Source: a virus
Strand: one strand, 5' to 3'
Length of the DNA stretch: 64,000 bases
Virus record (IMG/VR): IMGVR_UViG_3300044611_002115
Coordinates: 13,540 to 77,539 of that record
The notes under the pieces: generated by a model
Database searches by the model: none
Told to the model about the DNA's origin: nothing
What the model saw: the letters and a program-made list of their open reading frames with translations, nothing else
Part shown: piece by piece, positions 1 to 64,000 of the stretch
Position numbering within the stretch: position 1 is the stretch's first letter
Layout: each line of letters begins with the position of its first letter
Position numbers and translations under genes: made by a program

Positions 1-32
1 GAAAGAAAAAGTGCAACGGTTGCAATTTGCTG

Positions 33-60
33 TTGACAATGAATCTGCAACAGCTACCTT
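33..60 (+). promoter_or_regulatory. Sigma70-like phage promoter, class TTGACAAYNAATCTGCAA
   Basis: TTGACA-ATGAATCTGCAACAGC-TACCTT directly before the ORF at 67. The same motif recurs about 11 times before gene blocks. Confidence 0.8.
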
Positions 61-66
61 GGAGTC

Positions 67-897
67 GTGAGCAACAACACCACATCAACGGCACTCGCAG
101 CCACAAGCGAGCACAGCACACAAGTCGAAGTCGTCAACCACAGCAGCAAGCAGGTCGCGGAATATAACGCGCTGCACGCCACGCTCATCAACACGGGACT
201 CATGTTCCCCCGCGTGCAGTCCGAGAAGGCCAAGCAGCAGGAGGCCGCAGAGGACGCAGCGCGCGCCAAGCAGCAGCGCGAGGACGCGAAGCTCGCCGCC
301 CTGTTCGCTCCCGTGCGCGAAATCAACCTCCGCCTCAAGTCCGAGTTCCCCACCGTCGGGGAGCGCGATGCCGTCAGCTACAGCATCAGCGAGACGCGCC
401 GCAACACGGGGACATGGAGCCGCCATCGCGGGGAAATCATCGGCGTCACGATCCGCATGCACGGGGCGCACGGCGTCACGCGCAACTTCCCGTTCAACAA
501 GTCGGGGAGCATCAACTACGTGAAGATCGAAGCGCTGCTGCGCAATGCGTGGGAAGCCGCTGCCTCCCGCGTCGAGGAAGCCAAGCGCGTTGCCAACGCA
601 CGTGCAGCCGCCAAGGATGCGCTGCCCGAGGGCACGCTGGAGCGCGTCAAAGCGATCACCAAGACCACCTACGAGAGCGTCACTATGCAGGTCGTGGACG
701 GCAAGGTGACGTTCTCGCACATGCACTATCCCGGCCAAGGGCGCAGCCCCTACGAGCGCGTCGTGTTCCCCGTCGCCAGCCCCGCCGCAGTGCTGCGCAT
801 CCTCGACATCCGCGAGGCCGCGAAGGCGCAGGAGAAGGCCGTGCTCGTGCAGGACGAAGCGCGCGGCATCAGCAGCGCTACACTCGCCGCCATCTAA
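67..897 (+). CDS. Hypothetical protein (early)
   Basis: 276-aa ORF with GC3-rich codon pattern, right after a promoter. Confidence 0.8.
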   Translation: MSNNTTSTALAATSEHSTQVEVVNHSSKQVAEYNALHATLINTGLMFPRVQSEKAKQQEAAEDAARAKQQREDAKLAALFAPVREINLRLKSEFPTVGERDAVSYSISETRRNTGTWSRHRGEIIGVTIRMHGAHGVTRNFPFNKSGSINYVKIEALLRNAWEAAASRVEEAKRVANARAAAKDALPEGTLERVKAITKTTYESVTMQVVDGKVTFSHMHYPGQGRSPYERVVFPVASPAAVLRILDIREAAKAQEKAVLVQDEARGISSATLAAI

Positions 898-937
898 CGC
901 ACACGTCAACCGCAACCATCAACACCACACACGCACA

Positions 938-1618
938 ATGAAACTCGCAACCACAGCCACAGCTCCCGCCGCTAAGCGCGGGCACAGCAGCGCCCCGAAA
1001 GTCACCAAGAAAGCCACGCTCGCGTTTGTGCGGGAGAAGCTCGGCAGCGACACGCGCTGGGCGACCCGCGCGCTGCACCTCGTTTTCCAAGCGCAGACGG
1101 CGCAGGAGCAGGCCAGCGCAACAACGCACGACGACAACGGCGTGGGCTTCTCCGGCGTGGACGCGGAGTTCCTCACCTCCCTCGCCAACCAGATCAACGG
1201 CGGGCGGACGCTCTCCTACAAGCAGAACACGTGGCTGCTGCGCAAGATGCCCAAGTATGCGGGGCAGGTCATTGCACGCAGCGACGCGCAGAAGCTCGCC
1301 GCGCAAGTGCTCGCGCATCTCAACGGCACAGCGCCCGCAGCGCCCGCCGCCCCCAGCGCTCCCGCCTACGGGTGCGCTGTGCAGTGGGACGCCAAGGAGC
1401 TGCTCAAGGGCGAGAGCGTTCAGAGCAGCTACTACGACAGCAGCTTCTACAGCGTCCCCTTCACGGGCAGCTACAGCCACTCGGACATCTACGAGCAGCT
1501 CAGCCCCCGCTACCGCAGCACGGGCAACGTGTTCGGCGGATACAGCACGCTGGGCACCATCACGCAGCTCGACGACACGCACGCGCGGGTCGAAGTCGTT
1601 TACCACATCGGGGAATGA
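938..1618 (+). CDS. Hypothetical protein
   Basis: 226-aa ORF with AC-rich leader. The N-half contains NGVGFSGVDAEFLTSLA..Q...GRTLS.KQ, a block typical of phage hypotheticals. Confidence 0.8.
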   Translation: MKLATTATAPAAKRGHSSAPKVTKKATLAFVREKLGSDTRWATRALHLVFQAQTAQEQASATTHDDNGVGFSGVDAEFLTSLANQINGGRTLSYKQNTWLLRKMPKYAGQVIARSDAQKLAAQVLAHLNGTAPAAPAAPSAPAYGCAVQWDAKELLKGESVQSSYYDSSFYSVPFTGSYSHSDIYEQLSPRYRSTGNVFGGYSTLGTITQLDDTHARVEVVYHIGE

Positions 1619-1983
1619 ACGCAGCGCACGCACTACACGCCATGAACACCATCACCAGAATCAACAGCACGGGCGGAGCGCAGCACGTGTGGCACATCGA
1701 CACCATCTCCCGCACGCAGCGCAGCACGGGGCGCAGCTACTACGTGGAAGCGGACACGCTGCGCGAAGCAGTGCGCTCCATCCGCACGCGCGTTCCCCGC
1801 ACGCAGTTCGCGCTCGCAGTGGGGGCGCAGGGGTGCTGGCACAGCAGCACGGACGCAGCGCTTTCGTGGGTCGAGGCGCAGGAGGCCGCGCAATCGCACA
1901 AAAAGGCGTCCAGCTCCCTCCGCAGCGGGCGGAGCGCACGGCTGGGACGCGGCACGCAGGGAGCGCAGGGGGACGGGGAATGA
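1615..1983 (+). CDS. Hypothetical protein
   Basis: ATG overlaps the previous stop; alternative start at 1642. Confidence 0.55.
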   Translation: MNAAHALHAMNTITRINSTGGAQHVWHIDTISRTQRSTGRSYYVEADTLREAVRSIRTRVPRTQFALAVGAQGCWHSSTDAALSWVEAQEAAQSHKKASSSLRSGRSARLGRGTQGAQGDGE

Positions 1984-2129
1984 GCGCGCAAGCTCAAATT
2001 CTCCTGCACTTGGGCGCACTGCTGCGCGAGTGCCTGCGGGGCACCCCGAAGGTCACGTGGCACGTGCAGGGGATAGGGCGCGCCCTGCGCATCAGCCGGT
2101 GAAGCACAGCAGCGCTCACACGCAGCACG

Positions 2130-2162
2130 GGAGGGGAGCCAGCGCTCCCCTCCTTCATTTTG
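2130..2162 (+). terminator. Probable intrinsic terminator
   Basis: GGAGGGGAGC-CAGC-GCTCCCCTCC hairpin followed by TTCATTTTG. Confidence 0.6.
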
Positions 2163-2268
2163 TGCTGCGGAGCTTTTTACGGGCCATTCTGTGCAAACTT
2201 GCCGCCTTGCCGCCCATCCCTCCAACCCCTACACTTTCCAACGCAGTAAACACCAACACCAAAACACC

Positions 2269-3282
2269 ATGAACACTACACCAAGAAAACCCATGCTCGC
2301 GGAGACGTGCGACGACATCAACGCGCTGCGCTTCCCGCTACTAGCGACCGCAAAATTGGACGGCATCCGCTGCCTCACGCTTCCCCACACGGGAGGCTTG
2401 TTCCGCTGCAACGCCGTGTCGCGCAAGTTCAAGCCCATCCCGAACGCGCACATCCGCGATTGGGTGGAGACGCACCTCCCAGCGGGACTCGACGGGGAGC
2501 TAATGATTGTGGCGGAGGACGGCAGCGCGCTGCCCTTCCAAGCCACCACGAGCGGCGTGATGAAACACACGGGCACGCCCTGCTTCCAGTATCACGTTTT
2601 CGACTACTGCGGGCGCGGGCTGGACACGCCCTACACGGAGCGGCTGCAACAGTTGCAATTCCTGCGCCTCCCGCGCGGCACGTGCAAGCTCGTGCTCCCC
2701 GTGCTCATCAACAACGTGGAGGAGCTGCTGGCGTTCGAGGCCAAGTGCCTCGCGGAAGGCTACGAGGGCGTCATGGTGCGCACGCCGGATGGCCCCTACA
2801 AGGAAGGCCGCAGCACAGTGCGCGAGCAGTGGCTACTAAAGGTCAAGCGCTTCAAGGACGACGAGGGCTACGTGTGCGGGGCGGAGGAAGCGAGGGAGAA
2901 CACCAATGAGGCGGGGAAGGACGAGCTGGGGCACACGAAGCGCAGCACGGCAAAGGCGGGCATGCGGGGGAAGGGGCACGCGGGGTCGTTTATCGTTAAG
3001 CCCTGCACGCAGGGAGCGCCCACAGCAGCGGACTTCGCCTACATCAAAGAGAACGAGCATAGGCTGGACGCTGCACTCGCCGCCCACCCCTACCTGTTCA
3101 GCGCCAGCACGAGCGTCATTACAAAGGGCAAGCGGTTCATCCCCATGAGCAGCGTGCCCGCGCTGCTGCACAGGATGGTGGTTTACAAGCACCAGCCCAC
3201 GGGCGTCCTAGTCAAGCCCCGCTTCCCCGTCATTAAGGGCTACAGGGACGCCATTGACATCGGGGAGCCGGAGCAGGATTAG
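2269..3282 (+). CDS. ATP-dependent DNA ligase
   Basis: Motif I KLDGIR, LDGELM, YHVFD, EGYEGVMVR and LLKVKRF, with C-terminal PRFP. Confidence 0.93.
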   Translation: MNTTPRKPMLAETCDDINALRFPLLATAKLDGIRCLTLPHTGGLFRCNAVSRKFKPIPNAHIRDWVETHLPAGLDGELMIVAEDGSALPFQATTSGVMKHTGTPCFQYHVFDYCGRGLDTPYTERLQQLQFLRLPRGTCKLVLPVLINNVEELLAFEAKCLAEGYEGVMVRTPDGPYKEGRSTVREQWLLKVKRFKDDEGYVCGAEEARENTNEAGKDELGHTKRSTAKAGMRGKGHAGSFIVKPCTQGAPTAADFAYIKENEHRLDAALAAHPYLFSASTSVITKGKRFIPMSSVPALLHRMVVYKHQPTGVLVKPRFPVIKGYRDAIDIGEPEQD

Positions 3283-3286
3283 TCCG

Positions 3287-3318
3287 TTGACAACTGATCT
3301 GCAACTGTGCAGCATAGT
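3287..3318 (+). promoter_or_regulatory. Phage promoter (TTGACA..ATCTGCAA class)
   Basis: GTTGACAACTGATCTGCAAC in the gap after the ligase. Confidence 0.7.
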
Positions 3319-3330
3319 CAGCAGACACCA

Positions 3331-3693
3331 ATGCCCGTAATCCAAATCACCAAGTTCGACAACATCGTGCAGCGCTTCATCCGCTTTAGCTCTCCCGTGC
3401 TGCCCTGCCGCGTCTATCGCATTCAGTGCGTCGTGGGGCACTTCGGGGAGGCTGACCCAGAGCGCGTGCTTGCGCTGTGTGACGTGTGCATAGTGGAGGG
3501 GACGCCCTACTACCGCATCGGGGACGTGGGGCGCGTGCGCGAGCGAGTGTGCATAAGCGCGGAGGAGTTCGCCTACGTGCGCTCCTGCTACGTGCGGAGC
3601 GAGGATTTACCAACAGTGAGGACGCTGTTACCGCTTGCGCGGCTGCGCCCCTCCAACATAACCAAGCGCAAGCACAGGAGGATAGAAGTATGA
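3331..3693 (+). CDS. Hypothetical protein
   Basis: ORF between promoter and groES; ends KRKHRRIEV. Confidence 0.65.
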   Translation: MPVIQITKFDNIVQRFIRFSSPVLPCRVYRIQCVVGHFGEADPERVLALCDVCIVEGTPYYRIGDVGRVRERVCISAEEFAYVRSCYVRSEDLPTVRTLLPLARLRPSNITKRKHRRIEV

Positions 3694-3962
3694 CAGGATT
3701 CACGCCAATCAAAGACCGCGTTCTCGTCCGCATGGACGCGCGCAAGGAACAGACCGCAGGGGGCATCGTGCTGCCCGAGTTCTCGCAGACCACGGAGACG
3801 TGGGGCGAGGTGTGCGCAGTGGGAAACAAGGTGGAGGACTTGCGCACGGGCGACCGCGTGATGGTGGAGTCCCACGTGGGCACGCACGTCGTTGTCAAAG
3901 GCGTGGACTACATCCTCATCGAGGAGTCCCGCGTGAAGGTCATGCAGCAGCAGGGGGCGTGA
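3690..3962 (+). CDS. groES: Co-chaperonin GroES (Cpn10)
   Basis: FTPIKDRVLV...TAGGIVLP...GEVCAVG...GDRVM...GVDYILIEE, the classic Cpn10 signature. Confidence 0.93.
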   Translation: MTGFTPIKDRVLVRMDARKEQTAGGIVLPEFSQTTETWGEVCAVGNKVEDLRTGDRVMVESHVGTHVVVKGVDYILIEESRVKVMQQQGA

Positions 3963-4222
3963 TGCAAGCGCTGCAAGGTGCCCACGTGCTTCCGCTGCTG
4001 CTCGCGCTGGGGCTTGTGCTCTGGACGCTGCTGGGGTGGCTTGCGCTGCGGGCCTACATGCAGAGCTGGACGCTGGAAATCAAATGGCCGTGGGAGCTTG
4101 TGTTCCTGCTGCTGTGCGGCCCCGTCGCTTGGGCGGGGCTGCTGGTGTTAATGTTTACAACACGAAAGGACACGGAAGATGAAAAAAGGAATACTGCAAG
4201 AGACGAGCGGGATGACGACTAG
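3962..4222 (+). CDS. Small membrane protein (2 TM)
   Basis: Two hydrophobic stretches; ATG overlaps the groES stop. Confidence 0.65.
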   Translation: MQALQGAHVLPLLLALGLVLWTLLGWLALRAYMQSWTLEIKWPWELVFLLLCGPVAWAGLLVLMFTTRKDTEDEKRNTARDERDDD

Positions 4223-4820
4223 GGGCGGGACGCACTTTGTTGACCACGACACGGATATGGTGGTGGCAGTGACGGACGCCTCCTTCTCCATGCGCTTCGT
4301 CACGGGAATGCTGGGGCTGCTGGAGGAGGGAAGCAGCGAGCGGCGCGTGCTGCAAGTGGGGACGCAGGAGCTTGCCCTCTACCGCAGCAGCACGTTCTTT
4401 CGCTGGGCGCTGCTCCTCGACCCCTTCGTGCGCCTCGCCTACGCTTGGGCGGCATACCAGCAGGAGGACGCGGAGGGGGCGGGGCTGCTGACCTACGGGG
4501 ACTTTGTGGCGAGCCGTTTGGAGCACGGGGCACCCACCCCCAGCGGGGGCGCTGCCCACGAGTTTCTCCTCGTGCGCCAAGTGGACTACCTAACGGTCGG
4601 GAAGGATTATGAGGTGGACGCGCTGTTCCGCTTCGACGCCGCAGCGGAGTGGCTCCCAATGATGCAGCGCCGCTTCCTGCTGCCGGAGTTCAACTTCATC
4701 TACGACCCTCCCCAAGTGCCGGAGCTGCCGCGCAGCACTCGGCTCCTAGTCCATAAGGCTTATGGCGAGGACTTGGAGTTGTTCAAGCAGATAGGCGACG
4801 CCCCGTTCCTCGTGCTGTAG
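4179..4820 (+). CDS. Sulfotransferase family 2-like protein (degenerate)
   Basis: LLLDPFVRLAYAW resembles the FVRNPYxRLVSxY motif. Q.DYL, D.LFRFD and C-terminal Y.EDLELF also fit this family. The 5'-PSB motif is not evident. Confidence 0.5.
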   Translation: MKKGILQETSGMTTRGGTHFVDHDTDMVVAVTDASFSMRFVTGMLGLLEEGSSERRVLQVGTQELALYRSSTFFRWALLLDPFVRLAYAWAAYQQEDAEGAGLLTYGDFVASRLEHGAPTPSGGAAHEFLLVRQVDYLTVGKDYEVDALFRFDAAAEWLPMMQRRFLLPEFNFIYDPPQVPELPRSTRLLVHKAYGEDLELFKQIGDAPFLVL

Positions 4821-4920
4821 CGGGGGCGGGTTTATTCTGCGCGCTGCAACAGTTGCAGTGTCAAGGATATTTTCTTGCCAACGCGGGGCGCATGTTTCAC
4901 AGTCCAAGCAACCTTTCGCC

Positions 4921-6228
4921 ATGAGCATACTACGCCGCCGACTAGACCTCACCTCCTCCAAGCGCCAGCTTGCCGTGGAGTCCCGCATCCCCAGCACCAA
5001 GGAGCGCAGGTTTATTGAGAACAGGCTGAGCTTCCCGCTGCACAGGTTCACGGACTTTGAATCCTACATCAGCGCGGGCAGCAAGCAGGTCTGGGCCACG
5101 TTCCGCGCGTGCCACCTTGTAGCCTCCGTCATTATGGGGACGGACTTTAAGGTGGTGAAGCCCGACCAGCCCCTATGGACTCCCAACCCTGCCAAGGACG
5201 ACGAGATGTTTCTCCTCGGCAGGCCAAACCCTTTGGACTCGTGGAAGGAGCTGCTGTATATGTGGGTCTATCACATCAAGCTCACGGGCTGCGCGTTCTG
5301 GCTAAAGGACGAGATTAACGCGCTGGGGCAACCCACCGCCGTCTATCCCCTGCTGCCGCAATACATGCGCATCGTGCCCGACGAGAAGAAGAACATTGCG
5401 GGGTTCATCTACCACGTGAACGGGCGGGAGGTTAAGTTCACGCCGGAGGAAATTATTTACTTCCGCCGCCCGCACCCCGCGTCAACCGTGTGGGGCATGG
5501 GGGACATTGAGCCAAGCGAGCCTCTGTTCAACGCGTTCATCAACCGCTCCACCTACGAGGAAAAGTTTATGGAGAACGGGGCGCAGCCGAGCGGAGTTAT
5601 GACGCTCAAGGAAAAGGTGGACGACCCTGCGGAGTGGGCAAAGCTCAAGAGCTGGTGGAATACGGAGTATGGTGGAAAGAAGAACGCGGGCAAAACGGCG
5701 TTCCTCCAAGGCGAGTGGGAATACCACAAGCTCGGCTTAGACCAGCAGGCCATGCAGTCGCTTGAGCGGGAGAAGCTCACCGTGGAGCAAATCTTCATCA
5801 ACCACGGCGTTCCCCTATCCATCGCGGGCATCCTTGGCGCTGCCAACTACGCCACCGCCAAGCAGGACGAGCTGAACTTCCGCAAGTATGAAATCGTCCC
5901 GCTGCTGGAAATGTTTTGCGGCAAGCTAAACCGCGAGGGCGCGCTCTTTCCGCTGTTCAAAAACAACACGCAGCTCGCCTATGAGTTGAGCGGGCTTGTG
6001 GACGTGGAGCAGGTGACGAAGGAATACGGGCCGCTCCTGCGCCTCGGCGCTATCACGCCAAACGAGATTCGCAAGCTCGCGGGGCTTAACCCCGTCAACG
6101 ACCCCTACCTCGACCAATACTTCATCGACAGCATGCTGTCCCCTATGGAGATGGCGGGGCTTGCCACCGTCCCGCCCGCTCCCGCGCCAAGCAAGAGCGC
6201 GGACTACCGCAAACTCAAGCTCAGCTAA
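4921..6228 (+). CDS. Portal protein, HK97 family
   Basis: L.RPNP, LTGCAFW, YPLLP, EIIYFR, F.NGAQPSGV, GKKNAGKT, HGVP, ITPNEIR. Confidence 0.95.
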   Translation: MSILRRRLDLTSSKRQLAVESRIPSTKERRFIENRLSFPLHRFTDFESYISAGSKQVWATFRACHLVASVIMGTDFKVVKPDQPLWTPNPAKDDEMFLLGRPNPLDSWKELLYMWVYHIKLTGCAFWLKDEINALGQPTAVYPLLPQYMRIVPDEKKNIAGFIYHVNGREVKFTPEEIIYFRRPHPASTVWGMGDIEPSEPLFNAFINRSTYEEKFMENGAQPSGVMTLKEKVDDPAEWAKLKSWWNTEYGGKKNAGKTAFLQGEWEYHKLGLDQQAMQSLEREKLTVEQIFINHGVPLSIAGILGAANYATAKQDELNFRKYEIVPLLEMFCGKLNREGALFPLFKNNTQLAYELSGLVDVEQVTKEYGPLLRLGAITPNEIRKLAGLNPVNDPYLDQYFIDSMLSPMEMAGLATVPPAPAPSKSADYRKLKLS

Positions 6229-6232
6229 GACC

Positions 6233-8152
6233 ATGCCATGCGCGTGCCACAAGCACAGGCTTTCATCCGGCGCGGTGTTCACCCTGTCCACTAAGTCCCA
6301 CGTCCCAGAGGGCGGATGGACGAATGCGCACCTGCGCACCCCAAACGGGCAAGCGCTCAACGCCGACCTTGTTCGCGTGCACAGGGCGGCGGTGGCGCGG
6401 GGGATGCGGGAGTATGGCGTGTGGCTGCGTGAAAAGTTTGACCTTCTGCTGGACAAGGTTATCACGCAGGTCACGCTCGCCAAGCGCAGCCACCACTCGG
6501 GCAGGAGCGCAAGCGTGGGGGCTAAGGCGCAGGAGGAAATCTTCCTGTTCGACCTCATGGGCGACGAGCGCCTATGGATGAACGCGCTCAACAGGGAGCT
6601 GCAAGAGTTTCAAGGCGAGCTGCTGGTGGATTGGGTGCCCCGCGTGCAAAGCGTGGCGAGCGAGAGCTTCGCCAAGACGAGCGTGCTGCTGGGGAGGGAG
6701 ACGCAGAAGGGGGACTCCAACTTGGTGCTCTCGCGCATCCGCGAGATAGGCTCGCTCATAACCAACATTACGGAGACGACACGCACGCGCTTTTCCGACA
6801 TCATCGGGCAGGGGCTAGACAGCGGGCTTCCCGTGAACGGAGTGGCGCAGCTCCTACGCGACAGCATGCCCTTCATCGCCTACAACCGCATCGCCACCAT
6901 CGCGCGGACGGAGATGGGGCGCAGCAGCGACGCGGGGAAAGTCTTAGCCATGCAGCGCAGCGGGGTGATCGACTTGATGGAGGTTATTGGCTGCGAAGCG
7001 GAGGAGGCTAACAGCCCGCAGTATAACGGGCGCTCGACCTGCAACATCACCAACGTCCCTGCGGCGGAGGCGGACTCCTTAGAGTTCCACATCAACCACA
7101 CGGGGACTTGGGTGGTGCAGGAGTTTATTGACAAGGACGACCCCAATCCACCGGACGACCCACCACCGCCACCCCCACCACTGCCGCCGCCTCCCGTGGT
7201 TCCAATCCCACCCGCAGTCCTTCCGCCCGCCCCACCCGTGCCAGCACCCGCGCCCGTGCCCGTGCTTCCACCCGTGCCCCCGCCCGTGCCCCCTCCGCCC
7301 ACCATTGCGGAGATTGAGGCGTCCGTGCAGTCGCGCTTCGCCACGCTCCCCGTGTTTGCGAAGGAGGCGGACGACTCCCTCTTAGCAATCTCAAACACTA
7401 GGGACAGGGCGAGCGTCGCCTATCAGTTATTCTCCGACGCACAGCGCGCGGGAGCAGCCAAGGAGGAAGTGACTGCGCGATACAATGAGTGGGTGGCATT
7501 AACGGCGGAGGTGAAGCGGATGCACGACCACAGAAAAACACTCGTGTCCCGTGTGCACGCTGCGCTGGCGCTGCCGGAGGCTAGGCGCATTGACGCGGCC
7601 AGCGCCTTTATTGCCCCCGCCACAACATCAGCGACAGCAACGGCAAAGACTATTGCGGGGAACGTGCAGCGCACGGTGGGCTGGCTGCGCCAATTTGTTG
7701 ACAAGGACATATTCCCGACAGCCGCTAAGTGGAAAACCACAGCCAAGAGCCGCGCCTTCCACTACGTCGGGAAGGTCTATATCAAATCAACCACCCCAGA
7801 CAAAACCATCGCCCATGAGCTGATGCACGCTCTGGAGTTCTTCAACCTCACAACAGGCAAAGCGTCCACGGACTACAGGGACTCGCGCAATGGGGTTGGG
7901 GAGGTGCTCAAGAAACTTAGCGCGCTCACAGGCCACAGCGGATACAAAGCCAACGAGGTCGCCTACGAGGACAAGTGGGTTAAGACAGGGAACGCGGCAT
8001 ATTGCGGAAAGCACTACGGCACGGCCTATGCCAGCGAGGTGCTGAGCATGGGCATTGAGCGCCTTATGACAGACCCAATGAACTTTTTCAAGCAAGACCC
8101 AGAGTATATGAAATTCGTCCTCATGGCGCTGAGCGGGAGGTTTAGGAAGTGA
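6233..8152 (+). CDS. MuF/gpF-like head morphogenesis protein with Pro-rich linker and C-terminal HExxH (zincin-like) domain
   Basis: ITNITETTR...RIATIARTE...HINHTG MuF-like core after the portal, poly-Pro linker (~7140-7300), AHELMHALE and downstream EVLSMG. Confidence 0.82.
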   Translation: MPCACHKHRLSSGAVFTLSTKSHVPEGGWTNAHLRTPNGQALNADLVRVHRAAVARGMREYGVWLREKFDLLLDKVITQVTLAKRSHHSGRSASVGAKAQEEIFLFDLMGDERLWMNALNRELQEFQGELLVDWVPRVQSVASESFAKTSVLLGRETQKGDSNLVLSRIREIGSLITNITETTRTRFSDIIGQGLDSGLPVNGVAQLLRDSMPFIAYNRIATIARTEMGRSSDAGKVLAMQRSGVIDLMEVIGCEAEEANSPQYNGRSTCNITNVPAAEADSLEFHINHTGTWVVQEFIDKDDPNPPDDPPPPPPPLPPPPVVPIPPAVLPPAPPVPAPAPVPVLPPVPPPVPPPPTIAEIEASVQSRFATLPVFAKEADDSLLAISNTRDRASVAYQLFSDAQRAGAAKEEVTARYNEWVALTAEVKRMHDHRKTLVSRVHAALALPEARRIDAASAFIAPATTSATATAKTIAGNVQRTVGWLRQFVDKDIFPTAAKWKTTAKSRAFHYVGKVYIKSTTPDKTIAHELMHALEFFNLTTGKASTDYRDSRNGVGEVLKKLSALTGHSGYKANEVAYEDKWVKTGNAAYCGKHYGTAYASEVLSMGIERLMTDPMNFFKQDPEYMKFVLMALSGRFRK

Positions 8153-8403
8153 AGGCTAAAATCACACAGGCCGGAATGGTGTACTTTTACGACGGGCACA
8201 AGTGGGAGGGCGAGGAGCCTCTGCGCACCCACTGCGAAATGCTGGAGAGCCTGCTCCCGCTGGACTACTACCCCGATCCCATGCGGGGCATTTCCGCGCG
8301 CGTGAAGGAGCTGCTGCCAGCGCCCGTGGCGTGCGAGATTGTGGGCGTCGCGGAACCCGAACTGGAGGACGACACCCTAGACCCCAATGATGTTCAGTAT
8401 TGA
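8149..8403 (+). CDS. Small acidic protein, candidate immunity partner of the MuF C-terminal domain
   Basis: 84 aa, GTG overlaps the MuF stop; function inferred from position only. Confidence 0.55.
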   Translation: MKAKITQAGMVYFYDGHKWEGEEPLRTHCEMLESLLPLDYYPDPMRGISARVKELLPAPVACEIVGVAEPELEDDTLDPNDVQY

Positions 8404-8451
8404 CACGCGCCGCGAGCGGGCGCAGAGTTGCGCTTTCAACTCCAACATCCC

Positions 8452-8829
8452 ATGAGCACTCCCTCGCAATACCTCGCCACATACAACGGCCCCACGGCAA
8501 CAGTCGGGAGGCACGGGGAACTTCGCGCAGGGGACAAGGTGGTGCTGAAACGCAGGGAGTGGCTCTACGTGCAGCAGCACAGCGCAGGGGAGTTCACAGT
8601 GGACTCCGACGTTGACCCCTCCACGCCCGCAGTGGAAGCAGCGGGGGAATCCCCAGAAACCCCCGTGGAATCCGCAGAGGGGGGTGCTGAACCCACGCAA
8701 AAAGGCTCGGCAATCGCACAAAATGACGTCCAGCAGCGTCCGCAGCGGGAAAACAGTGCACAGCCAGCGGCTTCCCCAAGCAAGCGCACAGCCCCCAAAA
8801 AGACCGTCGCCCCCGTGCGCAAGCGCTGA
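8452..8829 (+). CDS. Hypothetical protein (N-terminal GRHGE domain shared with 17046 ORF)
   Basis: ORF in the head module with a low-complexity C-terminus. Confidence 0.7.
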   Translation: MSTPSQYLATYNGPTATVGRHGELRAGDKVVLKRREWLYVQQHSAGEFTVDSDVDPSTPAVEAAGESPETPVESAEGGAEPTQKGSAIAQNDVQQRPQRENSAQPAASPSKRTAPKKTVAPVRKR

Positions 8830-8914
8830 CGGAGTGCAACTGTTGCAGCGCTTCCGCAGTTTTTCTTGACAGCGGGGGCACGGGGAATCACGGTGGCGGC
8901 AACACGACGCACCC

Positions 8915-9811
8915 ATGAAACTTCTCCATGCCCGCAAGCACGCCCCCGCCGCCACCAAACACTTTCCAGCAGGAGCACTCCTGCGAGTGGCGTCCAAGTC
9001 CTTCGTCCCCGCCCCGCGCGTGCCCGCACCCGCACCCGACGCGCTGCTGGAAAAGATGGTGAGCTTTGAAGTGGACGGCGTGCTGTGTGCGGGGCTGGTG
9101 AGCAAGCGCCTGTCCGCCGACTCCCTCACCGTGCGCCTCGCCATTCCCGACAAGCGCGGCATCCTCATCGTCACGGACTCCGAAATTGTCCACCCCGCCG
9201 CAGGGCTGGAGGTTGTCGGCTCCGTGGTGCGCGAGGAGCATAAGGTGCGGGAGTTCGCGGAGTCCTTCGCCTTTGAAATTGACAAGAAGATGGTCACGGT
9301 CATGGACGTGGAGAACCCGTCCATCGTGGAGGACTACCTGAACGTGAGCGTGGAGGGCTTAGCGTCCACGTTCCAAACCACCACCCCCGCTGACAGGGAT
9401 GGCGACTACGTGGTGCCCACCGCGTTCAAGGACACGCTGGTTGAGTTCCGCAAGAACCCCGTGATGCTTGCAGACCACACGAACCGCATTGACAACCTGA
9501 TTGGCTCCTACTCCAAAATCAGCACGACGCCCGCTGGCCTCGTCGTGCGGGGCGACCTTAGCAACGCCAAGGAGGTGCGCCGCGTGCGCTTCCTCGTCGC
9601 GGAGGGACACCTCAAGGCGTTCAGCATCGGCGGGCTGTTCTACTACGGCGCGGACGGCAGGGCGATTGAGCGCGTCAACCTTTATGAAATCTCCATGACT
9701 CCCGTGCCCGCCAACCCCGACGCGCTCTTTCAAGTGCGCTCGCTGGGGGCGTCGGATGTGGCGAAGCTCTGGAGCAGCGAATCCAAATCCCTGCGCCGCT
9801 GGTTGTCGTAA
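8915..9811 (+). CDS. Prohead maturation protease, HK97 family
   Basis: EGLASTF..DRDGDYV.P.AF...NPVMLADH...GL.VRG...AFSIGG...LYEISMTPVPANPDA. Confidence 0.93.
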   Translation: MKLLHARKHAPAATKHFPAGALLRVASKSFVPAPRVPAPAPDALLEKMVSFEVDGVLCAGLVSKRLSADSLTVRLAIPDKRGILIVTDSEIVHPAAGLEVVGSVVREEHKVREFAESFAFEIDKKMVTVMDVENPSIVEDYLNVSVEGLASTFQTTTPADRDGDYVVPTAFKDTLVEFRKNPVMLADHTNRIDNLIGSYSKISTTPAGLVVRGDLSNAKEVRRVRFLVAEGHLKAFSIGGLFYYGADGRAIERVNLYEISMTPVPANPDALFQVRSLGASDVAKLWSSESKSLRRWLS

Positions 9812-9832
9812 CCACCCCACCCACACAATCTA

Positions 9833-10534
9833 ATGATCGCGGAAGAAGCCAATCTCAACCTCGTTGATTTTTTCATCTCCTTAGATGAAAGCCCGCAGCA
9901 AGCGCTCCGCGCCGCGCTCAACATCAACAGCCCCGCGCCCAAGACGCAGATCGTCGCCAACGACAAGCTGCGGGTGAGGCTGCACTTCTGCCGCGCAAGC
10001 GGGGGCGTGCTGTCCGAAGTCTCCTACCCCGTGGGCACGGTGGTTTCCATAGGGGCGATTCCCGCCAGCAGCACCTACGGGACGAGCGAGTTGTTTATTG
10101 CGGGGGCGTGCTCCCTAGTGGAGACGGAGACGAGCGCCTACTACGAGCTTGAGGTTAATGCGGCCACGTCAACGATGGCGACGCTGCTGAGCGCGGCCTC
10201 CTCCCGCGACATCATTGTGAACGTGCAGGTGTCCGACGCGCTGGGAGGGCTTGCCACGCAGCGCAGGACAGTCGCCTACTTCACCGCCGCAGCGCTCAAG
10301 GACGCGCTCAACGACGGCGGCGCAGCGCCAACCCCGTCGCCCGAATACTTGGGAATAGACGGGACGATTAACTGCGGCGGAGCGGCGGGGGATGCCACTT
10401 CATTTTCCAGCGCGGGCAGCACGTCCACGACGGGCAGCTCCAGCAGCTCCAACACGTCGGCATCAACCAGCGTGAGCGGCACGTTCACGACCACTGCCGC
10501 CACCAACACCTACTCAACGACATACCCAGCATGA
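9833..10534 (+). CDS. Putative virion protein with Ser/Thr-rich C-terminus
   Basis: 233-aa ORF ending in a long S/T tract. Confidence 0.65.
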   Translation: MIAEEANLNLVDFFISLDESPQQALRAALNINSPAPKTQIVANDKLRVRLHFCRASGGVLSEVSYPVGTVVSIGAIPASSTYGTSELFIAGACSLVETETSAYYELEVNAATSTMATLLSAASSRDIIVNVQVSDALGGLATQRRTVAYFTAAALKDALNDGGAAPTPSPEYLGIDGTINCGGAAGDATSFSSAGSTSTTGSSSSSNTSASTSVSGTFTTTAATNTYSTTYPA

Positions 10535-10719
10535 GCGCAGACCCAATCCTTCTACGCAAACAAGACGAGCTGCCCTCTAACCCGCCCGACGCGGGAACCA
10601 TTGAGCTTTACGTGGGGGCTGACGGCAAGCCCAAGCAGCGCGGCGTGGACGGCGTGGAAAAAGATTTAGGCGGGACAACCCTCACAGAGATTGACGGAGG
10701 GGACGCCTACAGCGTATAG
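10531..10719 (+). CDS. Small virion-associated protein
   Basis: 62 aa, ends in the IDGGDA motif typical of fibre/adaptor proteins. Confidence 0.55.
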   Translation: MSADPILLRKQDELPSNPPDAGTIELYVGADGKPKQRGVDGVEKDLGGTTLTEIDGGDAYSV

Positions 10720-10735
10720 AGAGGAAACCAATACC

Positions 10736-11617
10736 ATGAAAGTAAGACTTCGCAGATCAACCTTGGCAGAATGGACAGAAGTGAATCCCGTGCTCTTGCT
10801 GGGCGAAGCGGGATATGAAAGCGACACCCGCCTCATGCGGGTGGGTGATGGCACAACGGCCTTCCTTTCACTGCCTCATGTGAAGGCGGCAGCGGAGTCC
10901 ATCATCGCAAAAGTAACGGTGGCGGATCAGGCGGCTCGTTACGCCCTGACTTTGCAACAGGTGCAAAATGGCGACTACGTTTTCCAGACTGACACCTCCG
11001 TTCTCTACGAGGTGACGGATCAGACCGCCCTCAACGGTGCGGGAGGCTATACCGCCCTTGCCACGGTCACGGCTGCGGCGATTTCCGACTCCACAGCCGC
11101 AGGCCGCGCATTGCTCACGGCGGCGGATGCGGCGGAGCAGCGCACACTGATCGGCGCGGTGTATCCAACGATGCTGTTTCCTTCTGGGCAGAACATTATT
11201 GGGGATATTCCTACTGATTGGGGAAATGGAACCCATGACACAACACTGATTTTTGGAAATGCCGTAACTGCGATTGGAGGTGCAGTGTTCAACTACTGCG
11301 CTAGTCTCACCGGAACCCTAATTATTCCAAGCACAGTAATCACGGTTGGCCCTAGTGCCTTTGGAGGTTGCGCATTCACTGAGCTTACCATCCCCAACTC
11401 AGTAGCCATTCTCGGTGATGGGGCATTTAACAGTATGGGGTATTTGACTAGGGTTAATTGCTATGTCACCAAAACCATTATTGATTCCGGTTATGGTATG
11501 TTTGAAAGCATCGGTTCTCTTACCCTCCATGCGAGAGCTTCAGACGCAACATGGACGGCAGGCACCGGACTCACAGTTGGTGAGTGTTACAATGTAACCG
11601 TTATCAAAGACCTATGA
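10736..11617 (+). CDS. Fibre/receptor-binding protein: Mtd-N/hyaluronidase-type N-terminus with BspA-like leucine-rich repeats
   Basis: LRRSTLAEWTEVNPVLLLGEAGYESDT..RVGDG, followed by IPSTVITVGPSAF and IPNSVAILGDGAF repeats. Confidence 0.8.
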   Translation: MKVRLRRSTLAEWTEVNPVLLLGEAGYESDTRLMRVGDGTTAFLSLPHVKAAAESIIAKVTVADQAARYALTLQQVQNGDYVFQTDTSVLYEVTDQTALNGAGGYTALATVTAAAISDSTAAGRALLTAADAAEQRTLIGAVYPTMLFPSGQNIIGDIPTDWGNGTHDTTLIFGNAVTAIGGAVFNYCASLTGTLIIPSTVITVGPSAFGGCAFTELTIPNSVAILGDGAFNSMGYLTRVNCYVTKTIIDSGYGMFESIGSLTLHARASDATWTAGTGLTVGECYNVTVIKDL

Positions 11618-12096
11618 AATACGCACTTCTAAGCTCCCACAAATTCATCAACCGAATCTCCGACACTGAACCGCAGTCCATTGCGGAACGAGCAACCGTT
11701 GAGCAGATCACCGATGACCAAGCCGCACAGGTTGAGGCTGGTCGCACCAGCACTCCTCCTGTCCGCTATTTCCTGATCGGCGGAACACTTCTGACCATGC
11801 AGCAGAAGATGGAGGCCGACCGCGCTGCCCGTCTCGCGGAACGTGCCGCCAGCATGACACCGGAGCAGAAGATCGCGGCAGGGGAGCAGTATGTCATCAA
11901 CTCAGGAATCACCGGATTTCGCCTCGGTGCATTGCAAGACCGTTTGCTGACAGCGAAGGAGGCGGGAACTCTCGCCAGCAAACCGAAACTGGTAGCTCTC
12001 TACACATGGCTCCAGACGGTGAAGGCTATGGCGATTGCCGGAAGCGTTTCCTTCCCTCCCGCACCGCACACATTTGAAGAAGTCGTCAGCGAATGA
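11614..12096 (+). CDS. Hypothetical protein, possibly fibre assembly chaperone
   Basis: Directly follows the fibre gene with an ATGA overlap. Confidence 0.65.
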   Translation: MKYALLSSHKFINRISDTEPQSIAERATVEQITDDQAAQVEAGRTSTPPVRYFLIGGTLLTMQQKMEADRAARLAERAASMTPEQKIAAGEQYVINSGITGFRLGALQDRLLTAKEAGTLASKPKLVALYTWLQTVKAMAIAGSVSFPPAPHTFEEVVSE

Positions 12097-12476
12097 GCGA
12101 GCCCGACACTGTTAATCTCCGGCTTGATAACTTGGAGGATTTCCGGGCCGAGCAATTGTCCCTGAACAAGTCCATCTTGGAGGCGCTGCACCGGATCGAG
12201 CTTGGCCTGCAAAGCGCCCGCGACAAGGCGTGTCCGTTGCCGGGGCATTGCGTGGTGCTCGAAAGCACGATGAAGGAGAAATACAGCGCGGACGTGCTCC
12301 GGTTTTCCCGGCTCGAAACCCGCATCGCTGAAAACGACGCGTGGCGAAAGGAGATCGAGGGAAAAATCGACTCGCTGAAAACCACCTTGAATCGCGGCCT
12401 TGGCGCGGTCGGGTTGCTCACTGTCGCGATGCCGCTGCTGACGTGGTTCATCATTAACCACCTCGTAAACCGATGA
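12093..12476 (+). CDS. Coiled-coil protein with C-terminal TM (holin/lysis-associated)
   Basis: C-terminal hydrophobic helix; first gene of the lysis cluster. Confidence 0.55.
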   Translation: MSEPDTVNLRLDNLEDFRAEQLSLNKSILEALHRIELGLQSARDKACPLPGHCVVLESTMKEKYSADVLRFSRLETRIAENDAWRKEIEGKIDSLKTTLNRGLGAVGLLTVAMPLLTWFIINHLVNR

Positions 12477-12769
12477 AATGCCATCTCCTGATTTCTGTCC
12501 TCACTGCCCTCAGTTTGTCTGTGGGTTGCACGGCACCGCGCCATGCTGTTTCGCACCCCCTAGCGGGAGTGCGGGGTCAGGCGGCGGGCATCACGGAGAC
12601 AATCACCTTAGCCAAGAGCGACGGGAAGGAAGTGCGCAAGAGCCTGACAGCGGCGCAGGACGCCGCCCAGCGCGCGTGGCAGGACAGCAAGACGGTGAAG
12701 GGCTACCATGACGGCTTCCGCAGCCACCTTGACCGCGCGGACTACAAAATCCAACGCCTGCTCGAATGA
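12473..12769 (+). CDS. Lipoprotein, possible o-spanin
   Basis: Signal peptide with lipobox LSVG-C. Confidence 0.55.
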   Translation: MKCHLLISVLTALSLSVGCTAPRHAVSHPLAGVRGQAAGITETITLAKSDGKEVRKSLTAAQDAAQRAWQDSKTVKGYHDGFRSHLDRADYKIQRLLE

Positions 12770-13302
12770 AAATCCTCGTCGCCTTAGTCCTCGCTGCAAC
12801 TGTTGCAACTTCCATCGCCCTGACCCCAGCGGAGCAGCGGGAGTATGTGAAGGGGTTGCAGGTTGAGCTGAACGCGCTGCGTGCAAACCTTGAGGGCGCG
12901 GAGAACGCCAATGCCGCGCTGCAAGTAAACCTCGACACAACCAAGTCCGCGCTGCTCGCATCCTACCAAAAGAACGAGACGGCGCTTGCTGTGCAAACCG
13001 CCGCGCTCACGCAGCTCATGCGCATGGAGGCAGACCTCAAGGTTAAGGACGAGGCATACGGCAAGCTCATTGCGGACAACGAGCAGCTCAAGCTCGACAA
13101 GGCGGCGGAGCATGCCAAATACATCCGCGCCAAATTTTTCATTGGCGGAGTGGCGGGCGTGATTGCTGCCATGCTCTGCGTCCTGCTGCTGCTAAAGTAT
13201 GCGGGACTCGCGCTCAACACGCTGCCCGGTTTAGGCGTCGTTGCGGGTGCTCCCATCGTTGTTGGTGGGCTGGTGTTTGGTGCCGCCCAGCTTTTCTTCT
13301 AA
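12766..13302 (+). CDS. Signal peptide, coiled coil and 2 TM protein; possible spanin
   Basis: Hydrophobic N-terminus, long heptad region, two C-terminal TM helices. Confidence 0.55.
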   Translation: MKILVALVLAATVATSIALTPAEQREYVKGLQVELNALRANLEGAENANAALQVNLDTTKSALLASYQKNETALAVQTAALTQLMRMEADLKVKDEAYGKLIADNEQLKLDKAAEHAKYIRAKFFIGGVAGVIAAMLCVLLLLKYAGLALNTLPGLGVVAGAPIVVGGLVFGAAQLFF

Positions 13303-13321
13303 CCCATCCACCTCGCCCCTT

Positions 13322-13726
13322 ATGATCCACCGCGTCCTCACCCTCATCTACAAAGTGCTGCGCAGGCTAGTCTCCTCTTGGGCCGTGCTGCTGCTTGCAT
13401 CCGTTGCCACTTGGCTGTTCCTGTGCCTCCCTCCCATCGTGCGCAGCTACGACCCCACGGCGGGGAACTACGACGGGGGCTTCGTGCTGTGGATTGGGCT
13501 GGGGCTTGCGCTTGCGTGCATCGTGCTCGCCGCGTCTTGGATCGTGTGGCAGCTTGGCTTCGGCAGCATTGACCGCGCCACGGCAAGCAAGGAAGCGGAG
13601 TTTGGGCACTTGGAGGATTGGTTCCACGCGTGCACGCCGCTCCAAAAGGTGCTGCTCACGCAGGGGACGTTCATCTTCGTCATTTGCTTCGTCCTCTACT
13701 GCCTCACCTTAGTCCAGACCAAATGA
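13322..13726 (+). CDS. 3-TM membrane protein, putative holin
   Basis: Three hydrophobic segments, immediately upstream of the endolysin. Confidence 0.55.
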   Translation: MIHRVLTLIYKVLRRLVSSWAVLLLASVATWLFLCLPPIVRSYDPTAGNYDGGFVLWIGLGLALACIVLAASWIVWQLGFGSIDRATASKEAEFGHLEDWFHACTPLQKVLLTQGTFIFVICFVLYCLTLVQTK

Positions 13727-14289
13727 CCCGTGCGTTTTTACTTGCCGCCATTCTTGCTCCGCTGGTTTGCCACGGTCAGCTTGTCGTGGGAGTTGAAGCG
13801 CCGCGCGCGGGAGCGCGAGATAGAATTCTCAGTGCCGCCAAGAGCCTCGTCGGAACCACAGAGGCCACGGGGAACAACGACGGCGCAGCCATTGACCGCA
13901 TCCTCGCCAGCGTCGGACTTGAAGGCACAGGCGCTCCCTACTGCGCCGCCTACAACCGATGGGTGTATGATGCGGCAGACCTGCGAGCTTTTGGCCCACG
14001 TTCAGCCCTCGCTGCCTCATGGGTGCAAGCTGCGACATGGACGCGCGCGGGCGGAGGGAGAACTCCGCTGTCCGGTGACACATGGGGCATCTACTTCCCC
14101 AGCAAAAAACGTGTCGCCCACACGGGCATCGTCTGGGTGTGGGGAAGCACAACAGTCAGAACCTTAGAGGCGAACACGTCGCCGGAGGCTGTAGCGGGCA
14201 GCGCTGCGGACAGGAATGGCGACGGGGTGTGGAGCAAGTATCGGCTCAAGAACCAAATCTATGCCTCTCGCAACTGGCTCGGAGATTAG
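13723..14289 (+). CDS. CHAP-family endolysin with N-terminal signal peptide
   Basis: E..GNNDG...APYCAA (catalytic Cys), AHTGIV (His), TLEANTS, GDGV. Confidence 0.85.
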   Translation: MTRAFLLAAILAPLVCHGQLVVGVEAPRAGARDRILSAAKSLVGTTEATGNNDGAAIDRILASVGLEGTGAPYCAAYNRWVYDAADLRAFGPRSALAASWVQAATWTRAGGGRTPLSGDTWGIYFPSKKRVAHTGIVWVWGSTTVRTLEANTSPEAVAGSAADRNGDGVWSKYRLKNQIYASRNWLGD

Positions 14290-15127
14290 GGCGCTCGCCT
14301 TTGTTGGCGCGGAGCGTGACTACTACTCCATCCTCGCCCAATCCTTCTTTCACGGCGCACGCGCAAAAGGCGTCACCGTGCTTCCCTACGGCGTCCAGCG
14401 GGGGGCGGGCGCGTGCGTGACGTGTGGGATGCGCCCAGAGCACGCCAAAGCGCGTGCAGCAGCACGCCGCAGGGGATTGCCCCTCGTCGTGCTGGAGCTT
14501 GGCTACATGCGCCGCGCCACCAGCAAGTATCTCCCGACAGGCTACTACCAAGTCGGCATAGGAGGCATCGGGTGGGTTCCCCGAGAGCAGACGCCCCCAG
14601 ACAGGTTCGACGCCCTTAACCTTCCCGTCTATAACGACCACGCGGACGCCAGCGGGTGCTGGTTGATTGTGGGGCAGGTGCCCAACGACGCACAGCACCG
14701 CTTGGACGCGGACAAGCTGCTGCGCTGGTATGAGCGGGCGGCGGATGGCATACGCGCCAAGCACGCGGGCGCTCACATTATTTTTCGATCCCACCCCAAA
14801 GGCCCGCTCGTGCTCAACGGCGTGGAGCAGCAGAACGGGATGGACAACCCCATCAACTTCCATGCCGTGCGCTGCGTTGTCACCTACAACTCCACGTTCT
14901 TCTACGAGTCCACACTGGCGGGCGTGCCCGTGCAGTGCGCGCCCTGCGCACACTACGCGTCCGAGTGCGCACCCGTGGGGGCCGCGCCCGCGTGCAGAAC
15001 GGCCTCTAAAAAGCTCCCGTTCCTGCGCCGTATGGCCTACGCGCAATGGACAGCGGAGGAGCTTGCAGCGGGAGAGGCTTGGGGGTTCCTCAAAAATAAA
15101 CTGCAACAGTTGCACTTTTCTCATTGA
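14261..15127 (+). CDS. Capsular polysaccharide biosynthesis (KpsS/KpsC-like) glycosyltransferase-fold protein
   Basis: VLELGYM, LIVGQVPNDAQ, IFRSHP, VVTYNST..ES.LAGVPV and AYAQWT..E...GEAW. Confidence 0.75.
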   Translation: MPLATGSEIRALAFVGAERDYYSILAQSFFHGARAKGVTVLPYGVQRGAGACVTCGMRPEHAKARAAARRRGLPLVVLELGYMRRATSKYLPTGYYQVGIGGIGWVPREQTPPDRFDALNLPVYNDHADASGCWLIVGQVPNDAQHRLDADKLLRWYERAADGIRAKHAGAHIIFRSHPKGPLVLNGVEQQNGMDNPINFHAVRCVVTYNSTFFYESTLAGVPVQCAPCAHYASECAPVGAAPACRTASKKLPFLRRMAYAQWTAEELAAGEAWGFLKNKLQQLHFSH

Positions 15128-15270
15128 CTCACCGCGCGCGTTGTGGTGATTTCCTCCCAACGGCTCTAATGCCACCAACGCGAAACGAAAAATCTTGAGG
15201 AGAGTATCGGGAGGCGGAAAGGGTTAGGAGCCACACAAACCAAACTCAGCATCCAAAGGAAAACATTCTT

Positions 15271-16929
15271 ATGAACAAGACCCAGAAACTCCGCCTCAAG
15301 GCTCTCCTCGCGCTCGACGCGTCGAAGCTCTCCGACACGGAAAAGCAGGAGTTGGCAACTTTGCAGTCCACTGCGAAAGCCGCCAACTGGAACCCCGAAA
15401 CCGACGCCATCGAAGACGAGGGCTTGCTCTCGGAAGATGATGTCAAAGGCGTCGTTGTTGACGCGCTCAAAGCCATCGGCCTCGACGCCGACAGCGTGAA
15501 GGCCATCCGCGAGTCCCTCAAGGGCGACGGAACCGCACCGCTCAAAGTCGAGGACATTACGAAGGCCATCGAGCAGCACATCGGCGGCAAGGGCATCGAC
15601 CAAGCCGCGCTTCTCGCGGAAATCAAAAAGGCGATCCCCGCGTCCAAAGGCATCACCGCCGACGAGCTTGACGCCAAGCTCACGGAGTTCGCCAAAGGAC
15701 TCAAGGCTCCGTCCCGCATGGAGTTCAACACGGAGGACGCCTCGTTCCCGATTGAGCACCGCATGGGCAACCTCACCGTCGCCCAGAAGCAGCTCGCCAA
15801 CATCTGCCTCATGCACGTGACCGACGAGGCCATCGCCAACAGCGGCATCAAGCGCCCTGTCAGCATGGACGACGGCATCACACCGGAGCAGCTCAAAGCC
15901 GCTGCACGCAATGGCGACCGCCACTGCAAGTCCGTCCGCATGGAAGCCGTGTATGGCCGCAAAGCCATCACCGCTGGTGGAGCCGGAAGCGGCGCGGAGC
16001 TGGTCAACCATGACCTCTCCAGCGACCTGCTTGCGCGCCTCTACTTGGAGTCCGCACTCGCTGCGGAGTTCACCGCGCAGGAAATCAACATGCCCAGCAA
16101 TCCGTTCACGCTGCCGCTCACCACAACCCGCCCCGTCTTCAAAGTCGGTTCGGAAGGTGCCGCTGGAACAAACAGCGATCCGGGCACTGCTGCTCCTGTG
16201 TTGACTGCGGGCAAGCTCATCGGCCAGTCGTCCTACAGCTACGAAGCGGAGGAAGATGCCATCATCGCCATCCTGCCCATGTTGCAGGAGAGCCTTGGCG
16301 CTGCCGCTGCTGACGCGCTGGAAGGCGCGCTGCTCAACGGCGACACGACTGCGACCCACATGGACAGCGACATCCACGCTGTTTCCCTGCACTCGTCCAA
16401 ACTGTTCAAGGGCTTCCGCAAGCTCGCACTCGCAGGGGGCATCACCTCCTCGTTTGCCACTGGCGGCATCAGCGCTGACAACATTGGGGCGCTGCGCAAG
16501 AAGATGGGCAAGTATGGCGTCAAGCCCCGCGACCTCATCATCGTGGCTGGCGTGAAGGGTTACAACGACCTCGTGCAGCTCGACGAGACGCTGACCGCTG
16601 AAAAAGTGGGCAGCAACATTGCCCGCATCATCACCGGCGAAGCTCCCGTCCTGTTCGGCATGCGCATCATCACCTCGGCACAGGTTCGTGAGGACTTGAA
16701 CGCCTCGGGTGTGTATGACGGCAGCACGACCACCAAAGGCAGCTTGCTCATCGTCCACAAACCCAGCTTCCTGTTGGGCGTGCGCCGTGGGTTCACTGTC
16801 GAAGTGGAAACCGTCAAGCGCGAACAACTCAACTATGTCGTGGCCTCGTTCCGCCGCGCGTTTGCTCCGAAGGAAACCCCGTCGGCTACGGAGTCGATGG
16901 TGGCCCTCGGCTACAATTTTACCGCTTGA
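15271..16929 (+). CDS. Major capsid protein, HK97 fold with N-terminal scaffold (delta) domain
   Basis: 552 aa, strongly biased codons, S.E.EEDA, E.ALLNGD, LFGMRIITS; followed by a strong terminator. Confidence 0.92.
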   Translation: MNKTQKLRLKALLALDASKLSDTEKQELATLQSTAKAANWNPETDAIEDEGLLSEDDVKGVVVDALKAIGLDADSVKAIRESLKGDGTAPLKVEDITKAIEQHIGGKGIDQAALLAEIKKAIPASKGITADELDAKLTEFAKGLKAPSRMEFNTEDASFPIEHRMGNLTVAQKQLANICLMHVTDEAIANSGIKRPVSMDDGITPEQLKAAARNGDRHCKSVRMEAVYGRKAITAGGAGSGAELVNHDLSSDLLARLYLESALAAEFTAQEINMPSNPFTLPLTTTRPVFKVGSEGAAGTNSDPGTAAPVLTAGKLIGQSSYSYEAEEDAIIAILPMLQESLGAAAADALEGALLNGDTTATHMDSDIHAVSLHSSKLFKGFRKLALAGGITSSFATGGISADNIGALRKKMGKYGVKPRDLIIVAGVKGYNDLVQLDETLTAEKVGSNIARIITGEAPVLFGMRIITSAQVREDLNASGVYDGSTTTKGSLLIVHKPSFLLGVRRGFTVEVETVKREQLNYVVASFRRAFAPKETPSATESMVALGYNFTA

Positions 16930-16956
16930 GCGATCTTGAGGTAAGATAAATTCAAC

Positions 16957-16995
16957 AAGGCCCGCTCCAGCAATGGGGCGGGCCTTTTCATTTTC
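16957..16995 (+). terminator. Intrinsic terminator
   Basis: AAGGCCCGCTCCA-GCAA-TGGGGCGGGCCTT followed by a T-rich tail. Confidence 0.85.
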
Positions 16996-17045
16996 ACCTT
17001 TTTCCCTTGCCAGCTTAGCATTTGCAGTTCTATTGTGAGCACGCC

Positions 17046-17522
17046 ATGAGACGAGTAAAATACACAGGCCAGCCAACATCGCTGGGGCGTCACGGGGAAA
17101 TTCAAGCGGGAGCAGTGCTCCAGCTAAGGGAAAGTGAATATGCCTCCATCCGCAACAACCCGCTGTTCAAGTTGGAGGGCGACATTAACCCCGCACCCAA
17201 ACACAAGAACTCCCGCCTAATGCCTTGGGCAATGCCGGAGTTCGACCTTCGCACCGTGCGCTGGAAGGGGAACTTGGAGCGGCAGCTTTTCCGCATGACC
17301 AAGACGCGGCTGTGCAAGGTGGGGCAAGCCATGCGGCGCATGGGCATCCCCGCCCTCTACTCCCGCGAGGAGGAGCGCCTCAACCTCATCGACTCCATCC
17401 ACTACTACGCCGCGTTCTACGGGTGGGACAAGATGGACAGGAACACCATTATGAACTGCGGCGAGTTCGACCCCCGCACATTCAAGCGGGCGCTGGCAGA
17501 GCCGCTGCAACAGTTGCAATGA
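17046..17522 (+). CDS. Hypothetical protein (N-terminal GRHGE domain)
   Basis: ORF after the capsid gene; N-terminus paralogous to the 8452 ORF. Confidence 0.7.
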   Translation: MRRVKYTGQPTSLGRHGEIQAGAVLQLRESEYASIRNNPLFKLEGDINPAPKHKNSRLMPWAMPEFDLRTVRWKGNLERQLFRMTKTRLCKVGQAMRRMGIPALYSREEERLNLIDSIHYYAAFYGWDKMDRNTIMNCGEFDPRTFKRALAEPLQQLQ

Positions 17523-17719
17523 GCACTCCCGTCAACAAGGCCACCGTGGAGCGCATGCTCGCACGTGTTAAGGGTTCGCGGCACACGGAGCTTCTCGCGG
17601 AGCTACAGGCGGCGGACGACAGCCAAGAAAAGTTGACCGCCCTGCATTTGAAGCTGGTCAGGGAGGCGGGGACGGCATCATACTCCCACAAGCGCGCCGA
17701 CGTGCGCGACACACGCTAA
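17519..17719 (+). CDS. Hypothetical protein
   Basis: 66 aa, ATGA overlap. Confidence 0.6.
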   Translation: MSTPVNKATVERMLARVKGSRHTELLAELQAADDSQEKLTALHLKLVREAGTASYSHKRADVRDTR

Positions 17720-17731
17720 CCCATCACTCCT

Positions 17732-18328
17732 ATGTCCGTCACACTCGACCGCCCATACTGCACGCTGGAGGAAGTCCAGAAAGAGTGCCGCAACAAAGAC
17801 TCCGTGCAGAACGATTGGTTTAGCACGTGCATCAACAACGCGTCGCGGGCCGTGGACGACTTCCTGCGCAGGGACTACCTGCTGCACGACCACCGCAGCA
17901 CCCCGCTCAAGGTCAAGCGCGACTGGCTTGCGGAACCCAACAGGCTCGTCCTGCCGTGGCCTATCCTAACCCTCACCGCCATCACGCAGAGCGGCGCGGG
18001 GCTAAGCGCTGCGGACTACGACTTCACGGCTGGGGAAAACAGCATCACCTACATCAAGCAGTGGCCGGAGTTCCTGTTCCCCTCTCCCGCCCTCTACCTC
18101 ACGGGAACCTTTGGCTACGCGCAGGAAGCCACGGACGGGGCGACGAAGCCACCCGTGGGCATACCCGCGCCCGTGCGCCACGCCACCGTCCTCATCGCCT
18201 CCGCGTGGAGCGTGCAGAACCGCACGGAAAAGCTAAGCCTTGAGGGGCAGACCCAAAGCCTGCTCGACACCAAAATTCCCGACGAGGCTCGCAAGCTGCT
18301 GGAGCCGAAAATCTACAGGTTCTTATGA
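17732..18328 (+). CDS. Head-tail connector/adaptor
   Basis: YCTLEEV...INNASRAVD...GTFGY...IPAPVRHA..LIA...IPDEA..LL. Confidence 0.85.
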   Translation: MSVTLDRPYCTLEEVQKECRNKDSVQNDWFSTCINNASRAVDDFLRRDYLLHDHRSTPLKVKRDWLAEPNRLVLPWPILTLTAITQSGAGLSAADYDFTAGENSITYIKQWPEFLFPSPALYLTGTFGYAQEATDGATKPPVGIPAPVRHATVLIASAWSVQNRTEKLSLEGQTQSLLDTKIPDEARKLLEPKIYRFL

Positions 18329-18804
18329 TCCGAGTTGTTACGCGCACGGAAAGGGCGCGGGCGTTTGTTGCCAAGCTCAAAGTTGGCATGGCCGCCATAG
18401 AGGTGTCCAATGTCATACAGCGCGTGGCGTGGGACACACACAGGCGGCTGGTCAGGGCCACGCCTAAGAAGTGGACGGGACAGACACGCAGGGGATGGAC
18501 GGTTAAGCGCAGCACGGGGGCGGGCTGGGCAGTCACCAACGAGTATCAGGTGATGGGCTTTCTTGAGTCGGGCACAAAGGCGCACGGCCCCAAGACGAAG
18601 AAGGCTCTGTTCATCCCGCTCAAGTCTAAGGCTCTCGCTGGCTGGGACGCGTCTCTTGTTTACGGCAAGGACTACGTGCTCGCCAAGCGTGTGAAGGGGA
18701 TAAAGGCGCTGCACATTGTAGAGAAGGAGCGCCCGCAGGCACAGCGCCGCCTAAAGGCTGCAATTGATAAGTTTACCAGAAAAGCTATACAAAGGAGCAA
18801 ATGA
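18325..18804 (+). CDS. HK97 gp10-like tail completion protein
   Basis: TPKKWTGQTRRGW...Y..FLESGT..H...GIKA. Confidence 0.8.
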   Translation: MIRVVTRTERARAFVAKLKVGMAAIEVSNVIQRVAWDTHRRLVRATPKKWTGQTRRGWTVKRSTGAGWAVTNEYQVMGFLESGTKAHGPKTKKALFIPLKSKALAGWDASLVYGKDYVLAKRVKGIKALHIVEKERPQAQRRLKAAIDKFTRKAIQRSK

Positions 18805-19355
18805 ATATCAACGACTACCCTATCCCCGCACGCCCGTTCGCTGTCATGGAGTCCCGCATCATTGCGGCCACTGCGGCGGGCAAGAAGCTCGCTGATGTCA
18901 CTTATGACAGGGAGTGCCATGTTCACCACATGGGCGCGGACGACCTGCCTATGATACAGCCCACAGAGTTCACATTCTTTGAGCGCGTGTTTGGCGGGCG
19001 CTCGCAGACACCCGCGCTGCAAGGCAACACGCAGCTCGTGAGCGAGGCAAAGGTCGGGTTCTTTGTCATAGGGCGCAGGGAGTATGGGTTTACACGCGCG
19101 GAGACGGCAGACGGAAAGGGAGTAATGGAGTGGGCCAGCATACTGATGGACGTTATTGAAACCAACGTGGGCGGCGGGGTGGCTGTCCCTCCCAGCCTAG
19201 TCAAGCCCGACATCCAAGACGCGTTCCTGCTGGGCACGCTCGCCAAGCCCGTCACCTTTGATATTAAGGAAAACTTCGTTGCCGAGCTGTCCCTCATTGT
19301 GCTTGTGGAGTGCACGCTGTTTTCCGTTCCCTACTGGCGGGCGGGGCGGAGTTAA
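18801..19355 (+). CDS. Putative tail terminator
   Basis: Position between gp10-like and tube genes. Confidence 0.55.
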   Translation: MNINDYPIPARPFAVMESRIIAATAAGKKLADVTYDRECHVHHMGADDLPMIQPTEFTFFERVFGGRSQTPALQGNTQLVSEAKVGFFVIGRREYGFTRAETADGKGVMEWASILMDVIETNVGGGVAVPPSLVKPDIQDAFLLGTLAKPVTFDIKENFVAELSLIVLVECTLFSVPYWRAGRS

Positions 19356-19429
19356 TTTTTTTCTTGCCAAACCCCGCGCCCTGAGTTCAGATGCGCTCGT
19401 AAGTCAACCTAAAAAAGGAGAACAAAATT

Positions 19430-19765
19430 ATGGTCGTCGGAGATGCACTAGCTTTCGGAATCGCCTCGGATGAGGCTTCACTCGTCACCCAAAAGGTCGG
19501 CGTCACAAACAAGTCGGAAAAGAAAGAGGCCAAGGACAAGAGCGGCATTGTCGTCGCGGTGTCCTACTACAACAAGACCTCCGACATTTCCATTGAGGGA
19601 CTCGGCACCTCTGCCCTCACCCCCGGCTCCGCGCTGAGCGTCGCAGGGGACTTTGACCTCGCGGGCGCGGCATTCGTTGACGAGTGCGGCGTGGAGCAGG
19701 CCAACGAGGACTTTGTGAAGTCCACCATCAAGGGCACTGCCTACGAAGGCATCACAGGCTCCTAA
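19430..19765 (+). CDS. Putative tail tube (major tail) protein
   Basis: Small beta-rich 111-aa ORF with GGAGAA RBS and biased codons, followed by a hairpin. Confidence 0.6.
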   Translation: MVVGDALAFGIASDEASLVTQKVGVTNKSEKKEAKDKSGIVVAVSYYNKTSDISIEGLGTSALTPGSALSVAGDFDLAGAAFVDECGVEQANEDFVKSTIKGTAYEGITGS

Positions 19766-19863
19766 CCCTTTTCCTGACCGCCTCCTTGGGGCGGGAGCGC
19801 CATACTCCCGCCCCGATTGGCAGTCCCCCACTGATATGACCCTTGCAACACAGCAAGTCCAAA

Positions 19864-20313
19864 ATGAGCGAGCCACAAGAACCTAAGAACAAGGTCGTCT
19901 CCGGCACGATCATCATTCACGTCCGCAACACGCAGCTCGCGGCATGCCTCATCTCCATCGGCGTCGCACTGCGCAATGACCCGCCCTACACCGTCAAGGA
20001 GCTGCCCAACGGCGAGCGCGTGACCACTTGGAACTTTGAGCCTAAGTCGCGCGACGGCATTCACCTCACGCAGGAGCTTATCAAGGCGTGGGTGCATGAA
20101 CCCAAGTGGAGCGAGGAGCATCCCACGCACCCGTTCACCTTCGCGCTGCACGCGCTCAAGAATTACAGGCAAATGGTGGAGCACATCCACAGCCAAAAGC
20201 CGTGGGTCGCCTACCTCTCGGAAACGGGGGTGCACACCATCTGGGTTATCAAGGGCAGCGAGCGCGAGCAAACGTGCATCGACCTCGGGCTGGAGCGCAT
20301 CGCTGGGGGCTGA
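19864..20313 (+). CDS. Hypothetical protein
   Basis: 149-aa ORF in the tail module. Confidence 0.7.
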   Translation: MSEPQEPKNKVVSGTIIIHVRNTQLAACLISIGVALRNDPPYTVKELPNGERVTTWNFEPKSRDGIHLTQELIKAWVHEPKWSEEHPTHPFTFALHALKNYRQMVEHIHSQKPWVAYLSETGVHTIWVIKGSEREQTCIDLGLERIAGG

Positions 20314-20321
20314 GAGCATTT

Positions 20322-20915
20322 ATGAAAAAGGACAAGGACATATTGGACATGGATAAGGACGGGGTAAAACCCGCTGGCAATCGCACAGAACGGCCCCCAG
20401 CGCCCTCCGCAGGGGATTCCCCCTCGCCTGACGCAGCCCCCACCCCCGCGCCTCCTACAGGAGCGGAGCTTGTGGAGAAGATAGGGAAGGCGGGGAGCGA
20501 GTCCCTGCTGGACTCCAAGCGCGCTGTCCGCGTGCGGGAGTTCAAGCTGCGCCCCGTGAACCTCGCATCCATTGAGCTGATGCGCACAATCAACAGCCCG
20601 CTCATCCTTGGGGTGAAGGTTGCTGACCCGCGCTCCCTACTTGGCGACGTGCTGGAGTTCATCATGCTGCACACGCTCACGGAGGAGGACGCCATCGACC
20701 ACGTGTTCCTCACGGCAGAGCAGCGCAGGCGGGCGGTGCTCAAGTGGAGCATGAACATTGAAATTGGCGACACGGAAGCGCTCGTCAACGACACCATCGG
20801 CGTGCTGGCTGGGGCAACGTCAACGCAGGTTAAGGGCCAGCCTCCCGCCTATGCTAAGGGCGGCGCGGACAGCAGCGTGGATGCGGTGATGGGAAAAAAG
20901 TCGGGAAACGAGTAA
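20322..20915 (+). CDS. Tail assembly chaperone (G)
   Basis: Ends ...GKKSGNE with slippery sites; lies upstream of the tape measure gene. Confidence 0.8.
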   Translation: MKKDKDILDMDKDGVKPAGNRTERPPAPSAGDSPSPDAAPTPAPPTGAELVEKIGKAGSESLLDSKRAVRVREFKLRPVNLASIELMRTINSPLILGVKVADPRSLLGDVLEFIMLHTLTEEDAIDHVFLTAEQRRRAVLKWSMNIEIGDTEALVNDTIGVLAGATSTQVKGQPPAYAKGGADSSVDAVMGKKSGNE

Positions 20916-21133
20916 GGCCACCTTGGCTGCAACGCCTAGTTGCATCTGTGGTGGCCGTTACAGGCCACGACGCGGACTACATCATTTGGAAGATGCCGCT
21001 GCGGCAGGTGTTCGTTTGGGAGCACGTGCATTTTGAGCAGAACGGCTGGACGTGCTACCCGCCGCAAGTGCGGGTGACACTGGAGGATGTGTGGGACGCG
21101 CTGGGCAAACCCAAGCGCACCAAAAAGGCTTGA
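20891..21133 (+). other. -1 programmed frameshift site and G-T extension of the tail chaperone
   Basis: G GGA AAA AAG and G GGA AAC heptamers at 20891-20909. The -1 frame is open to TGA at 21133 (…DYIIWKMPL…). Confidence 0.8.
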
Positions 21134-21170
21134 TTCCAAAGGGTGAACCAATCACAGTGAACCCACTGAT

Positions 21171-21413
21171 ATGACGCCCGCTAAATTTCCACAGCAGAAC
21201 ATCGTCTTTGCCAAAGACCAGCCGGAGTATAACCAGCTCCCCGCCTACAGGAATGAGAATGGTGAAGTGCTTGTGTGCTGGAAGCTCACGCTGCGCGAGC
21301 GCTTGCGCGTGCTGCTGGGCGGGCGCATCTGGCACCGCATGCTCACCTTCAACCAGCCCCTCCAACCGCAATACCTAACCACCATCAAAGAGGAGGTTCT
21401 GCCCCGTGTCTAA
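21171..21413 (+). CDS. Hypothetical protein
   Basis: 80 aa, FAKDQPEY..LPA...CWKLT.RER..VL..G.IW..MLTF..PLQP, a recurrent phage hypothetical pattern. Confidence 0.7.
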   Translation: MTPAKFPQQNIVFAKDQPEYNQLPAYRNENGEVLVCWKLTLRERLRVLLGGRIWHRMLTFNQPLQPQYLTTIKEEVLPRV

Positions 21414-23391
21414 TCCAGCCGTCACAATCGACTTCCTTGCTAACATGGAGAACTTTAGCAAGGGGCTTTCCCAAGTCACGGGGAAGCTGGAGCAAATGGC
21501 TATTACAGGGGCGAGCGGTGCGGGGGGCATTGGTGCGCTTGGCGGAGCCTTGGGCGGCATTATGATGGCAGCAGCTCCGCTCATTGCAACTGTTGCAGGC
21601 GTTGCCGCAGCCATTGGCACAGTTGGCTTGGCTATGGACAAGGCGGCGCAGAAGCAGACGCTCTTGAAACAGTTTGAGCTAATCATGGGGAGCGCGGAGG
21701 AAGCAAAAAAGCGCGTCAACGAAATTGAGGACTTGGCACCCAACACAGTTTTCAGCGAGGATCAATTAGTCGCCGCGTCCGCAGCCATGACCAAGCTGGG
21801 CGGCAACGCGGCGGGCAGTGCGGAGAACGTCATGCTGGTGGGCGACGCTGCCGCCGCATTAGGCCCAGAAAAATTTAATGAGCTGACGGAGAGCGTGGCG
21901 CGTGTAAAGGCGGGGCTTTCGGGCGGGCTACCTTTGGGGCGCTCCCTTATCTCCCTCGCCATGATGGGCGCGCTTTCTGGGGACACGGTTAAGAAGCTGA
22001 ATGACATGAAGAAGGCGGGGGCGTCTGGGGACAGCATGTGGGCGGTGGCGCAAAAGGACTTGGCACGCTTCGACGGGTCTATGAAGAAGATGGCGGAGGG
22101 CACGTTTGCCGGAGCCATGCAATCTCTCGGCACAGCCATTGGCGGCGCATTTGAGGACATACTCGAAAGCGTAGGCATGCCCATCATTGAGGCGCTAACC
22201 CCAGCCATTGTCGCCGTTAAGAATTGGGTGATGGAGGTGAAGCCTATGGTGCTCGGATTCATTGACGGCATAAAGGACGGCGTTTCCACAGTCATAAACC
22301 TTTTCACCAGCGGGGGCATCACAGAGGCGTTCTGGCTCGCGCTGCAAGTGGGCGCAGCGGGAGCGGTGGAGTGGCTGCTGGGCGCGCTCATTACTGTGTT
22401 CCAAACAGCCGTTGAGGTGCTGACCATGCGCATCATGCGGCTGGGCGACCCCTCCTACTGGACTTCCATGCTGCAAATCTTTGGCTCCATCCCCACCATG
22501 ATTCTCGGCGCGCTGGGCATGCTTGGGAGCGTGCTGCTGCAAACGCTGTCCGGCCCGCTGGACTTCCTCGCCGCCAGCATGCAGTGGATTGGCGGCATAC
22601 TCACGGACGCTCTCTACAGCGCGGGCATGGGACTCAAGGGCATCCTGCTGGACGCCGCGCTTCTCATAATGAACAAAATGGCGGACATCAGCGCTAAGGT
22701 CGGCATCGACCTCACGGGCGCAGTCACGTCACTGGAGAACGCTAAGAAGGAGCACCAGCAGCAGACGAGCCTTGGGGTTGGCGGCACGGCGGAGTCCTTT
22801 GCGGAAAAGATGCAGGGCGTAAAGGACAAGGGCGGCGTGTTGGGCATGGCGGGTGTTGACCCAGAGAAGTCTTTCCAAGCAAGCGAGCAGGTCGTCAAGG
22901 CGGGCTGGGACATGGGCGCTGCTGGGCTTAGCACGCAGGCCAAGCAGCTTGGGGAGGATGTGGTTGCACCCATCAAGGACAATTTCGACAACATGAAGCC
23001 CGTGGAAATTTATGACACGGACGCACAAGCCACACGGCTCAAAAGCATGTGGGAGGAGGCTAAGCCCAAGGACAAGGATCAGGCGGGAGGCAAAGAAAAG
23101 AAGCCTGATGCTGCAACTGTTGCAGCGGAGGCGGCAGTGGTTGCCGACAGCCTAACGTCCATTGGCGGGGGCGGGGGCATAGCGGGCATGGGCGCGGGCG
23201 TAGGCATGACGCCCGTGGAGGAGCAGACCGCTGCCGTAACCACGCAGACCGCACTCGTGCAGGAACAGACAAGCGTGCAGGGGCAAATCCTCGGCGTCCT
23301 GACGGCGAGCAAGGCGCTGCTGGAAGCTATTGTGCAAAACACCAAACAAGGCGGCGGGGGCGGGGGCGGCTTAACTGTGGAGGCAACTTAA
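21406..23391 (+). CDS. Tail tape measure protein
   Basis: 661 aa, Ala/Gly-rich helical, GS.EEAK...F...QLV.A...VGD.AA pattern. Confidence 0.88.
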   Translation: MSNPAVTIDFLANMENFSKGLSQVTGKLEQMAITGASGAGGIGALGGALGGIMMAAAPLIATVAGVAAAIGTVGLAMDKAAQKQTLLKQFELIMGSAEEAKKRVNEIEDLAPNTVFSEDQLVAASAAMTKLGGNAAGSAENVMLVGDAAAALGPEKFNELTESVARVKAGLSGGLPLGRSLISLAMMGALSGDTVKKLNDMKKAGASGDSMWAVAQKDLARFDGSMKKMAEGTFAGAMQSLGTAIGGAFEDILESVGMPIIEALTPAIVAVKNWVMEVKPMVLGFIDGIKDGVSTVINLFTSGGITEAFWLALQVGAAGAVEWLLGALITVFQTAVEVLTMRIMRLGDPSYWTSMLQIFGSIPTMILGALGMLGSVLLQTLSGPLDFLAASMQWIGGILTDALYSAGMGLKGILLDAALLIMNKMADISAKVGIDLTGAVTSLENAKKEHQQQTSLGVGGTAESFAEKMQGVKDKGGVLGMAGVDPEKSFQASEQVVKAGWDMGAAGLSTQAKQLGEDVVAPIKDNFDNMKPVEIYDTDAQATRLKSMWEEAKPKDKDQAGGKEKKPDAATVAAEAAVVADSLTSIGGGGGIAGMGAGVGMTPVEEQTAAVTTQTALVQEQTSVQGQILGVLTASKALLEAIVQNTKQGGGGGGGLTVEAT

Positions 23392-23392
23392 T

Positions 23393-24112
23393 ATGGCATC
23401 GGAACCTATCTGGAACGGCGCGGACTTGGCAGGCTATCTGCTTGAGGGCGTAGAGTCGGAGATTAACATAGACGTGAAGGGCGTAGCGACAGGCTCGTGC
23501 GCCTATAGCTGCAAATGGGCAAACGCAATCGCGCTGGCGGGCGCAGTAACCTGCCACCCAGACTTCAACTTCCTCCCCACCAAGAGCATTAAAATAACCC
23601 GCGAGGAGGCGGGGATGGCTAAGGTGACTGTTACTTTTGAGGGCATTGACCCAGACAAGGTGGACAACGAAAGTGTGCCCAAGGTTTACTCCTTGCAGGC
23701 CACGGTGTCCACGGAGCCTATTGAGACGCACCCAGATTTTGTGGAGAAGATTGGTGGAACCCCAGACGCGCCTTTGTTCAACGCGGAGTTTGACGAGGCG
23801 GGCAAGTTCAAAGGGTTTCCCGCTGTGCTTGCGGACGGCACGACGCAGAATCCAAAGGCTGGGATTAAGAGCTACCAATGCCCCTCGGTTGTTTACTCCT
23901 TGGAATACACGACCAACTCCACAGCGGACGCCCTTAACGACGTGGGCAAAATCAGCTCCCCTCCATCCAGCGCCATGCTCCCATCAGCAGCGGGGAGGAA
24001 CTGGCTTTTCCTTGGCGGCACAGCTACCAAGAAGGGCAACGCAATTTCCGTGAAAAAGAGCTGGAAGCTGAGCGGGCCTCGGCAGTGGGACAGCGACATC
24101 TACGGGGACTGA
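23393..24112 (+). CDS. Tail tip/distal tail protein
   Basis: Follows the tape measure gene; EPIETHPDF motif. Confidence 0.65.
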   Translation: MASEPIWNGADLAGYLLEGVESEINIDVKGVATGSCAYSCKWANAIALAGAVTCHPDFNFLPTKSIKITREEAGMAKVTVTFEGIDPDKVDNESVPKVYSLQATVSTEPIETHPDFVEKIGGTPDAPLFNAEFDEAGKFKGFPAVLADGTTQNPKAGIKSYQCPSVVYSLEYTTNSTADALNDVGKISSPPSSAMLPSAAGRNWLFLGGTATKKGNAISVKKSWKLSGPRQWDSDIYGD

Positions 24113-24120
24113 TAAACCTT

Positions 24121-24768
24121 ATGAAGCTCCCAACCTTTAAGAGCAGCCACGAGGGCATAGGGAGCGCCCTAAACACTTTGGCACGCGCCATTGAGGAGTG
24201 CTACCATCGGGGCACAGTCAACTTGGGCGGAAACCTAATGGGGACGCAGGGGCCGGATGGAATAACCATTGAGGGCTGGGGCGGGGAGAGCGGATCAACA
24301 GCGTCAGTCCATGCGCCTTGGGATATTTTCTCATTGGTTGGAGTAGGGACACCGAACCCAGAAACAGGGAAGTATTCTAATTACAAAGCGAAGGTGTGGC
24401 CGGGAACCCTGAACGGCTACCTCCCAACGAACGCCACTTCCGAAACGGGGCTTACGGAGTTCACGATCAGCGGAAGCGCCACGACCATATTTAAGGTTCG
24501 GGCTGCGACTGACGGCAAAGAAATACAAACCCTGCTCATCGTCGCGGACGAAGCGCAGCCTGCCCCCCAAGTTCCTGCCGCAAACGCCATGCCCTCAGCG
24601 TTTGAGGCAGTGTTTGCTATAGTTGACGACGGGGTGGTATATCGCACGATAGGGGGAGGGAACCTTACAGCCACCGCGAACAAGTTGTTTGTGACAGATA
24701 AAACTACGACACCCACCTTCGGGCAGCTTGCTTATACTGCCTACTACATCTGGACGGTGGAGGGCTAG
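24121..24768 (+). CDS. Tail tip protein
   Basis: Beta-rich ORF in the tail-tip position. Confidence 0.6.
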   Translation: MKLPTFKSSHEGIGSALNTLARAIEECYHRGTVNLGGNLMGTQGPDGITIEGWGGESGSTASVHAPWDIFSLVGVGTPNPETGKYSNYKAKVWPGTLNGYLPTNATSETGLTEFTISGSATTIFKVRAATDGKEIQTLLIVADEAQPAPQVPAANAMPSAFEAVFAIVDDGVVYRTIGGGNLTATANKLFVTDKTTTPTFGQLAYTAYYIWTVEG

Positions 24769-24772
24769 GCAG

Positions 24773-26866
24773 ATGAACGTCTTTGAATACACGATCCCCG
24801 CGACAGTCCAACAGCCTGCGGGTAACGCCTCCAGCATCACCTACGAGTTCAAAAGCACCAAGACGAATTCTGACAGTTGGAGGTGGGCGGATTCCAATGC
24901 CGACTCTGGGTGGACGACAAGCTCTGAGAGGGGGGGGACGTGGGGAGGAACCACCCATTCGACAGAATGGACAGACTGCTACGGCAACAAGGGAACGTCT
25001 TGCATAGTCGCGGAAACCGAAAGCAGCAGTTCTTCTATTGGGCGCTCTTACGCCGGTTCCCCGTCCAACTCTAATGGCTCTCAGCACAATCGGAACTACG
25101 GGGCAACAGACGTTTCGTATATCAGCTACACAAAACAGGGAGGGAACAGCAGCACCTCAGAGGCAGGGGCCGATGCTGTAGATGGGGTAAACACTCCTTT
25201 CAACAACGGGGACGGCGATGCTTGGGAGTCCACCGTTTCCTTTTCCTACCACAAGGCAGAGAAAGCCAACTCTGCATACATACATGGGGTGGTGGGTCTT
25301 TCCACGAAGACTTACAGGTCCTCGAACAGTGGGGAGGAAGGATGGCCGACTGCTATTCCCCCATCCTATGTTTGCGGTTCTTCCTACACTCGCACCGCGC
25401 TCACGTTCACTAACGGGTGGTTGCAGGAGACCGTATCTTCGTTCACGTTCACCAAATCAACCACCACATCCACGGCGAGTGGCAGTGGAACAAACACATG
25501 GACGACGACCAAGGAAACAACCACAACCAGAAATAGTTCTTGGAGCTATTATCCAGATGGCGCGACTTACTGCACGAGCGGGGGTGGGACAAAGAGCAGG
25601 ACGGACAACGTGAATTACATAGGGGAAGCCGCAGGGACATCTTCGGCATTAGGGAGCAGCAATCAAACAGTGAAGGTGGTTAGCGGAGATGGAGGCTCCT
25701 CTTTTTTGGTGGCAGCGGAACATGAGCCGCAGACCCTTGCAGAGTTAAAAGACCCCAGAACGTTCCTTAATCTGACAGATCAACTGACCTATGGGGTCAC
25801 AAGCTCGACAAAGCTGGGGACGATCTATACCGTGGCTGACAATGATGCCTTCGCCCTCCTCAGTTATGAAGTCCCGGCATGGACGTATGAGAGCACCTCA
25901 TCTTCGGGAGGCACAAGGGAAAGCTCCTACACTCTTGGCGGGTGGGGTCGGGTGCCTGCCTCGACAGCAGCCTATACCCGCGCAGAGCACACACGGTCCA
26001 CTTGGCTGACCACCCTCACCTCAGAGGCTTCGTATTCCGGCATCGGAGCCACTACAGCAACAAGGGAAGCAACCTCTATGGCTTGGTCGGACAATATAAA
26101 TCCAGTTACCTATTCACAGACTGACGTGCTGCCTGTTTCCACCACCAGCAACATACTCACGGCTACAGAATCGAATGAGGGACGAGGAAGCACAACAAGC
26201 AGGGGGTTCTCTGTCACGGACTGCACCACCTTCCTGCCGAACGCATTTTCGAGGGATCTTGACAGAGACTTGTCGATTGTGGTGAGCGAACAACTTGACC
26301 ATGGGGCCAATGCTCCCGCCTCTTCGATAAACACTGCGCGTATGTATATTTCGGGTAACATCGGGACCACGCTTACGGTTGAGACTATGGCCTCTATCTC
26401 GAATGGAATCCTTGCACTCATCCCATGGCCGACAACATCATGGACATCAGGCAGCAGTTCGTGGGGTATGTCCATCAATGGCAGATCACTAAGCTGGGGG
26501 AAAACGGAGGCGTTCACTAAATCATCCAACCCCTCCGATCCTTCGACGCTATCCACAACGAGCGCCAGCAGCAGCGGATTGCTTTCTGATGCAGGGACGA
26601 ACGGCGGCACGAAGACGGGCAATGTTTTCAGCAGCGTGATTAATGGAAAGATGACCGCCACTTTCGGGTTCGGCTTGTGGGCGGCACTAAAAACGAATTC
26701 TACGGGCGGAACAGTAGAGGCGTTGTCCTTTTCAAACAAAAGCCAAGGAGTCACGACCACCTTGGCTTCCCCAGAATACTTTTCCTTCGCAGGCGCGGTT
26801 CAAGATACAGGGCTTGCGTGGGAGGAAACACCCAACTACATCTCAGTAGAAGTAGAAGAACTATGA
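24773..26866 (+). CDS. Ser/Thr-rich tail/receptor-binding protein
   Basis: About 697 aa, extremely S/T/G-rich, with lower GC than flanks. Confidence 0.7.
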   Translation: MNVFEYTIPATVQQPAGNASSITYEFKSTKTNSDSWRWADSNADSGWTTSSERGGTWGGTTHSTEWTDCYGNKGTSCIVAETESSSSSIGRSYAGSPSNSNGSQHNRNYGATDVSYISYTKQGGNSSTSEAGADAVDGVNTPFNNGDGDAWESTVSFSYHKAEKANSAYIHGVVGLSTKTYRSSNSGEEGWPTAIPPSYVCGSSYTRTALTFTNGWLQETVSSFTFTKSTTTSTASGSGTNTWTTTKETTTTRNSSWSYYPDGATYCTSGGGTKSRTDNVNYIGEAAGTSSALGSSNQTVKVVSGDGGSSFLVAAEHEPQTLAELKDPRTFLNLTDQLTYGVTSSTKLGTIYTVADNDAFALLSYEVPAWTYESTSSSGGTRESSYTLGGWGRVPASTAAYTRAEHTRSTWLTTLTSEASYSGIGATTATREATSMAWSDNINPVTYSQTDVLPVSTTSNILTATESNEGRGSTTSRGFSVTDCTTFLPNAFSRDLDRDLSIVVSEQLDHGANAPASSINTARMYISGNIGTTLTVETMASISNGILALIPWPTTSWTSGSSSWGMSINGRSLSWGKTEAFTKSSNPSDPSTLSTTSASSSGLLSDAGTNGGTKTGNVFSSVINGKMTATFGFGLWAALKTNSTGGTVEALSFSNKSQGVTTTLASPEYFSFAGAVQDTGLAWEETPNYISVEVEEL

Positions 26867-27957
26867 TTGCTATCACTACCGCCGCTACTAAGTCCTATCT
26901 CCACGCTTTCCCGCAGTGCATTCGTTCGATTGCTGCCGCTGCTGCGCACCACGAAAAAGCTCACTTCATTTTTGCCACGGATGACAGCAAGGAAACCAAG
27001 GGTGCGGAGGAGATGCTTCGTCAGGAGCTTCCTGCTGGGTGGGAAATCACCACAATCCGAATGAAGGGGATGGACGACGACTCGAAGGATTACAAACATA
27101 ATGCCCAGCTTCGGATAGCTGCCCTTCAAGGAACGGCCTTTCATTGCGCCCGCGCCAAGGTTAGGGCGGACATGCTGTGGAGCGTGGAGAGTGACAACAT
27201 TGTTCCGGCCAACGCGCTGCGTGTGCTGGAGTGGACGCTGGGCATGCCGCAGGCGGACGGGACGCCCTACTACGACATCGCTGCGGCGACGTATCCCAAC
27301 GGCCTTTTCCTCGGCGGGTTTGGCACGCCGCAGAACCCCATCGCGGAGGACTTCCTGCCGCACGAGCGGGCGCTCCCCGCGAGGCTGCGCCTTTGCTTGG
27401 AGGCGTGCCAGCGCAGGCTGGACGCACAGCAGGTCGAGCACAGCGCCAAGCGCCCCGTCCCTGTTAAGGGCATGGAGCGGGAGGCCAAGCGCCTACACCG
27501 CCTCAAGGAGCGCAGCAAGAAGCACAGCCCAGACGGGAACATTTGGCAGGTCACTGCAAAGCACGGCTGGCGCAGGCGCGGGTGGATGGACTACGCGTAT
27601 CCGGGCATAGGCGAGGGCAGTGTTGTGCCGTCCGATTGGTGCGGGCTGGGGTGCACGCTAATGAGCAAGCGCGCGCTCGCCCTCGCGGACTTCTCCGGCT
27701 ACGACGGCGGCGGGACGCAAGACCTTTTCCTGTGCTGGCAGCGCTGGCATCCGGCAGGGCTGCGCCTTGCCTGCGTCCCTCACGTGGCGTGCGATCACGT
27801 GAAGCGCGAGAAGCGCAAGGTGAAGGAGAAGGACAAGGACGGGAAGGACGTGGAGGTGGAGCGGGACGTGGTGACGCACCACCGCGCCTACCACGAGCAA
27901 GACCCAGACTACAGGGGCCACCTGCGCGTGCGCTCCCAGCCGTGGGTTCCCGTGTAG
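26863..27957 (+). CDS. GT-A fold glycosyltransferase
   Basis: LWSVESD (DxD-like), DWCGLGCTLM, TQDLFLC, CDHV. Confidence 0.7.
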   Translation: MIAITTAATKSYLHAFPQCIRSIAAAAAHHEKAHFIFATDDSKETKGAEEMLRQELPAGWEITTIRMKGMDDDSKDYKHNAQLRIAALQGTAFHCARAKVRADMLWSVESDNIVPANALRVLEWTLGMPQADGTPYYDIAAATYPNGLFLGGFGTPQNPIAEDFLPHERALPARLRLCLEACQRRLDAQQVEHSAKRPVPVKGMEREAKRLHRLKERSKKHSPDGNIWQVTAKHGWRRRGWMDYAYPGIGEGSVVPSDWCGLGCTLMSKRALALADFSGYDGGGTQDLFLCWQRWHPAGLRLACVPHVACDHVKREKRKVKEKDKDGKDVEVERDVVTHHRAYHEQDPDYRGHLRVRSQPWVPV

Positions 27958-28016
27958 CACGAACTCGCGCCCACACACGGGGCGGACTTCCCTGCGCAGC
28001 GCTGCACGAAGTTGCA

Positions 28017-28103
28017 CTGCGCGAATGTAGCTGAATGCCGCTGCGTGCATGTAGCCGATTCCCTGCGTGTGTATGTAGCTGATTTCCGCTGCAACAGTTG
28101 CAG
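28017..28103. repeat. Imperfect 22-26-bp tandem repeat ending in the TGCAAC palindrome
   Basis: CTGCG..ATGTAGC(T/C)GA(A/T)T..C three times, then CTGCAACAGTTGCAG. Confidence 0.75.
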
Positions 28104-28112
28104 TCGTTCCCG

Positions 28113-28156
28113 TCAAAATTCAGTGTTGACAATGAATCTGCAAAACTGCACAATCT
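28113..28156 (+). promoter_or_regulatory. Phage promoter; 38-bp exact duplicate of 38365-38402
   Basis: TCAAAATTCAGTGTTGACAATGAATCTGCAAAACTGCA. Confidence 0.85.
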
Positions 28157-28216
28157 GCCCCGCGTCGTGGAAACGCGGCGCAAGAAACAACACAACCAAG
28201 GAAGACCAAAAACACC

Positions 28217-29854
28217 ATGAAACAGACATCAGCCCGCGAACGCTTCATCTCAGACTTTGAGATTTTGAGCCGCAGCGGAATCGGAGTAATACTGACACGC
28301 ACGCGGGAGCCGCACAGGGCGGAGGACGCGCTGCGGATGTGGGCATTCGAGCACGACAGAAAGTTCCGCTCGTGGAACGCAGTGCGGGGGTGGCTCGAAA
28401 CCGTGCCGGAGAGCACCAAGGGGCAGCGCCCCGTGGCGGACAAGCTCATCGACCCATACATTGCGCTCAAGCGCATCAACGACGTGGACGGGGGCGGGAC
28501 GAACGCGTGGCAGGACACTCTCTGCGCCATGCACTATCCTCATTGGGTGCTTCCCAAAATGCCCGCCTTCATCCAGTGCGTGAAGGAATACGCGCGGGAC
28601 TTCACGGAGAGCAAGCAGCGCCTAGTCCTGCTCACGCCGGAAGGCTTCGTGCTTCCCGTGGAGCTGCAAAACGACATCGCCGTGCTGGACTTCGACCTGC
28701 CCTCTCGCGGGGAGCTGCGCGAAATCTACGGCAACGTGCTGGAGAGCGTGCAGGACAGCAAGGGCGCGCAGAGCGTGCACTACACGGACGCCCAAGTGGA
28801 TGTCCTGCTGGGGAGCGGGAGCGGCATGACGGAGTTCGAGTTTGAAACTGCGCTGTCCAAGGCGTTCATCACGCACAAGGCGCTCATGCCTAACGTGCCG
28901 CTAGAGAAGGTGAACGAAGTCATGCTGGAAACCAAGACGGACGTGGTGAAGCGGAGCGAAGTGCTGGAGCTGATGGAGCCTGTCAACATGAAGGACGTGG
29001 CGGGGCTGGACTTGGCTAAGGAGTGGATCGGCAAGCGCAAGAAGTGCTTCTCAGACGCCGCGAAGGACTTTGGCGTGGACGTGCCCAAGGGCATCTGCGC
29101 CATTGGGCCTCCGGGCACGGGCAAGACGCTGTTCGCCAAGGCCATTGCCAGCGTGCTGCAAGTGCCCCTCATCCGCTTCGACGTGGGCAAAGTGTTTGGC
29201 GGCATCGTGGGGCAGAGCGAGGAGCGCAGCCGCAGCAGCCTTAAGCAGATTGACGCGATGGCTCCCTGCGTGGTGCTCATCGACGAAATCGACAAGGCGG
29301 GCATTGACCCACGGCAGGGGGGCGGGGACAGCGGCGTGAGCAAGCGCGTCATGGGTGCCATCCTCACGCACATGCAGGAGACGAAGGCTCCCGTGTTTTG
29401 GGTGCTCACAGCAAACCGCGTGGACGGACTCCCGCCGGAGCTGCTGCGGAAGGGGCGCTTGGACGAAGTGTTCGCAGTGCTGCCGCCTAACGCCACGGAG
29501 CGCCTTGAGGTGGTCAAAATCCACCTGCGCAAGCGCAAGCAAGACCCCGCGAAGATTAAGGGGCTGGACGCAATCGTTACGCGCAGCGAGGGCTTCGTCA
29601 GCGCGGAGCTGGAGGCCGCAGTGAAGGAGGCGGTGGTGGAAGCCTACGACAGCAACAAGCCCGTCACGGCGGAACTCATCGTGCGCCAACTGGAGGGCAT
29701 GAAGCCCATCAGCGAGGCGTTCGCGGAGGACTTCACACGGATGCGCGAGTGGGCGGAGAGCAATGCGCGCATGGCAAGCACGCCGGAGGAACAGCCGGAG
29801 CCGGAGCACGCGTTCCGCACCCGCACCCGCCGCCGCGCGCTGGACAACAACTAG
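28217..29854 (+). CDS. Ycf46-like AAA+ ATPase
   Basis: N-terminal degenerate domain (TREPHR, LPVEL..D..VLDFDLP), Walker A GPPGTGKT, Walker B VLIDEIDK, TAN..D.LPPELLRKGRLDE. Confidence 0.92.
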   Translation: MKQTSARERFISDFEILSRSGIGVILTRTREPHRAEDALRMWAFEHDRKFRSWNAVRGWLETVPESTKGQRPVADKLIDPYIALKRINDVDGGGTNAWQDTLCAMHYPHWVLPKMPAFIQCVKEYARDFTESKQRLVLLTPEGFVLPVELQNDIAVLDFDLPSRGELREIYGNVLESVQDSKGAQSVHYTDAQVDVLLGSGSGMTEFEFETALSKAFITHKALMPNVPLEKVNEVMLETKTDVVKRSEVLELMEPVNMKDVAGLDLAKEWIGKRKKCFSDAAKDFGVDVPKGICAIGPPGTGKTLFAKAIASVLQVPLIRFDVGKVFGGIVGQSEERSRSSLKQIDAMAPCVVLIDEIDKAGIDPRQGGGDSGVSKRVMGAILTHMQETKAPVFWVLTANRVDGLPPELLRKGRLDEVFAVLPPNATERLEVVKIHLRKRKQDPAKIKGLDAIVTRSEGFVSAELEAAVKEAVVEAYDSNKPVTAELIVRQLEGMKPISEAFAEDFTRMREWAESNARMASTPEEQPEPEHAFRTRTRRRALDNN

Positions 29855-29870
29855 GAGAGGAGCACACGAC

Positions 29871-30503
29871 ATGAAACAGTCAATCCAAACCATGACAGGG
29901 AACGAGACGGTGGCGGATGCGCTCGCTAAAGTGCATCTGTTCCACGTGCAGGAGAAGCGCGAGGACTTCCTTAGCGCGGCGGCAAAGATGCCCCACGGGC
30001 GCGTCCGCTCGCAGGGAAGCCCCGTGTTTGAGAGCGCGGTGGCGGGGGTGCGGCAGGAGATAGGCGGGCGCTGGGTGCGTGCCGTCTATGACGTGGAGGA
30101 GGGGGAAATCCTCAAGCTCTACGTCAGCCGGAAAGGGGGCTGGGGCGAGCAGATGCGCGCGTGCGTGCTGTTCCTCCGCGTGCGCCAGCACGCCGCCCTC
30201 CGGCGCGTGTCCATCCCGCTGCTCAACGTGCCCAACAAGAGCCGCTTTGAGCGGGCGGACATCACGGGGCGCTTCGACGTGCTCACGGCGCGGGAGGTGA
30301 TGGGGGCGGGCTGCGCGGTGTCGCACAGCAGCGTGATGATGTCGGCACGGAGCGCAGTGGACAACACGCTGAGCATCGCGGTGCTGGAGGAGGAAACCAC
30401 AAGCTCGCCTAAGACCGTCGCTGCAACAGTTGCAGTCGAGGGCGGGGAAAGCAAAGTGATCCGCGTGCGCCGCCGCGTGCGCCGGATGGAATTCAACAGT
30501 TGA
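29871..30503 (+). CDS. Hypothetical protein
   Basis: 210 aa; ends IRVRRRVRRMEFNS, with its stop codon inside the next -35 box. Confidence 0.7.
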   Translation: MKQSIQTMTGNETVADALAKVHLFHVQEKREDFLSAAAKMPHGRVRSQGSPVFESAVAGVRQEIGGRWVRAVYDVEEGEILKLYVSRKGGWGEQMRACVLFLRVRQHAALRRVSIPLLNVPNKSRFERADITGRFDVLTAREVMGAGCAVSHSSVMMSARSAVDNTLSIAVLEEETTSSPKTVAATVAVEGGESKVIRVRRRVRRMEFNS

Positions 30504-30527
30504 CAACTAATCTGCAACAGCTAACTT
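30497..30527 (+). promoter_or_regulatory. Phage promoter; 28-bp exact duplicate of 40769-40796
   Basis: CAGTTGACAACTAATCTGCAACAGCTAA. Confidence 0.82.
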
Positions 30528-30585
30528 AATCCCGCCCCGTAACAGGGGCGGAAACACAACCAAAAACCAACAAGGAAAAAACACC

Positions 30586-31038
30586 ATGAGTCATACAACC
30601 AAAATCAATCGCGTCCCCATCAAGGACATCGCCGCCCTGCACAGCGCAGTGGCCGAGCTGCTCGCCAAGGGCGTGCAGTGCACACTCGCGCAGAACGTCG
30701 CGCCGCGCATGTTCTACGGCAACCAGCACGGGGTCTGCGACTACGTGCTGCAACTCCCCGCCAGCCGCTACGACGTGGGGTTCGCCAAGAACGCGGACGG
30801 CAGCTACACTCCCGTCTGCGACCTCTGGGGACAGGACATCAGCCGCAACTTGGGCGCACGCTGCCCGCTGCCCACCAGCACGGAGGGGCGCACGCAGCAC
30901 GCCATTGGACAGCTTATGCAGGGCTACAGCAAGCACGCCGCCATCAACGCCGCCACCGCAGCGGGGCACATGGTCGAGTCCTGCACAGTCAACGAGGAGA
31001 CGGGCGACGTGGAGCTGCTGCTCGCCACCACCTACTAA
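30586..31038 (+). CDS. DUF1257 (Ycf35-like) protein
   Basis: MSH.TKI...D..AL..A..EL...YDVGF....GSY..V.D.W...L.Q.Y.......A...G..VE.....G.V.L. Confidence 0.85.
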   Translation: MSHTTKINRVPIKDIAALHSAVAELLAKGVQCTLAQNVAPRMFYGNQHGVCDYVLQLPASRYDVGFAKNADGSYTPVCDLWGQDISRNLGARCPLPTSTEGRTQHAIGQLMQGYSKHAAINAATAAGHMVESCTVNEETGDVELLLATTY

Positions 31039-31076
31039 TCCCACACCAACCAACGACACACTAGGAGGACACGAAT

Positions 31077-31283
31077 ATGGGAAACAGATACAAAGTCACA
31101 ATCGACCCGCTGGGCAACCCCAAGGTGGAGGGGCTGAACATGCAGGGGAGCATCTGCACGAGCGTCACGAAGCCCGTGGAGGATGCGCTGAGCGGGGGCG
31201 GGGCAAACTGCACGACGGAGTTCAAGCCGGAATACGCGATGCTGGAAAGCAGCGCGGAGGAGCAGGAGCAAATCCTCAACTGA
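31077..31283 (+). CDS. DUF2997 protein
   Basis: VTIDPLG..KVE....G..C...T..VE.AL.......KPEY. Confidence 0.85.
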   Translation: MGNRYKVTIDPLGNPKVEGLNMQGSICTSVTKPVEDALSGGGANCTTEFKPEYAMLESSAEEQEQILN

Positions 31284-31284
31284 C

Positions 31285-31641
31285 ATGGCACAGCTCATCA
31301 CAATAGCGGCGGACGGGAGCATGACCGCGCTGCAAGTCAAGCGGGGGAAGGGGCTGGACTTGCGGCAGTTCGGGCACGCGGACATCGTGCGCAGCTCGCT
31401 CATCGAGTGGGACGCGGAGGTGCAGGGGTGGAAGGTGCGCTTGCTGCACTGCACAGTCGACCACGGGCTGCTCACGCCCGACCTCTGCCACAAGGCGGGA
31501 GTGGACGTGCCGGACACTGCGCAGCGCTACGGCGAGGGCGGGGAGTGCGCGCTCTACTTCGACGAATACGAGGACGCGGTGACAGCGGAAGTGGACGTGA
31601 TCCAAGGGCTGCGCCGCATATACGGGAGGGACGCAGCGTGA
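31285..31641 (+). CDS. Conserved small partner of the AAA/DUF1257/DUF2997 cluster
   Basis: LITI..DG...L....LDL...G...I.R.S.IE.D...W......F.....AV.AEV, resembling from memory the small ORF in such clusters. Confidence 0.6.
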   Translation: MAQLITIAADGSMTALQVKRGKGLDLRQFGHADIVRSSLIEWDAEVQGWKVRLLHCTVDHGLLTPDLCHKAGVDVPDTAQRYGEGGECALYFDEYEDAVTAEVDVIQGLRRIYGRDAA

Positions 31642-31762
31642 AACGCAGTGCAACCAGCCCCCAAAAAGGCTCAAACTTCGCACAAAAAGGCACCCAGCAG
31701 CGCGTTTGGCGCTCTGGGAGGGTAAAGTCAGCGGGCGCAGGGGGAGGGCGCTACAGGGAGCC

Positions 31763-32014
31763 ATGAGCCAGTATCGCTACATCCACAAGGACGGGAGGGC
31801 GTGCGAATGGCTCCCCAGCGGGCGGGGCAGCTACCACGCAATCTGCGCAGCGCTGGGAGACGTGGAAGCCAACGACCTGCTGGGGCTTGACGCGGAGACG
31901 TGCGAGATGAAGTCGGACGGGGGATACAAGTTCGACGCGGAGCACAAGGCGGAGGTGCTGCTCATGCGCAGCACAAAGGACGGCAGCATACTTGGAAGGG
32001 TGCTGCGCAAGTGA
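31763..32014 (+). CDS. Hypothetical protein
   Basis: 83 aa with GGGAG RBS. Confidence 0.6.
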   Translation: MSQYRYIHKDGRACEWLPSGRGSYHAICAALGDVEANDLLGLDAETCEMKSDGGYKFDAEHKAEVLLMRSTKDGSILGRVLRK

Positions 32015-32029
32015 CCAACAATTTTACGA

Positions 32030-32233
32030 GGGCAGGTAGCTCAATAGGTGTGGGTGAGTCTGCGCACAGTGGACGCATGGGAGTCGAGCGACGGCTTCTA
32101 TCTCATGCGCGAGCGGTGCAGGGCAAGTCCCATATCCCGTCGAGGGATAGAGTAGGTGGTGAGTGCGGAGCCGCTGCGCACGGAAGGCCAAGCGAGCCAC
32201 TGATGATTGGAGGTTCGACTCCTCCCCTGCCCA
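32030..32233 (+). ncRNA. tRNA-like RNA with the anticodon loop replaced by a structured insert of about 124 nt
   Basis: Acceptor GGGCAGG/CCTGCCC-A, TAGCTCAA D-arm start, T-arm GGAGG-TTCGACT-CCTCC, and a CAGTGG/CCACTG stem enclosing several hairpins. Confidence 0.78.
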
Positions 32234-32455
32234 CAATTTTCAGTTCCGTTGATCGTGGTGTTCAACGGTTGTGGCGGGGAGGGGTGACACGGGTTGCCCC
32301 TCCCTTGCCGCCACTACACGCTGCAACAGTTGCAGCGCTTATCATTCAACAAAAGACCCCGCCCAGCATTTCTGCCGAGCGGGGTGACACATTAGGTTCC
32401 CAACGAATAGGAGCGGGGATCATCCCCTGTTTCCGCAACACTGTCAACACGCATT

Positions 32456-33679
32456 ATGGCATCAGACTCTTTTTCCAACCCCGTGCACTTCCGCGATTGG
32501 TTCCGCGTAGTCATGCGAAACTGGGCGCAGCACTTATCCCCAGCGGAGGCCATGCTTGTGCTGTTCGTGCTGGACAGGACGATGGGGTGGGGGAAGGAGT
32601 GGGAAATTGTCACGTGCCAGCAGATGCAGGACGGCATCTACTACCAGCGGGACGACGGAGCTGTGGTGGAGGTGGCAGGGGGCATCGGGCTAAGCGCGGA
32701 CAGGGCGCAGCGCTTGCTCACGGGGCTTGTGGAGCGGGGCGTGCTGCGGGCGCGGGGCACAGCGGGGCGGGCGCGGCAGCTTGCGCTCAACTACGAGTGG
32801 ACGCCTGACACGGACATGAAAGTATCCCAGCGCCCAAAGCAGTTGCAGCGCGGGCTGAAAGTGCCCAAATCAACCCCCGTTAATATAACGGCCACCCCCG
32901 TTAATATAACGCCACCCCCCCGTTATATTAACGGACTAAGAGTAGCAAAGCAACAGGACGGAAACAAAAGAGAACGGACTGCCGCGCGAGAGCGCGGCGA
33001 GGGGAGGCTGGCGGAGGTAGCGGACACAGCAGCACAGCGCACGCGGGACAAGCACGCAGCCAAGCTCTCCCGCCTAGCCAATGCGGACACGCTCAGCCTA
33101 GCCTCCCTTTCCTCCGTGTGGGGCGCGGCATGCGCAGCAGCGCACAGCGGGGAGTCACTGCCCGACGTGAGGCAGAAGGACTTCCTCATCCTGCAAGCGT
33201 GCATGCGCAGGCACAGCGCAGGCGAGCATTCCGTGCGCTTCGTTCCCCTGCTGCAATGGAGCGTGGCGCAGTGGCGCAGCATAGTGAGCGCCTACTTCCG
33301 CTGGATGCCCGATGCCCCCGTGCTGCCGGAGCCTCGTTTCTTTGTGCGCTTCATAGACAGGTTCCTCAACGCGCACTCGCGCTTGGAGGAGCTGGAGCGC
33401 TTGCAGAACATGACGACGCGGGAGCAAATGGTCTATCACCTCACGGCGCGCAAGGGCATGTCACAGGAGGCGGCGGAGCGCGAGGTGGACGAGAAGCTGG
33501 GGCTGCTAAGGATCAAGCAGGACATAGAAGCGGAGCGGAAAAAACTGCAACAGTTGCAGTCGAGCAGCGTGGAAGCTGTGGAGTCAAAACAACGCCTTGC
33601 CTTAATGCAGCGGGAAGCTAAGCAAGTCGAGGCGCGGGCGGTAACATTAACCAAAGGAACATTCGACACATGGGAATAG
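32456..33679 (+). CDS. Replication initiator (lambda O-like N-terminal wHTH) containing iterons
   Basis: LSPAEAM.V.FV.DRT.GWGK.WE N-terminus, internal AT-rich repeats, upstream of loader-like and DnaB genes. Confidence 0.72.
   Translation: MASDSFSNPVHFRDWFRVVMRNWAQHLSPAEAMLVLFVLDRTMGWGKEWEIVTCQQMQDGIYYQRDDGAVVEVAGGIGLSADRAQRLLTGLVERGVLRARGTAGRARQLALNYEWTPDTDMKVSQRPKQLQRGLKVPKSTPVNITATPVNITPPPRYINGLRVAKQQDGNKRERTAARERGEGRLAEVADTAAQRTRDKHAAKLSRLANADTLSLASLSSVWGAACAAAHSGESLPDVRQKDFLILQACMRRHSAGEHSVRFVPLLQWSVAQWRSIVSAYFRWMPDAPVLPEPRFFVRFIDRFLNAHSRLEELERLQNMTTREQMVYHLTARKGMSQEAAEREVDEKLGLLRIKQDIEAERKKLQQLQSSSVEAVESKQRLALMQREAKQVEARAVTLTKGTFDTWE
32872..32935. repeat. Iterons / probable replication origin
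   Basis: CGTTAATATAACG at 32878 and 32899, its reverse complement at 32921, each preceded by ACCCCC; 21-22-bp period. Confidence 0.78.
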
Positions 33680-34263
33680 ATCAACAGCAGGAGAGGGAGC
33701 GGGCGGCGGTAGCCAGCTTCCGAGACGCGGGCATTGCCACGCGATATTTGAAAATGGAGGAGTCCCTCATGCACTACGGCGACGGGGGCATTAAGATTGC
33801 GGGGATGCACGCGAGCGGAGCGCTGCGCGAGTCCCTCTACAACGGGAGGGGCTTAGCCATAGTTGGCGACGGGGACAGGGCGGTGAGCGTGACGCAGCTT
33901 GCATGCCGCGCTTCCCTGCTGCTGGGCGTCCCGACGCGCCTCTACACGCTGCCGTGGCTGCGCCGCGTGCTGTGCGGGCAGGGGAGGGACGGGGACGAGC
34001 TGGGAGAGCTGCACAGGGCGCGCGTGGTGGGAGTGCTTGGGTTCTACGACCACAACTTCAAGCATCCCGTGCCGGAGGAGGATTTGTTTAGCATAGGCTG
34101 GTCGCTCAAGGAGCTGCTCATGGACAACAAGGCGTTCATCGTGCACACGACGCAACCGCTGGAGCAAAGTGCGGCGTGGTGGCATGAGGGGCTTGTGGAC
34201 ATGCTACAGCAGCGCGTTGTTCAAGTGCCTGTGGGCGCTGCAAGCAGGAAGGGGAAACACTAA
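33670..34263 (+). CDS. DnaC/IstB-like helicase loader, degenerate P-loop
   Basis: AGI..RY...GRGLAIVG... layout between initiator and DnaB; no GKT. Confidence 0.5.
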   Translation: MGIDQQQERERAAVASFRDAGIATRYLKMEESLMHYGDGGIKIAGMHASGALRESLYNGRGLAIVGDGDRAVSVTQLACRASLLLGVPTRLYTLPWLRRVLCGQGRDGDELGELHRARVVGVLGFYDHNFKHPVPEEDLFSIGWSLKELLMDNKAFIVHTTQPLEQSAAWWHEGLVDMLQQRVVQVPVGAASRKGKH

Positions 34264-34264
34264 G

Positions 34265-35512
34265 ATGAGCCTATACGGAAAACTGGTGGCAAGCGCGCTG
34301 GACACGGGTTCGTCCTCTATCCTGCTGCGCGACGTAGCGACGGCGCACTTGCTGGAGAACGAGCAGCCGCTTGCGGCGTTCCTGCGCTCCCACTTCAACC
34401 GCCACGGCGCGCTTCCCAGCGCAAGCACGCTAAGGTCGAACGGGTTTACGCTTCCCGCCTTTGAGGAGCCAGCGAGCTACTACGCGGAGCGCTTGCGAGC
34501 GCGCTACGCCTTCAACGTCATTAACGAGCGGCACCCGCAGTTCCTCGCCGCCCTTGAGGGGCGCAACATGCTGGAGGCCGTGCACGTGCTGCGCGACATG
34601 GTGGCGACGGTGGGGAGCAGCGTGGAGGAGCAAAGCGCCACAACCTTAGCGGCGGAAGTCGCGGGGGTGGTGGAGGAGTATAGGTCGCGCAAGCTGCAAG
34701 GCGGGCTGGCGGGGCTGACGTTTGGGTGGAGCACGCTCAACGCGCTAACTCTCGGAGCTATGGGCGGCGACCTTGTGGTGATTGCGGGGCGACCCAGCAT
34801 GGGGAAGTCGTGGCTGCTGTTTGAAAGCGCGTATCAGGCGTGGCAGTGCGGGCACAGCGTCGCCATCGTGAGCATGGAGATGAGCAAGCGGCAGGTCACG
34901 CGGCGCTGGATAGGCAGGCACTTGGGAATCAACCCAAACTTTATCAGGGCGGGGCAGGTGAGCGATTGGCAGGAGAGCACGCTAATCAACTACGCGGAGG
35001 GCATCAGCGCCATGCCTCGCGTGACGCTGCTCGCCGGAGACATGCGCAAGGGCATGGACGGGCTGGAGGCGATTATGCAGGAGCACCTCCCAGACGCGCT
35101 CTACGTGGACGCCGCCTACCTGCTAAGCCCAAGCGGGAGGCAGAAGGGTTACGTGAGCAAGTGGGAAACCATCAGCGCCGTGATTTTGGAGCTAAAGCAA
35201 ATGAGCATCCGCTTCAACCGCCCCATCCTCATCACCGTGCAGTTCAACCGCAACCAAAAGAGCGACAGCCGCAAGGAGCTAGACCTTAGCGACATTGCAG
35301 GCAGCGACAGCATTCCGCAGGACGCGAGCATAGTGCTGGGCGCACGCAGGGGACTGCCGCCCTACGACAGCATCCGCAGGCAGGTGGTGATTATGAAGAA
35401 CAGGGAAGGCGAGACGGGGGAGTTCACAACGAACTTCACCTTTACCCCGCCCAACTTGACGGAGATAATAGGGGCAGAGGCGGACGTGGCGGAAGTGGGC
35501 TGGATGGCTTAG
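34265..35512 (+). CDS. dnaB: Replicative helicase, DnaB family
   Basis: IAGRPSMGKS, SMEM, LYVDAAYL, VQFNR, SDSIPQDA, MKNREGE. Confidence 0.93.
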   Translation: MSLYGKLVASALDTGSSSILLRDVATAHLLENEQPLAAFLRSHFNRHGALPSASTLRSNGFTLPAFEEPASYYAERLRARYAFNVINERHPQFLAALEGRNMLEAVHVLRDMVATVGSSVEEQSATTLAAEVAGVVEEYRSRKLQGGLAGLTFGWSTLNALTLGAMGGDLVVIAGRPSMGKSWLLFESAYQAWQCGHSVAIVSMEMSKRQVTRRWIGRHLGINPNFIRAGQVSDWQESTLINYAEGISAMPRVTLLAGDMRKGMDGLEAIMQEHLPDALYVDAAYLLSPSGRQKGYVSKWETISAVILELKQMSIRFNRPILITVQFNRNQKSDSRKELDLSDIAGSDSIPQDASIVLGARRGLPPYDSIRRQVVIMKNREGETGEFTTNFTFTPPNLTEIIGAEADVAEVGWMA

Positions 35513-35543
35513 CACCGCAAACCATTAGGACACCAAAAACATT

Positions 35544-38381
35544 ATGAACATTGACGAGCTTGAGACGGAGAACTTGAACGTGGGGGGAAACCCCGACGCG
35601 CAGATTGCAGTCGTGTGCGACAGCCCATCACAGAACGTGTGGGCGGCGGGGAACGTGATGAGCACGCACGCCATGAACGTGTTTGGGCAGCAGGCGAAGG
35701 ACTGCGGCATGACTAAGGACGACTTCTTTTTCGTCACGTGCTCCCCGCCCATCCCAGAGGAGCATGCGGTGAGCGAGGGGCGCGTGAGCAAGTTCGTGCA
35801 GCCTTACGGGGAGGAGCTGATGCGCACGCTGCAACAGTTGCAGCACTGCAAGCTGGTGATCTACTTGGGCAAGACAGCGGGGCGGCAGGTGCACGGGCGC
35901 AGCATTAAGATCAACTCGCTGCGCGGGCGCTTCCAAAACCTACCCATCAACGGGAGGCAGGTTCCCGTGCTGCCCATGCTAAGCCCCGCCAACGTGCTGC
36001 GCAGGCCGGAAGTGGCGAGCATATTCAACGCGGACTTCCACCAAATCACAGCGTTCCGCGAGGCGGGCTGGAACGTCAAGCGCTACGAAGCGGCGCGGGT
36101 GACGACAAAGTATCAGTGGGTCACAGACCTTAGCGCCATCCTCGCCAACCCTCCCAAGGCGCTCGCGCTGGATACGGAGACGCGTGGCTTGTGGGGAAAG
36201 CCCCTGCTGGCAACAATGAGTTGGGGCAAGGGGCACGGCATCTGCATCCCCTTAGATCACACCTATTACACGGACATGACGGAGGCGGACGAGCGCAAGC
36301 TGCACGCGCAACTCCGCAATCTGCTCGCCAACCCGCGCGTGGCGGTGGCGGGGCACAACTTAGGGTTCGACGTGGCGGCGCTGCGGCGCATTAACATTGA
36401 GGTGGCGAACTGGTATTGCGACACCATGCAGCTTGCCTTCGCGGCGGACGACAACATGCTGAGCAAGTCGCTCGCGGATTGCGTGAAGCGCTGGGTGCCG
36501 GAGCTTGCGGGCTACAGCGACAGCTTCGACGCCACAGTGGACAAGGAGCACATGGAGCTGGTGCCGCTGGAAAAGATGCTGCCCTATGCGGCGGGCGACG
36601 CGGAGGCCACGTTCCTGCTTGCGCAGCGCCTAGTGAAGCTGGTGAAGGAGGACAGCAGGCAATGGACTTGCTTCGTCAAAGTGCAGATGCCCGTGCTGCG
36701 GATGTTTGTGGGGATGAAGGAGCAGGGGATACTCATTAACCAAGAGGCGCTGCGCACGCTGGAGGAGGAGATGGCGGTGAGCGAGCGGGAGCTATACCGC
36801 AAGCTCATCCGGCGCGTGCCAGCGGAGGTGAAGCGCAAGCACATTGACAAGGGGCTGGCGTTTAGCAGGGACGAGTTCGTGCGCGACATCCTGTTCAGCA
36901 AGGAGGGCTTCGGCCTAACTCCCGTCGTGTTCACTAAGACCACGAGCATGCTAAAGGGTGCGGCGCGCATACCCAGCACGAGCGCGAAGGATCACCTGCC
37001 GTTTTTTGCAGAGGACAACAGCTTCGTCGTGGACTTGATCCAATACCAGAAGCTCGCCAAGATGCGCAGCACCTACGTCGGCAGGGAAAGCAAGCGGGTG
37101 GTGACGCGGGTGGTGATGAAGAAGGATGGGACGATGCCAGCGGCGCTGGGGAAGAAGCTGGAGCGCGCGGGGGTGGAGCTGGACTTAGCGACACGCTCCG
37201 CGCTGGTGCAGGGGGTGCGGGCACGCACGCGCAGGCGGGTGCTGGAGTTTGACGACAGGCAGCTCAACGTGGCGCTGAGCGTGCCTATCGGGGAGGGTGC
37301 GGACAACTTGCTGGTGACTGACCGCGACCAACTGTTCCTGTCCCAATACAGCGAGCCGACGGGGTTCTGGCAGCACATCATGGAGGACGGGCGCATCCAT
37401 CCCAGCTTCCACCTTCACCGCGTAGTCACGGGGCGCAGCAGCAGCAGCGATCCGAATGCGCAGAACTTTCCCAAGCGCGGCGCGCTCGCCAAGCAGTATC
37501 GCAAAATCTTCATCCCCTCGGACGGATACAAAATTATTGAGGCCGACCTTAGCCAAGCGGAGCTGCGCATTGCGGCGTGGATGGCAGGGGAGACGACCAT
37601 GCTGCGCATCTACCGCGAGGGCGGGGACATTCACGCAGCAACAGCGGCGGCGATTCTCGGCATCACAATGGAGCGCTTCTCCGCACTCAAGGGCAGCAAG
37701 GAGGAGGTGCCCGCGAAGTATAAGGTGGGCGGGTTTGATGGAAAGACGTGGGGCGAGTATTATGACTTCAAGCGCTTCCAAGCAAAGGCGGTCAACTTCG
37801 GGTTCCTCTACGGCATGGGGTGGAAGACGTTCCGCGTGTATGCGAAAACGGACTACGGCCTCAACTTGAGCGAGGAGCAGTCCATCGCCATGCGCCGCGC
37901 GTTCTTCGCCCTCTACCCCCGCCTCGAAGCGTGGCACAAGAGCATGAGGGCATTCGTGCAGCTTCACGGCTACGTGCGGGGGCTTCACGGCGCGCTGCGC
38001 AGGCTCCCCAGCATCGACAGCGACGACGAGGGCGTGCGGGGCGACTGCGAGCGGCAGGCAATCAACAGCCCCGTGCAGCGCTTCGCGTCCGACTTGGGGC
38101 TGATTGGCATGTTCCGCTTCTGCGAGAACGCGCCCCGCGACGTTGTGCGCCCGCTCGCCTTCATTCACGACGCGGCAGTGCTGGAGGCGCGGGAGGACTG
38201 CGTGCGGGAGTGCGCAGGGGGAATCAAGTGGGCGATGCAGACGCCCCCGCTGGAGGAGTGGTTCGGCATCAAGTCTCCCATCCCCATCCTTGCGGACGTT
38301 TCCGTGGGGACTTCGCTGGGGGCGACGGAGGAGCTGGACGTGGCAGCAGCCGCGCCAAGCTGGATCAAAATTCAGTGTTGA
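35544..38381 (+). CDS. polA: Family A DNA polymerase with N-terminal UDG-like domain and 3'-5' exonuclease
   Basis: LDTET (ExoI), HNLGFD, YAAGDA, TGRSSSSDPNAQN, DLSQAELR (motif A), AKAVNFGFLYG (motif B), NSPVQ, IHDA (motif C). Confidence 0.95.
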   Translation: MNIDELETENLNVGGNPDAQIAVVCDSPSQNVWAAGNVMSTHAMNVFGQQAKDCGMTKDDFFFVTCSPPIPEEHAVSEGRVSKFVQPYGEELMRTLQQLQHCKLVIYLGKTAGRQVHGRSIKINSLRGRFQNLPINGRQVPVLPMLSPANVLRRPEVASIFNADFHQITAFREAGWNVKRYEAARVTTKYQWVTDLSAILANPPKALALDTETRGLWGKPLLATMSWGKGHGICIPLDHTYYTDMTEADERKLHAQLRNLLANPRVAVAGHNLGFDVAALRRINIEVANWYCDTMQLAFAADDNMLSKSLADCVKRWVPELAGYSDSFDATVDKEHMELVPLEKMLPYAAGDAEATFLLAQRLVKLVKEDSRQWTCFVKVQMPVLRMFVGMKEQGILINQEALRTLEEEMAVSERELYRKLIRRVPAEVKRKHIDKGLAFSRDEFVRDILFSKEGFGLTPVVFTKTTSMLKGAARIPSTSAKDHLPFFAEDNSFVVDLIQYQKLAKMRSTYVGRESKRVVTRVVMKKDGTMPAALGKKLERAGVELDLATRSALVQGVRARTRRRVLEFDDRQLNVALSVPIGEGADNLLVTDRDQLFLSQYSEPTGFWQHIMEDGRIHPSFHLHRVVTGRSSSSDPNAQNFPKRGALAKQYRKIFIPSDGYKIIEADLSQAELRIAAWMAGETTMLRIYREGGDIHAATAAAILGITMERFSALKGSKEEVPAKYKVGGFDGKTWGEYYDFKRFQAKAVNFGFLYGMGWKTFRVYAKTDYGLNLSEEQSIAMRRAFFALYPRLEAWHKSMRAFVQLHGYVRGLHGALRRLPSIDSDDEGVRGDCERQAINSPVQRFASDLGLIGMFRFCENAPRDVVRPLAFIHDAAVLEAREDCVRECAGGIKWAMQTPPLEEWFGIKSPIPILADVSVGTSLGATEELDVAAAAPSWIKIQC

Positions 38382-38406
38382 CAATGAATCTGCAAAACTG
38401 CATCAT
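38365..38406 (+). promoter_or_regulatory. Phage promoter overlapping the polA stop
   Basis: Duplicate of 28113-28150; the polA TGA lies inside TTGACA. Confidence 0.85.
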
Positions 38407-38461
38407 CAACCCCGTCGCAGCACAACCGCAGCGGCAACAAACCAACAACCGAAAGGACACC

Positions 38462-38902
38462 ATGCCAGCAACAAGCAAAACACCAGTCAGAACCCGCACA
38501 CGCAAAATCGACGCGCACGAGGAGGAGAGCAAGCAGCAGAAGCTCGACAAGCTCGCCATCCTGCACTTCCGCGAGAACCGCGAAATGAACGCGCACAAGC
38601 GCACGAGCGACAAGGCCCGCAAGGAGCTGCTCGGCGGGATGAAGGACGCAGGGGTCGCCGCGTTCTCCGTCACCTACGAGGAGGACGGACGCCCCGTGGC
38701 GCTCGACGCCGAAATCCTCACGCCCCAGCGGCAGACCGTGGACGTGAGCAAGCTGCGCACGCTCTGCACGGAAGCGCAGTTCCTCGCCATCGTTTCCGCC
38801 AGCGCGGAAGCCGTGACGGAAGTGCTGGGCACCTCCCTGCTCGCGCAAGTGCTCGTCAGCAAGGCGGGGACGGAGAACGTCACAGTCAAGGCCGCGAAGT
38901 AG
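38462..38902 (+). CDS. Hypothetical protein
   Basis: 146 aa, AAGGA RBS, biased codons, followed by a hairpin. Confidence 0.75.
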   Translation: MPATSKTPVRTRTRKIDAHEEESKQQKLDKLAILHFRENREMNAHKRTSDKARKELLGGMKDAGVAAFSVTYEEDGRPVALDAEILTPQRQTVDVSKLRTLCTEAQFLAIVSASAEAVTEVLGTSLLAQVLVSKAGTENVTVKAAK

Positions 38903-38957
38903 CCAACCCGCAGCGGGCAGGGTTCCATCCCCTGCTCGCTGCAACTGTTGCAACACA

Positions 38958-39533
38958 ATGATCCCCACAAACCCCGACAACTTTTCCGCCGACGATGCCC
39001 AGCGCTACTTCGGCGTCTCCCTCCCACAATTTCATGCCGTGCTCGCGCAGTGGCCGCTCATCGGCACGGACAGCATCCACGGCCCCGACCATTGGGCGCG
39101 CGTGAGCTGCAATGCGCAGCACATCCTCCAGTTCGCCTACCCCGCCTATCGCACGCAGTTGCTCCCCGCCGTCCGCCTTTTTGCGCTGCTGCACGACAGC
39201 AGGAGACAGGACGAAGGCTGGGACACAACGCACGGGGAACGCGCTGCGGAGCTTTTACGGGGCCATTCCGCGCGATTGTGCCCTCACGTGGATGCGCAGC
39301 TTGTCGAGCATGTGGCAAGCGCGTGCAGCGTGCACACTGTCCTCCAGCCGTGGCAATACGGGTTCACGCACGCACCCAAGAGGCCGGAGAGCTGGCGCGT
39401 GCTTGTGGCGTGCTGCTTGGACGCGGACAGGCTCGACCTGACGCGCTTGGGGCGCACGCCCGACCCCCGCTTTCTGTTCACCCCTTGGACACGCGACGCT
39501 GTAGCACGGGGGGTTTATGGATTTTCCGACTGA
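38958..39533 (+). CDS. HD-superfamily phosphohydrolase
   Basis: IHGPDHWARV...LLHDSRR...HGERAA...H...CLDADRLDL.R. Confidence 0.85.
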   Translation: MIPTNPDNFSADDAQRYFGVSLPQFHAVLAQWPLIGTDSIHGPDHWARVSCNAQHILQFAYPAYRTQLLPAVRLFALLHDSRRQDEGWDTTHGERAAELLRGHSARLCPHVDAQLVEHVASACSVHTVLQPWQYGFTHAPKRPESWRVLVACCLDADRLDLTRLGRTPDPRFLFTPWTRDAVARGVYGFSD

Positions 39534-39759
39534 CGCCTTTCCCCTGCTGCCCTCGCTGTGGACTGTGCAGCCTTTTGTCCGCGCGAAGGGGCGCGCCGTG
39601 TTCGTGTCCGCCCCAATGGTGTTCATCGGCCCCGCAGACCCGCACGCGGCAGAGGAGCGCGCGCATGCCGTGCTTATCAAAAACTCCGTGCAGTGCGACG
39701 GCCTAGTGCTGCGCAAGCCTCCCGCGCCGGAGCAACCCAAACCCATTATGATTCTATGA
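39517..39759 (+). CDS. Hypothetical protein
   Basis: 80 aa overlapping both neighbours. Confidence 0.5.
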   Translation: MDFPTDAFPLLPSLWTVQPFVRAKGRAVFVSAPMVFIGPADPHAAEERAHAVLIKNSVQCDGLVLRKPPAPEQPKPIMIL

Positions 39760-40775
39760 CACAGCCAGAACTTCTCAGCATACTAGACGAGGCCGCAGTG
39801 AGCGTGGTGAGCCGACGCCCAAACCACGCGGGGTGGCTTGCGTGCTTGTGCCCGCTTGCGGAGTGGCTGCACGAGCGGGGCAGGGACACCAACCCCAGTT
39901 TTTTCGTGAAGGTCAACCCCAAGGGCATATCCTCCTTCCACTGCTTCACGTGCAAGCAGCACGGGCGCACAAGCTCGCTCATGCGCCTGTTGCAGCACTA
40001 CAGGGAGGAGGACATGGACGACCTTATTATCCGCGCCGACCTAAACGACATGCGCGTGGCGCTGGGAGATTTTGAGCAGGAGGGCGAGGAGGTGCCGGAG
40101 CGGGAGGAGCTGGACATGGACGTGTTCGCCAATATGTATCCGCTCGCGTGGGAAGTGCCGGAGTGCCGCGAGTATCTCCAGCGCAGGGGAGTCACCAGCG
40201 CCGCCTCGCTCACGATGGGGCTAAAGTTTGACACCCGCGAGCAGCGCGTGCTCTTTCCCGTCATGGGGCGCAGCGGCAAGCTCTACGGGTTCAGCGGGCG
40301 CAGCATCCTGCACCCCAGCGCCTACCCCTTCCCCCGCTACAGCAAGCATCGGGACTATTCCTTCCGCAAGGAGCTGTGTCTGCTGGGAGAGCATTTGGTG
40401 CAGAAGGGGAAGCCCGTGCTGCTTGTGGAGGGGCTGTTTGCCTACGCCCACATGATAAGCATTGGCGCGCGTGGGTGGTGCAACCCCGTGGCAAGCATGG
40501 GCAGCAGCTTGAGCGACTTCCAGCGCGACCTGCTTATTGAAATCGGGGAGCCTGTTGTGCTGTGCTACGACAACGACCATGCAGGGGACGAGGGGCTGTT
40601 CGGCCCGTGGGACAGGCACGTGGGCGCGCACAAGGGCGGGGGTGCAGTGGACACGCTCAAAAAGGAGCTGCCCACGAAGCTCGCCTTATACCCGCAGGGC
40701 GTGGACGACCCCGACGACCTTACGCTGCAACAGTTGCAGCGCATGCTAAGCGTTGACCACGAGCTTTGCAGTTGA
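39756..40775 (+). CDS. DNA primase (CHC2 zinc finger and TOPRIM)
   Basis: CP..H...D.NPSF...HCFTC, YL..RG, GFSGR, VEGLF, YDNDHAG, DPDD. Confidence 0.9.
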   Translation: MTQPELLSILDEAAVSVVSRRPNHAGWLACLCPLAEWLHERGRDTNPSFFVKVNPKGISSFHCFTCKQHGRTSSLMRLLQHYREEDMDDLIIRADLNDMRVALGDFEQEGEEVPEREELDMDVFANMYPLAWEVPECREYLQRRGVTSAASLTMGLKFDTREQRVLFPVMGRSGKLYGFSGRSILHPSAYPFPRYSKHRDYSFRKELCLLGEHLVQKGKPVLLVEGLFAYAHMISIGARGWCNPVASMGSSLSDFQRDLLIEIGEPVVLCYDNDHAGDEGLFGPWDRHVGAHKGGGAVDTLKKELPTKLALYPQGVDDPDDLTLQQLQRMLSVDHELCS

Positions 40776-40799
40776 CAACTAATCTGCAACAGCTAAAGT
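40769..40799 (+). promoter_or_regulatory. Phage promoter overlapping the primase stop
   Basis: CAGTTGACAACTAATCTGCAACAGCTAAAGT. Confidence 0.82.
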
Positions 40800-40806
40800 C
40801 TTAGGC

Positions 40807-41181
40807 ATGGACACACCGGACATCACCAGCTTCGCACGCCAGCGCCTCGCGCAAGGAATGGGCGTGGAGCTGCGCATCGTGCGCCGCACGGCGTCCCTGC
40901 GCTTGCTGCTGCTGCCCAGCGCGCTCTACTCGCTGGACGCACAGCGCTCCCTCGCCATCACGTGCGAGGAATATGGACTTTATGTATGGGACGGATTGAA
41001 CCCGCTGGACGTGTTTGATCTTGTCACCGCAGGATTTCCGCTCAGTATAGCGGAAGCCGTCGCGGAGCTTATCGGGGAAATTCTTCCCGTGCGCTTCCGG
41101 CGGAAACTAAACAGCCCGCAAGGGCAACAAAAGGGCGTCAGCCCACAACTAGGAGAAACAAACCTATGCCAGAGCAAGTAA
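40807..41181 (+). CDS. Hypothetical protein
   Basis: 124-aa ORF after promoter. Confidence 0.6.
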   Translation: MDTPDITSFARQRLAQGMGVELRIVRRTASLRLLLLPSALYSLDAQRSLAITCEEYGLYVWDGLNPLDVFDLVTAGFPLSIAEAVAELIGEILPVRFRRKLNSPQGQQKGVSPQLGETNLCQSK

Positions 41182-42224
41182 GACAACGGCGCAGAGGTGC
41201 AGCAGCACCCGCAGCGCCAGCAGCAGCAACCCCCACACGCACACGCAGCGCAGCCGCAGCGACGGGCGGATGGGGACACACGGGCGCGGACATGCTGGAG
41301 ACAGCGGCACGCGCTAAGAAGGAGCAGGAGCGGAAAGCCACGGGCACGTTTGCCCCGTTTCGCTACTACTTGAAAAAGGGCGAGGAGTGCGAAATCATTA
41401 TCCTCGACGAGAGCGTGGAAAGCGGAATCGCGTTCTACGAGCACAACCTGCAAGACGGGGACGGCATCTGGAGCATCCACGAGCCGTGCATCAAAGACTT
41501 GGGCACTCCCTGCCCGATCTGCGAGCGCTACAAGGACAGCTCCTACACGCTGTTCCTCACCTGCCTCGTCCTCAAGTCGTTCACGACTAAGAAGGGCGTC
41601 GTGATCCCTCACAGCAAGATGTTGCTGCCTGTGAAGCTGGGACAGTTCGACCTGTTCCGGCAGTTGGAGAAGGCCGCTAAGGATGGCGGCGGGAGCATGC
41701 GCGGCATGTATCTCATTATGAAGCGCGGAACGGAGAGCACCTCCGCACGCATTGGCGAGCCGGTGATCCAAGAAGGGGGCAAGGTGTTCGACCTTATCTC
41801 CGAGGAGGAGCTGGACGAGGAATACGGGCACGATGCAATCGTGGGGCAGGACGGCAAGACAGTGATCCGCCCTGAGAACTTCGACATCACGCCTTATGAC
41901 TACAAGAAAATCTTCCCGCGCCCCGACGTGCAGGACATCCTCAACCGCTATGGCAGCGGCGGGGGTGCCCCTCGCGCAGCAGCAGCGGGGAGCGCAGCGG
42001 AAGTCATTGCGGAGTTTGAGGACGACGTGCCTATGGGCGACGACGCCCCTGCACCCGCAGCCGCAACACGCACGCGCCGCGCAGCCGCACCCGCGCCAGC
42101 GGAGCCGGAACCCGCAGCGCGCACACGCCGCCGCACAGCAGCAGCGCCGGAGCCGGAAGCACCCGCCCGCACCCGCCGCCGCGCAGCAGCGCCCGCAGGG
42201 GGCGAACCGTTTGGTGAGGACTAA
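41166..42224 (+). CDS. Single-stranded DNA-binding protein, gp32-like
   Basis: H...C......CPIC zinc site, acidic/low-complexity tail ending PFGED, in replication cluster. Confidence 0.7.
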   Translation: MPEQVRQRRRGAAAPAAPAAATPTRTRSAAAATGGWGHTGADMLETAARAKKEQERKATGTFAPFRYYLKKGEECEIIILDESVESGIAFYEHNLQDGDGIWSIHEPCIKDLGTPCPICERYKDSSYTLFLTCLVLKSFTTKKGVVIPHSKMLLPVKLGQFDLFRQLEKAAKDGGGSMRGMYLIMKRGTESTSARIGEPVIQEGGKVFDLISEEELDEEYGHDAIVGQDGKTVIRPENFDITPYDYKKIFPRPDVQDILNRYGSGGGAPRAAAAGSAAEVIAEFEDDVPMGDDAPAPAAATRTRRAAAPAPAEPEPAARTRRRTAAAPEPEAPARTRRRAAAPAGGEPFGED

Positions 42225-42241
42225 GCGGTAGTCACGGAAAC

Positions 42242-43660
42242 ATGAACACCCCGCACAGCACAGCAGCACAGGCGCAGGCAGACGCGCTCCTATGGATACC
42301 CTTCGGGGCGTTCACACGGACAAGCGCGGACACGCTGCGCAGGCGCTTGACTTGTGTTGTGCGGGGCTTCCGCGACGACGCGGAGGATGTGGAGATTAGG
42401 AACTACGTGCTAGACAGAGACGCGCAGCGCGTGGGAGTTCCAATCCACTTCGGGCTGCAACTGTTGCAGTCCTGCTCCCTGCGAGGGGCATACACACTTT
42501 CAAAAACATTAGGCGACGGGCGCGCCATAGCTGTCAGCAAGTTCCCAGACCCGCACCACCCAAAGGCATCCCCTAACCAAGCGGAGTTAATGTCCGCAGT
42601 GCTACAGCACGCGCGGGGCAGCATGGTGACGCTGGTGGAGTCGCCCACGGGCAGCGGCAAAACAGTGGTGGCACTTAACACCATTGGGCGCTTGCAACGC
42701 GCCGCGCTCATCATTGTCACCAACAAGGTGCTCGCCGCGCAGTGGAGGCGGGAGGCCGCGCTGCACTTGGGGCTTGCTGATGGGGACATAGGTTTAGTGG
42801 AGGGGGCGAAGTGCGAATACTTGGGCAAGGCGATTGTGGTGGCTGTGATTCACAACCTAGTTATGAAGCCGCTGCCGGAGGACTTTGTGCAGCAGTTCGG
42901 AATCGTCGTGTGGGACGAGGCGCACAGGCTGGGGGCTGTGATGTTTTCGCAGTCCCTCAAGCTCTTTCCCTGCAAGCACCGCATCGCCCTAACAGCTACG
43001 CCCACGCGCAAGGACGGGGCGGAGTGCTTGTTCCTCGACTACTTCGGCCCGCCCGCAGTGCACGGACTAAGCGACGCGCTGCCCTGCACGTGCCGAGTCG
43101 TAAACTTCGACACCTACATCAAGGACTCCACGGCTATGAGCAGCGGGGAGCTGATGAACAGGCTGGTGCATCACCCGCGCCGCAACGACGCGCTGGTGGC
43201 TATCATCCAATCGCTCTACCTAAAGGGGCGTCACGTGCTAGTGCTCTCCGACAGGGTTAAGCACCTGCAACTCCTCATGCGGCTGTGCGCTAAAGGCGCG
43301 CGCGCAATCCAAGCAGGGGACATGGGGCTGTTTTGCCGCTCCTACAAGGACGGGAAGAAAAAGAAGCAGCACAACGCCAAGCAGCTTGCGCTCGTCAGCG
43401 ACAGCGCCCGCGTGGTGTTTAGCACCTACGGCATGGGCAAGGAGGGGCTGGACATAGCACGCTTGGACGCTGGGCTGGATGCAACGCCGAGGGCAGACGG
43501 GGTGCAGGCAATAGGCCGAATCCGCAGACCGTTGCCAAACAAGCCCCGCCCCGTGTGGTTCACCATACGGGACAAGGGGGTTCCGCTGCTGTGCGCCTAC
43601 ACGGGCGCGAGGCTGAGGGAATACAGGGAAAACAATGTGGAAGTTATCGACCATGAATAA
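42242..43660 (+). CDS. Superfamily 2 DEAH helicase (UvsW/ResIII-like)
   Basis: SPTGSGKT, WDEAH, LTATP.RKDG, EGLDI, QAIGRI.R. Confidence 0.92.
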   Translation: MNTPHSTAAQAQADALLWIPFGAFTRTSADTLRRRLTCVVRGFRDDAEDVEIRNYVLDRDAQRVGVPIHFGLQLLQSCSLRGAYTLSKTLGDGRAIAVSKFPDPHHPKASPNQAELMSAVLQHARGSMVTLVESPTGSGKTVVALNTIGRLQRAALIIVTNKVLAAQWRREAALHLGLADGDIGLVEGAKCEYLGKAIVVAVIHNLVMKPLPEDFVQQFGIVVWDEAHRLGAVMFSQSLKLFPCKHRIALTATPTRKDGAECLFLDYFGPPAVHGLSDALPCTCRVVNFDTYIKDSTAMSSGELMNRLVHHPRRNDALVAIIQSLYLKGRHVLVLSDRVKHLQLLMRLCAKGARAIQAGDMGLFCRSYKDGKKKKQHNAKQLALVSDSARVVFSTYGMGKEGLDIARLDAGLDATPRADGVQAIGRIRRPLPNKPRPVWFTIRDKGVPLLCAYTGARLREYRENNVEVIDHE

Positions 43661-44147
43661 ACCAACCGAAAAAAGAGTTTACGACCCCAAGTGGCTCGCC
43701 CGCTACAATAAGCAGCGCAAGCAGCGCTATCAATCCGACCCCACCTACAGGGCGCACGTGCGGGAGGCTAACAGGCGCAGCTACAGAAACCGCGCCATTG
43801 TCAGCAACCCCGTGGTGGTTACAGCCAGCGACGTGTCCGCACACGGGCAGACGCGCCCCACGTTGACGGAGGCGGAGAGCTACTCGCCCGCGCTGTGCTT
43901 TACAGTGGAGGAGCTGGGAATGGTGCTTGGGGGCTTAGACCCGTCCACGCTCTACCGCTGGATCACGCGCAATATCCTGCCCTACCCGCAGCGGACAGCC
44001 TTAGTGCACGGGCAACCCGTGGGGGTTTACACTTTGGCACAAGTTAAGTCGGTGGCCGTAATTCTGCGTGACCACTACAGCAAAAAAGCCTACCTTAGAA
44101 AGTCGGATAGCGACACCATCACCAAACTGTTCGCGGCAGTCAAATAG
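43653..44147 (+). CDS. HTH DNA-binding protein (MerR/Xis-like)
   Basis: FTVEELG..LG..PSTLYRWI..NILP.P...YT..QV. Confidence 0.65.
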   Translation: MNKPTEKRVYDPKWLARYNKQRKQRYQSDPTYRAHVREANRRSYRNRAIVSNPVVVTASDVSAHGQTRPTLTEAESYSPALCFTVEELGMVLGGLDPSTLYRWITRNILPYPQRTALVHGQPVGVYTLAQVKSVAVILRDHYSKKAYLRKSDSDTITKLFAAVK

Positions 44148-44185
44148 CTGCAACAGTTGCAACAAAAGAAAGACACCATAACACC

Positions 44186-44527
44186 ATGAGCACTCCAACA
44201 CGAGTCAGGCAGCGCAGGGCGGTCAACGCCAAAGAGGGGCACGTCATTAAGAGCGTCGAGCACAAGATGCAAGGCAAGCTAATTGACGAGGCCGACACCA
44301 ACGAAACCTTTGTGGGCACGGACGAGGCGAACCCCGCCTACGTAGGCGTTTCGGGCAGCACCACTAAGAACCTCGGGAACTACGAGTCACTCAAAGTCTC
44401 CGTCTCCGTCAACCTCCCGTGCGCCCCAACAGCGCCCGCAGTGCGCAAGACGTTTGACGCGGCGAGCGAAATGGTCGCGGAGTTCATCAAGCTGGAAATC
44501 GACAATGCGCTGGGGGTGCAGGGATAA
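44186..44527 (+). CDS. Hypothetical protein
   Basis: T.NLGNYESLKV.V motif common in phage recombination clusters. Confidence 0.7.
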   Translation: MSTPTRVRQRRAVNAKEGHVIKSVEHKMQGKLIDEADTNETFVGTDEANPAYVGVSGSTTKNLGNYESLKVSVSVNLPCAPTAPAVRKTFDAASEMVAEFIKLEIDNALGVQG

Positions 44528-44528
44528 C

Positions 44529-45701
44529 ATGGCTGCTCCCACACGCAAGCGCGGCAAGAAGGTTAAGGCGGAAGCAGCAGAGGCAGCACCAGCAAAGGCA
44601 GCACCCGCGCCCGCTAATGAGCTGGCGGCAGTGCTGGCGGATATTAGGAAGAACAAGGGAGAGAACAGCGTGCTGCCCGCGTCTCAAATCCCCATCGCCA
44701 ACCACATTCCCACGGGTTCCTTCATTCTGGACTTCGCCCTGCTGGGCGGAATCCCAGAGGGCTTCCCGACTATGATCTACGGGCTGGAGAGCAGCGGCAA
44801 GACCACGATCCTAAAGAAAGTGGTGGGCTGCTTCCAGCGCAAGCATCCCGACAAGCAAGTGGTGTGGATTGACAGCGAGGGCATGTTTGACCCGCAGTGG
44901 GCAACGCAGCTCGGCGTTGACTTGGACAGGCTGCTGGTGCACAGGCCGGAGACGGGGCAGGAGGCCGTGGACGTTATGGAGGCAATGATGGGCGCGTGGG
45001 AAACGGGCATGGTCGTGCTGGACTCAATCCCCGGCTGCGTGCCGTTCAACATCATTCAAAAGAGCGCGGAGGATATGACTATGACGGAGCTGGCGCGCCT
45101 AATGGGCGTCATGTGCAGCAAGCTCACAGCCTCCTACCAAGCGGAGCGCAAGCGGGGGCACTTCGTCACCAACCTGTTCGTCAACCAGTTCCGCTTCAAG
45201 GTGGGAGGGCTAGTGCTGGGCGACCCGCGCACGTTGCCCGGTGGTCGCCAAATCAACCACATCCCCACGACGAAGATTGAGATTAAGAACAAGGAGGAGC
45301 ACGGGAAAGACCGCTACGACAACGACGTGGTGGAGCACAATGCGCACGAGTTCAAAATCACAAAGGCCAAGCACGGCAGCAGCATCCGCAGCGGAGAGTT
45401 CCGCATGATGATAAACCCAGACAACGCGGACGGAGTGCCGCAGGGAACCATCGACGACGCGGACACCGTTTGCGTGTATGCTAAGAAAATGGGCATGCTG
45501 ACGGGTGGGGGCGCTGCGTGGCGCGTGGACGGGATAGACCGCAAGTTTGGCAACATCGCCAGCATCGTCACCCACTTGCGCGAGACGCCGGAGGAATACG
45601 TGCGGCTGTGCCAGCAGGTCATTGCAGCGCAGAGGCAAAGCAAAGGGCTTCCACTGCTACCGCCCGATGGGTATTTGCTTGATTGGGCAGAGGCGTCCTA
45701 A
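44529..45701 (+). CDS. recA: RecA/UvsX-like recombinase
   Basis: IPTGS..LD.AL.GGIP.G, YGLESSGKTT, WIDSE, VVLDSI, NQFR, PGG. Confidence 0.93.
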   Translation: MAAPTRKRGKKVKAEAAEAAPAKAAPAPANELAAVLADIRKNKGENSVLPASQIPIANHIPTGSFILDFALLGGIPEGFPTMIYGLESSGKTTILKKVVGCFQRKHPDKQVVWIDSEGMFDPQWATQLGVDLDRLLVHRPETGQEAVDVMEAMMGAWETGMVVLDSIPGCVPFNIIQKSAEDMTMTELARLMGVMCSKLTASYQAERKRGHFVTNLFVNQFRFKVGGLVLGDPRTLPGGRQINHIPTTKIEIKNKEEHGKDRYDNDVVEHNAHEFKITKAKHGSSIRSGEFRMMINPDNADGVPQGTIDDADTVCVYAKKMGMLTGGGAAWRVDGIDRKFGNIASIVTHLRETPEEYVRLCQQVIAAQRQSKGLPLLPPDGYLLDWAEAS

Positions 45702-45721
45702 TAGACCTATGAACCCCAGCG

Positions 45722-46153
45722 ATGCCAAAGCACAAACAGCGCCCCAGAGGAAAGCAGCGACATCTGTGCGCGACCAAGTATTGCAGGAACGAGAAGGCAA
45801 AGGGGCGGAGCATCTGCCACAAGTGCTACCAGCGGCAGTGGAGGGCGAAGCACCCGCTTGTGGCTGCGTGGCATCACCTGCTGGATCACGCGCGGCAGCG
45901 GAAGATAGAAGTGACGCTCACGCGTGCGGAGTTCGAGGCGTGGGTTGTTGCGGAGGGGGTGTTTGTGGACGGGAAGCGCAACCCCAACCTGCACATGGAC
46001 AGGCGGGAGGCGTGGCGGGGATACTCGCTGGACAACATCCAAGCGCTCCCGTGCGGCGAGAACATAGCCAAGGGGAACAGGGAGAGGCACGCGCCGGAAT
46101 ACAAGAGCAAGCGCTGGGCGCAGCAGCCGCAGCAGGAGCCTGACCCGTTCTAA
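45722..46153 (+). CDS. HNH-like endonuclease
   Basis: N-terminal C..C/C..C zinc finger; LHMDR.....GYSLDNIQ......N..KG. Confidence 0.65.
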   Translation: MPKHKQRPRGKQRHLCATKYCRNEKAKGRSICHKCYQRQWRAKHPLVAAWHHLLDHARQRKIEVTLTRAEFEAWVVAEGVFVDGKRNPNLHMDRREAWRGYSLDNIQALPCGENIAKGNRERHAPEYKSKRWAQQPQQEPDPF

Positions 46154-46158
46154 GCATC

Positions 46159-46521
46159 ATGGCGCTAAAGATTCCCAAGAGGCAGCAGCAGCACCGCAGC
46201 ATCGCCCGCTCACGCTTGCAGGAGAAGGAGCTGGCGAAGCGCGTGGGCGGACAGCGCACTGTTGCCAGCGGAGCGCTGGACGTGAAGGGCGATGTGCGGC
46301 TCAAGCGCGTGCTGCGCATTGAGGCCAAGACAACATCCAAGGAGAGCTTCCGCGTGACCACGGAAATGCTGGGGAAGATTGAGACGGCGGCGCTGGCAAG
46401 CAACGAGCTTCCCGCCTTTGTTGTGGAGTTCACGGACGCGCGGGGGAAGGTGCGGGGCAGCGTGGCGGTGGTGCCGCTCTACGTGCTGGAAATGATGGGC
46501 GCGTGGAAGGAGGGGCAATGA
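46159..46521 (+). CDS. Holliday junction resolvase, PD-(D/E)xK
   Basis: QEKELAK..GG....SGA...KGDV.....IEAK.T. Confidence 0.8.
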   Translation: MALKIPKRQQQHRSIARSRLQEKELAKRVGGQRTVASGALDVKGDVRLKRVLRIEAKTTSKESFRVTTEMLGKIETAALASNELPAFVVEFTDARGKVRGSVAVVPLYVLEMMGAWKEGQ

Positions 46522-46826
46522 CAAGCGTGAGCGATGTGCACCGCCTTGTGAACCACGCCCTAGAGGGAGCGCCCAACAGGGACAGGAACGCGCTGCGCCT
46601 AGTGCTCAGCCCACAAGCATTCAGCGAGCTGATGCGCGACCCCAGCGTGCGCATGGTAAACTCCAGACCCCCAGCGCAGCAGGTCGCCCAGATTTTTGGC
46701 ATCAACCTTTCACAGCACCAGCAGAGCGCTCCCGCCCTCCTGTTCTTTACGGAGCGCCACGCGGACGACTACAAGGCGGGGCGCATCAGGGAGCGCGACC
46801 TGCTCAACGGGAGGCTGCGCCCGTGA
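46518..46826 (+). CDS. Hypothetical protein
   Basis: 102 aa, overlapping starts and stops. Confidence 0.6.
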   Translation: MTSVSDVHRLVNHALEGAPNRDRNALRLVLSPQAFSELMRDPSVRMVNSRPPAQQVAQIFGINLSQHQQSAPALLFFTERHADDYKAGRIRERDLLNGRLRP

Positions 46827-47704
46827 GCCTCCTGCGCAGCATGCAGGAGCATGTCCGCCCGCAGCGCGTCCGCAATCGCGCGCAAAGGCCCGCAGCAGCG
46901 CCCGCACTGAGCGAGGGCTACATAACGCGCATGGTGGAGGAAGCGGACGCACAGCCCGACAGCAGCCGCGTGCGGGAGGGCTACATCCACGTCTCCTCCC
47001 TGCTCTCCTTCTGCCCGCGCCTCTACAGGCTCGCAGCAGTGGACGACATCCCCATCGTCAACCTCCCGCGCGCAGGCGACCGCATCGTGTGGGCGCTGGG
47101 GAGGGCGGCGGAAAAGCACGTGCGCGACGCAGTGCTGGCTCACGTGGGGCTGGGGAACGTGTATGGGGTGTGGCGCTGCAACTGCGGCATGGTGGCCTAC
47201 GAGGGGCTTCACAGGGAGCTGCGTTGCACGCACTGCGCCACCCCCGCCAACAATTTTGGCGAGCTGCCCGTGTTCGACCACGAGCTGCGCATCAGCGGCT
47301 CCCCTGACATCCAACTGCACGACGCGGGGAGCAGGCGCATCGTGGAAATCAAGAGCATCAACAAGCGGGAGTTTGAGGAGCTGGAGCGCCCCAAGCCCGA
47401 CCACGTGTTTCAAGCCTCCTTCTACGTGGACTTGCTCCGCGTGATGGGCGAACCCGTGCACGAGGAGCTGGCGATATTTTACGTCTGCAAGGACTACACG
47501 TTCCGCTCGCCCTACAGGGAGTTTCATGTGGGGGCGGGAGACATGGCAATGCAGATCGCAGCGGCGAAGGCGAGCGTGGCGCAGTTGCGGGCGTGCGAGA
47601 TGGGAGGGGCGCTGCCGCCCAAGCTCCCCGTGTGCAGCAGCGCGGCGACGCCGACAGCGCGCAAGTGTGTGGCGTGCGCGAGCTGCTTTGGGCGAAGGAA
47701 TTGA
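46823..47704 (+). CDS. Cas4-like PD-(D/E)xK exonuclease
   Basis: H.SSL..CPR, GSPD...IVEIKS, H.FQ...Y, C-terminal Cys cluster, internal Zn ribbon. Confidence 0.8.
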   Translation: MSLLRSMQEHVRPQRVRNRAQRPAAAPALSEGYITRMVEEADAQPDSSRVREGYIHVSSLLSFCPRLYRLAAVDDIPIVNLPRAGDRIVWALGRAAEKHVRDAVLAHVGLGNVYGVWRCNCGMVAYEGLHRELRCTHCATPANNFGELPVFDHELRISGSPDIQLHDAGSRRIVEIKSINKREFEELERPKPDHVFQASFYVDLLRVMGEPVHEELAIFYVCKDYTFRSPYREFHVGAGDMAMQIAAAKASVAQLRACEMGGALPPKLPVCSSAATPTARKCVACASCFGRRN

Positions 47705-47705
47705 C

Positions 47706-48257
47706 ATGAAAAAAACACAAGCACAAACAGCTCGCCCGTGGCTCTGGCAGGGCAGGGAGTTCACCACAGCGCCGGAGGAGTGGCTGGGGTTCGTTTACCT
47801 CATCACCTCTCCCAGCGGGAAGATGTATGTGGGGAAAAAATTGTTCTGGAGCCGCATCCGCCGCAAGCCGCTCAAGGGAACCCGCCGCGTGCGCATCGAG
47901 CGCAAGGAAAGCGACTGGAGAAAATACTTCGGCAGCAGCAACGAGCTGGTGGCGGAATTGGGGCGCACGGGGCGCTCTTTTTGGACGCGGGAAATCCTCC
48001 ACTTGTGCGAGTCGAAATGGGAGTGCTCGTTTGCGGAGCTGAAAATTCAACTGGCGCTGAACGCGCTTGTCCGCACAGATTTTTTCAACAGCATCATCCA
48101 CGTGCGCCTCAACCAGCCACCTTCTAGCTTTACCCCGTCGCGCCTTGACGCTACAGTGGCACGCGTTCAGCAGCAGTATGGAGGATCAACGACCACCAAA
48201 ATCTCAACGTGTGCTCCGGTTCGGATTCGTTCGCGCGGACGGCAAGGTGTTTCGTGA
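47706..48257 (+). CDS. GIY-YIG nuclease
   Basis: GFVYLIT...MYVGKK...ESDW.KYFGSS...REIL.LC...E...Q...N. Confidence 0.85.
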   Translation: MKKTQAQTARPWLWQGREFTTAPEEWLGFVYLITSPSGKMYVGKKLFWSRIRRKPLKGTRRVRIERKESDWRKYFGSSNELVAELGRTGRSFWTREILHLCESKWECSFAELKIQLALNALVRTDFFNSIIHVRLNQPPSSFTPSRLDATVARVQQQYGGSTTTKISTCAPVRIRSRGRQGVS

Positions 48258-48936
48258 ATACAGCCCAACTTGTGCAAACGGGGAGCGCTGGATAATGCCT
48301 TGGGAGTTTGAGCTGCTAAAGAAAAGGCAGCAGGAATATCAAAAGCGGGAGCACGTGCGGGCCAAGAACAATGCGTGGAACAGGGAGAACAGAAAACAGC
48401 CCCACATCCGCAAGCGGGCGCGAGAGTATAAAAAGAAGCGCATGCAAAGCAACCCATCAGCCCGTGTTGCTGCCGCCCTACGTGGCAGGGTGCGGGAGGT
48501 GTTCCTTTCACAAGGACTGCGCAAGACGGACAAGACGTTCAAGTTGGTGGGGTGCAGCCACGCGGAGCTGCGTGCGCATCTTGAGGCGCAGTTCACGGAG
48601 GGCATGACGTGGGAAAATTACGGCGCATGGGAAATCGACCATCGCATCCCGTGCAGGGCGTTCGACCTCACGCTGCCCGAGCACAGGAGCGCCTGTTTTC
48701 ACTTCACAAATTTGCAGCCCCTCTGGCGCACGGACAACCGCAGGAAATCGGGAAAATTGAAGGAGCAGCTCGCCCGCGATGCACTTTTTTCAAAAAATTA
48801 TTTCAACTCCATCCTGCACGTGCGGCTCAACCAGCCTCCCGCCTCCTTCCTGCTGCGGCACCGCATAAACACAAGCGCAGCGAGCGGGGGCACCCCCAGC
48901 CGCTTCGACGCCCCCGTGCGCAGCAGGAGACGCTGA
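48178..48936 (+). CDS. HNH homing-type endonuclease fused to a copy of the GIY-YIG C-terminus
   Basis: LVGCS..EL..HLE.QF.EGMTWENYG.WEIDH.IP...FHFTNLQPLW..DN..K. Confidence 0.87.
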   Translation: MEDQRPPKSQRVLRFGFVRADGKVFREYSPTCANGERWIMPWEFELLKKRQQEYQKREHVRAKNNAWNRENRKQPHIRKRAREYKKKRMQSNPSARVAAALRGRVREVFLSQGLRKTDKTFKLVGCSHAELRAHLEAQFTEGMTWENYGAWEIDHRIPCRAFDLTLPEHRSACFHFTNLQPLWRTDNRRKSGKLKEQLARDALFSKNYFNSILHVRLNQPPASFLLRHRINTSAASGGTPSRFDAPVRSRRR

Positions 48937-48961
48937 GCGCTGCAACTGTTGCAATTTCCTG

Positions 48962-48990
48962 TTGACAACAAATCTGCAAGCACGCATATT
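48962..48990 (+). promoter_or_regulatory. Phage promoter preceded by the palindrome at 48941
   Basis: TTGACAACAAATCTGCAAGCACG-CATATT. Confidence 0.8.
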
Positions 48991-49059
48991 CCCGTTCGTT
49001 GCTGCCGCCAGTGGGCAGCACAAGCAACACAAACCAAAAACCAAAAAGGAAAAAACACC

Positions 49060-50244
49060 ATGTCAAAAGCAGCATTCACAACCAACGAAATCGTCCGCTT
49101 CACGGGATACAGCGAGCCGCTCGAAAAGGGGCAGAAGCCCATCCTCACCAAGGGCGAGAAGGTGCGCATCACCGGACAAGTGGACGCGGAATCGTTCAAC
49201 GTCGTCAGCGTCAACAACCCGAAGGCCAAGGACTCCGTGTTCAACACGGAAATCGAGGCGCTCAAAATCTCCGCCGCCCCTGCCGCCAAAGCGGACAAGG
49301 CCGCGAAGGTGAAAGCGCCCGCTGAGAAGCCCGCCGCTGCCGCCAAAGTGCCGCAGATCAAGAAGGGCAAAGCGCCCGCAGCCAAGCCCGCTCCCGCGAA
49401 GGCCGAGAAAGCCGCCAAGACCAAAAAGGTCAAAGCGGAGAAGCCCGCCAAAGCGCCCAAGGCCGTGAAGCCGGAAGCGGAGGAGCTGAAACCGCTCGCC
49501 ATGTCCGCCTACAGCGAGGACGTGCAGAAGCAGGTCAAGTCCGACGCCAGCGCGCTCAAAGCCGCCAAGTCGCTCGCGCAGCGCATTCAGGAAACCTTCT
49601 GGACGCTGGGCGGCGTGCTGTCCTTCATTCAGCGCAACAAGTCGTTCGTCAAAGTGGAGACGGAGGCGGGCGAGCACCCCTACGCGGGATCGCACGGCTT
49701 CAAGAACTACGTGGAGGTCGAGCTGGGGATGAAATACCGCCGCGCGATGTATTATGTCAGCATCTACGAGACGTTCTCACCGCTGGGCGTGGAGCAGGAA
49801 ACCGTCCTCGCGCTGGGCTGGGCCAAGGCGAAGGAACTCACGGGCGTCGTCAACAAGAAAAACGTGCAGGGCTGGCTCAAGAAAGCGGACGAGCTGGGGC
49901 GCGAGGACTTGCAGGCGGAAATCAAGCAGAGCAAGGTCAAAGCGGGGGACGGGGATGTGAACCCGCCCGCTGGCCCCACCGCCACCGCCACCACGTTCAA
50001 GTTCCGCTTGTTCGAGGATCAGGGCAAAGTCGTCGCCAGCGCCATCAAAGATGCGCAGGAGAAGCTCGGAGAGGGCGCGGATGAAAACGCCGCGTTCGCT
50101 CACATCGTCAGCGAGTGGGCAGTGCTCAACGGCACGGGGGCCAAGCCCGACATCGACACCGCGTTCGCTTCGCTGGAAAACAGCTACGGACTCGCGGACG
50201 TGAGCAGCTACGCCAAGAGCCACTACGGCAAGGGCGGCAAGTAG
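49060..50244 (+). CDS. Histone H1-like (Lys/Ala/Pro-rich) DNA-binding protein with C-terminal helical domain
   Basis: PAAKA/KAEKPAK repeats, highly biased codons, own promoter and terminator; HGFKNYVEVELGMKYRRAMYY is HTH-like. Confidence 0.72.
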   Translation: MSKAAFTTNEIVRFTGYSEPLEKGQKPILTKGEKVRITGQVDAESFNVVSVNNPKAKDSVFNTEIEALKISAAPAAKADKAAKVKAPAEKPAAAAKVPQIKKGKAPAAKPAPAKAEKAAKTKKVKAEKPAKAPKAVKPEAEELKPLAMSAYSEDVQKQVKSDASALKAAKSLAQRIQETFWTLGGVLSFIQRNKSFVKVETEAGEHPYAGSHGFKNYVEVELGMKYRRAMYYVSIYETFSPLGVEQETVLALGWAKAKELTGVVNKKNVQGWLKKADELGREDLQAEIKQSKVKAGDGDVNPPAGPTATATTFKFRLFEDQGKVVASAIKDAQEKLGEGADENAAFAHIVSEWAVLNGTGAKPDIDTAFASLENSYGLADVSSYAKSHYGKGGK

Positions 50245-50273
50245 CAGCACGCGCACAAGCTGCGCACAACAAG

Positions 50274-50304
50274 AGGCGCGCTCCACACGGGGCGCGCCTT
50301 TTTT
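50274..50304 (+). terminator. Intrinsic terminator
   Basis: AGGCGCGCTCC-ACAC-GGGGCGCGCCT followed by TTTTT. Confidence 0.85.
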
Positions 50305-50390
50305 GTTGATTATTTTTCGCGGGGCGCTCGCCCCATAGCTTTGCACCGCCGCAGTGTGCAGCGCAGCACGCGGGCAGCGCGCTTTCCCTG

Positions 50391-50418
50391 TTGACAATTA
50401 AACTGCAAGCGCTACTCT
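50391..50418 (+). promoter_or_regulatory. Phage promoter
   Basis: TTGACAATTAAACTGCAAGCGC-TACTCT. Confidence 0.72.
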
Positions 50419-50428
50419 CAGCACTGCC

Positions 50429-50722
50429 ATGAGCACACCACACACCACCACACCAACGCCCACGCTGGAGCCGCTCGCGGCTGACCCGCAGTGGGAGCAG
50501 ATCAACAACGCCCCGTTCAGCAGCAAGTTGCACGTGGGCAGCATCCACACGCCCCCCGCTGGCTATGCGCTGGGGTTCCGCGACGGAGCCTACGCGCTCG
50601 CCGCTGCGCTGCTTGCGCAGATGAAGGAGAACGGGGCCACAAGCGTCGTCCCCCTCCTGCTCGCCTACGAGCGGGGTGACGTGCGCCCGACACGGGGCTG
50701 GAAGCACGAGTCCATCCACTAG
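50429..50722 (+). CDS. Hypothetical protein
   Basis: 97 aa after promoter. Confidence 0.6.
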   Translation: MSTPHTTTPTPTLEPLAADPQWEQINNAPFSSKLHVGSIHTPPAGYALGFRDGAYALAAALLAQMKENGATSVVPLLLAYERGDVRPTRGWKHESIH

Positions 50723-50731
50723 GGCAAGCAC

Positions 50732-51280
50732 ATGAACGCACCCAGCGCATCAAAACTCGAAATTCACGCCTTTCTGTGCGAAGCACAAGCCTTCTACGAA
50801 GCGGCGTTCTCCCGCTTGGGCATCGCGCGGGAGGGCGCGTGCCTCCTGTGGGCAATCGCTGCAACAGTTGCAGCACGGCAGCAGGGGCACCGCGCTATCC
50901 TGCAAGGGGGCAGCGCCAACTTCCTCACCGTAGCGCACAAGCGCGACGACGGGGTGTGCAACAACGGATTCGGCTACACGTTCATCGCAGCGGAGGCCGT
51001 GCAGCACGTGCGGGCGGGGAACTTCCCAGAAATGCACGTGTGGGCAGCGCTGCCTGACGTGCGCCCCGTGCCTCTCCTCATCGACCTCACCACGGGGTTC
51101 CAGCCCGTGCAACTGCTGCGCATGCGCGGCGTCCGCTGGGACGAGGAAGTGCTGCCCCCGCCCTACCTCGTCGCCCCCGTGAACGATTTGCCCGACGAGC
51201 TGCAATACACGGCTGACCCCGTGGCAACGGCCTACGCCATGCGCTGCGCGGTGGAGCTGTGTGGGAGGGACATCATATGA
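50732..51280 (+). CDS. Hypothetical protein, possible Cys-His-Asp (transglutaminase/papain-like) fold
   Basis: GACL.W ... HVW ... IDLT spacing. Confidence 0.5.
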   Translation: MNAPSASKLEIHAFLCEAQAFYEAAFSRLGIAREGACLLWAIAATVAARQQGHRAILQGGSANFLTVAHKRDDGVCNNGFGYTFIAAEAVQHVRAGNFPEMHVWAALPDVRPVPLLIDLTTGFQPVQLLRMRGVRWDEEVLPPPYLVAPVNDLPDELQYTADPVATAYAMRCAVELCGRDII

Positions 51281-52059
51281 GCAACCCAATGGCGCTGGAC
51301 AACACGGGGGCACGCTACAGCCCGCACCCGCTCGCCGTGCTGCACTTGGAGTGCACAACAGCGGGGCACGACAAGTTCTACGAGCTTGCACTGCACGTGA
51401 GCACGGATGCACACACGCTCGCGCTCGTCTCCTATTGGGGCAAGCGCACACAGCTCGTCTGGGGCACGCTGCAAGCGTCCTTCCGCCGCAGCACCAACCA
51501 GCGCAAGCTGCAAGGCACCACATCCATGCTCTCCGGCTGGCCCATGCTGTCTCCTGTAGCGCTGCGCATAGTCTCCGAGAAGCGGGAAAAGGGCTACGTC
51601 CTTTTTCCGCAAGGCACGGCGGGAGTGGGGCGCTTCCCCGACGAGAGCATCCGCATGGGCGAAGCCGTGCGTGCGTTCCAAGCGCTGTCCGATAGCGCGA
51701 AGCTGCACGTCATAGCCAACGGCGTCACGCTGGGAGAGGGGACGCAGACGGGGCGCTTCACCGCCACGCCCAACACGCAGCCCATCCCCAGCGCACAGCG
51801 CAGGAACCCCGACCACGTGGAGGTGCGGGACGCATCGGGCGCAGTTGTGGCAGTTGCCATCCGCCCCCAGCCCCAGCCGGAGGAGGACGAGGAAGTGGGG
51901 GACGTAGTGTTTACAGTCACGCCGGAGGAGCTGCTTGCACGCGCCCGCAGGGCTGCGGAGGGAGCAACCCCTGCCCCAGAGGGGGAAAACAGCACAGCGG
52001 ACGCTACAGCGCGAACAAACCGCCCCAGCTACGTGCGACGCAGGAGACTTGAGCTATGA
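51277..52059 (+). CDS. WGR-like domain protein
   Basis: HDKFYEL...YWGKR...SEKREKGY; ends RRRRLEL. Confidence 0.6.
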   Translation: MSNPMALDNTGARYSPHPLAVLHLECTTAGHDKFYELALHVSTDAHTLALVSYWGKRTQLVWGTLQASFRRSTNQRKLQGTTSMLSGWPMLSPVALRIVSEKREKGYVLFPQGTAGVGRFPDESIRMGEAVRAFQALSDSAKLHVIANGVTLGEGTQTGRFTATPNTQPIPSAQRRNPDHVEVRDASGAVVAVAIRPQPQPEEDEEVGDVVFTVTPEELLARARRAAEGATPAPEGENSTADATARTNRPSYVRRRRLEL

Positions 52060-52619
52060 AAAAGACACCACGGGATTTTCCCATCACGGTCTGGACGGAC
52101 GGGAGCTGCTGGAACGCCAACGCGGGCGGGGACGGGAAAGGGGGCTGGGCGTTTGTTGCCACGTGGCGCGGGCGCGTGCTGCGCCGCTTCGGGCACCTTC
52201 CCCGCACAACCAACAACGAAGCGGAGCTGACCGCCATCTACCGCGCCCTGTGTTTCGTGCAGCGCACGGAGCACCCGCTGGAAATCATCACGGACTCGCA
52301 ATACTGCTATCGCGCCCTCTGCGTGTGGCGCTTTGGCTGGGCAGACGGCGGGTGGGTGAACAGCGTGGGCAACCCCGTCGCCAACTTGCAACTGTTGCAG
52401 CGCATCATCCGCCTCATTGAGTGGCATAGGGAAACGCGTGCGCTGGAGTTCAACTGGACGCGGGGGCACGCGGGCACAGCGCTCAACGAGGAAGCGGACG
52501 TGCTGGCGGGCAACGCGCGCAGGGACGGGGACACGGACGACAGGGGATGCGAGTTCCCGCTCCCGCACAATTTAGCAGCAGACACCAACAACACCACGAA
52601 AGGAAAAACAACACCATGA
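52056..52619 (+). CDS. rnhA: Ribonuclease HI
   Basis: WTDGSC..N...GGWA...TTNNEAELTA...TDSQY...N.V.N..L...W.RGH.G...NE.AD.LA. Confidence 0.93.
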   Translation: MKKTPRDFPITVWTDGSCWNANAGGDGKGGWAFVATWRGRVLRRFGHLPRTTNNEAELTAIYRALCFVQRTEHPLEIITDSQYCYRALCVWRFGWADGGWVNSVGNPVANLQLLQRIIRLIEWHRETRALEFNWTRGHAGTALNEEADVLAGNARRDGDTDDRGCEFPLPHNLAADTNNTTKGKTTP

Positions 52620-52889
52620 TGAAGCAGTATCTAAAAGCGCTGGCGCTCGCAGTCGCCTACCACGCGCTCAAGCCCAAGGAAGTCGCCCTGCATGGGGTGC
52701 TCTCCAAAGCTCAACCAAACTGGAGGAACAACTGATGCACGCGCTACTCGCAACGACGCTGACGCAATCGGAGCAGGGCGCGCTCATGCTGCAAGTGCTG
52801 GGCAAACTGTGCATGAACTTTTGGCCCGTGTGCGTGCTTGCCCTGTGCGTGTGCGCCCATGCCGCGTGGGTATGCTGGAGGGACAAGCG

Positions 52890-53066
52890 ATGAGCGGCAA
52901 CGGAACGTCACTCGACCCCAACATGCTCATTACCGACGAGCGCAGCTTGTTTCAGAACCGCGAGTTTGTGCGCCGCCTTTTTAAGCGTGCGGACGACTCC
53001 TACAAGGAACCCGTGGAGGAGGCCATTGTGAAGTTTGGCGGCAGCGTCGGAGAGGAGGACAAATGA
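52890..53066 (+). CDS. Hypothetical protein
   Basis: 58 aa, ATGA overlaps. Confidence 0.45.
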   Translation: MSGNGTSLDPNMLITDERSLFQNREFVRRLFKRADDSYKEPVEEAIVKFGGSVGEEDK

Positions 53067-53803
53067 GCCAGCAGCTTGTCGCACAGCGCATGGCGGAGTC
53101 TCGCGCCAAGCGCTTCGCCCTCCCCGCGTCCATTGACCTGTGCGAGTTCGACCACCTCGTTGAGTGGCTGCACACAAAATCCCTCCCAGCCTTTGTGGTG
53201 GAGAGCGTGCGCAGAGATGCGGACAGGCACGCGGAGCTTGTCACCGCCATGCCATGCAGCGCGTTTGACGACTTCGACGAGACGGGCATCTACCGCACGC
53301 TGCTCACGCACGGCCCCACGTGGCACGGGCAGTTCGCCGCCGACCCCATAGCGGCGCGGGAGTGGAACGACAGGAGGCTGTTTGGCGCGCCCGCGCCGGA
53401 GGTCGCCTTTGCCGTGCTGGGGCTTTGGACGGGCACGAACCTGCACAAGCTGGTTCCCCTGCACGGGCGCGCAGCCATCCTCGCCTACCTCGCCAAGCAC
53501 AGCGAAAAGGAGGGCGTGACCTACGTGCGGTGGCACAAGCGCGTCTTGGAGCGTGCGACGTTCTGCTATGGCGACAGCCAGCAGAACTTTTTCGTGCTGC
53601 CCTACTCGCCGGAGCGCATGGCCGCGCTCGCGCTGCTGCACGCCATAGCGACGTTCCACGCCATCCACGTGTGCCCCCTGCCGGAGTGGGGCATGCGGGT
53701 GCTCAACATCATGTGCGCACAGGCGTCGGAGAAGAACCCGTATTTTGAAATCCAAATCCACGGAGGAGTCACACCCGATGACATCGAAGCCACCGCAGAG
53801 TAG
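53063..53803 (+). CDS. Hypothetical protein
   Basis: 246 aa with coding-like codon usage. Confidence 0.7.
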   Translation: MSQQLVAQRMAESRAKRFALPASIDLCEFDHLVEWLHTKSLPAFVVESVRRDADRHAELVTAMPCSAFDDFDETGIYRTLLTHGPTWHGQFAADPIAAREWNDRRLFGAPAPEVAFAVLGLWTGTNLHKLVPLHGRAAILAYLAKHSEKEGVTYVRWHKRVLERATFCYGDSQQNFFVLPYSPERMAALALLHAIATFHAIHVCPLPEWGMRVLNIMCAQASEKNPYFEIQIHGGVTPDDIEATAE

Positions 53804-54491
53804 TTTCAAGGCGGCGGAGGAGTTCGCCGCGTGGTTCACGCCGGAGGCGCTGCACCCCGACCTTGAGAAGCACGTGAGGAGGGACAACGCGCTGGGAAGC
53901 TGCATCCACCACCCGCTCGTCATTCAAGTGTTCCACGTGCCGCAGATGAACAAGATGGTGAATGCGCAATACGCAAACAAGCTGCGGGCGGTGGCGGAGG
54001 CGAGGGCGGCGCGAGAGTGGGACAGGTTTGTGTTCCTGCACGAGCGCCCCTACCGCCTCGACGCGCTGCTGCAAGTGCTGCCAAAACTCACGGGCACGCG
54101 CAAGGGCTGGAAGCTCATCGAGGAGGTGTGGACGGACGCGGAGGGAGTGGGCATAAACTTCGACGCGTGGGAAACTATTTTCAGCAGCGGCGGCGCGCGG
54201 CTGATGATGAACACGAAGGAGCGGCGCGCGTTCGACGTGCTGCCGGAGAGCGTGGAAGTTTACAGGGGGGCGAAGCACAAGCACCGCAGGGGATTTTCTT
54301 GGACGCTCTCGCGGGAGAAGGCGGAGTGGTTCGCGCAGCGCTTTGACATGCGCGGCGCAGTGCTGCTCTCCCGCACAATCGCCCCCGCGCGGGACGCGCT
54401 TGCGCTGCTGCTGGGGAGGGGGGAGGACGAGCTGCTGCTGCGCCCGCACGTAGCGCGCTCCCTGCGTGGGGTGCGCGTTGACCCTCTGTAA
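53778..54491 (+). CDS. Putative ADP-ribosyltransferase-fold protein
   Basis: VYRG ... FSWTL ... A.WFA.R ... GEDELL, matching the R-S-E pattern. Confidence 0.55.
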   Translation: MTSKPPQSSFKAAEEFAAWFTPEALHPDLEKHVRRDNALGSCIHHPLVIQVFHVPQMNKMVNAQYANKLRAVAEARAAREWDRFVFLHERPYRLDALLQVLPKLTGTRKGWKLIEEVWTDAEGVGINFDAWETIFSSGGARLMMNTKERRAFDVLPESVEVYRGAKHKHRRGFSWTLSREKAEWFAQRFDMRGAVLLSRTIAPARDALALLLGRGEDELLLRPHVARSLRGVRVDPL

Positions 54492-54531
54492 ATGCTTCGC
54501 GCACAGGGCAAAATGCCGAGCTGATATTTTG

Positions 54532-54560
54532 TTGACAATGAATCTGCAACGCAGCATATT
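54532..54560 (+). promoter_or_regulatory. Phage promoter
   Basis: TTGACAATGAATCTGCAACGCAG-CATATT. Confidence 0.8.
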
Positions 54561-54569
54561 GGTGGGGCC

Positions 54570-54836
54570 ATGAATACACCACACACCAGCAGCACGCAGC
54601 ACGCAGTCAACAGCAGCCTTTGGACATTCTCTCAGGCGTTCAACGTCGTGAGTCAACTGTTCAAACTCGACCAAATGACGGGGCGCAGCGAACTCCGCAG
54701 CGGGCACGTCTCCCGCACCAGTGGGGCATACACGTTCACCGCATGTCGCAACGTGTGGGAGCTGCGCCGCAACGACGTTCGCCTGTTCTGCGGCCCCTGC
54801 CGCATCACCGCACGCGGCGTCTCCCTTGGCCGCTGA
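54570..54836 (+). CDS. Hypothetical protein
   Basis: 88 aa after promoter. Confidence 0.55.
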   Translation: MNTPHTSSTQHAVNSSLWTFSQAFNVVSQLFKLDQMTGRSELRSGHVSRTSGAYTFTACRNVWELRRNDVRLFCGPCRITARGVSLGR

Positions 54837-54876
54837 AACACTGCAACAGTTGCAACACTCAACACCACAACACACC

Positions 54877-55089
54877 ATGATCGACTTCACCAAATGGACG
54901 GACGCACAGCTCGCAAGCAGCGAGCGCTTCGCACGCAGCGGGGACGCGGAGAGCGAGGCAATGCTCGCGGAGCTGCGCAAGCGCCGCGCGAGCGGCAGCA
55001 ACGACGGCAGCGAGCAGCGTGTCGCCACACTCATCAGCAACAACCGCCGCAGCAGCAAGCGCCGCACAAGCGCAGCACGCCGCCGCTAA
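54877..55089 (+). CDS. Hypothetical protein
   Basis: ACACCATG start context. Confidence 0.55.
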   Translation: MIDFTKWTDAQLASSERFARSGDAESEAMLAELRKRRASGSNDGSEQRVATLISNNRRSSKRRTSAARRR

Positions 55090-55107
55090 CCACAAGGACA
55101 CACCACC

Positions 55108-55605
55108 ATGATTACCTACAAGGACGGACGGACACTGCACGCGGGGCGCGTGCTGGAAGTATGGCGCGAGGACTACCGCGCCATGAGCGATGTTTACACC
55201 TACGCGACATTCGCGCTGCTGTGGACGCAGGAGGGGGAGCGCCTCAAGTTCCTCGTCAATGCCAACTTTGAGTGCGACACCAACGGGGGCCGCGCCACCG
55301 TGGACGCCACCCCCGACGTGCTGCTGCTGGAGGAGAGCTACCAGCACCGCATCGCAGCGGAGCGGGCGCAGCGCGAGGCACAGCAGCAGCGCGCCGCGCT
55401 CCTCGCCAGCGGGCGGGAGGCACGCATCGGACGCCGCATGCGCATCACGCGCGGCAAGTGCAAGGGGCAGGAGGGCACAGTGTTTTGGCTGCGCGCGGAC
55501 AGGGCGGGCGTGGACGTGACGGGGAGGAAGAACGCGCGGGGGCTTGCACTCGACCCCGTGTGGACACAGCGCGCCTATTTGGAACCCGTGGAGGACGCAC
55601 AATGA
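55108..55605 (+). CDS. Hypothetical protein with C-terminal KOW/SH3-like motif
   Basis: G.RMRITRGK.KG.EG.VFW. Confidence 0.65.
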   Translation: MITYKDGRTLHAGRVLEVWREDYRAMSDVYTYATFALLWTQEGERLKFLVNANFECDTNGGRATVDATPDVLLLEESYQHRIAAERAQREAQQQRAALLASGREARIGRRMRITRGKCKGQEGTVFWLRADRAGVDVTGRKNARGLALDPVWTQRAYLEPVEDAQ

Positions 55606-56141
55606 ACCCCCACCATCCCGACTGCGTGCCAACGATGGTTGGTGTGGCGTGCCCCCCGTGCCCAAAGTGCGGCGGGGCTTTCCCCGTGGACGCCGGAGCC
55701 GATGTGGGCGTGCTGCACGTGCTGTGCTGCACTGCTTGCGGGTTTGAAGTGCACGCGGAGGCCAGCGTCATTCACGCGGAGGTTTTCGAGTGGACGTTTG
55801 ACGCGGGGCATCGCGTGATCTGGAACGTCTCCGCTATGCGCGACGACCTGCTGCGCTGCAACGCGCCAACCATTGTTGTGCCGCACGCAGCGTGCCGCAC
55901 GCTTATCAGCATGAACCCAACGGCGGTGGAGGACGGGCGCAAGCTCACGCGGGAGGAAGCGCTGCACACGCCCATCATCATCATTGCGCACCCCAGCGAC
56001 GCGGCGGGCGTGTTCCCGCTGCTCCCCGTGGACGGCTGGCACCGCATGCAGTGGGCGGCGGAGAACGAGCAGGACATCAGCGCGTGGTGCATAACGCGCG
56101 AGGGTGAAATGCGCTACAGGATTTCCGATGAGCAGCTCTAA
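55602..56141 (+). CDS. Zn-ribbon plus ParB/Srx-like domain protein
   Basis: CPKC...CTAC, then PIII......VDGWHRM..A. Confidence 0.6.
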   Translation: MNPHHPDCVPTMVGVACPPCPKCGGAFPVDAGADVGVLHVLCCTACGFEVHAEASVIHAEVFEWTFDAGHRVIWNVSAMRDDLLRCNAPTIVVPHAACRTLISMNPTAVEDGRKLTREEALHTPIIIIAHPSDAAGVFPLLPVDGWHRMQWAAENEQDISAWCITREGEMRYRISDEQL

Positions 56142-56455
56142 TGAACTTGGGCGACGTGATAACTGTGGACGGGGAAAGCTACCGCGTGGAAGCGACGGAG
56201 TGGACTGCCGACGAGCAGGGGCAGCGCATGTCCGTGACACTTGTGCGCTACACGGGAGTCAATCAGCTTGCGCCGGAGCTAAACCCGCCGCCCCGTGCGG
56301 GGGAGCGCGTGCCAGTGGAAAACGTGCTGGGCGACGCACTGGAGGCAGCGCTCACGCCGGAGCAGGCCGACCTGCTGCGTGCAATGCGGGAGGCGCAGCA
56401 GGGGGAAACGCCCCCAGCGCCCCAGCGCAAGCGGGGCCGGAGGTTGGAGCTGTGA
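56141..56455 (+). CDS. Hypothetical protein
   Basis: 104 aa; ends RKRGRRLEL. Confidence 0.65.
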   Translation: MNLGDVITVDGESYRVEATEWTADEQGQRMSVTLVRYTGVNQLAPELNPPPRAGERVPVENVLGDALEAALTPEQADLLRAMREAQQGETPPAPQRKRGRRLEL

Positions 56456-56931
56456 GCAAAAAGGCTCCAATTTCGCACAAAAAGGCGTCCAGCAAGCGTT
56501 TTCCCCGCGCGCGAGGGCCAGCACAGCGGGCACGCAGGGACAAACCCCTGCGGGCGTGGAGGGTGTGCAGGGGGCGCAAGTTTGAGGACGGATACTACGT
56601 GGAGTCGCTCTACCCCAGCGGGGAGCCTCCCGTGTTTGTGCGCTTGGGCCTCCTGCTGCGCAGCGGGGGAAAGGCGGGAGGGGTTTACGTGGGCACGCGG
56701 CGCAAGTTTTGCGAGCAGTATTACACGGGCATGTTCGACCCAGAGGTGGACGAGTGCGAGCTGCTGCTGCACTTGCGCGTTGACCCGCGCAAGCTCACGG
56801 AGCAGCAGCGGGACGCGTGGACGTGGAAGTGCGGGACGGAGGCGCAAGTCCGCGCCCCGCGCGTGCACGGCATCACCGTTCTGCGCAGGGGGCCGCGCGG
56901 TGGGGACGACGCGTGCGGGGAGGACGAGTGA
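56452..56931 (+). CDS. Hypothetical protein
   Basis: GTG overlaps the previous stop. Confidence 0.5.
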   Translation: MSKKAPISHKKASSKRFPRARGPAQRARRDKPLRAWRVCRGRKFEDGYYVESLYPSGEPPVFVRLGLLLRSGGKAGGVYVGTRRKFCEQYYTGMFDPEVDECELLLHLRVDPRKLTEQQRDAWTWKCGTEAQVRAPRVHGITVLRRGPRGGDDACGEDE

Positions 56932-57536
56932 TGCGCTTTGCCCCCACCATGCAGCAGCTCGTCTTTGACCGCTTTGACCTGTGCCCAGACTTTGCCATCC
57001 CGTCCTGCGCCGTGGCGCGCAATGCCTACGGGAACGCGGCGCAGGAGATAGTCTGCGCGGCGCTGGCACTCGACCCCATCCCCATCACGGGAAAGGCAGA
57101 CGTGTGCTTTGACGCGGTGGCACGCGGGATGCACTACGAAATCAAGAGCGTGCGAAAGGGGGACAAGATGGTAGTGTATGATTGGCGCTTGCGCAAGGAG
57201 CTGGGCGCGGGCGTGCCCTTGCAGTATGCCATCCTAGAGCATGGCGTGCGGGGAGCTAAGAGCAGCCACGAGATGTGGGATCAGTATTCCGACCACGTGC
57301 TGCGCTGCTACCTGCTGCCCGTGGCGCTCGTGCACGAGCACGCCAGCAAGTGCCCGCTCGTCGTGCCCCCACCCCCAAAGACGGACAAGGGCAAGCGCTT
57401 TGGCTACAATCGCGCGGGATACTGCGAGGGCTACAGGAACGTCCCCGTGCGTGCCTTTGCCCCGTTCACGCAGCCGCAGGAGTTTGTCCGCTGGCAGATG
57501 TATGGAAGGAACTTGGAGCTGGAGGTGTGGAGATGA
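56931..57536 (+). CDS. PD-(D/E)xK nuclease-like protein
   Basis: G..AQE...FDA......YEIKS. Confidence 0.55.
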   Translation: MRFAPTMQQLVFDRFDLCPDFAIPSCAVARNAYGNAAQEIVCAALALDPIPITGKADVCFDAVARGMHYEIKSVRKGDKMVVYDWRLRKELGAGVPLQYAILEHGVRGAKSSHEMWDQYSDHVLRCYLLPVALVHEHASKCPLVVPPPPKTDKGKRFGYNRAGYCEGYRNVPVRAFAPFTQPQEFVRWQMYGRNLELEVWR

Positions 57537-58129
57537 GTCCGGTTGCAGGGCTGTGGGTGCTGCTCGCTATGGTGCTCCTCGCGCTGTTCACTGGAAGGGT
57601 GCGCCTTGTGCTGTGGGGGCGCAGGCTGCTGTCCTACGCGCGCAAGCCGACAGCAAACGCGGGCACGTGGCAGGGCAGCGGGGATGCAGCGCTGGAGGAC
57701 TTGGAGATTGTGCGGCGGGTGTCCAACCTGTGCGCCCGCAGGAGGCGCGGGGAGCTTGACACAGCAGCATTCAACGCGGAGACGTTCCCGCTCATCCTTG
57801 CGCTGCGCGACGACTACATGCGCCAGCAGTGTTTGCAGCACTGCGACGCGGCGGAGAGCTTAGCAAGGACAACGGAGCTGCCCTCGATAGCTGACGGCAT
57901 AGTGCAGCCCGCACCCATGAGCACGTTCGGCTCGTCGTATGTGACCTATCACACAACCACGAGCGGGAACTGGAGTGACCAAGTTTACGGGAGCAACTTC
58001 ACGCGCCGCAGCCCCTTTCTTGACCTGCCTGATACCTTAGCAGGAGACACGCCCCAGCCAGCCAGCACGGAGCAGCCAAACGAAGCGGACGTGCCCACGG
58101 GCAAGCGCAAGCGCAAGCTGGAGTGGTGA
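57533..58129 (+). CDS. Membrane-anchored hypothetical protein
   Basis: N-terminal TM; ends KRKRKLEW. Confidence 0.6.
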   Translation: MSPVAGLWVLLAMVLLALFTGRVRLVLWGRRLLSYARKPTANAGTWQGSGDAALEDLEIVRRVSNLCARRRRGELDTAAFNAETFPLILALRDDYMRQQCLQHCDAAESLARTTELPSIADGIVQPAPMSTFGSSYVTYHTTTSGNWSDQVYGSNFTRRSPFLDLPDTLAGDTPQPASTEQPNEADVPTGKRKRKLEW

Positions 58130-58145
58130 CGCACCGTAAAAATTT

Positions 58146-58577
58146 ATGAACAAAAAGAACCGCAAGAGAATCGCCGCACAGGGCAGGCTGCTGGCCGTCG
58201 TGGGGCACCGCAACAGGGACGCCATCCTAGAGCAAACCAAGCGCATGTCGCCGCAGGAGATTGACGAGGTGCGAGTGCACTTGGAGACAGCAGGGGGCGA
58301 GGGCTTAGCCATACGCCTCGCCAAGCGCGACAAGGAGTTCCTCGTGCTCCCCGCCGACCCCGACCACAACCAGCCGCGCAGCATGAGCCTGACGAGGGAG
58401 GGCGGGCTGCGCTGGGGCAACATGCGGATCAAGGGCTGGAAATTGTGGTGCTGGGTGCGATGCACTGCACCGCTCCACCGCGTCACGTGGCACGAGTGGC
58501 AGGGCGTGCGCTTCCGCATGGGCTGGCGGGACGCGTGGGCAGCGCTGCGCGGCACGGGCTGGAGGGCGTTCCGATGA
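58146..58577 (+). CDS. Hypothetical protein
   Basis: 143 aa. Confidence 0.55.
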   Translation: MNKKNRKRIAAQGRLLAVVGHRNRDAILEQTKRMSPQEIDEVRVHLETAGGEGLAIRLAKRDKEFLVLPADPDHNQPRSMSLTREGGLRWGNMRIKGWKLWCWVRCTAPLHRVTWHEWQGVRFRMGWRDAWAALRGTGWRAFR

Positions 58578-58807
58578 GCGGAGACGTTGCCACGTGGGGC
58601 GAGGAGAAGGACGGGGAGCTGCAACTGTTGCAGTCGCCCATCATGGAGATATTCAAATGCACGTGCAGCATCGCGCGCGGGGAGGACGGCACGTGCAGCA
58701 TCAAAATCCTAACGATGGGCGGGGCCATCTTTTTCAGCCAGCCCGACATGGAGAAAGCAAAGGCGAGCGCGGAGCGGCATCTGCGCCGCATGAACTACCT
58801 CCTATGA
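58574..58807 (+). CDS. Hypothetical protein
   Basis: 77 aa, ATGA overlaps. Confidence 0.55.
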   Translation: MSGDVATWGEEKDGELQLLQSPIMEIFKCTCSIARGEDGTCSIKILTMGGAIFFSQPDMEKAKASAERHLRRMNYLL

Positions 58808-59190
58808 AGCGCGTCCTGCACTTTACCACCTCCGCGCCGCAGGAGGACGACGCCCGCCCGCGCATAGAGCCTGACTCGCTTAGCATCCCTCCGCAATCCC
58901 TGCGCCCCGTGGTGCCCGACCTGTGGGAGCGCAGGGGAAGGATCGTGGTGGCGGACGAGGTGGCGCGCGAGCACCCCGCGTGCATGCTGCTGCTCCTGTC
59001 CAAGTTCCTCGTCACGCGCTGCGAGTTCAACTACGCCATGCAGGCGTTCTGCTACGAGGGCGTCTGCGCACAGTTTGAAGTCACGCCCCCTATGGTCAAG
59101 CCACCGCTCTACACCGCGCTGTTCAACAGCACGCTGGATGATGCGGGGCGGCAGTGCTACACGCTGGAGGGCTTCAACCGAGTTTCCTAA
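58804..59190 (+). CDS. Hypothetical protein
   Basis: 128 aa. Confidence 0.6.
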   Translation: MKRVLHFTTSAPQEDDARPRIEPDSLSIPPQSLRPVVPDLWERRGRIVVADEVAREHPACMLLLLSKFLVTRCEFNYAMQAFCYEGVCAQFEVTPPMVKPPLYTALFNSTLDDAGRQCYTLEGFNRVS

Positions 59191-59229
59191 CCAACAACCA
59201 CAACCACTAAGAAAGGCACCAACAACACC

Positions 59230-59574
59230 ATGAGCAACACCACGACACGATACAAGGGATTTGAACCCGCGCGGGGAGGGCCGCTGCAAGACCACGCGTT
59301 CCTATGCGGGGACAGGCTGGACAACCCAAAGGTGGAGTCCATTATGTTTCTCATCAAGGTGCTGGACGACGGCACGCTGCTGGCAGAGACAGCGCCTAAG
59401 AGCAGGCGGGCCATGCGGGGGCTGGATGAGGGGATGTGGCTGGACGAGGCTACAGCGGCAGCGCAGAGCACGGACTACCTCTCCCAGACGGAGGACGGGG
59501 GCAGCGCCATGTTCCTGCTGGAGCGCGACCCTATGCAAGCTCCCTTCCGCGTGCGCACGAGGAGGGCACAGTGA
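59230..59574 (+). CDS. Hypothetical protein
   Basis: ACACCATG start; ends FRVRTRRAQ. Confidence 0.65.
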   Translation: MSNTTTRYKGFEPARGGPLQDHAFLCGDRLDNPKVESIMFLIKVLDDGTLLAETAPKSRRAMRGLDEGMWLDEATAAAQSTDYLSQTEDGGSAMFLLERDPMQAPFRVRTRRAQ

Positions 59575-59951
59575 GCAAGGTGTCTTTCTTCTCCTTCGCG
59601 CTGCGCTTCGGGTGCTGGATGGTGTGCGAGCACGGGCTGTTCCACTTTGCCCCCGTCAACGGGGTTTATGGCTGGCGGCGCGTAAAGGGCATGTCCCTGC
59701 ATTGGATAACTCCCGCGTGGCTGCGGCTGGGGCCATGCGACGGACGCATGTTCCTGCACCTCGGCCTAGACCTCTACCTGTTTTGGTTCAACATGGGGCT
59801 GGTGTTTGACACGGAAACTCCCCTATGGCTTGCGCTGCTGTGCGCCCTGCTCGCTTTCATCTTTGCAGGCAGTGCGCTGCACAGGCAGCAGGACGCGGCG
59901 CGGAGAATTGCAACAGTTGCAGCGAACAACAAACCAAAGGAGACACCATGA
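59571..59951 (+). CDS. Membrane protein
   Basis: Hydrophobic segments, GTG overlap. Confidence 0.5.
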   Translation: MSKVSFFSFALRFGCWMVCEHGLFHFAPVNGVYGWRRVKGMSLHWITPAWLRLGPCDGRMFLHLGLDLYLFWFNMGLVFDTETPLWLALLCALLAFIFAGSALHRQQDAARRIATVAANNKPKETP

Positions 59952-60172
59952 CAAACGACAAAGTGGAATGCCGCATTATGCGGGAGACAGACGCGGCGCT
60001 GCTGCTGCGGCAGGAGATGCCCAACAGGGAGCCAGTGGAAGCGTGGGTGCCGCGCAGCCTGTGCGCACACATCAGCAAGCGCCCAAAGGAGGGCGTGGAG
60101 GGCGTGCCCGCAACGGTCACAATGGCGCAGTGGAAGGCGGAGCAGCTTAACCTTCACGGGGTCGAGGCGTGA
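59948..60172 (+). CDS. Small SH3/OB-like phage protein
   Basis: RETDAALL.......WVPRS......V....W.A. Confidence 0.65.
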   Translation: MTNDKVECRIMRETDAALLLRQEMPNREPVEAWVPRSLCAHISKRPKEGVEGVPATVTMAQWKAEQLNLHGVEA

Positions 60173-60384
60173 TTGCACCGGAACAGTTGCAACGCATCTT
60201 TGAAACAGTGGACACGAACGCGCTGGGGAAGGTCAACGTGTCCACAACATTCGACAAGCTGCTGCTCGCCTACTGCCTCCTGTGGAGCGCGCGCACGGAA
60301 TGCAAGTCCGCGCCGGAGAGTGTGGAGATTGCGCTGGCAAGCACGCGCATCCTGATGAGCGAGGAAGCTGGGATCAAGCTATGA
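60169..60384 (+). CDS. Hypothetical protein
   Basis: 71 aa, overlapping neighbours. Confidence 0.5.
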   Translation: MIAPEQLQRIFETVDTNALGKVNVSTTFDKLLLAYCLLWSARTECKSAPESVEIALASTRILMSEEAGIKL

Positions 60385-60593
60385 GCGAGAGCTACAGGGT
60401 GCAGGGAAAAAACGGCGTGTGGTCGGGCTGGACTACCAAGAGAAAGTGCCGCTCGCTGCCCGCTGCGATACAAAAGGCACAGTCGCTCTATAAAAAGCTG
60501 CGCGGCAGGCAGGGGACGACTTGGTATAAGACGCGCGTGGTGAACGAGGCGGGCGTCCGCGTGTATCCGCCCAACGGGGAGGAGCAGGAGTAG
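60381..60593 (+). CDS. Hypothetical protein
   Basis: 70 aa, basic. Confidence 0.55.
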   Translation: MSESYRVQGKNGVWSGWTTKRKCRSLPAAIQKAQSLYKKLRGRQGTTWYKTRVVNEAGVRVYPPNGEEQE

Positions 60594-60597
60594 GCCG

Positions 60598-60801
60598 TCA
60601 GCCCTGCGCTGGGGTGCGCCTGTTGTCGCACGTCCTGCACACGTGCGCCGTCTCCTTTTTGTTCTGCGCATCGCAGCGGCACTGGCTCACTTTTCCGCAC
60701 ACGGGGCAGAAGTTTTTATAGTGCACGTGGTCGGGGTGCTCGGGCGGAAGCTCCACGTGGACGGGGCGGTTGTTGTGGACGGCTTTGAGGAATTTTGGCA
60801 T
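60598..60801 (-). CDS. Small Cys/His-rich (zinc-finger-like) protein, the only credible minus-strand gene
   Basis: CPVC..QCRC...CRTC; fills a gap free of + strand genes; GGAGGGAGG upstream on the minus strand. Confidence 0.6.
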   Translation of the reverse strand: MPKFLKAVHNNRPVHVELPPEHPDHVHYKNFCPVCGKVSQCRCDAQNKKETAHVCRTCDNRRTPAQG

Positions 60802-60977
60802 GGCGCGGGTGCTGTTGTGCGCTGGGAATCCTCCCTCCTTCACCCCCAGCAGTCAAGCGCGAACACGGGGCGCTCCCTGCGTGGGTATGTGAAAGCAAAA
60901 CCGGAATCACATACCGAGGGGCCAAAGATCACGTAGTATGTGAAATCAACTATTAAAACATACCGACGATTCTTTTG

Positions 60978-61006
60978 TTTACAATGAATCTGCAACAGCA
61001 CAACTT
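60978..61006 (+). promoter_or_regulatory. Phage promoter (TTTACA variant)
   Basis: TTTACAATGAATCTGCAACAGC. Confidence 0.72.
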
Positions 61007-61012
61007 GCACTC

Positions 61013-61531
61013 ATGAAAGCAAACAAGACCACAGCAGCAACGGCAGACAGCGCACTGTTCCTCATCGAGGGCGGACACGCTGCAAGCTACATCACAACAC
61101 GCGGGGAAGTGCTCCGCAAGTTCCCCACCTACCGCGCGGAGCTGGAGACATACAACTACGCAATCGGCCCCACGTCCAACCAGCCGGACGCGCTCCCCGT
61201 GGATCAGCTCGTGCTCATCACGATGGAGGACGGGAAGAACGTGCGTCGCACCTACAGCACGCTGGAGGGTGTGATGGCGATGGCGGAGGGCAAGCAGGTC
61301 ACAGCGTTTCGCGCCTACGTCAGCAGCGAGATGAAGGAACTCCCCGTGAGCGCAGCGCAGCCGAACGCGGCCTACTACACGGCGCGCTTCGAGGCGCTGA
61401 GCAAGAAGGCGGCGGAGCTGCAACGGCTCGCGGACGAAGCCAAGGAGGAGGCGCAGGAGGTTGGGTTCGCGGCAGACAGGGCGCTGCGCTTGGAATGGGC
61501 GGCGCAGGACGCGGCACGGGACAGCAAGTAA
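61013..61531 (+). CDS. Hypothetical protein
   Basis: 172 aa after promoter. Confidence 0.7.
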   Translation: MKANKTTAATADSALFLIEGGHAASYITTRGEVLRKFPTYRAELETYNYAIGPTSNQPDALPVDQLVLITMEDGKNVRRTYSTLEGVMAMAEGKQVTAFRAYVSSEMKELPVSAAQPNAAYYTARFEALSKKAAELQRLADEAKEEAQEVGFAADRALRLEWAAQDAARDSK

Positions 61532-61565
61532 TTTCAACATCAACACCACACACACACACGCCACA

Positions 61566-61775
61566 ATGAACATCACAACACTCAAGCAGGCACAGGAGAG
61601 GCTCGCCAAGGGGCAGGAGTTCACGCTCACACCAATCGGCTACGGAATGCACCGCCGCATCAACTGCGGGCCGCTGGAGGGCACATATCACACGGACATC
61701 ATGACGGCCACAATCGCGCGGGCGATGCGCAAGCGCGGGCACGTCGCGGTGGTGCGCAACGGCTACACCTACTGA
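61566..61775 (+). CDS. Hypothetical protein
   Basis: AC-rich leader like the one before 938. Confidence 0.6.
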   Translation: MNITTLKQAQERLAKGQEFTLTPIGYGMHRRINCGPLEGTYHTDIMTATIARAMRKRGHVAVVRNGYTY

Positions 61776-61789
61776 AAGGGCGACACGCA

Positions 61790-61987
61790 ATGAACGCACG
61801 CACAACACTCACACGCGCCACGCTGCGGGCAATGGCAGACGCGCGGGGCTACGTCTGCAAGCGCGGCGGGAAACGACCCACGCTGCGGATATGCGAGGAC
61901 GGAACAATCTACAGGGCGGACGTGGAGCTGCACCTCACCAAGCGCATGACACTGCGGCAGGCAGCGCAAGCCCTTCACATCAACTAG
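61790..61987 (+). CDS. Hypothetical protein
   Basis: 65 aa. Confidence 0.55.
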   Translation: MNARTTLTRATLRAMADARGYVCKRGGKRPTLRICEDGTIYRADVELHLTKRMTLRQAAQALHIN

Positions 61988-62005
61988 CACCACAACACCA
62001 ACACC

Positions 62006-62218
62006 ATGAAAACGTATTCGTTCAAACTGGAGGGACTGCTCCTCTACCCCCGCGCCGAGCAACTGCTGGGCCGCTACATGCAGCGCACCATCCCCTTCGC
62101 CCACTACAGCGAGCAGCACAGGCAGGTCTATCACGACAGGCGCATCAGCAAAGCGCAGCAGGCCGCATTCAACGCCTACATCGCCGCACTGCGCGACGCG
62201 GACGTGGGGGCACCGTAG
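62006..62218 (+). CDS. Hypothetical protein
   Basis: ACACCATG start. Confidence 0.55.
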   Translation: MKTYSFKLEGLLLYPRAEQLLGRYMQRTIPFAHYSEQHRQVYHDRRISKAQQAAFNAYIAALRDADVGAP

Positions 62219-62247
62219 CGCGCAAGCAGCAGGCCAAGCACAACAAC

Positions 62248-62290
62248 GGCGGGGATGCGTGTGTGTGAGAAGCGCGCTCCCCGCCTTTTT
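62248..62290 (+). terminator. Intrinsic terminator
   Basis: GGCGGGGA...TCCCCGCC followed by TTTTT. Confidence 0.7.
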
Positions 62291-62545
62291 GTTGACCCCA
62301 GCGAGTGCGGCGGGTAATCCATCCTCCCATGCCCCACGTAGAACTCGCACAAGCCCTCGTCGCCCTACTCGTGCTCCCTCCCGCACTCCTCATCTGCGCG
62401 TGCACCCTCGTCTGCCTCCTGCGCCACAAGTAGCACGCCCTGCACGCACAGCAGCAGCGGAAAATTCGGGCCACTGCACGGCGTCACAACTAATCTGCAA
62501 AAGTGACTTGACGGACGGGCACGTGGCTGGCAGGTTGGCGGCACA

Positions 62546-63091
62546 GTGCAAGAGGGCATTCCATACACCATCGCAAGCGCGGCCACGCAGGGGAGCAGAT
62601 ACGTTCCAATGTTGCAACAGTTGCAGCAGCTCTATCGTCCCCACGGCGTCGCGTTCCGCCCCGTCGAGTTCAAGGACATGGGCGGGTGGGCACCCAACAC
62701 GCACAGCAAGCCCCTCCTCGTCCATCACATGATTGCGCTGGGAAAGACGGCGCTGCTAGTGGACGCTGACACCGCTATTCTCCCGCCCCCGCCATTCCTG
62801 CCCGAAGGGGAGTGGGACGTGGGGCTGCTGGATCAGTTTGTGCAGGGGCATAAGAATCCGTGGGCGGCGTCCGTGTTTGCCGTGCAGCCCACGCAGGCGT
62901 CGCTCCTGTGGGTGAGCGAGTGGCTGGCGCTGTGTTTGCAGAACCGCGCACAGTGCGACCACGGGCACATGACCAGCTCCATCATCCGCGCCAAGGATCG
63001 CGGCCTCAAAGTCATTGACCTCGCAAGCACGCTCAAGGGCCGCGTGCTGTTCAACCACCTAACGCCCGACCGCAAGCAGGCGTCATTCTAA
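62546..63091 (+). CDS. Nucleotide-diphospho-sugar transferase (GT-A)
   Basis: W..N..SKP...LLVDADT (DxD), ASVF.V, W...C...CD; start uncertain. Confidence 0.72.
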   Translation: MQEGIPYTIASAATQGSRYVPMLQQLQQLYRPHGVAFRPVEFKDMGGWAPNTHSKPLLVHHMIALGKTALLVDADTAILPPPPFLPEGEWDVGLLDQFVQGHKNPWAASVFAVQPTQASLLWVSEWLALCLQNRAQCDHGHMTSSIIRAKDRGLKVIDLASTLKGRVLFNHLTPDRKQASF

Positions 63092-63657
63092 TGGACACGG
63101 GCATCTTCACACCGCAGGAAGCGCAGCAGTTGAGCAGCCAGCACGACGGGAGGCTCATGGAGTTTGTGACCAACTACTTCAAGCGGGGCAGGGGGAGCGC
63201 CACGACGGACTTTGGGTGCGGGGACGGGGCAAACCTGCGCGCGATGCACACGTGGGGCGCACCGCCTGTCCTGATGGGCGTGGAGGGCACGTGGCATCGC
63301 TACGCTTGTGGCATGCCCCGCGTCATGCAGTGGGACTTGAGCGTGCCCCTGTGGCTGGGAGAGGCGCATGTTGGCAACGTGCTATCGCTGGAAGTAGGGG
63401 AGCACATCCCACAAGAGTTTGAAGGCGTGTTTCTCGACACCCTCTGCCGCCACTGCAACTCCCGCATGGTGCTGAGCTGGGCGCTGCCGGAACAGCGCGG
63501 CACGCGCCACGTGAACCCCCGCACAAACGAATGGGTGATTGCGGAACTGCGCAAGCGCGGGTTCATGCACGACACCAACGCCACGGACGCATTCCGCGCC
63601 GCTGCGAAACTCCCGTGGTTCAAGCACAGCATCATGGCATTCATCAAAATTTTATGA
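63091..63657 (+). CDS. Class I SAM-dependent methyltransferase of the glycan-associated type
   Basis: DFGCGDG, DLSVP, SLEVGEHIP, SWA.P.Q.G..HVN. Confidence 0.85.
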   Translation: MDTGIFTPQEAQQLSSQHDGRLMEFVTNYFKRGRGSATTDFGCGDGANLRAMHTWGAPPVLMGVEGTWHRYACGMPRVMQWDLSVPLWLGEAHVGNVLSLEVGEHIPQEFEGVFLDTLCRHCNSRMVLSWALPEQRGTRHVNPRTNEWVIAELRKRGFMHDTNATDAFRAAAKLPWFKHSIMAFIKIL

Positions 63658-64000
63658 GCACACAGCACACAGCAGCGCGCAAGCGCAAGCGGCCCCAAGC
63701 AGACCCCCAGCCACCCCCAGCCACCCCACGGAAGCGGGAGGGCGTGCGCAGCACCCCCAGCGCGCCGCAGGAGATACCCCACAAAAAGGCGGGGAAAACG
63801 GGGCAGGGGGCGTCGGCAGGGGTGCAGCGTCCCTCCAAATCGGCCCCGCTTTCGCACAAAAAGGCGGATAAAAACGTCCAGAGGGGGGCTGGGAGTGCAC
63901 AGCCAGCGGAAACAGCCCCCACACGCAGGGGCGCGCGGGCAACTGCGCAGGCACCCGTGGGCGAGGCACCCGCACGGGCACGGGGCAGGCGGGGGCAGGC

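Follow-up and report, generated by a model that had tools for sequence, protein, structure and literature searches.

What keeps a 13-bp palindrome at regular distances along a phage chromosome, and which protein reads it? The window analysed here, 64,000 nucleotides long, covers bases 13540-77539 of a virus record that is complete at 77,539 bp and bears direct terminal repeats. The habitat information of the record consists of lake-water metagenomes only. The window holds 24 exact copies of TGCAACWGTTGCA and two with one mismatch (at 12 and 10953), in agreement with the coordinates of an earlier note on this DNA, while dinucleotide shuffling gives a mean of 0.02 exact copies (100 shuffles). 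In the complete 77.5-kb genome the counts rise to 29 exact and 2 near copies. The sites of the window, with no strand assigned, are as follows.

12-24, one-mismatch site (TGCAACGGTTGCA); ends 8 bp 5' of a -35 TTGACA at 33
2645-2657, in CDS (LQQLQ)
4845-4857, intergenic, 1 bp 5' of ORF 4858-6228
8835-8847, intergenic, 18 bp 5' of TTGACA
10953-10965, one-mismatch site (TGCAACAGGTGCA)
12795-12807, in CDS (AATVA), gene start 29 nt away
15102-15114, at CDS 3' end, 9 bp 5' of TTGACT
17506-17518, covering a CDS stop codon; orthologous site in the relative G001
21585-21597, in a 661-aa ORF (IATVA), the tape measure gene according to the earlier note
23112-23124, second site of the 661-aa ORF (AATVA)
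28090-28102, intergenic, 23 bp 5' of the promoter at 28126, itself 5' of the AAA+ gene
30422-30434, in CDS, 65 bp 5' of the promoter at 30500
32322-32334, intergenic, 5' of the O-like initiator gene
33546-33558, C-terminal part of the O-like initiator gene; G001 ortholog 13/13 identical within a 70%-identity HSP
35830-35842, N-terminal part of PolA; G001 ortholog 13/13 identical
38940-38952, between PolA and the following gene; the orthologous G001 site is a TGAAAC variant
40726-40738, primase 3' end, 33 bp 5' of the promoter at 40772; orthologous G001 site
42456-42468, N-terminal part of the SF2 helicase gene; orthologous G001 site
44149-44161, 2 bp past the stop of the HTH_17 gene (43635-44147); G001 site 38 bp off the predicted orthologous position
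48941-48953, 8 bp 5' of the candidate reader gene's -35 box; arrangement kept in 18 of 22 relatives
50860-50872, in CDS (AATVA)
52387-52399, in the RNase H gene (LQLLQ)
54842-54854, intergenic
58620-58632, in CDS, gene start 26 nt away
59909-59921, within or 5' of a weakly called ORF
62613-62625, in CDS (LQQLQ)

The gaps between sites range from 1224 to 4978, with a mean of about 2.5-2.6 kb; the earlier note had put the smallest near 1.2 kb and the longest at 23112-28090 and 44149-48941, and the same values were recovered. The regularity that it suspected is borne out against a random model. The spacing has a CV of 0.39 against 0.95 under random placement (P<1e-5), and none of 200,000 simulations gave a CV as low or a minimum gap as large.

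With crude gene calls, 16 of the window copies fall in CDSs and are read mostly as LQQLQ/LQLLQ or xATVA, as previously described. Genome-wide, 19 in-CDS copies are observed, against a mean of 0.38 and a maximum of 3 upon synonymous codon shuffling within genes. Every compatible peptide of the proteome is encoded by the motif (11 of 11 [LMV]Q[QL]L[QH] and 7 of 7 xATVA). Conservation in related phages is found as well, both at single sites and as arrays across the clade. In the closer relative G001, which has 81 kb and is identical to this phage at about 70% of nucleotides in the alignable parts, 15 sites could be mapped. Eight of them are orthologous, where 8.9% would be expected (binomial P ~1e-5), and two are 13/13 identical within HSPs of 70-71% identity. 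Selection on the DNA itself, as the earlier note had argued, maintains the sites in number, spacing and, inside the replication module, position.

Lattices of the same type occur in the Aeromonas phage HJ05 (23 sites, CV 0.37), the Rhizobium phage L338C (60 sites, 13- and 14-bp mixed, CV 0.53), the Pseudomonas phage SM1 (31 sites, CV 0.59) and the Rhodobacter phage RcDurkin (45 sites, CV 0.75), all under-dispersed, and in the majority of some 30 IMG/VR contigs. The motif differs by lineage: TGCAA-N3/4-TTGCA, TGAAAC.., TGCAGG.. and TGAACC.. are found, and variants occur in 21-kb IMG/VR loci around the primase gene. Dyad symmetry and a variable centre point to a dimeric DNA-binding protein, which agrees with the earlier proposal.

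All genes lie on a single strand, so that every copy is transcribed, and about 40% of the copies, flanks included, could make a 7-bp stem with a CWG loop. It is nonetheless very improbable that the element works as an ssDNA or RNA hairpin (a signal for priming, RNA processing or stability, or antitermination) and not as a duplex binding site. In whole classes of conserved sites, a 5-6 bp stem would be interrupted by a central mismatch: TGAAAC..GTTGCA sites number 8 in HJ05, 14 in G001 and 7 in locus L154, and TGCAAA..CTTGCA accounts for 21 of the 31 SM1 sites. The stems are short, with no U tract. Moreover, the arm sequence is kept among distant phages while the loop length varies, which fits a protein reading duplex half-sites.

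Could that protein belong to the host? The motif family is shaped like LacI/GalR operators, and the sites might mimic those of a host repressor of this family. Through them the phage would sense the state of its host at its promoters, or its multiplying genome would titrate the repressor and so increase, for example, the supply of nucleosides or purines. The consensus of E. coli CytR, TGCAA-N2-3-TTGCA with the optimum AATGCAAC-GC-GTTGCATT, is near-identical, and CytR tolerates variable half-site spacing (PMC3454398), as in the mixed sites of L338C. At locus L156 the motif equals the PtxS operator, TGAAACCGGTTTCA (PMC3402500); many motif variants have a central CG, and no LacI-type HTH that could serve as reader is encoded in five lattice phages examined. 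We still consider such mimicry quite unlikely. The motif tracks phage kinship and not the host, TGCAAC being common to Aeromonas (gamma) and Rhizobium (alpha) phages across host classes. CytR is confined to some gamma-proteobacteria, and its sites are few, degenerate, CRP-flanked and placed in host promoters. This phage and L338C are without the central CG, and a decoy requires numbers, not evenness or conserved positions.

A number of sites are found next to promoters of one family.

33-61, plus strand, promoter of the family TTGACAAnnAAnCTGCAA.., with the left half-site in its spacer
3287 (variant), 28126, 30500, 38378, 40772, 48962, 50391 and 54532, starts of further window copies of this family

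A full site lies at most 65 bp 5' of 5 of 10 family promoters. The earlier note had placed seven sites 8-33 bp 5' of a -35 box; this is correct at 12, 8835, 15102, 28090, 40726 and 48941 (TTGAC) and fails at 4845, where there is no clear -35 box. Neither this register nor the enrichment and even spacing would have a reason if the sites were targets of an enzyme that modifies or restricts DNA. We regard enzyme targets, be it of a T5-type nickase or cleavage enzyme or of a DNA-modifying enzyme such as the 7-deazaguanine machinery, as the least probable reading. Site-specific nicks are known from other siphophage genomes, and QueC, QueD, QueE, FolE and several nucleases are encoded in this one; however, a palindrome nicked on both strands would break the chromosome, and none of the four cultured relatives, all of which bear a lattice, shows a detectable match to the que genes.

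All but two of the detectable protein matches to these relatives fall within the replication/recombination module (28217-50244). Its relevant elements are the following.

28217-50244, plus strand, replication/recombination module, from the AAA+ gene through the candidate reader gene
32456-33679, plus strand, O-like initiator gene (g70), weak lambda-O-like N-terminal match
43635-44147, plus strand, HTH_17 protein gene (g80), basic N-terminus and excisionase/MerR-type HTH
48962-48990, plus strand, sigma-70-like promoter of g88, TTGACA-17-CATATT, half-site TGCAA in the spacer
49060-50244, plus strand, candidate reader gene (g88), 394 aa, with domain, structure and dimer predictions
50271-50302, plus strand, intrinsic terminator (14-bp stem and T run), ending the monocistronic g88 unit

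The module encodes AAA+, DUF1257, DUF2997, the O-like initiator, DnaB, PolA, primase, SF2 helicase, the HTH_17 protein and RecA; it also holds a RusA-like resolvase, a Cas4-like exonuclease and the candidate reader gene. The array accompanies this module, not structural or modification genes, and a module protein other than g88, namely g80 or g70, might read the lattice, its even spacing serving replication or recombination. The sites could then act as dispersed points of helicase loading or priming, roughly an Okazaki fragment apart, or as hot spots of recombination by the set of RecA, Cas4-like exonuclease and resolvase. The spacing of 2-3 kb is in the size range of Okazaki fragments, and the palindrome is identical on both strands for either fork direction. 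The g70 and g80 families each turned up in 25 of the examined sources. In 14 of 23 relatives the O-like gene contains a lattice site, reminiscent of the lambda ori inside O, but this number is near the density-based expectation for a 1.3-kb gene. Such a reader seems rather unlikely to us: both lambda-O-like hits of g70 are weak and under curated cut-offs, sites are absent from the 150 bp before every gene of the HTH_17 family, that family does not co-vary with the motif, and the fixed register with -35 boxes is left unexplained.

We propose instead, with a probability of about 0.5, that the palindromes are docking sites for a phage-encoded, dimeric, sequence-specific DNA-binding protein, the likeliest reader being the product of g88. 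Among the four proteins named in the earlier note, it emerged as the best candidate. The gene is monocistronic, with its own promoter and terminator. A site is found within 150 bp 5' of the g88 family gene in 18 of 22 relatives, whereas no other module family exceeds 6 of about 25, and this site often ends 7-9 bp before TTGACA. The conserved site would also be expected if g88 were simply the target that another reader regulates most tightly.

From its predicted layout, g88 consists of an SH3/Tudor/KOW-like N-domain, a disordered Lys/Ala/Pro-rich linker, a ParB/KorB-like HTH domain and an RHH-like region. The helical domain has pLDDT >90 in the whole-protein model and 91-98 in the domain-only model. 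Its best structural matches are ParB-parS 6s6h_B (Z 7.1, rmsd 2.9, 97 aligned) and Spo0J (Z 6.6), followed by KorB (8qa8, Z 6.1; 1r71, Z 5.6); with Foldseek, ParB/Noc make up nearly all top rows, at E ~1. Residues 160-211 of the domain model are similar to RHH proteins (Z ~4.3). The likeness to ParB/KorB is modest and by fold only, with Z <8 and an equally high score for the Rubisco factor Raf1, and it was not picked up by Pfam or PDB sequence profiles. The homodimer model scores 0.67 against 0.00 for the best control, a mark attained by 20 of 30 proteins whose solved structures are pairs and by 1 of 23 whose solved structures are single chains; contact agreement between runs is at least 93% and partner pLDDT at least 82. 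No clean co-variation of the putative recognition helix (YRKAMYLIxIY) with motif classes was seen. Among the lattice phages, homologues of the g88 product are RcDurkin gp82, SM1 gp050 and L338C gp074. Reader-gene homologues also occur in Vibrio phage SIO-2, where 40 kb hold no more than 3-4 sites, none of them 5' of the homologue, and in the distant relatives L175 and L177, in which the lattice was not detected.

A g88 homodimer would bind each palindrome via its ParB/KorB-type HTH domain, assisted by the RHH-like region. It would regulate its own sigma-70-type promoter from the site centred near -50, would do the same at the other sites near promoters and may also act on the half-site within the promoter-family spacer. 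The other sites would be placed where spacing demands, in genes if needed. No stretch of the chromosome would then be farther than about 1-2.5 kb from a bound dimer, which fits a limited-range action along DNA, for example local spreading or bridging by the linker, or the handing over of the SH3-like domain to a passing polymerase or replisome. The model gives no reason for the evenness of coverage. Altogether, the reader would resemble the operator half of the RK2 KorB-OB network, minus the CTP-dependent sliding clamp.

Among known systems, KorB-OB of plasmid RK2 and the repeats of Cluster O mycobacteriophages come closest. OB, on the IncP plasmid RK2, is a palindrome of 13 bp centred on a single base, TTTAGC-S-GCTAAA, and KorB acts over up to 1.5 kb (PMC11790492), a distance of the same order as half a lattice gap. 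Like the lattice, OB sites are dispersed over a mobile replicon, beside and far from promoters; their reader KorB is a dimer whose HTH domain is of ParB type and is similar to the helical domain of g88 in predicted structure (8qa8, 1r71). In contrast, g88 has an SH3-like N-domain instead of the ParB N-domain, and its replicon is apparently a virulent phage. RK2 carries about 12 OB sites, whereas the lattice has 31 in the genome, mostly inside genes and evenly spaced.

The Cluster O repeat is a 17-bp dyad (TGTTCGGNNNCCGAACA) with >30 copies per ~70-kb genome, invariant arms and a variable centre; it is genome-wide, about one third coding and without orientation with transcription, and its function and reader are unknown, with no reader proposed (PMC4351075). 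Copy number, arms and centre, and spread are as in the lattice, but the repeat is denser toward one genome end, and even spacing is not reported (PMC4351075). Its sequence and phage lineage are unrelated, and the host is actinobacterial.

The stoperators of Cluster A mycobacteriophages (L5 gp71), offered earlier as an analogue, are 2-3 dozen 13-14 bp sites across the genome, beyond the promoter operator. They are likewise present in many copies, and a single phage protein reads them, as is proposed for the lattice. They match the lattice poorly, being asymmetric, aligned with the direction of transcription, largely intergenic and bound by the immunity repressor of a temperate phage (PMC4351075), whereas lattice sites are symmetric and mostly in genes. 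Noc-NBS and ParB-parS are scattered 14-16 bp palindromes with ParB-fold HTH dimers as readers, and such structures are among the top fold matches of g88 (6y93, 7ol9, 6s6h, 1vz0). Their readers are CTP-dependent, have a ParB N-domain and control segregation or division; none of these features was found in this genome, nor was a PF02195 match. Segregation in the ParABS sense, suggested previously, is unlikely, as the genome is without ParA, ParB N-terminal domain and integrase.

The view that the system is undescribed stands within the literature searched, in which we found no such lattice, but not as a trait restricted to this phage. The array travels with the replication/recombination module through a wide clade of Proteobacteria phages, its motif drifting among sublineages, and the lattice is a feature of that whole clade.

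An earlier note on this DNA had counted 24 perfect and two near-perfect copies of a 13-bp palindrome, and both counts and coordinates were reproduced. The sequence TGCAACWGTTGCA is matched exactly 24 times in the window, against a mean of 0.02 in 100 dinucleotide-preserving shuffles, and the two copies with one mismatch lie at 12 (central G) and 10953. The window comes from a single 77,539-bp virus record, classed in IMG/VR as complete with direct terminal repeats; this whole genome holds 29 exact and 2 near copies, usually flanked as GC-TGCAACWGTTGCA-GC. The arms are perfectly palindromic; on the coding strand, 19 of the 29 exact copies have A as their central base and 10 have T.

Across the genome, the gaps between sites average ~2.6 kb and range from 1,224 to 4,978 bp. 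Their coefficient of variation (CV) is 0.39, compared with 0.95 under random placement; 0 of 200,000 simulations matched this CV or the minimum gap, which bears out the non-random spacing that the note had described. The two longest site-free gaps, 44149-48941 and 23112-28090, contain two endonuclease-VII-like genes (45722-46153 and 48067-48936) and a stretch of lower GC content (0.57) in which ORF calls are fragmentary. Such content would fit recently acquired DNA that has yet to gain sites.

Selection on the array acts at the DNA level. By our gene calls, which are crude and based on GC3, nearly all genes lie on the + strand and ~19 of the 31 sites (~60%) fall within coding sequences, the remainder being confined to the ~12% of the genome that is non-coding. 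Synonymous codon shuffling within each gene yields a mean of 0.38 in-gene copies, 3 at most, against the 19 observed. The codons required by the site, CAA and TTG, are both disfavoured. All 11 [LMV]Q[QL]L[QH] and all 7 xATVA peptides of the proteome are encoded by the motif, and these peptides are not kept in the orthologous proteins of relatives. Since every compatible peptide is motif-encoded and none is conserved in this way, the DNA signal dictates the peptide and not vice versa.

Arrays of this kind extend across a whole clade. In Aeromonas phage HJ05, the cultured phage closest by PolA, TTGCAACYGGTTGCAA occurs 16 times and TGAAACNNGTTGCA 8 times, and evenly spaced arrays are found in three further cultured phages.

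Arrays in four cultured relatives (phage; sites; motif; CV of gaps; P)
Rhizobium L338C; 60 sites; TGCAAC-N1/2-GTTGCA; CV 0.53; P <1e-5
Pseudomonas SM1; 31 sites; TGCAARCGYTTGCA; CV 0.59; P 0.001
Rhodobacter RcDurkin; 45 sites; TRCAATCGATTGYA; CV 0.75; P 0.03
Aeromonas HJ05; 23 sites; TTGCAACYGGTTGCAA/TGAAACNNGTTGCA; CV 0.37; P <1e-5

In each of these phages, 30-45% of the sites are at least partly non-coding, compared with ~10% of the sequence. Scanning IMG/VR with CTGCAACWGTTGCAG gave single chance matches only, and PolA alone as a query gave no match; a primase profile retrieved 32 loci of ~21 kb each. Most of them carry an array, with motifs specific to the lineage.

Motif types in the IMG/VR loci
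TGCAAC, TGCAAT and TGCAAA
TGCAGGNNCCTGCA and TGAACCNNGGTTCA
TGAAAC and TGAAAT
TTGACCNNNGGTCAA and TTGCACNNNGTGCAA

The clade is large and consists of siphophages of Proteobacteria with genomes of 75-110 kb; its cultured members include SM1 of Pseudomonas aeruginosa, L338C of Rhizobium leguminosarum, RcDurkin of Rhodobacter capsulatus and HJ05 of Aeromonas hydrophila. Across these host classes the motif tracks the kinship of the phages, not that of their hosts. The repeat goes unmentioned in publications on the RcF cluster and on DLP3, and the motif strings were not found in a phage context in the literature searched.

A closer relative, G001, is a complete genome of 81,219 bp, of which ~14 kb can be aligned with this phage at the nucleotide level (66-73% identity). 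It uses the same 13-bp motif, in 22 exact and 15 one-mismatch copies (CV 0.61, P 0.001). With positions predicted from collinear protein anchors, a G001 site lies at most 38 bp from the predicted position for 8 of the 15 mappable sites (random expectation within 100 bp, 8.9%; binomial P ~1e-5). Two sites are inside nucleotide alignments of 70-71% identity, and there all 13 of 13 bases are identical.

Places of sites conserved in G001
boundary after the gene ending at 17522
C-terminal part of the O-like initiator gene
N-terminal part of PolA
spacer after PolA
3' end of the primase gene
N-terminal part of the helicase gene
end of the HTH_17 gene
promoter of the gene for a 394-aa protein

The array is thus evenly spaced and partly conserved in position. 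The note had named a kept peptide with a lost palindrome as evidence against its reading; the relatives instead retain the palindrome even where the peptide has changed.

All but one of the 15 one-mismatch copies in G001 are a TGAAAC/GTTTCA variant. The one-sided TGAAAC half-site accounts for 14 of the 37 G001 sites, and likewise for 8 sites in HJ05 and 7 in an IMG/VR relative (L154); the presumed reader of the array thus apparently accepts A in place of C at the third position of one half-site. A function of the element as a hairpin is unlikely, because whole conserved site classes would then have a mismatched pair halfway along a stem of 5-6 bp.

In shape, the motif family resembles the operators of LacI/GalR proteins, TGNAAN-CG-NTTNCA or TGCAA-N2-3-TTGCA, this phage lacking the central CG. 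The consensus of CytR is TGCAA-N2-3-TTGCA, with an optimum of AATGCAAC-GC-GTTGCATT and relaxed half-site spacing (PMC3454398), and the PtxS operator, TGAAACCGGTTTCA (PMC3402500), is identical to the motif of one relative. A LacI-family protein of the host might accordingly read the array. We keep this as a minor rival, because the motif follows phage rather than host kinship, the LacI-type HTH (PF00356) is absent at E<=1 from five array-bearing phages, and a decoy role would have no need of even spacing.

Some sites adjoin promoters. The genome has a family of sigma-70-like promoters, TTGACAAnnAAnCTGCAA(CAGC)TAnnnT, with weak -10 boxes and an almost invariant spacer that contains the left half-site of the palindrome; the half-site is absent from the relatives' own promoter families.

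Copies of the promoter family
window positions 33, 3287, 28126, 30500, 38378, 40772, 48962, 50391 and 54532
two further copies upstream of the window

A full palindrome stands at most 65 bp upstream in 5 of 10 strict promoter copies, and in two of them exactly 8 bp before the -35 box. L338C, RcDurkin and several IMG/VR relatives show this arrangement too: there, 7-9 bp separate the end of the palindrome from TTGACA. Such a fixed register with -35 boxes makes part of the array operator-like; most of it lies far from any visible promoter. Five lake-water metagenome runs, available as contigs and with no RNA run listed among them, contain the stretch or part of it, essentially without polymorphism. 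Their Logan contigs join at 30588/35827, 35850/38376, 38403/38936 and 38958/40765, at repeated copies of promoter plus palindrome, which looks like an artefact of the assembly graph and not a rearrangement.

The array is linked to one gene module, that of replication and recombination. When this genome is compared with the four cultured ones, all detectable protein matches but two fall within 28217-50244.

Members of the module, 28217-50244
AAA+ ATPase, DUF1257, DUF2997, weakly O-like initiator, DnaB, PolA and primase
SF2 helicase, HTH_17 protein, RecA, RusA-like resolvase, Cas4-like exonuclease and the 394-aa protein without known family

The head of the module (28217-31641) encodes a Ycf46-like AAA+ ATPase, a small protein, DUF1257, DUF2997 and a second small protein, a set present wherever a fetched locus extended far enough. 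The HTH_17 family (43635-44147) is conserved and occurs in 25 of the examined sources; the N-terminus of the protein is very basic (RNxxRRxRYxxDPEYR), it has an HTH of the excisionase/MerR type and, at the C-terminus, an H..Y.R..H motif, and its gene is translationally coupled to that of the SF2 helicase. Neither this protein nor the O-like one has a match among PDB sequences. The PolA of HJ05 (L120:8870-12285) matches in three pieces over 3.3 kb and that of L338C (L121:19842-22669) is annotated as two ORFs, which suggests insertions (intein or homing endonuclease) or frameshifts.

Outside the module, genes for QueC, QueD (PTPS), QueE (radical SAM) and FolE (GTP cyclohydrolase I) occupy genome bases 2413-5312, upstream of the window and immediately before the terminase genes. 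The phage DNA is probably modified, given this 7-deazaguanine precursor cluster. A tie between the array and these genes was considered and rejected: the que genes have no detectable match in the four array-bearing cultured relatives.

Within the module, one gene stands out by its relation to the sites. ORFs of all sources were grouped into families by iterated profile searches and scored for an adjoining site. In 18 of 22 sources, the homologue of the gene at 49060-50244 has such a site no more than 150 bp upstream, and in no source does one lie inside the gene; other families reach at most 6 of ~25 for upstream sites. These homologues include RcDurkin gp82, SM1 gp050 and L338C gp074. In this phage the gene forms a monocistronic unit.

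Features of the monocistronic unit
48941-48953, array site
48962 (start), -35 box
49060-50244, coding sequence of the 394-aa protein
50271-50302, terminator

The 394-aa product is our candidate reader; the site positions singled it out independently of the note, which had also listed this protein. The upstream site could instead mark the gene as just the most tightly controlled target of another reader. By sequence the protein has no usable match in Pfam, PDB sequences or the ESM Atlas, and the PHROGs family to which it belongs carries no name. AlphaFold models, for which 18 homologues were used, consist of an SH3/Tudor/KOW-like N-terminal barrel, a disordered linker of ~80 residues, a confidently modelled helical domain and a strand-helix-helix stretch. 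The linker is rich in Lys, Ala and Pro, acidic in some relatives, and in two homologues it is matched by the histone-H1-like HC2 family. The best fold matches of the helical domain are ParB on parS (6s6h_B, Z 7.1, rmsd 2.9, 97 aligned residues), Spo0J (1vz0_A, Z 6.6) and KorB (8qa8_A, Z 6.1; 1r71_A, Z 5.6); the top Foldseek rows are almost all ParB/Noc (E ~1, probability 0.6-0.92), with Raf1 scoring equally. The modelled likeness to ParB and KorB is thus modest and one of fold only. The strand-helix-helix stretch resembles the ribbon-helix-helix (RHH) proteins NikR, MazE and AmrZ (Z ~4.3).

The C-terminal 246 residues were predicted as a homodimer with a score of 0.67; the best of three controls scored 0.00. 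Among proteins of known structure, 20 of 30 same-chain pairs attain this mark, as does 1 of 23 single chains. Contact agreement between runs is at least 93% and the partner pLDDT at least 82. These predictions support pairing of the candidate as a homodimer.

The putative recognition helix, YRKAMYLIxIY, is near-identical among phages with different motif classes. One suggestive switch, to ASKGR.LAR.Y, occurs once on the tree, in RcDurkin and the IMG/VR relative L164, both of which tolerate A at position 2. Neither this helix nor that of the HTH_17 protein co-varies cleanly with motif class, and kinship confounds the comparison. Homologues of the 394-aa gene are present in two distant relatives (L175 and L177) with no array detected in 21 kb; one is also present in Vibrio phage SIO-2, where 40 kb contain no more than 3-4 sites.

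A ParABS partition system was rejected as an explanation. The N-terminal ParB/Srx CTPase domain (PF02195) has no match in this genome at E<=0.01, and the ParA-type ATPase (PF13614) and tyrosine integrase (PF00589) are absent from this genome and from four relatives. With the tyrosine integrase profile, no sign of lysogeny was seen in this genome. Proteins with a ParB N-domain were likewise discarded as readers, being absent here and encoded in four relatives by unrelated ParB_N genes elsewhere in the genome. The candidate itself falls outside the ParB family, because the CTPase domain and a ParA partner are absent.

ParB/KorB-type sites are short palindromes with a dimeric reader, and here a 13-bp perfect palindrome goes with a predicted homodimer. 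By analogy, the way the array works would come closest to the operator half of the KorB-OB network on RK2, in which a ParB-fold dimer binds a 13-bp palindrome with one central base and controls promoters at distances of up to 1.5 kb (PMC11790492).

That phage genomes can carry dispersed operator-like repeats has been clear from the stoperators and the Cluster O repeats onwards. Stoperators of mycobacteriophages are asymmetric and oriented with transcription, whereas the sites here are perfect palindromes; stoperators are read by a temperate phage's immunity repressor, whereas here the tyrosine integrase is absent. The 17-bp dyad repeats of Cluster O mycobacteriophages resemble the array in kind, not by descent. 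For symmetric, gene-embedded arrays of this sort, neither reader nor purpose is known to us. The Cluster O class comprises >30 copies with invariant arms and a variable centre, spread genome-wide and with a sizeable share in genes (PMC4351075); the present array has 29 + 2 copies, ~60% of them in coding sequences.

Altogether, we infer that a phage-encoded dimer, most likely the 394-aa protein with its modelled ParB-like and RHH parts, occupies each palindrome. At promoter-proximal sites it would regulate transcription, that of its own gene included. The statistical evenness of the array argues for an action of limited range along the DNA; selection would then keep a site wherever a gap would otherwise become too long, and no more. 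Within that range the dimer may spread or form bridges by means of its linker, use its SH3-like domain for a hand-over to RNA polymerase or the replisome, or serve protection.

A bolder reading, which we consider unlikely at roughly one chance in five, is that the array is a genome-wide 'self' code shared by a large phage clade. A CTPase-less ParB-fold/RHH dimer would sit every 2-3 kb, its SH3/KOW-like domain and histone-H1-like linker handing a factor to the passing RNA polymerase or replisome, or gathering replicating chromosomes into a separate compartment. On this reading, the even spacing would correspond to the distance over which hand-over or bridging can work. If true, this would be a mechanism of chromosome marking undescribed for any virus.

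The array shows a DNA-level signal dictating short peptide motifs in many unrelated proteins. Its statistical evenness, its conserved site positions and a single, autoregulated-looking candidate reader make it testable. If that reader is confirmed, it would show a ParB-type DNA-binding domain used without the CTP clamp, and would open a way to study the organisation or marking of the chromosome by these phages during infection.

Follow-up and report, generated by a model that had tools for sequence, protein, structure and literature searches.

A lake-water phage carries, on the plus strand at positions 28217-31641 of the 64,000-nucleotide stretch analyzed here (the window), a five-gene module encoding a AAA+ ATPase, ORF2, a DUF1257 protein, a DUF2997 protein and ORF5 (Table 1). 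Three of the products belong to known families, namely a Ycf46-type ATPase and its two usual small partners, and the other two, ORF2 and ORF5, were found only in phages. The module is best explained as the phage-lineage version of the Ycf46/Ycf35 (DUF1257)/DUF2997 system. We tentatively propose, with a probability of about 45%, that in it a AAA+ motor, served by small partners of its own, remodels proteins when replication of the phage genome starts or close to that step. No paper on a phage Ycf46-type module was found in the literature.

Gene content and promoters of the module

An earlier note on this DNA had described a module of four genes, all of which were recovered where it had placed them; a fifth gene, that of ORF2, had been overlooked. 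Pfam searches bore out the AAA+ and DUF1257 assignments, and the DUF2997 match fell just under its cut-off, as detailed below. Immediately upstream of the module lie genes for a Ser/Thr-rich protein of 712 aa (24728-26866), which may be a tail-fibre protein, and for a weakly glycosyltransferase-like protein (26866-27957; Glyco_tranf_2_3, 20.6 bits, cut-off 27).

Table 1 Features of the five-gene module and its promoters (window coordinates).
Feature	Position	Strand	Remarks
Promoter P1	28126..28154	+	-35 TTGACA, conserved spacer AATCTGCAA, -10-like CACAAT
Leader hairpin after P1	28158..28180	+	CCGCG...CGCGG, read from sequence
AAA+ ATPase	28217-29854	+	545 aa; Ycf46-like
ATPase residues 1-250	28217..28966	+	Dead AAA+ domain and lid, homologous to Ycf46 N-domain (AF2, Foldseek)
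ATPase residues 251-545	28967..29854	+	Classic-clade AAA domain and lid (PF00004)
ORF2	29871..30503	+	210 aa; phage-only; between ATPase and DUF1257
Promoter P2	30500..30528	+	Exact copy of promoter word; overlaps ORF2 stop codon
Leader hairpin after P2	30531..30552	+	CCGCCCC...GGGGCGG, read from sequence
DUF1257 (Ycf35-family)	30586..31038	+	150 aa; PF06868
DUF2997	31077..31283	+	68 aa; PF11211, just below cut-off
ORF5	31285..31641	+	118 aa; phage-only small protein; phrog_38408, E 7e-15

Eleven copies of TTGACAANNAATCTGCAA are present in the window, all of them on the plus strand, against 0.37 expected. Two of these copies are the sites at 28126 (P1) and 30500 (P2), in line with the two phage promoters that had been claimed for the module, which is thereby wired into the promoter set of the phage through two of the 11 recurring copies; such copies are common to the module and the replication region. 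P1 scored 10/12 in a sigma-70 scan and is followed by a hairpin, a CA-rich leader and ...AACACCATG, and similar hairpin-plus-leader arrangements were found behind P2 and behind the promoter copies at 38378 and 48962. P1 drives the genes for the ATPase and ORF2, and P2 those for DUF1257, DUF2997 and ORF5.

The ATPase joins a dead and an intact AAA domain

The intact AAA+ ATPase announced by the earlier note was recognized by PF00004 over residues 294-420 (E 5.8e-30), with Walker A GPPGTGKT (297-304), Walker B D356/E357, sensor-1 N400 and Arg fingers R411/R414, all invariant in a 32-sequence alignment. The best NCBIfam matches were CDC48 (top), FtsH and PAN, and by its family the protein would be an unfoldase or remodeller. 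Pore loop 1 (I330-V331-G332) is aliphatic and without the usual aromatic residue; it reads L/I/M-V-G across the family and S-M-V-G in cyanobacteria, and V331, G332 and E335 are conserved in the same alignment. The C-terminus consists of a family-specific helix (WA..NAR.AS) followed by an Arg-rich tail ...RTRTRRRALDNN.

The degenerate N-terminal AAA-like domain that had been suspected gained support from AlphaFold2 and Foldseek, while sequence profiles gave no AAA signal in this region (hhalign probability 0.5%). The model of residues 1-250 (pLDDT 92, pTM 0.87) has the topology a0-b1-a1-b2...b5 plus a helical lid, and the chain begins directly with this domain (helix 6-19, strand 24-29). At least 500 PDB matches were obtained at E<=0.001, with TMq about 0.5, and the top matches listed were all AAA+ proteins (RuvBL1/2, RFC, TRIP13, Rix7, Rpt subunits, Pex1/6, p97 and Ycf2-FtsHi); the domain also aligned structurally with a ycf46-named Atlas cluster (TM 0.82). 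Together with the PF00004 region, the model gives two AAA folds per chain. Since neither GxxxxGK[ST] nor a DE Walker B is present in residues 1-250, the N-domain is a dead AAA domain.

The Ycf46-like character of the ATPase was further substantiated by 35% identity to the Chlorogloeopsis Ycf46-type protein (residues 116-522, E 2e-74) and by the match to a Trichodesmium homologue (residues 13-522, E 3e-74). In a midpoint-rooted tree the ATPases of the phage modules group in a clade of their own (support 100/99), apart from the cyanobacterial groups. They are therefore regarded as a sister subfamily to the cellular genes, and the possibility that the phage ATPase is an orthologue of cellular Ycf46 was rejected. 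Some relatives carry an intein inside the ATPase gene; inteins are often found in important replication-type genes.

The small partners

Membership of the third product in DUF1257 was confirmed by PF06868 (32.2 bits, cut-off 22.2). Its N-terminus is MSHTT in the phage and MSHFS or MSHFT in cyanobacterial genes (alignment of 31 sequences), the pattern MSH[TF][TS] being invariant from cyanobacteria through phages. The AF2 model (pLDDT 86) is a small a/b domain whose N-terminus is predicted to be flexible (residues 1-7 below 50), and no convincing PDB fold match was obtained for it (Foldseek none at E<=0.001; best VIA Z 4.6).

The proposed DUF2997 protein scored just under the PF11211 cut-off (23.9 against 24.1 bits), with a match spanning positions 3-46 of 47. 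Its membership is supported by the homologues: PF11211 was matched by 14 of 14 aligned phage homologues at E<=0.01 (best E 5.8e-11), and a profile made from the phage homologues retrieves genuine cyanobacterial DUF2997 genes. We have accordingly treated the product as a putative DUF2997 member. The alignment revealed invariant G13, G24, C27 and K50, with Cys27 as the one invariant cysteine, and an acidic tail.

ORF2 starts 16 nt past the ATPase stop, behind GGAGAGGAG, and its product ends in ...RVRRRVRRMEFNS. It had no match in Pfam, PHROG, PADLOC or NCBIfam; a profile search yielded 697 relatives after clustering at 50%, each of them a stand-alone protein of about 200-230 aa, and its position is conserved in related phage loci. 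The tail R.[LIVM][DE]x was present in 79/146 representatives. An Arg-rich C-terminal peptide is common to the ATPase and ORF2 and conserved across both families, with the ATPase tail ending ...RRRALDNN here and ...QR[LM]EF in cyanobacteria. At least two further proteins in the window (51259-52059 and 56141-56455) end in the Arg-rich peptide RRx[LM][DE]x, and a stretch similar to it is also found inside PolA. ORF5, which starts 1 nt past the DUF2997 stop, is the fourth small ORF of the earlier note; it matches a PHROG family, had no Pfam match and is kept in every related locus. Its assignment as DUF3846 was rejected on testing.

Cellular counterparts

The families had been described as a conserved neighbourhood in cyanobacteria, plastids and other bacteria. 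They proved to be linked in cyanobacteria, but mostly as two separate pairs, and the linkage was rare elsewhere in our samples. A AAA gene directly followed by a DUF1257 paralogue was found in 21/61 Cyanobacteriota genomes, and DUF2997 directly followed by Ycf35 likewise in 21/61, with three-gene clusters in at least five of the 61 (G446, G430, G437, G455 and G461). A single three-gene cluster was detected in Pseudomonadota (genome G083), and DUF1257 itself in 1 of 401 sampled genomes of this phylum. The phage thus merges two pairs that are mostly separate in cells. DUF1257 and DUF2997 are the only partners common to phage and cyanobacteria.

The cyanobacterial Ycf46 operon (Synechocystis slr0373-slr0374-slr0376; Synechococcus elongatus Synpcc7942_0416-0418) has, like the phage, a AAA+ gene followed by a DUF1257 gene whose product also begins MSH..., and its ATPase has the same architecture (dead N-domain and live AAA), is 33-38% identical to that of the phage along almost the whole chain and has a similar C-terminal tail. 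Unlike the phage module it is devoid of ORF2 and ORF5, and DUF2997 usually resides at another locus. This operon is stress-induced and associated with growth arrest, not with replication, and is preceded by a small gene, which in S. elongatus is copG-like (PMC7496141, PMC13683863). From gene order, the cyanobacterial loci surveyed here are probably equivalent to that of slr0374. A second cyanobacterial cluster, duf2997-ycf35-fed7, was reported with its ferredoxin neighbour (PMC4284462); DUF2997 directly adjoins the DUF1257 protein there, as in the phage, but comes first, the reverse of the phage order, and no ATPase is present. In the phage, one DUF1257 gene covers both contexts. In two cellular loci a NrdG-like radical-SAM activase adjoins the ATPase (L206 and L205; TIGR02491 129.5 and 126.0 bits, respectively, cut-off 126.1), and in another (L201) a Rieske protein lies within the cluster.

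The module precedes replication genes in related phages

All five genes were found in 36 of 38 helicase-anchored IMG/VR loci with enough flank, and in one further IMG/VR locus the AAA and DUF1257 genes lie just outside the flank; in these relatives the five genes sit just upstream of those for an O-like initiator, a DnaB-like helicase and PolA. The order AAA-ORF2-DUF1257-DUF2997-ORF5 was observed in 19/20 DUF1257-bearing phage loci; ORF2 was undetected in L198, and in L196 the ATPase gene is cut by the contig end. These loci, some of them from cultured phages of Rhizobium, Aeromonas, Pseudomonas and Rhodobacter, have the module upstream of the DnaB-like helicase gene and, if they extend enough, of PolA, with the O-like initiator between module and helicase in 15/18. 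Upstream neighbours vary among relatives, and the downstream replication genes are conserved.

In a second lineage the ATPase gene lies about 12 kb from DUF1257-DUF2997-ORF5, yet in the same genome, and its retention at such a distance supports a functional and not merely positional linkage. Related ATPases are also encoded by mycobacteriophage cluster O (Corndog) and by a Streptococcus satellite; neither DUF1257 nor DUF2997 was detectable in the surroundings of the Corndog gene. Because 36 of 38 relatives keep the module before the replication genes and the ATPases form one old clade, the pattern is that of a core gene set, which suggests a core remodelling machine tied to replication and not an accessory anti-defence cassette.

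Proposed role and alternatives

In the mechanism that we propose, a hexamer of the ATPase would thread or pry apart a protein substrate, with DUF1257 and DUF2997 acting jointly as its adaptor or regulator, or as its obligate client, and with the invariant, flexible DUF1257 N-terminus as candidate engagement site. ORF2, with its ATPase-like Arg-rich C-terminal peptide, and ORF5 may fit the machine to the phage task, which would most likely be to assemble, activate or recycle a complex required at replication onset. This proposal is supported by the intact classic-clade ATPase with its dead N-domain and its full-length homology to cyanobacterial Ycf46-type proteins encoded beside DUF1257, the fixed position of the module before initiator, helicase and PolA, the linkage kept in the second lineage, the inteins, the shared promoters, the peptide common to ATPase and ORF2 and the monophyly of the ATPases. 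The link to replication comes from synteny within one phage lineage, which could also reflect common descent and shared early or middle timing. Points against the proposal are the non-aromatic pore loop, a DUF1257 protein with no recognizable fold, the related Corndog ATPase with no DUF1257 or DUF2997 detectable nearby, and a cyanobacterial operon that is not a replication operon.

With its two AAA folds and classic-clade affinity (CDC48 top), the phage ATPase resembles the tandem (type II) unfoldases of the Cdc48/p97/VAT type, whose cofactors dock via short peptides; the phage has small partners and a peptide common to ATPase and ORF2, through which docking can be conjectured. It differs from Cdc48/p97 in having no double-psi-barrel N domain, a catalytically dead D1 without P-loop and a pore loop without aromatic residue. 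A functional analogy, and no closer likeness, may be drawn with lambda O-P-DnaB (DnaK/DnaJ/GrpE) and the Mu transpososome (ClpX), where ATP-driven remodelling is needed for replication to start; lambda and Mu use host chaperones of other families, whereas here the remodeller gene lies beside those of an O-like initiator and a DnaB-like helicase.

The earlier note had favoured host takeover or anti-defence, in which the ATPase would unfold or extract a host protein (a defence effector, nucleoid protein or growth regulator) with the small proteins as targeting adaptors. The host-type (sigma-70-like) promoters, which suggest that the module genes are probably expressed ahead of late genes, would suit this, as would the tie of the cellular homologue to stress and growth arrest (PMC13683863), a state that the phage copy could impose. 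The hosts of the cultured phages are moreover Pseudomonadota, where DUF1257 is so rare in the sampled genomes that the phage would be supplying its own complete system. Nevertheless, PADLOC returned no specific matches: the ATPase matched IetA, TRIP13 and mad8 over the AAA core, and the four partner proteins matched nothing. The likeness to IetA (IetAS) and TRIP13/Pch2 (CBASS) is a generic one between AAA domains (E 1.5e-16 and 4e-08, respectively), the IetS protease and HORMA partners are absent from the phage, and these systems are defence-associated whereas the module belongs to the core genes of the phage. Genes for counter-defence typically have a patchy distribution and a place in variable regions, unlike a nearly universal module with fixed position in its lineage and monophyletic ATPases. 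We therefore did not retain the claim and judge this explanation unlikely. Similarly improbable is an activase or maturation chaperone modelled on Rubisco activase/CbbX or MoxR-type AAA+ proteins, a motor that would remodel one particular enzyme so that a cofactor or radical site is loaded, released or repaired, with DUF1257 and DUF2997 within the client system. The NrdG-like and Rieske neighbours of cellular versions, the duf2997-ycf35-fed7 cluster (PMC4284462) and the invariant DUF2997 cysteine are consistent with it, but neither radical-SAM nor Fe-S genes occur in the phage module, the genome has just one radical-SAM gene, QueE, which belongs to a QueC-QueD-QueE-FolE cluster about 37 kb off, and, replication proteins aside, no candidate client enzyme is conserved beside the module.

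We consider it very unlikely that the module encodes a new ATP-dependent protease in which a small partner, such as DUF1257 with its N-terminal Ser-His-Thr-Thr, would be a peptidase fed by the ATPase, as HslU feeds HslV. The invariance of the MSH[TF][TS] N-terminus and the resemblance of the conserved ATPase C-terminal peptide to the docking tails of proteasomal ATPases would agree with this, but no partner matches peptidase families in Pfam, PHROG or NCBIfam, and the DUF1257 model has neither an Ntn-hydrolase sandwich nor a PDB or peptidase-fold match, its N-terminus being predicted as flexible and not placed in an active site. The least probable explanation, a virion-assembly or tail chaperone remodelling structural proteins, is raised by the location of the module after the possible tail-fibre and glycosyltransferase-like genes; these upstream genes are, however, not conserved in relatives, as the downstream replication genes are, and the module promoters are of the replication-region class.

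A bolder extension of the replication-linked remodelling motor, which we regard as doubtful, is that AAA+/DUF1257/DUF2997 would constitute one ancient, undescribed machine common to cyanobacteria, plastids (ycf46/ycf35) and a large group of phages of 70-110 kb, obligatory for the start of phage replication, with proteins ending in the RRx[LM][DE]x peptide docked on it as cofactors or clients. Since nearly all relatives keep the five genes at the head of the replication block, culturable relatives such as Pseudomonas phage SM1/PaMx31, Rhizobium phage vB_RleS_L338C or Aeromonas phage HJ05 could serve to learn what Ycf46 and Ycf35 do.

The phage module and its genome setting

The DNA analysed covers positions 13540-77539 of an IMG/VR virus record that is complete at 77,539 bp and carries direct terminal repeats, and the same DNA is contained in lake-water metagenomes of several studies. 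The window has a G+C content of about 62%, with almost all genes on the + strand, and holds five genes in one orientation within 28126-31641. The four genes of a Ycf46-type module listed in the earlier note were all recovered, but that list was incomplete, as it left out ORF2, for which no match was found in Pfam, PHROGs or further family scans.

Genes of the phage module in window coordinates
Feature	Position	Strand	Description
AAA+ ATPase	28217-29854	+	545 aa; Pfam AAA E 5.8e-30; PHROGs phrog_8638 E 7e-157
ORF2	29871-30503	+	210 aa; start 16 nt past the ATPase stop, preceded by GGAGAGGAG
DUF1257 protein	30586-31038	+	Pfam 32.2 bits, cut-off 22.2
DUF2997 protein	31077-31283	+	Pfam 23.9 bits, cut-off 24.1
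ORF5	31285-31641	+	118 aa; start one base past the DUF2997 stop; phrog_38408 E 7e-15

The promoter word TTGACAANNAATCTGCAA occurs in 11 copies in the window, exclusively on the + strand, against 0.37 expected. One copy (28126) lies upstream of the ATPase gene and another (30500) overlaps the ORF2 stop, upstream of the DUF1257 gene. Alignment of the copies revealed a TTGACA -35 element, a conserved spacer and a weak -10 element, and downstream of several copies, these two among them, come a hairpin and a CA-rich leader whose end reads ...AACACCATG. From the copies at 28126 and 30500 the module is predicted to form two transcription units, one with the ATPase and ORF2 and the other with DUF1257, DUF2997 and ORF5. 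The promoter class of both units also serves the replication region. A palindrome, GCTGCAACAGTTGCAGC(G), was observed at 28088-28105, just 5' of the first module promoter, and at 32319-32337, before the initiator gene; at 33 and 48962, too, promoter copies are preceded by words resembling it (TGCAAC..GTTGCA).

An 815-nt stretch (31642-32455) separates ORF5 from the gene of an O-like replication initiator and contains a lineage-specific ORF (31706-32014, GC3 0.83) without homologue in related loci. The structured region at 32140-32478 labelled 'tmRNA*' by ARAGORN was considered unsupported because an Rfam scan of 27900-32600 returned no match.

Distribution of the module among phages

All five genes recur, in unchanged order, in Rhizobium phages RHph_I4 and vB_RleS_L338C and in Aeromonas phage HJ05, as well as in Rhodobacter phage RcTiptonus, in Pseudomonas phage SM1, where one gene is inserted, and in 15 IMG/VR contigs, in one of which (L198) ORF2 was not detectable. 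Downstream of the module lies a DnaB-like helicase gene, followed by a family-A polymerase gene where the locus is long enough, and an O-like initiator gene was detected between module and helicase in 15 of 18 loci, while the genes upstream of the module vary between related loci. A survey anchored on the helicase, which avoids selecting for the module, took in 38 loci, each with its 10-kb upstream flank complete and a helicase identity of 27% or more, and identified all five genes in 36 of them. One of the remaining two had no detectable ORF2; in the other, the AAA and DUF1257 genes lay just past the flank and the ATPase contained an intein. A single-protein DUF1257 search of genome contigs returned no relative.

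A second, more distant lineage of IMG/VR phages (L260, L263, L265, L271, L278 and L285) carries DUF2997 and ORF5 upstream of the helicase and a Ycf46-type ATPase about 9 kb downstream of it. DUF1257 was matched weakly in L260 and L285 only, and ORF2 was not detected in these six loci. The linkage of the parts thus survives rearrangement, since parts are kept despite the displaced ATPase.

The ATPase as a predicted tandem AAA protein

Walker A, Walker B, sensor-1 and both arginine fingers were invariant among 32 homologues, as were V331, G332 and E335 of pore loop 1. The nearest curated families are CDC48, FtsH and PAN, which places the ATPase in the classic clade. The lid is followed by a family-specific helix (WA..NAR.AS) and an Arg-rich tail. 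At E ≤ 0.001 the ATPase search gave more than 3,600 matches; inspection was confined to the best 120, and the remainder probably include other AAA families; a locus search based on Walker A was too generic for use.

The identity of the N-domain was settled by fold prediction, as profile comparison did not suffice: residues 1-250 had no profile-profile similarity to the AAA domain (probability 0.5%). An AlphaFold2 model of these residues built from 18 sequences (pLDDT 92, pTM 0.87) displays the AAA+ order of strands and helices and a helical lid. Foldseek returned at least 500 PDB matches to it at E ≤ 0.001, the top matches listed all being AAA+ proteins. As the domain has neither a P-loop nor a DE motif, the modelled fold indicates a tandem AAA protein whose first domain is predicted to be dead, bearing out the degenerate N-terminal AAA-like domain proposed in the earlier note.

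Phage-module ATPases form one clade (100/99), with the cyanobacterial groups and a Corndog-type ATPase on the other side of the tree. The neighbours of the ATPase gene in Corndog (mycobacteriophage cluster O) matched neither DUF1257 nor DUF2997. In a relative of L223 (G466:C1:64730-67099), the homologous ATPase is encoded by an open frame of 838 aa, into which extra sequence is inserted at the Walker A region; intein and LAGLIDADG domains occur in database relatives (P0084; an Atlas cluster with 147 members).

Partner proteins and C-terminal peptides

The N-terminus of DUF1257 is invariant (MSHTT here, MSHF[ST] in cyanobacteria), as are a few polar residues. Its model (pLDDT 86) was confident except for residues 1-7. 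No fold was assigned, as Foldseek detected nothing in the PDB at E ≤ 0.001 and the best hits of the wide VIA search, KA1-like and IntS9/11-CTD-like a/b domains, reached Z 4.6, under the tool's stated noise level. A search for DUF1257 fusions longer than 309 aa detected none, a result that counts as weak evidence. A single cysteine is invariant in DUF2997, which also contains a K-P-E-aromatic motif and ends in an acidic tail. Profiles of DUF1257, ORF2, ORF5 and DUF2997 gave no match below E 0.04 against PDB sequences.

For ORF2, 697 relatives were counted at the 50%-cluster level, each a stand-alone protein of about 210 aa; the ESM Atlas model of ORF2 was poor (pLDDT 0.31), with no usable match. 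Its invariant residues are few, which suggests a structural or adaptor role. For ORF5, DUF3846 was tried since a DUF3846 gene follows DUF1257 in a cyanobacterial locus (L201), and was supported neither by Pfam scans of 14 ORF5 members nor by hhalign. Likewise, ORF5 had no similarity to the small gene upstream of cyanobacterial Ycf46.

ORF2 proteins end in R-R-x-R-A-L-D-L-like peptides, with R.[LIVM][DE]x present in the last 12 residues of 79/146 representatives and in none of the internal control windows. The ATPase tails, PRRRx[LI][DEG], resemble those of ORF2, and cyanobacterial Ycf46 ends in ...QR[LM]EF. Ends of the form [RK]R.{0,1}[LM][DE][LFN] were found in 4 of 74 predicted window genes against 0.02 in shuffles, a comparison that overstates significance because the pattern was written after the tails had been seen. 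Two further predicted, uncharacterised proteins, encoded at 51259-52059 and 56141-56455, have the same kind of tail (...RRRRLEL and ...RGRRLEL). The family-A polymerase PolA (35544-38381) has an insertion N-terminal to its polymerase domain that contains VRARTRRRVLEFDD (residues ~558-575); this Arg-rich stretch was rejected as a conserved tag, as a pattern search did not find it kept in the polymerases of related phages.

The O-like initiator (32456-33679) and the DnaB-like helicase (34169-35512) end in ...GTFDTWE and ...AEVGWMA, respectively, and in many relatives (L184-L198) both end in acidic-Trp peptides (DWME, EWSRV, PEWGE). Many DUF2997 tails are also acidic-Trp-like (...TW, ...SW; ...FSDW in cyanobacteria). 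By analogy with T7-type replisomes, such C-termini may be candidate docking tails for a basic patch.

Relation to cellular Ycf46 neighbourhoods

Ycf46 and Ycf35 are conserved in cyanobacteria and many algal plastid genomes. We know of no mechanism for either protein, the published work known to us being confined to expression patterns and mutant phenotypes. Starting from genomes reached via a cyanobacterial 16S primer, full-length homologues of the phage ATPase were identified in Trichodesmium and Chlorogloeopsis (E ~1e-74; 35% identity over residues 116-522), and an Atlas model of the N-domain superposed on a cluster named ycf46 (TM 0.82). Each of the two organisms has one ATPase paralogue with a ~113-aa gene 5' and a DUF1257 gene directly 3', the same layout as that of the published stress operons slr0373-slr0374(Ycf46)-slr0376 and Synpcc7942_0416-0418 (PMC7496141, PMC13683863).

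The conserved Ycf46/DUF1257/DUF2997 neighbourhood described in the earlier note is real, but in cyanobacteria it consists mostly of two separate pairs. Among 61 sampled Cyanobacteriota genomes, 32 had DUF1257, 40 the ATPase (E ≤ 1e-40) and 37 DUF2997. The short DUF1257 paralogue adjoined an ATPase gene in 21/21 copies, and canonical Ycf35 genes were directly preceded by DUF2997, also in 21/21. All three families shared one cluster in at least five of these genomes, in one of them in phage order. DUF1257 was detected in one of 401 sampled Pseudomonadota genomes, within an ATPase-DUF2997-DUF1257 cluster. ORF2 and ORF5 profiles matched none of these cyanobacterial and Pseudomonadota loci. The phage thus combines the two cyanobacterial gene pairs and adds two genes of its own.

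Several cellular loci had further features. In the Pseudomonadota cluster (8722-10310 of L207) the ATPase reads as two ORFs, with an in-frame stop exactly where the dead N-domain (256 aa) gives way to the AAA domain (271 aa). A split gene, a pseudogene and a sequencing error are possible reasons. In two Cyanobacteriota genomes of about 2 Mb, NrdG-like radical-SAM activase genes (L206 5469-6074, L205 7303-7968; TIGR02491 129.5 and 126.0 bits, cut-off 126.1) lie directly upstream of the Ycf46-type ATPase, and an unknown protein of 331-420 aa is encoded between ATPase and small partners. The triad of L201 (genome G461, contig 103) is located in an apparent mobile-element or prophage region with an MT-A70 methyltransferase, an HTH_3 regulator, a Rieske protein and DUF6283, the DUF3846 gene coming right after DUF1257.

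Interpretation

From the intact motor, the four fixed partners (two of them common to cyanobacteria), expression under the phage's own class of promoter and the keeping of the set, by nearly all members of a large phage lineage, at the head of the replication genes, we infer a protein-remodelling machine serving a core step. The classic-clade tandem AAA+ protein would be its motor, DUF1257 and DUF2997 would be adaptors or obligate clients of the ATPase, and ORF2 and ORF5 phage-specific accessories. Judged by gene order, the machine would most plausibly act around the onset of replication. This link is the weakest step of the interpretation, because gene order shared within one lineage may reflect inheritance and not function.

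The role in host takeover or anti-defence suggested in the earlier note found no positive support in a module that is nearly universal at the head of the replication block. An activase-type role for the ATPase is kept alive by the NrdG-like genes adjoining it in some cellular loci; against it, the sole radical-SAM gene of this phage is QueE, in a 7-deazaguanine cluster far away from the module, and a radical-SAM link to the module was rejected. That cluster (QueC-like, QueC, QueD, QueE and FolE; G000:C1:1679-5312, outside the window) represents a 7-deazaguanine (preQ0/archaeosine-type) DNA-modification pathway unrelated to the module.

The gene families and their cellular neighbourhood were already known. 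Our search of the literature on DUF1257, DUF2997, Ycf46 and Ycf35 with phage found no description of a phage module, and GenBank entries of cultured relatives label the genes just 'AAA ATPase', 'DUF1257' and 'DUF2997'. New are the five-gene phage form, the two extra families, the predicted dead first AAA domain and the position at the replication block. This phage lineage holds the ATPase and both small partners in one compact promoter-defined unit, with two phage-only proteins added, and has culturable members on tractable hosts (Pseudomonas aeruginosa, Rhizobium, Aeromonas and Rhodobacter), which makes knock-outs, substrate traps and reconstitution straightforward. Such work would reveal a core function that is widespread, but lacks annotation, among a large group of siphovirus-sized genomes from the environment, and its results would probably transfer to cyanobacterial and plastid Ycf46 and Ycf35.

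What the first reader, a model, noticed from the sequence alone, without database searches (positions are those of the whole stretch)
32030..32233. tRNA-shaped RNA with the anticodon loop swapped for a multi-helix domain of about 124 nt
Seen: perfect 7-bp acceptor stem (GGGCAGG/CCTGCCC) with discriminator A, U8-A9-GCTC D-arm start, and a canonical T-arm (GGAGG TTCGACT CCTCC). In place of the anticodon arm is a CAGTGG (32067-72)/CCACTG (32197-202) helix closing an insert. The insert has its own helices: GCATGGGA/TCTCATGC, AGTCG/CGGCT, TATCCC/GGGATA, and a long-range GCGC-G-AGCGGT/GCCGCT-GCGC. It lacks the G3:U70 pair and tag ORF of tmRNA, is short for a group I intron, and has no U33. Inference: a new tRNA-mimic ncRNA, for example a decoy against anticodon nucleases, a tmRNA-like rescue RNA, or a tRNA with a tiny unusual intron. 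It lies right before the replication initiator.
Basis: partly seen in the sequence, partly recalled or inferred. Interest (0 to 1): 0.85.

Follow-up and report, generated by a model that had tools for sequence, protein, structure and literature searches.

The report
Anticodon-less tRNA-shaped RNA in lake phage
A lytic lake-water phage carries one 204-base gene-free stretch that keeps the perfect top half of a tRNA but has no usable anticodon arm. It most likely makes a non-decoding tRNA look-alike of the kind long known, and never explained, in phages T4 and T5, but I found no relatives with which to test this.

Summary
The tRNA-like ends are real and far beyond chance. There is a 7/7 acceptor stem, U8-A9, GCUC plus an AAUAGGU D-loop start, a perfect T-arm and discriminator A. 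It is the only such motif in the 77.5-kb phage, and none appeared in 300 simulated genomes.

The middle is unresolved. No Rfam family matches, the fold is not more stable than shuffles (z = -1.6), and several folds compete within about 4 kcal/mol. It keeps a full cloverleaf junction, with a 99-nt rod in the D-loop and a long arm without an anticodon loop. No single deletion of 60-159 nt gives a canonical tRNA.

The element and the small gene before it (orf102) fill a variable slot between a conserved AAA+ module and the Rep-DnaB-PolA genes. None of 80 related phage loci has a homologue, and a co-occurring strain has other sequence there. Covariation could therefore not be tested.

Best reading (about 0.45): an accessory, non-decoding tRNA-scaffold RNA cut out by host tRNA-processing enzymes, like T4 rnaC and T5 RNA1/RNA2. 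Rivals are a decaying tRNA gene or a tRNA with unconventional introns.

This scan has noted similar tRNA-top-half RNAs on other phage DNA. Those notes served as leads only.

The parts
32015..32025 (+). Left copy of the flanking direct repeat, CCAACAATTTT, AU-rich in a 62% GC genome
   Evidence: family D3, 10/11 match, spacing 215. ACAATTTT occurs 5 times in the window against 0.66 expected, and two of those copies flank the element.
32030..32036 (+). Acceptor stem, 5' strand GGGCAGG
   Evidence: Pairs 7/7 with 32226-32232. The same acceptor plus UAGCUCA is typical of bacterial tRNA-Phe(GAA).
32037..32049 (+). U8-A9, D-stem 5' strand GCUC, and D-loop start AAUAGGU (A14, A15, G18, G19)
   Evidence: Read directly. 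Matches the canonical tRNA core positions.
32050..32148 (+). Insert 1 in the best tRNA-compatible fold: a 99-nt irregular rod plus a small hairpin lying inside the D-loop. It contains the local alternative D-stem strand GAGU at 32056-59.
   Evidence: Constrained folds. Helices 32048-54/32129-35 (P 0.79) and 32059-65/32116-22 (P 0.61).
32074..32109 (+). Most reliable internal hairpin, CGCAUGGGA / UCUCAUGCG, 9 bp
Evidence: Pair probability 0.99.
32134..32148 (+). Small hairpin AUCCC-GUCGA-GGGAU
Evidence: Pair probability 0.66.
32149..32154 (+). A (A21 equivalent), then GAGU (D-stem 3' strand in the best fold), then A (position 26 equivalent)
   Evidence: GCUC/GAGU pairing 32039-42/32150-53, P 0.59. 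This model has the lowest energy among the tRNA-compatible folds.
32155..32201 (+). Extended 'anticodon' arm: stem GGUGGU 32155-60 / GCCACU 32196-201 closing 35 nt, with no 7-nt anticodon loop and no U33
Evidence: P 0.62.
32202..32208 (+). Variable-region equivalent GAUGAUU; its last U can make the A15-U48 Levitt pair
   Evidence: Read. This is inference from canonical tRNA geometry.
32209..32225 (+). T-arm GGAGG-UUCGACU-CCUCC
   Evidence: It is the only perfect T-arm motif in the genome.
32226..32233 (+). Acceptor 3' strand CCUGCCC and discriminator A; no encoded CCA (CAAUUUU follows)
32230..32240 (+). Right copy of the flanking direct repeat, CCCACAATTTT
31706..32014 (+). orf102, a small lineage-specific gene that fills the variable slot together with the RNA. 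It has coding-like GC3 periodicity and no family match.

Best explanation
The stretch is a tRNA-derived, non-decoding RNA gene, a 'tRNA scaffold'. It arrived as accessory cargo in a variable slot of a lytic phage.

It lies on the same strand as all neighbouring genes, and no sigma-70-like promoter of its own was found. It is therefore probably transcribed within the long message that runs from the AAA+/DUF1257 module into the Rep-DnaB-PolA genes.

The acceptor/T-arm minihelix and the D-loop/T-loop elbow marks are intact. Host RNase P would therefore be expected to cut at G32030, and host 3'-end enzymes after A32233, with CCA added afterwards. The AU-rich ACAAUUUU words on both flanks would serve as accessible cleavage sites.

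Processing would have two consequences. It would release a stable RNA of about 204 nt whose lower body cannot read codons. It would also separate the upstream message from the replication-gene message.

What is shown: the tRNA-like top half, the absence of any canonical anticodon arm, the non-coding character, and the accessory, lineage-specific placement.

What is inferred: transcription, processing, stability, and any role of the released RNA, such as a tRNA mimic that occupies a tRNA-binding factor.
For: - Top half perfect and far beyond chance.
- Under the best tRNA-compatible fold, U8-A14, A15-U48, G18G19/U55C56, A21, U12-A23, A26 and G44 are all available.
- No deletion of 60-159 nt gives a canonical tRNA. 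All 766 ARAGORN-positive constructs have G33, mismatched anticodon stems or weak D stems.
- RF00005 reaches only 18.7 bits against a cut-off of 29, and only on the last 84 nt.
- The pattern 'top half intact, bottom half non-canonical' is what selection on processing and shape alone would leave.
- No + strand promoter-like site lies between 31500 and 32700.
- The stretch lacks the strong GC3 periodicity of the flanking genes.
- Rare AU-rich repeats lie exactly at both ends.
- The slot between orf118 and Rep is variable among relatives.
- The closest relative found, G002, carries a different anticodon-less tRNA-like element in another slot. Such elements therefore behave as movable cargo in this phage group.
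- Precedents exist. T4 rnaC and T5 RNA1/RNA2 are annotated as stable tRNA-like RNAs. tRNA chimeras with foreign RNA in place of the anticodon stem-loop are processed and stabilised in E. coli (PMC3401473). Plant mitochondrial t-elements direct RNase P/Z cuts in mRNAs (PMC1920247).
Against: - No homologue was found, so there is no covariation and no proof of selection.
- The fold is not more stable than shuffles (z = -1.63), and several architectures compete within about 4 kcal/mol.
- A co-occurring strain shares sequence only from 32217, inside the T-loop, onward, so the element is dispensable or replaceable.
- An intact top half could also result from one or two recent insertions into a normal tRNA gene, without any selection.
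- There is no expression data.
Confidence: 0.45

Rival explanations
1. It is a decaying tRNA gene or recombination scar. A phage tRNA gene, such as relatives carry in this same module, was broken by insertions, duplications or a mosaic joint, and it now has no function.
For: - It is a singleton with no homologue.
- It sits in a hypervariable slot.
- A close strain has unrelated sequence up to 32216, so a recombination joint lies inside the T-loop.
- Internal direct repeats (GGUGAGU twice, CTGCGCAC twice) are compatible with duplication.
- Stability is not significant.
- Ordinary tRNA-Met genes occur in the same module in distant relatives L150, L153 and L167.
Against: - All 24 paired bases of the acceptor and T stems, the T-loop and the D-loop marks are intact, while nothing recognisable remains of an anticodon arm. 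Uniform decay would not spare only the top half.
- CTGCGCAC is a common word in this genome (17 copies against 9 expected).
- Compact lytic phage genomes rarely keep 200 nt of junk, although this is only a weak argument.
Confidence: 0.25
2. It is an interrupted tRNA gene whose insert or inserts are removed to give a working tRNA, Val- or Phe-like, by an unknown splicing route. Precedents are the 'enigmatic introns' of Lak megaphage tRNAs.
For:
- Many deletion constructs are called Val(CAC).
- The acceptor is of the tRNA-Phe type.
- Phage tRNA introns of unknown mechanism are on record (PMC6784885).
Against: - No construct has U33 together with a clean 5-bp anticodon stem and a sound D arm.
- There is no group I signal in Rfam even at E up to 10, and the insert is far shorter than the smallest natural group I intron I recall (about 205 nt, Azoarcus tRNA-Ile; from my own knowledge).
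- The phage has no RtcB, RNA ligase or CCA-enzyme gene.
- The best fold would need two separate excisions.
Confidence: 0.15
3. It is a tmRNA or tmRNA-like rescue RNA, either in standard topology or as the permuted two-piece gene that ARAGORN calls at 32140-32478.
For: - ARAGORN's default run reports 'tmRNA*' with the tag DPAQHFCRAG.
- There is a weak beta_tmRNA match of 12.7 bits over the T-arm.
- The overall topology, an acceptor and T-arm enclosing a large domain, resembles tmRNA.
Against: - The pair is G3-C70, not G3.U70.
- ARAGORN itself says 'Tag not identified'. The 'tag' lies in a hairpin (32356-32385) and lacks the usual hydrophobic Ala-rich end.
- ARAGORN's 5' domain lies in the downstream hairpin (tggcggggagg...), where GGCGGGG would mismatch CCUGCCC at 3 of 7 positions, whereas the upstream GGGCAGG pairs 7/7.
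- All Rfam tmRNA models score far below their gathering thresholds.
Confidence: 0.03
4. It is an attachment site (attP) or captured host tRNA from a temperate life cycle.
For: - tRNA 3' ends are classic integration cores.
- The strain variant shares exactly the last 17 nt of the element.
- An 11-nt repeat flanks the element.
Against: - No tyrosine or serine recombinase gene is found in the complete 77.5-kb genome.
- The genome has direct terminal repeats.
- The full 5' half is present, which an attP does not need.
- No second copy of the core exists in the window.
Confidence: 0.02

Closest known systems
Phage T5 RNA1 (144 nt) and RNA2 (125 nt), annotated 'tRNA-like stable RNA with unknown functions' (NC_005859)
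   Same: They are phage-encoded. They have an acceptor-like terminal stem plus a canonical T-arm, an enlarged non-decoding middle, and unknown function.
   Different: The T5 RNAs sit inside a large tRNA gene array and are shorter. RNA1 has a Leu-type D arm and RNA2 has a second internal T-arm hairpin. No sequence similarity to this element was seen. They were detected as stable RNAs, whereas this one is only predicted.
Phage T4 species 1 RNA (rnaC, 139 nt), with rnaD (NC_000866)
   Same: It is a small stable phage RNA with a T-arm (CCGGG-TTCGAAT-CCCGG) next to its 3' end, paired termini, no anticodon function and no known role.
   Different: It lies at the end of the T4 tRNA cluster. Its terminal stem is imperfect. 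It is unrelated in sequence and 65 nt shorter.
tmRNA (SsrA) tRNA-like domain
   Same: The 5' and 3' ends form an acceptor stem, a T-arm precedes the 3' strand, and a large structured domain replaces the anticodon arm.
   Different: This element has no G3.U70, no tag reading frame and no Rfam tmRNA score. It has a true tRNA-type D-arm start (UAGCUCAAUAGGU), which tmRNA lacks.
tRNA genes with group I introns (bacteria), and the 'enigmatic' tRNA introns of Lak megaphages (PMC6784885)
   Same: Each is a tRNA frame interrupted by 100 nt or more.
   Different: Those exons join to a canonical tRNA, whereas here none can be made. There is no group I core signal.
Plant mitochondrial t-elements (PMC1920247) and the engineered tRNA scaffold of Ponchon and Dardel (described in PMC3401473)
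   Same: These are non-decoding tRNA-like folds embedded in longer transcripts. tRNA-processing enzymes cut them out, and they stabilise or delimit RNAs. This is the working analogy for the mechanism.
   Different: They come from different organisms or are man-made. This is an analogy of mechanism only, with no common descent.
YrlA-type bacterial and phage Y RNAs (PMC4201824)
   Same: They are tRNA-mimicking non-coding RNAs found in bacteria and some phages.
   Different: As I recall the paper (I listed it but did not read it), the termini of YrlA form the Ro-binding stem and the tRNA-like part is internal, which is the opposite topology. Rfam gave no match, and the phage has no Ro60/TROVE gene.

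Membership tests
tRNA (Rfam RF00005) | Covariance-model score at or above the gathering cut-off (29 bits) over the whole molecule | tested here: not met
   No hit at gathering. The best score is 18.7 bits, on 32150-32233 only, using a mismatched pseudo-acceptor.
tRNA (Rfam RF00005) | 7-bp acceptor stem, 5-bp T stem with a UUCRANY loop, and U8, A14, G18G19 | tested here: met
tRNA (Rfam RF00005) | 5-bp anticodon stem closing a 7-nt loop with U33 | tested here: not met
   None is present in the native sequence or in any single-deletion construct.
tmRNA | G3.U70 alanine identity pair | tested here: not met
   The pair is G3-C70.
tmRNA | Tag reading frame with a resume codon and pseudoknots; an Rfam tmRNA model above threshold | tested here: not met
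   ARAGORN reports 'Tag not identified'. beta_tmRNA scores 12.7 bits against a cut-off of 84.
Group I intron in a tRNA gene | Group I catalytic core detectable (Rfam Intron_gpI) | tested here: not met
   No match even at E up to 10 in 31900-32550.
Group I intron in a tRNA gene | Flanking exons join to a canonical tRNA | tested here: not met
YrlA / Y RNA | Rfam Y-RNA-type model match; a Ro60 (TROVE) partner gene nearby | tested here: not met
   No Rfam match. No TROVE gene in the phage. A host Ro60 cannot be excluded.
Phage tRNA-like stable RNAs (T4 rnaC; T5 RNA1/RNA2), a descriptive class rather than a homologous family | Phage-encoded, paired termini plus a canonical T-arm, and no functional anticodon arm | tested here: met
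Phage tRNA-like stable RNAs (T4 rnaC; T5 RNA1/RNA2), a descriptive class rather than a homologous family | Accumulates as a discrete stable RNA in infected cells | not testable with these tools
   The host is unknown.
attP / tRNA-targeting integrative element | A site-specific recombinase encoded by the element | tested here: not met
   No PF00589 or PF00239 match in the complete genome.

The most novel reading that the evidence does not exclude
The element is one instance of a broad, still unnamed class of phage 'tRNA-scaffold' cassettes. In this class a conserved tRNA top half guarantees processing and stability, and it carries interchangeable cargo domains with their own functions. Here the cargo would be a roughly 100-nt rod and a long arm, placed just ahead of the replication genes. 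Such cassettes would move between intergenic slots of related phages. G002 carries a different one, with G3.U70 and two T-arms, in another slot.
Probability: 0.3. Interest if true: 0.7.

Novelty: new variant of a known kind. Interest (0 to 1): 0.4.

Why it matters
Phage tRNA-like stable RNAs have been known since the T4 and T5 era, yet none has an assigned function. If this element is expressed and processed, it adds a large-insert example from an uncultured lytic lake phage. It would also show that such RNAs behave as accessory cargo in variable slots, not only as members of tRNA arrays. That bears on two open questions. One is how phages exploit host RNase P, 3'-end and CCA enzymes to make stable RNAs or to punctuate long messages. 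The other is whether tRNA mimics act in phage-host conflicts. As a singleton without expression data or relatives, it cannot settle any of this by itself.

Tried and rejected
**RNA detectors**
- Rfam at gathering threshold on the whole window gave nothing. Rfam at E up to 10 on 31900-32550 gave only noise and a T-arm match.
- ARAGORN's default run gave only a dubious permuted tmRNA.

**Search for homologues**
- blastn of 31900-32500 against GenBank phages: no match.
- Exact 25-mer of the 3' end in IMG/VR: none. The strain variant's junction word in IMG/VR: none.
- Rep and PolA as single queries in IMG/VR: none.
- Rep alignments: too divergent to make search patterns, or no locus.
- The one metagenome scan gave only a 1-kb contig without any RNA.
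The contigs of the nearest Rep (P0002, 51% identity) and PolA relatives (P0009-P0012, 54-58%) could therefore not be read.
- nhmmer and blastn of the element against 80 related loci: nothing.
- DNA search of G001-G003: only the shared palindrome matched.

**Sequencing runs**
- No RNA holder was listed, so expression could not be examined.
- The DNA contigs of runs X2 and X3 are identical to the window over the parts they cover, so there is no microdiversity to read.
- X4 has no cover between about 31880 and 32217.

**Other checks**
- No second copy of the insert exists in the window.
- orf102 has no Pfam or PHROG family and no homologue in the relatives.
- Rhizobium phage L338C, G001 and G002 are syntenic but lack the element.
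- The weak RF00005 hit in G003 (L130) lies in what looks like ordinary low-GC sequence, and I did not pursue it.
- One paper search failed on a term that was too short.

Full report
**What the window is.** The window is bases 13540-77539 of a complete 77.5-kb IMG/VR virus record with direct terminal repeats. Near-identical DNA occurs in lake-water metagenomes of four studies. GC content is about 62%. Around the finding, all genes run on the + strand. They are a Ycf46-like AAA+ ATPase (28217-29854), a 246-aa ORF, DUF1257 (30586-31038), orf118 (31285-31641), orf102 (31706-32014), then a 441-nt gap. After the gap come a weak Rep-O-like initiator (32456-33679), a 197-aa ORF, DnaB (34169-35512) and a UDG-PolA fusion (35544-38381). 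No integrase or serine recombinase is encoded, so the phage looks lytic.

**The observation.**
- The tRNA-like ends are exactly as described: acceptor GGGCAGG/CCTGCCC 7/7, discriminator A, U8-A9, GCUC, a D-loop start AAUAGGU with A14 and G18G19, and T-arm GGAGG-UUCGACU-CCUCC.
- This is the only perfect T-arm motif in the genome. In 300 simulated genomes a perfect T-arm appeared 0.12 times per genome, and never with a 7/7 acceptor partner within 420 nt.
- The same acceptor plus UAGCUCA occurs in ordinary 73-74-nt tRNAs of many bacteria, 70 of 74 distinct ones being tRNA-Phe(GAA). The ends therefore derive from a real tRNA.
- The stretch lacks the strong GC3 periodicity of the flanking genes (0.69/0.64/0.52 against about 0.85/0.62/0.45). 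By the same measure, orf102 looks like a real gene.

**What the element is not.**
- Rfam 15 gives nothing at gathering threshold. At E up to 10 it gives only a 12.7-bit T-arm match to a tmRNA model.
- RF00005 reaches 18.7 bits against a cut-off of 29, and only on the last 84 nt with a mismatched pseudo-acceptor.
- ARAGORN's default 'permuted tmRNA' (32140-32478, tag DPAQHFCRAG) is a false call. ARAGORN itself does not recognise the tag. Its 5' domain pairs worse than the perfect upstream strand, the 'tag' lies in a hairpin, and the pair is G3-C70.
- With introns allowed, ARAGORN offers tRNA-Arg(GCG) plus a 111-nt intron with a poor body.
- I deleted every segment of 60-159 nt and re-ran ARAGORN. 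Of these, 766 constructs pass, mostly as 'Val(CAC)'. All have G33, mismatched anticodon stems or weak D stems. No single excision restores a canonical tRNA.
- The phage encodes no RtcB, RNA ligase, CCA enzyme, SmpB or Ro60.

**Internal anatomy.**
- The unconstrained fold is not more stable than shuffles (z = -1.63).
- I fixed only the acceptor and T-arm and re-folded. The best structure (-87.2 kcal/mol, equal to the best fold with only the acceptor and T-arm fixed (M0) and within 0.2 kcal/mol of the fully unconstrained MFE, -87.4) keeps a four-way cloverleaf junction.
  - GCUC 32039-42 pairs with GAGU 32150-53.
  - A32149 sits where A21 should be, and A32154 where position 26 should be.
  - GGUGGU 32155-60 pairs with GCCACU 32196-201, closing 35 nt.
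  - A 7-nt variable region follows, and then the T-arm.
- In this model the D-loop carries a 99-nt rod and the 'anticodon' arm is long and loop-less. The 9-bp hairpin in the rod at 32074-82/32101-09 has pair probability 0.99.
Other models lie in between.
- Another first-stage reader of the same stretch had proposed the D-loop model. My folds agree with it, but single-sequence energies cannot settle the matter.

**Relatives.**
- Rep has only seven relatives among 5.8 billion proteins.
- Through PolA and the AAA+ protein I fetched 80 related IMG/VR loci. The order AAA+ - orf246 - DUF1257 - orf118 - [slot] - Rep - DnaB - PolA is conserved.
- The slot is 186-420 nt in seven of nine measurable relatives. 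It is 1.3 kb in G002 (two extra ORFs and a split Rep), 2.0 kb in L138, and 815 nt here. Rhizobium phage L338C shows the same order with a 187-nt gap and no tRNA-like sequence.
- None of the loci has a homologue of the 204-nt element or of orf102. Ordinary tRNA-Met(CAT) genes do occur inside this module in distant relatives (L150, L153, L167).
- In two lake runs a second contig joins the reference only from 32217, inside the T-loop, onward. Unrelated sequence lies before that point for at least 90 nt in one run and 432 nt in the other. One of those runs has no cover of about 31880-32217. A very close strain therefore has different sequence across most of the element and the end of orf102.

**A second tRNA-like element in the group.** G002 is the closest relative found (AAA+ 71% identity over the partial gene in L128 and 65% over the whole gene in L136, DnaB 66%, PolA 57%). 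It has an element of about 118 nt between its ligase and the next gene, and this element is absent at that place in our phage.
- Its features are GGGGUAG/CUACUCC-A with G3.U70, a terminal T-arm, and a second internal T-arm followed by a closed acceptor-like hairpin.
- T5 RNA2 has the same two-T-arm design.
- Anticodon-less tRNA-like elements thus recur in this phage group as non-homologous cargo in different slots.

**Flanks.**
- An AU-rich repeat brackets the element: CCAACAATTTT at 32015-25 and CCCACAATTTT at 32230-40. ACAATTTT is rare in the window, with 5 copies against 0.66 expected.
- The repeat may mark cassette borders or accessible RNase E-type sites. Both readings are inference.
- No + strand promoter-like site lies between 31500 and 32700, so read-through transcription from upstream is the simplest assumption.
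- Downstream lie several hairpins, one copy of the genome-wide palindrome TGCAACAGTTGCA, and two GGGGTGACAC words 100 nt apart.

**Interpretation.**
- The asymmetry between a flawless top half and a non-canonical bottom half is best explained by a non-decoding tRNA-scaffold RNA. So are the co-directional, promoter-less position in an operon, the accessory placement, and the precedents.
- Host tRNA-processing enzymes would excise and stabilise such an RNA, and this would also cut the long message ahead of the replication genes.
- Precedents:
  - T4 rnaC and rnaD.
  - T5 RNA1/RNA2, annotated 'tRNA-like stable RNA with unknown functions'.
  - Engineered tRNA scaffolds (PMC3401473).
  - Plant mitochondrial t-elements (PMC1920247).
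- I put this reading at about 0.45, a decaying tRNA gene or recombination scar at 0.25, an unconventionally spliced tRNA at 0.15 (compare the Lak phage 'enigmatic introns', PMC6784885), and tmRNA-like or attP readings at 0.05 together.
- Nothing here supports a specific role such as an anticodon-nuclease decoy.

**Earlier notes of this scan.** Notes on other phage DNA describe many 'tRNA top half plus insert' RNAs. I used them only as leads.
- The pointers to T4, T5 and the Lak phages were checked here.
- Their claim of one large family was not checked.
- This element matched none of their sequences by shared words.

**Verdict.** This is a real, tRNA-derived, non-decoding element: a new variant of an old but unexplained kind of phage RNA. 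Its internal fold and function are unproven because it is a singleton. Interest is moderate.

Noticed in passing
L131:1491-1608 (IMGVR_UViG_3300042560_001229, about 24919-25036): The closest relative phage found carries its own anticodon-less tRNA-like element. Its features are GGGGUAG/CUACUCC-A with G3.U70, a terminal T-arm CCGGG-UUCGACU-CCCGG, and an internal T-arm GCGGG-UUCGAUU-CCCGC followed by a closed acceptor-like hairpin. It lies between the ligase and the next gene, overlaps the end of a 132-aa ORF, and is absent at that place in our phage. T5 RNA2 has the same two-T-arm layout.
   Followed up: partly
window 31641-32456 and the same slot in L128, L136-L151: The gap between orf118 and Rep is a variable cargo slot. 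It is 186-420 nt in most relatives. G002 has two extra ORFs there (one Cys-rich) and a split Rep, and L138 has 2 kb. Here it holds orf102 plus the RNA, and a co-occurring strain has unrelated sequence.
   Followed up: partly
window 32274-32290 and 32374-32390: Two copies of GC(G/C)G.GGGGTGACAC lie 100 nt apart, each inside a strong hairpin, just upstream of Rep. They are candidate initiator-binding or operator sites.
   Followed up: no
window 32319-32337; L003:4648-4662; G002 at 283-296, 33706-33719 and 66436-66453: The genome-wide palindrome TGCAACNGTTGCA noted by first-stage readers is shared with the relative G002. A similar word, TGCAACCCGTTGCA, occurs in Rhizobium phage L338C, so it is a trait of the phage group.
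   Followed up: partly
L150:9968-10043, L153:11725-11800, L167:12268-12340: Distant relatives carry ordinary tRNA-Met(CAT) genes inside or just after the AAA+/DUF1257 module. tRNA genes are therefore recurrent cargo in this neighbourhood.
   Followed up: no
window 35544-38381: The DNA polymerase A carries an N-terminal uracil-DNA-glycosylase-family domain (UDG, then 3'-5' exonuclease, then PolA). Many metagenomic relatives share this fusion.
   Followed up: no
window 32140-32478: ARAGORN's default run reports a permuted tmRNA here. It is a false positive triggered by the T-arm and by downstream hairpins, and automatic annotation of this phage would probably carry it.
   Followed up: yes
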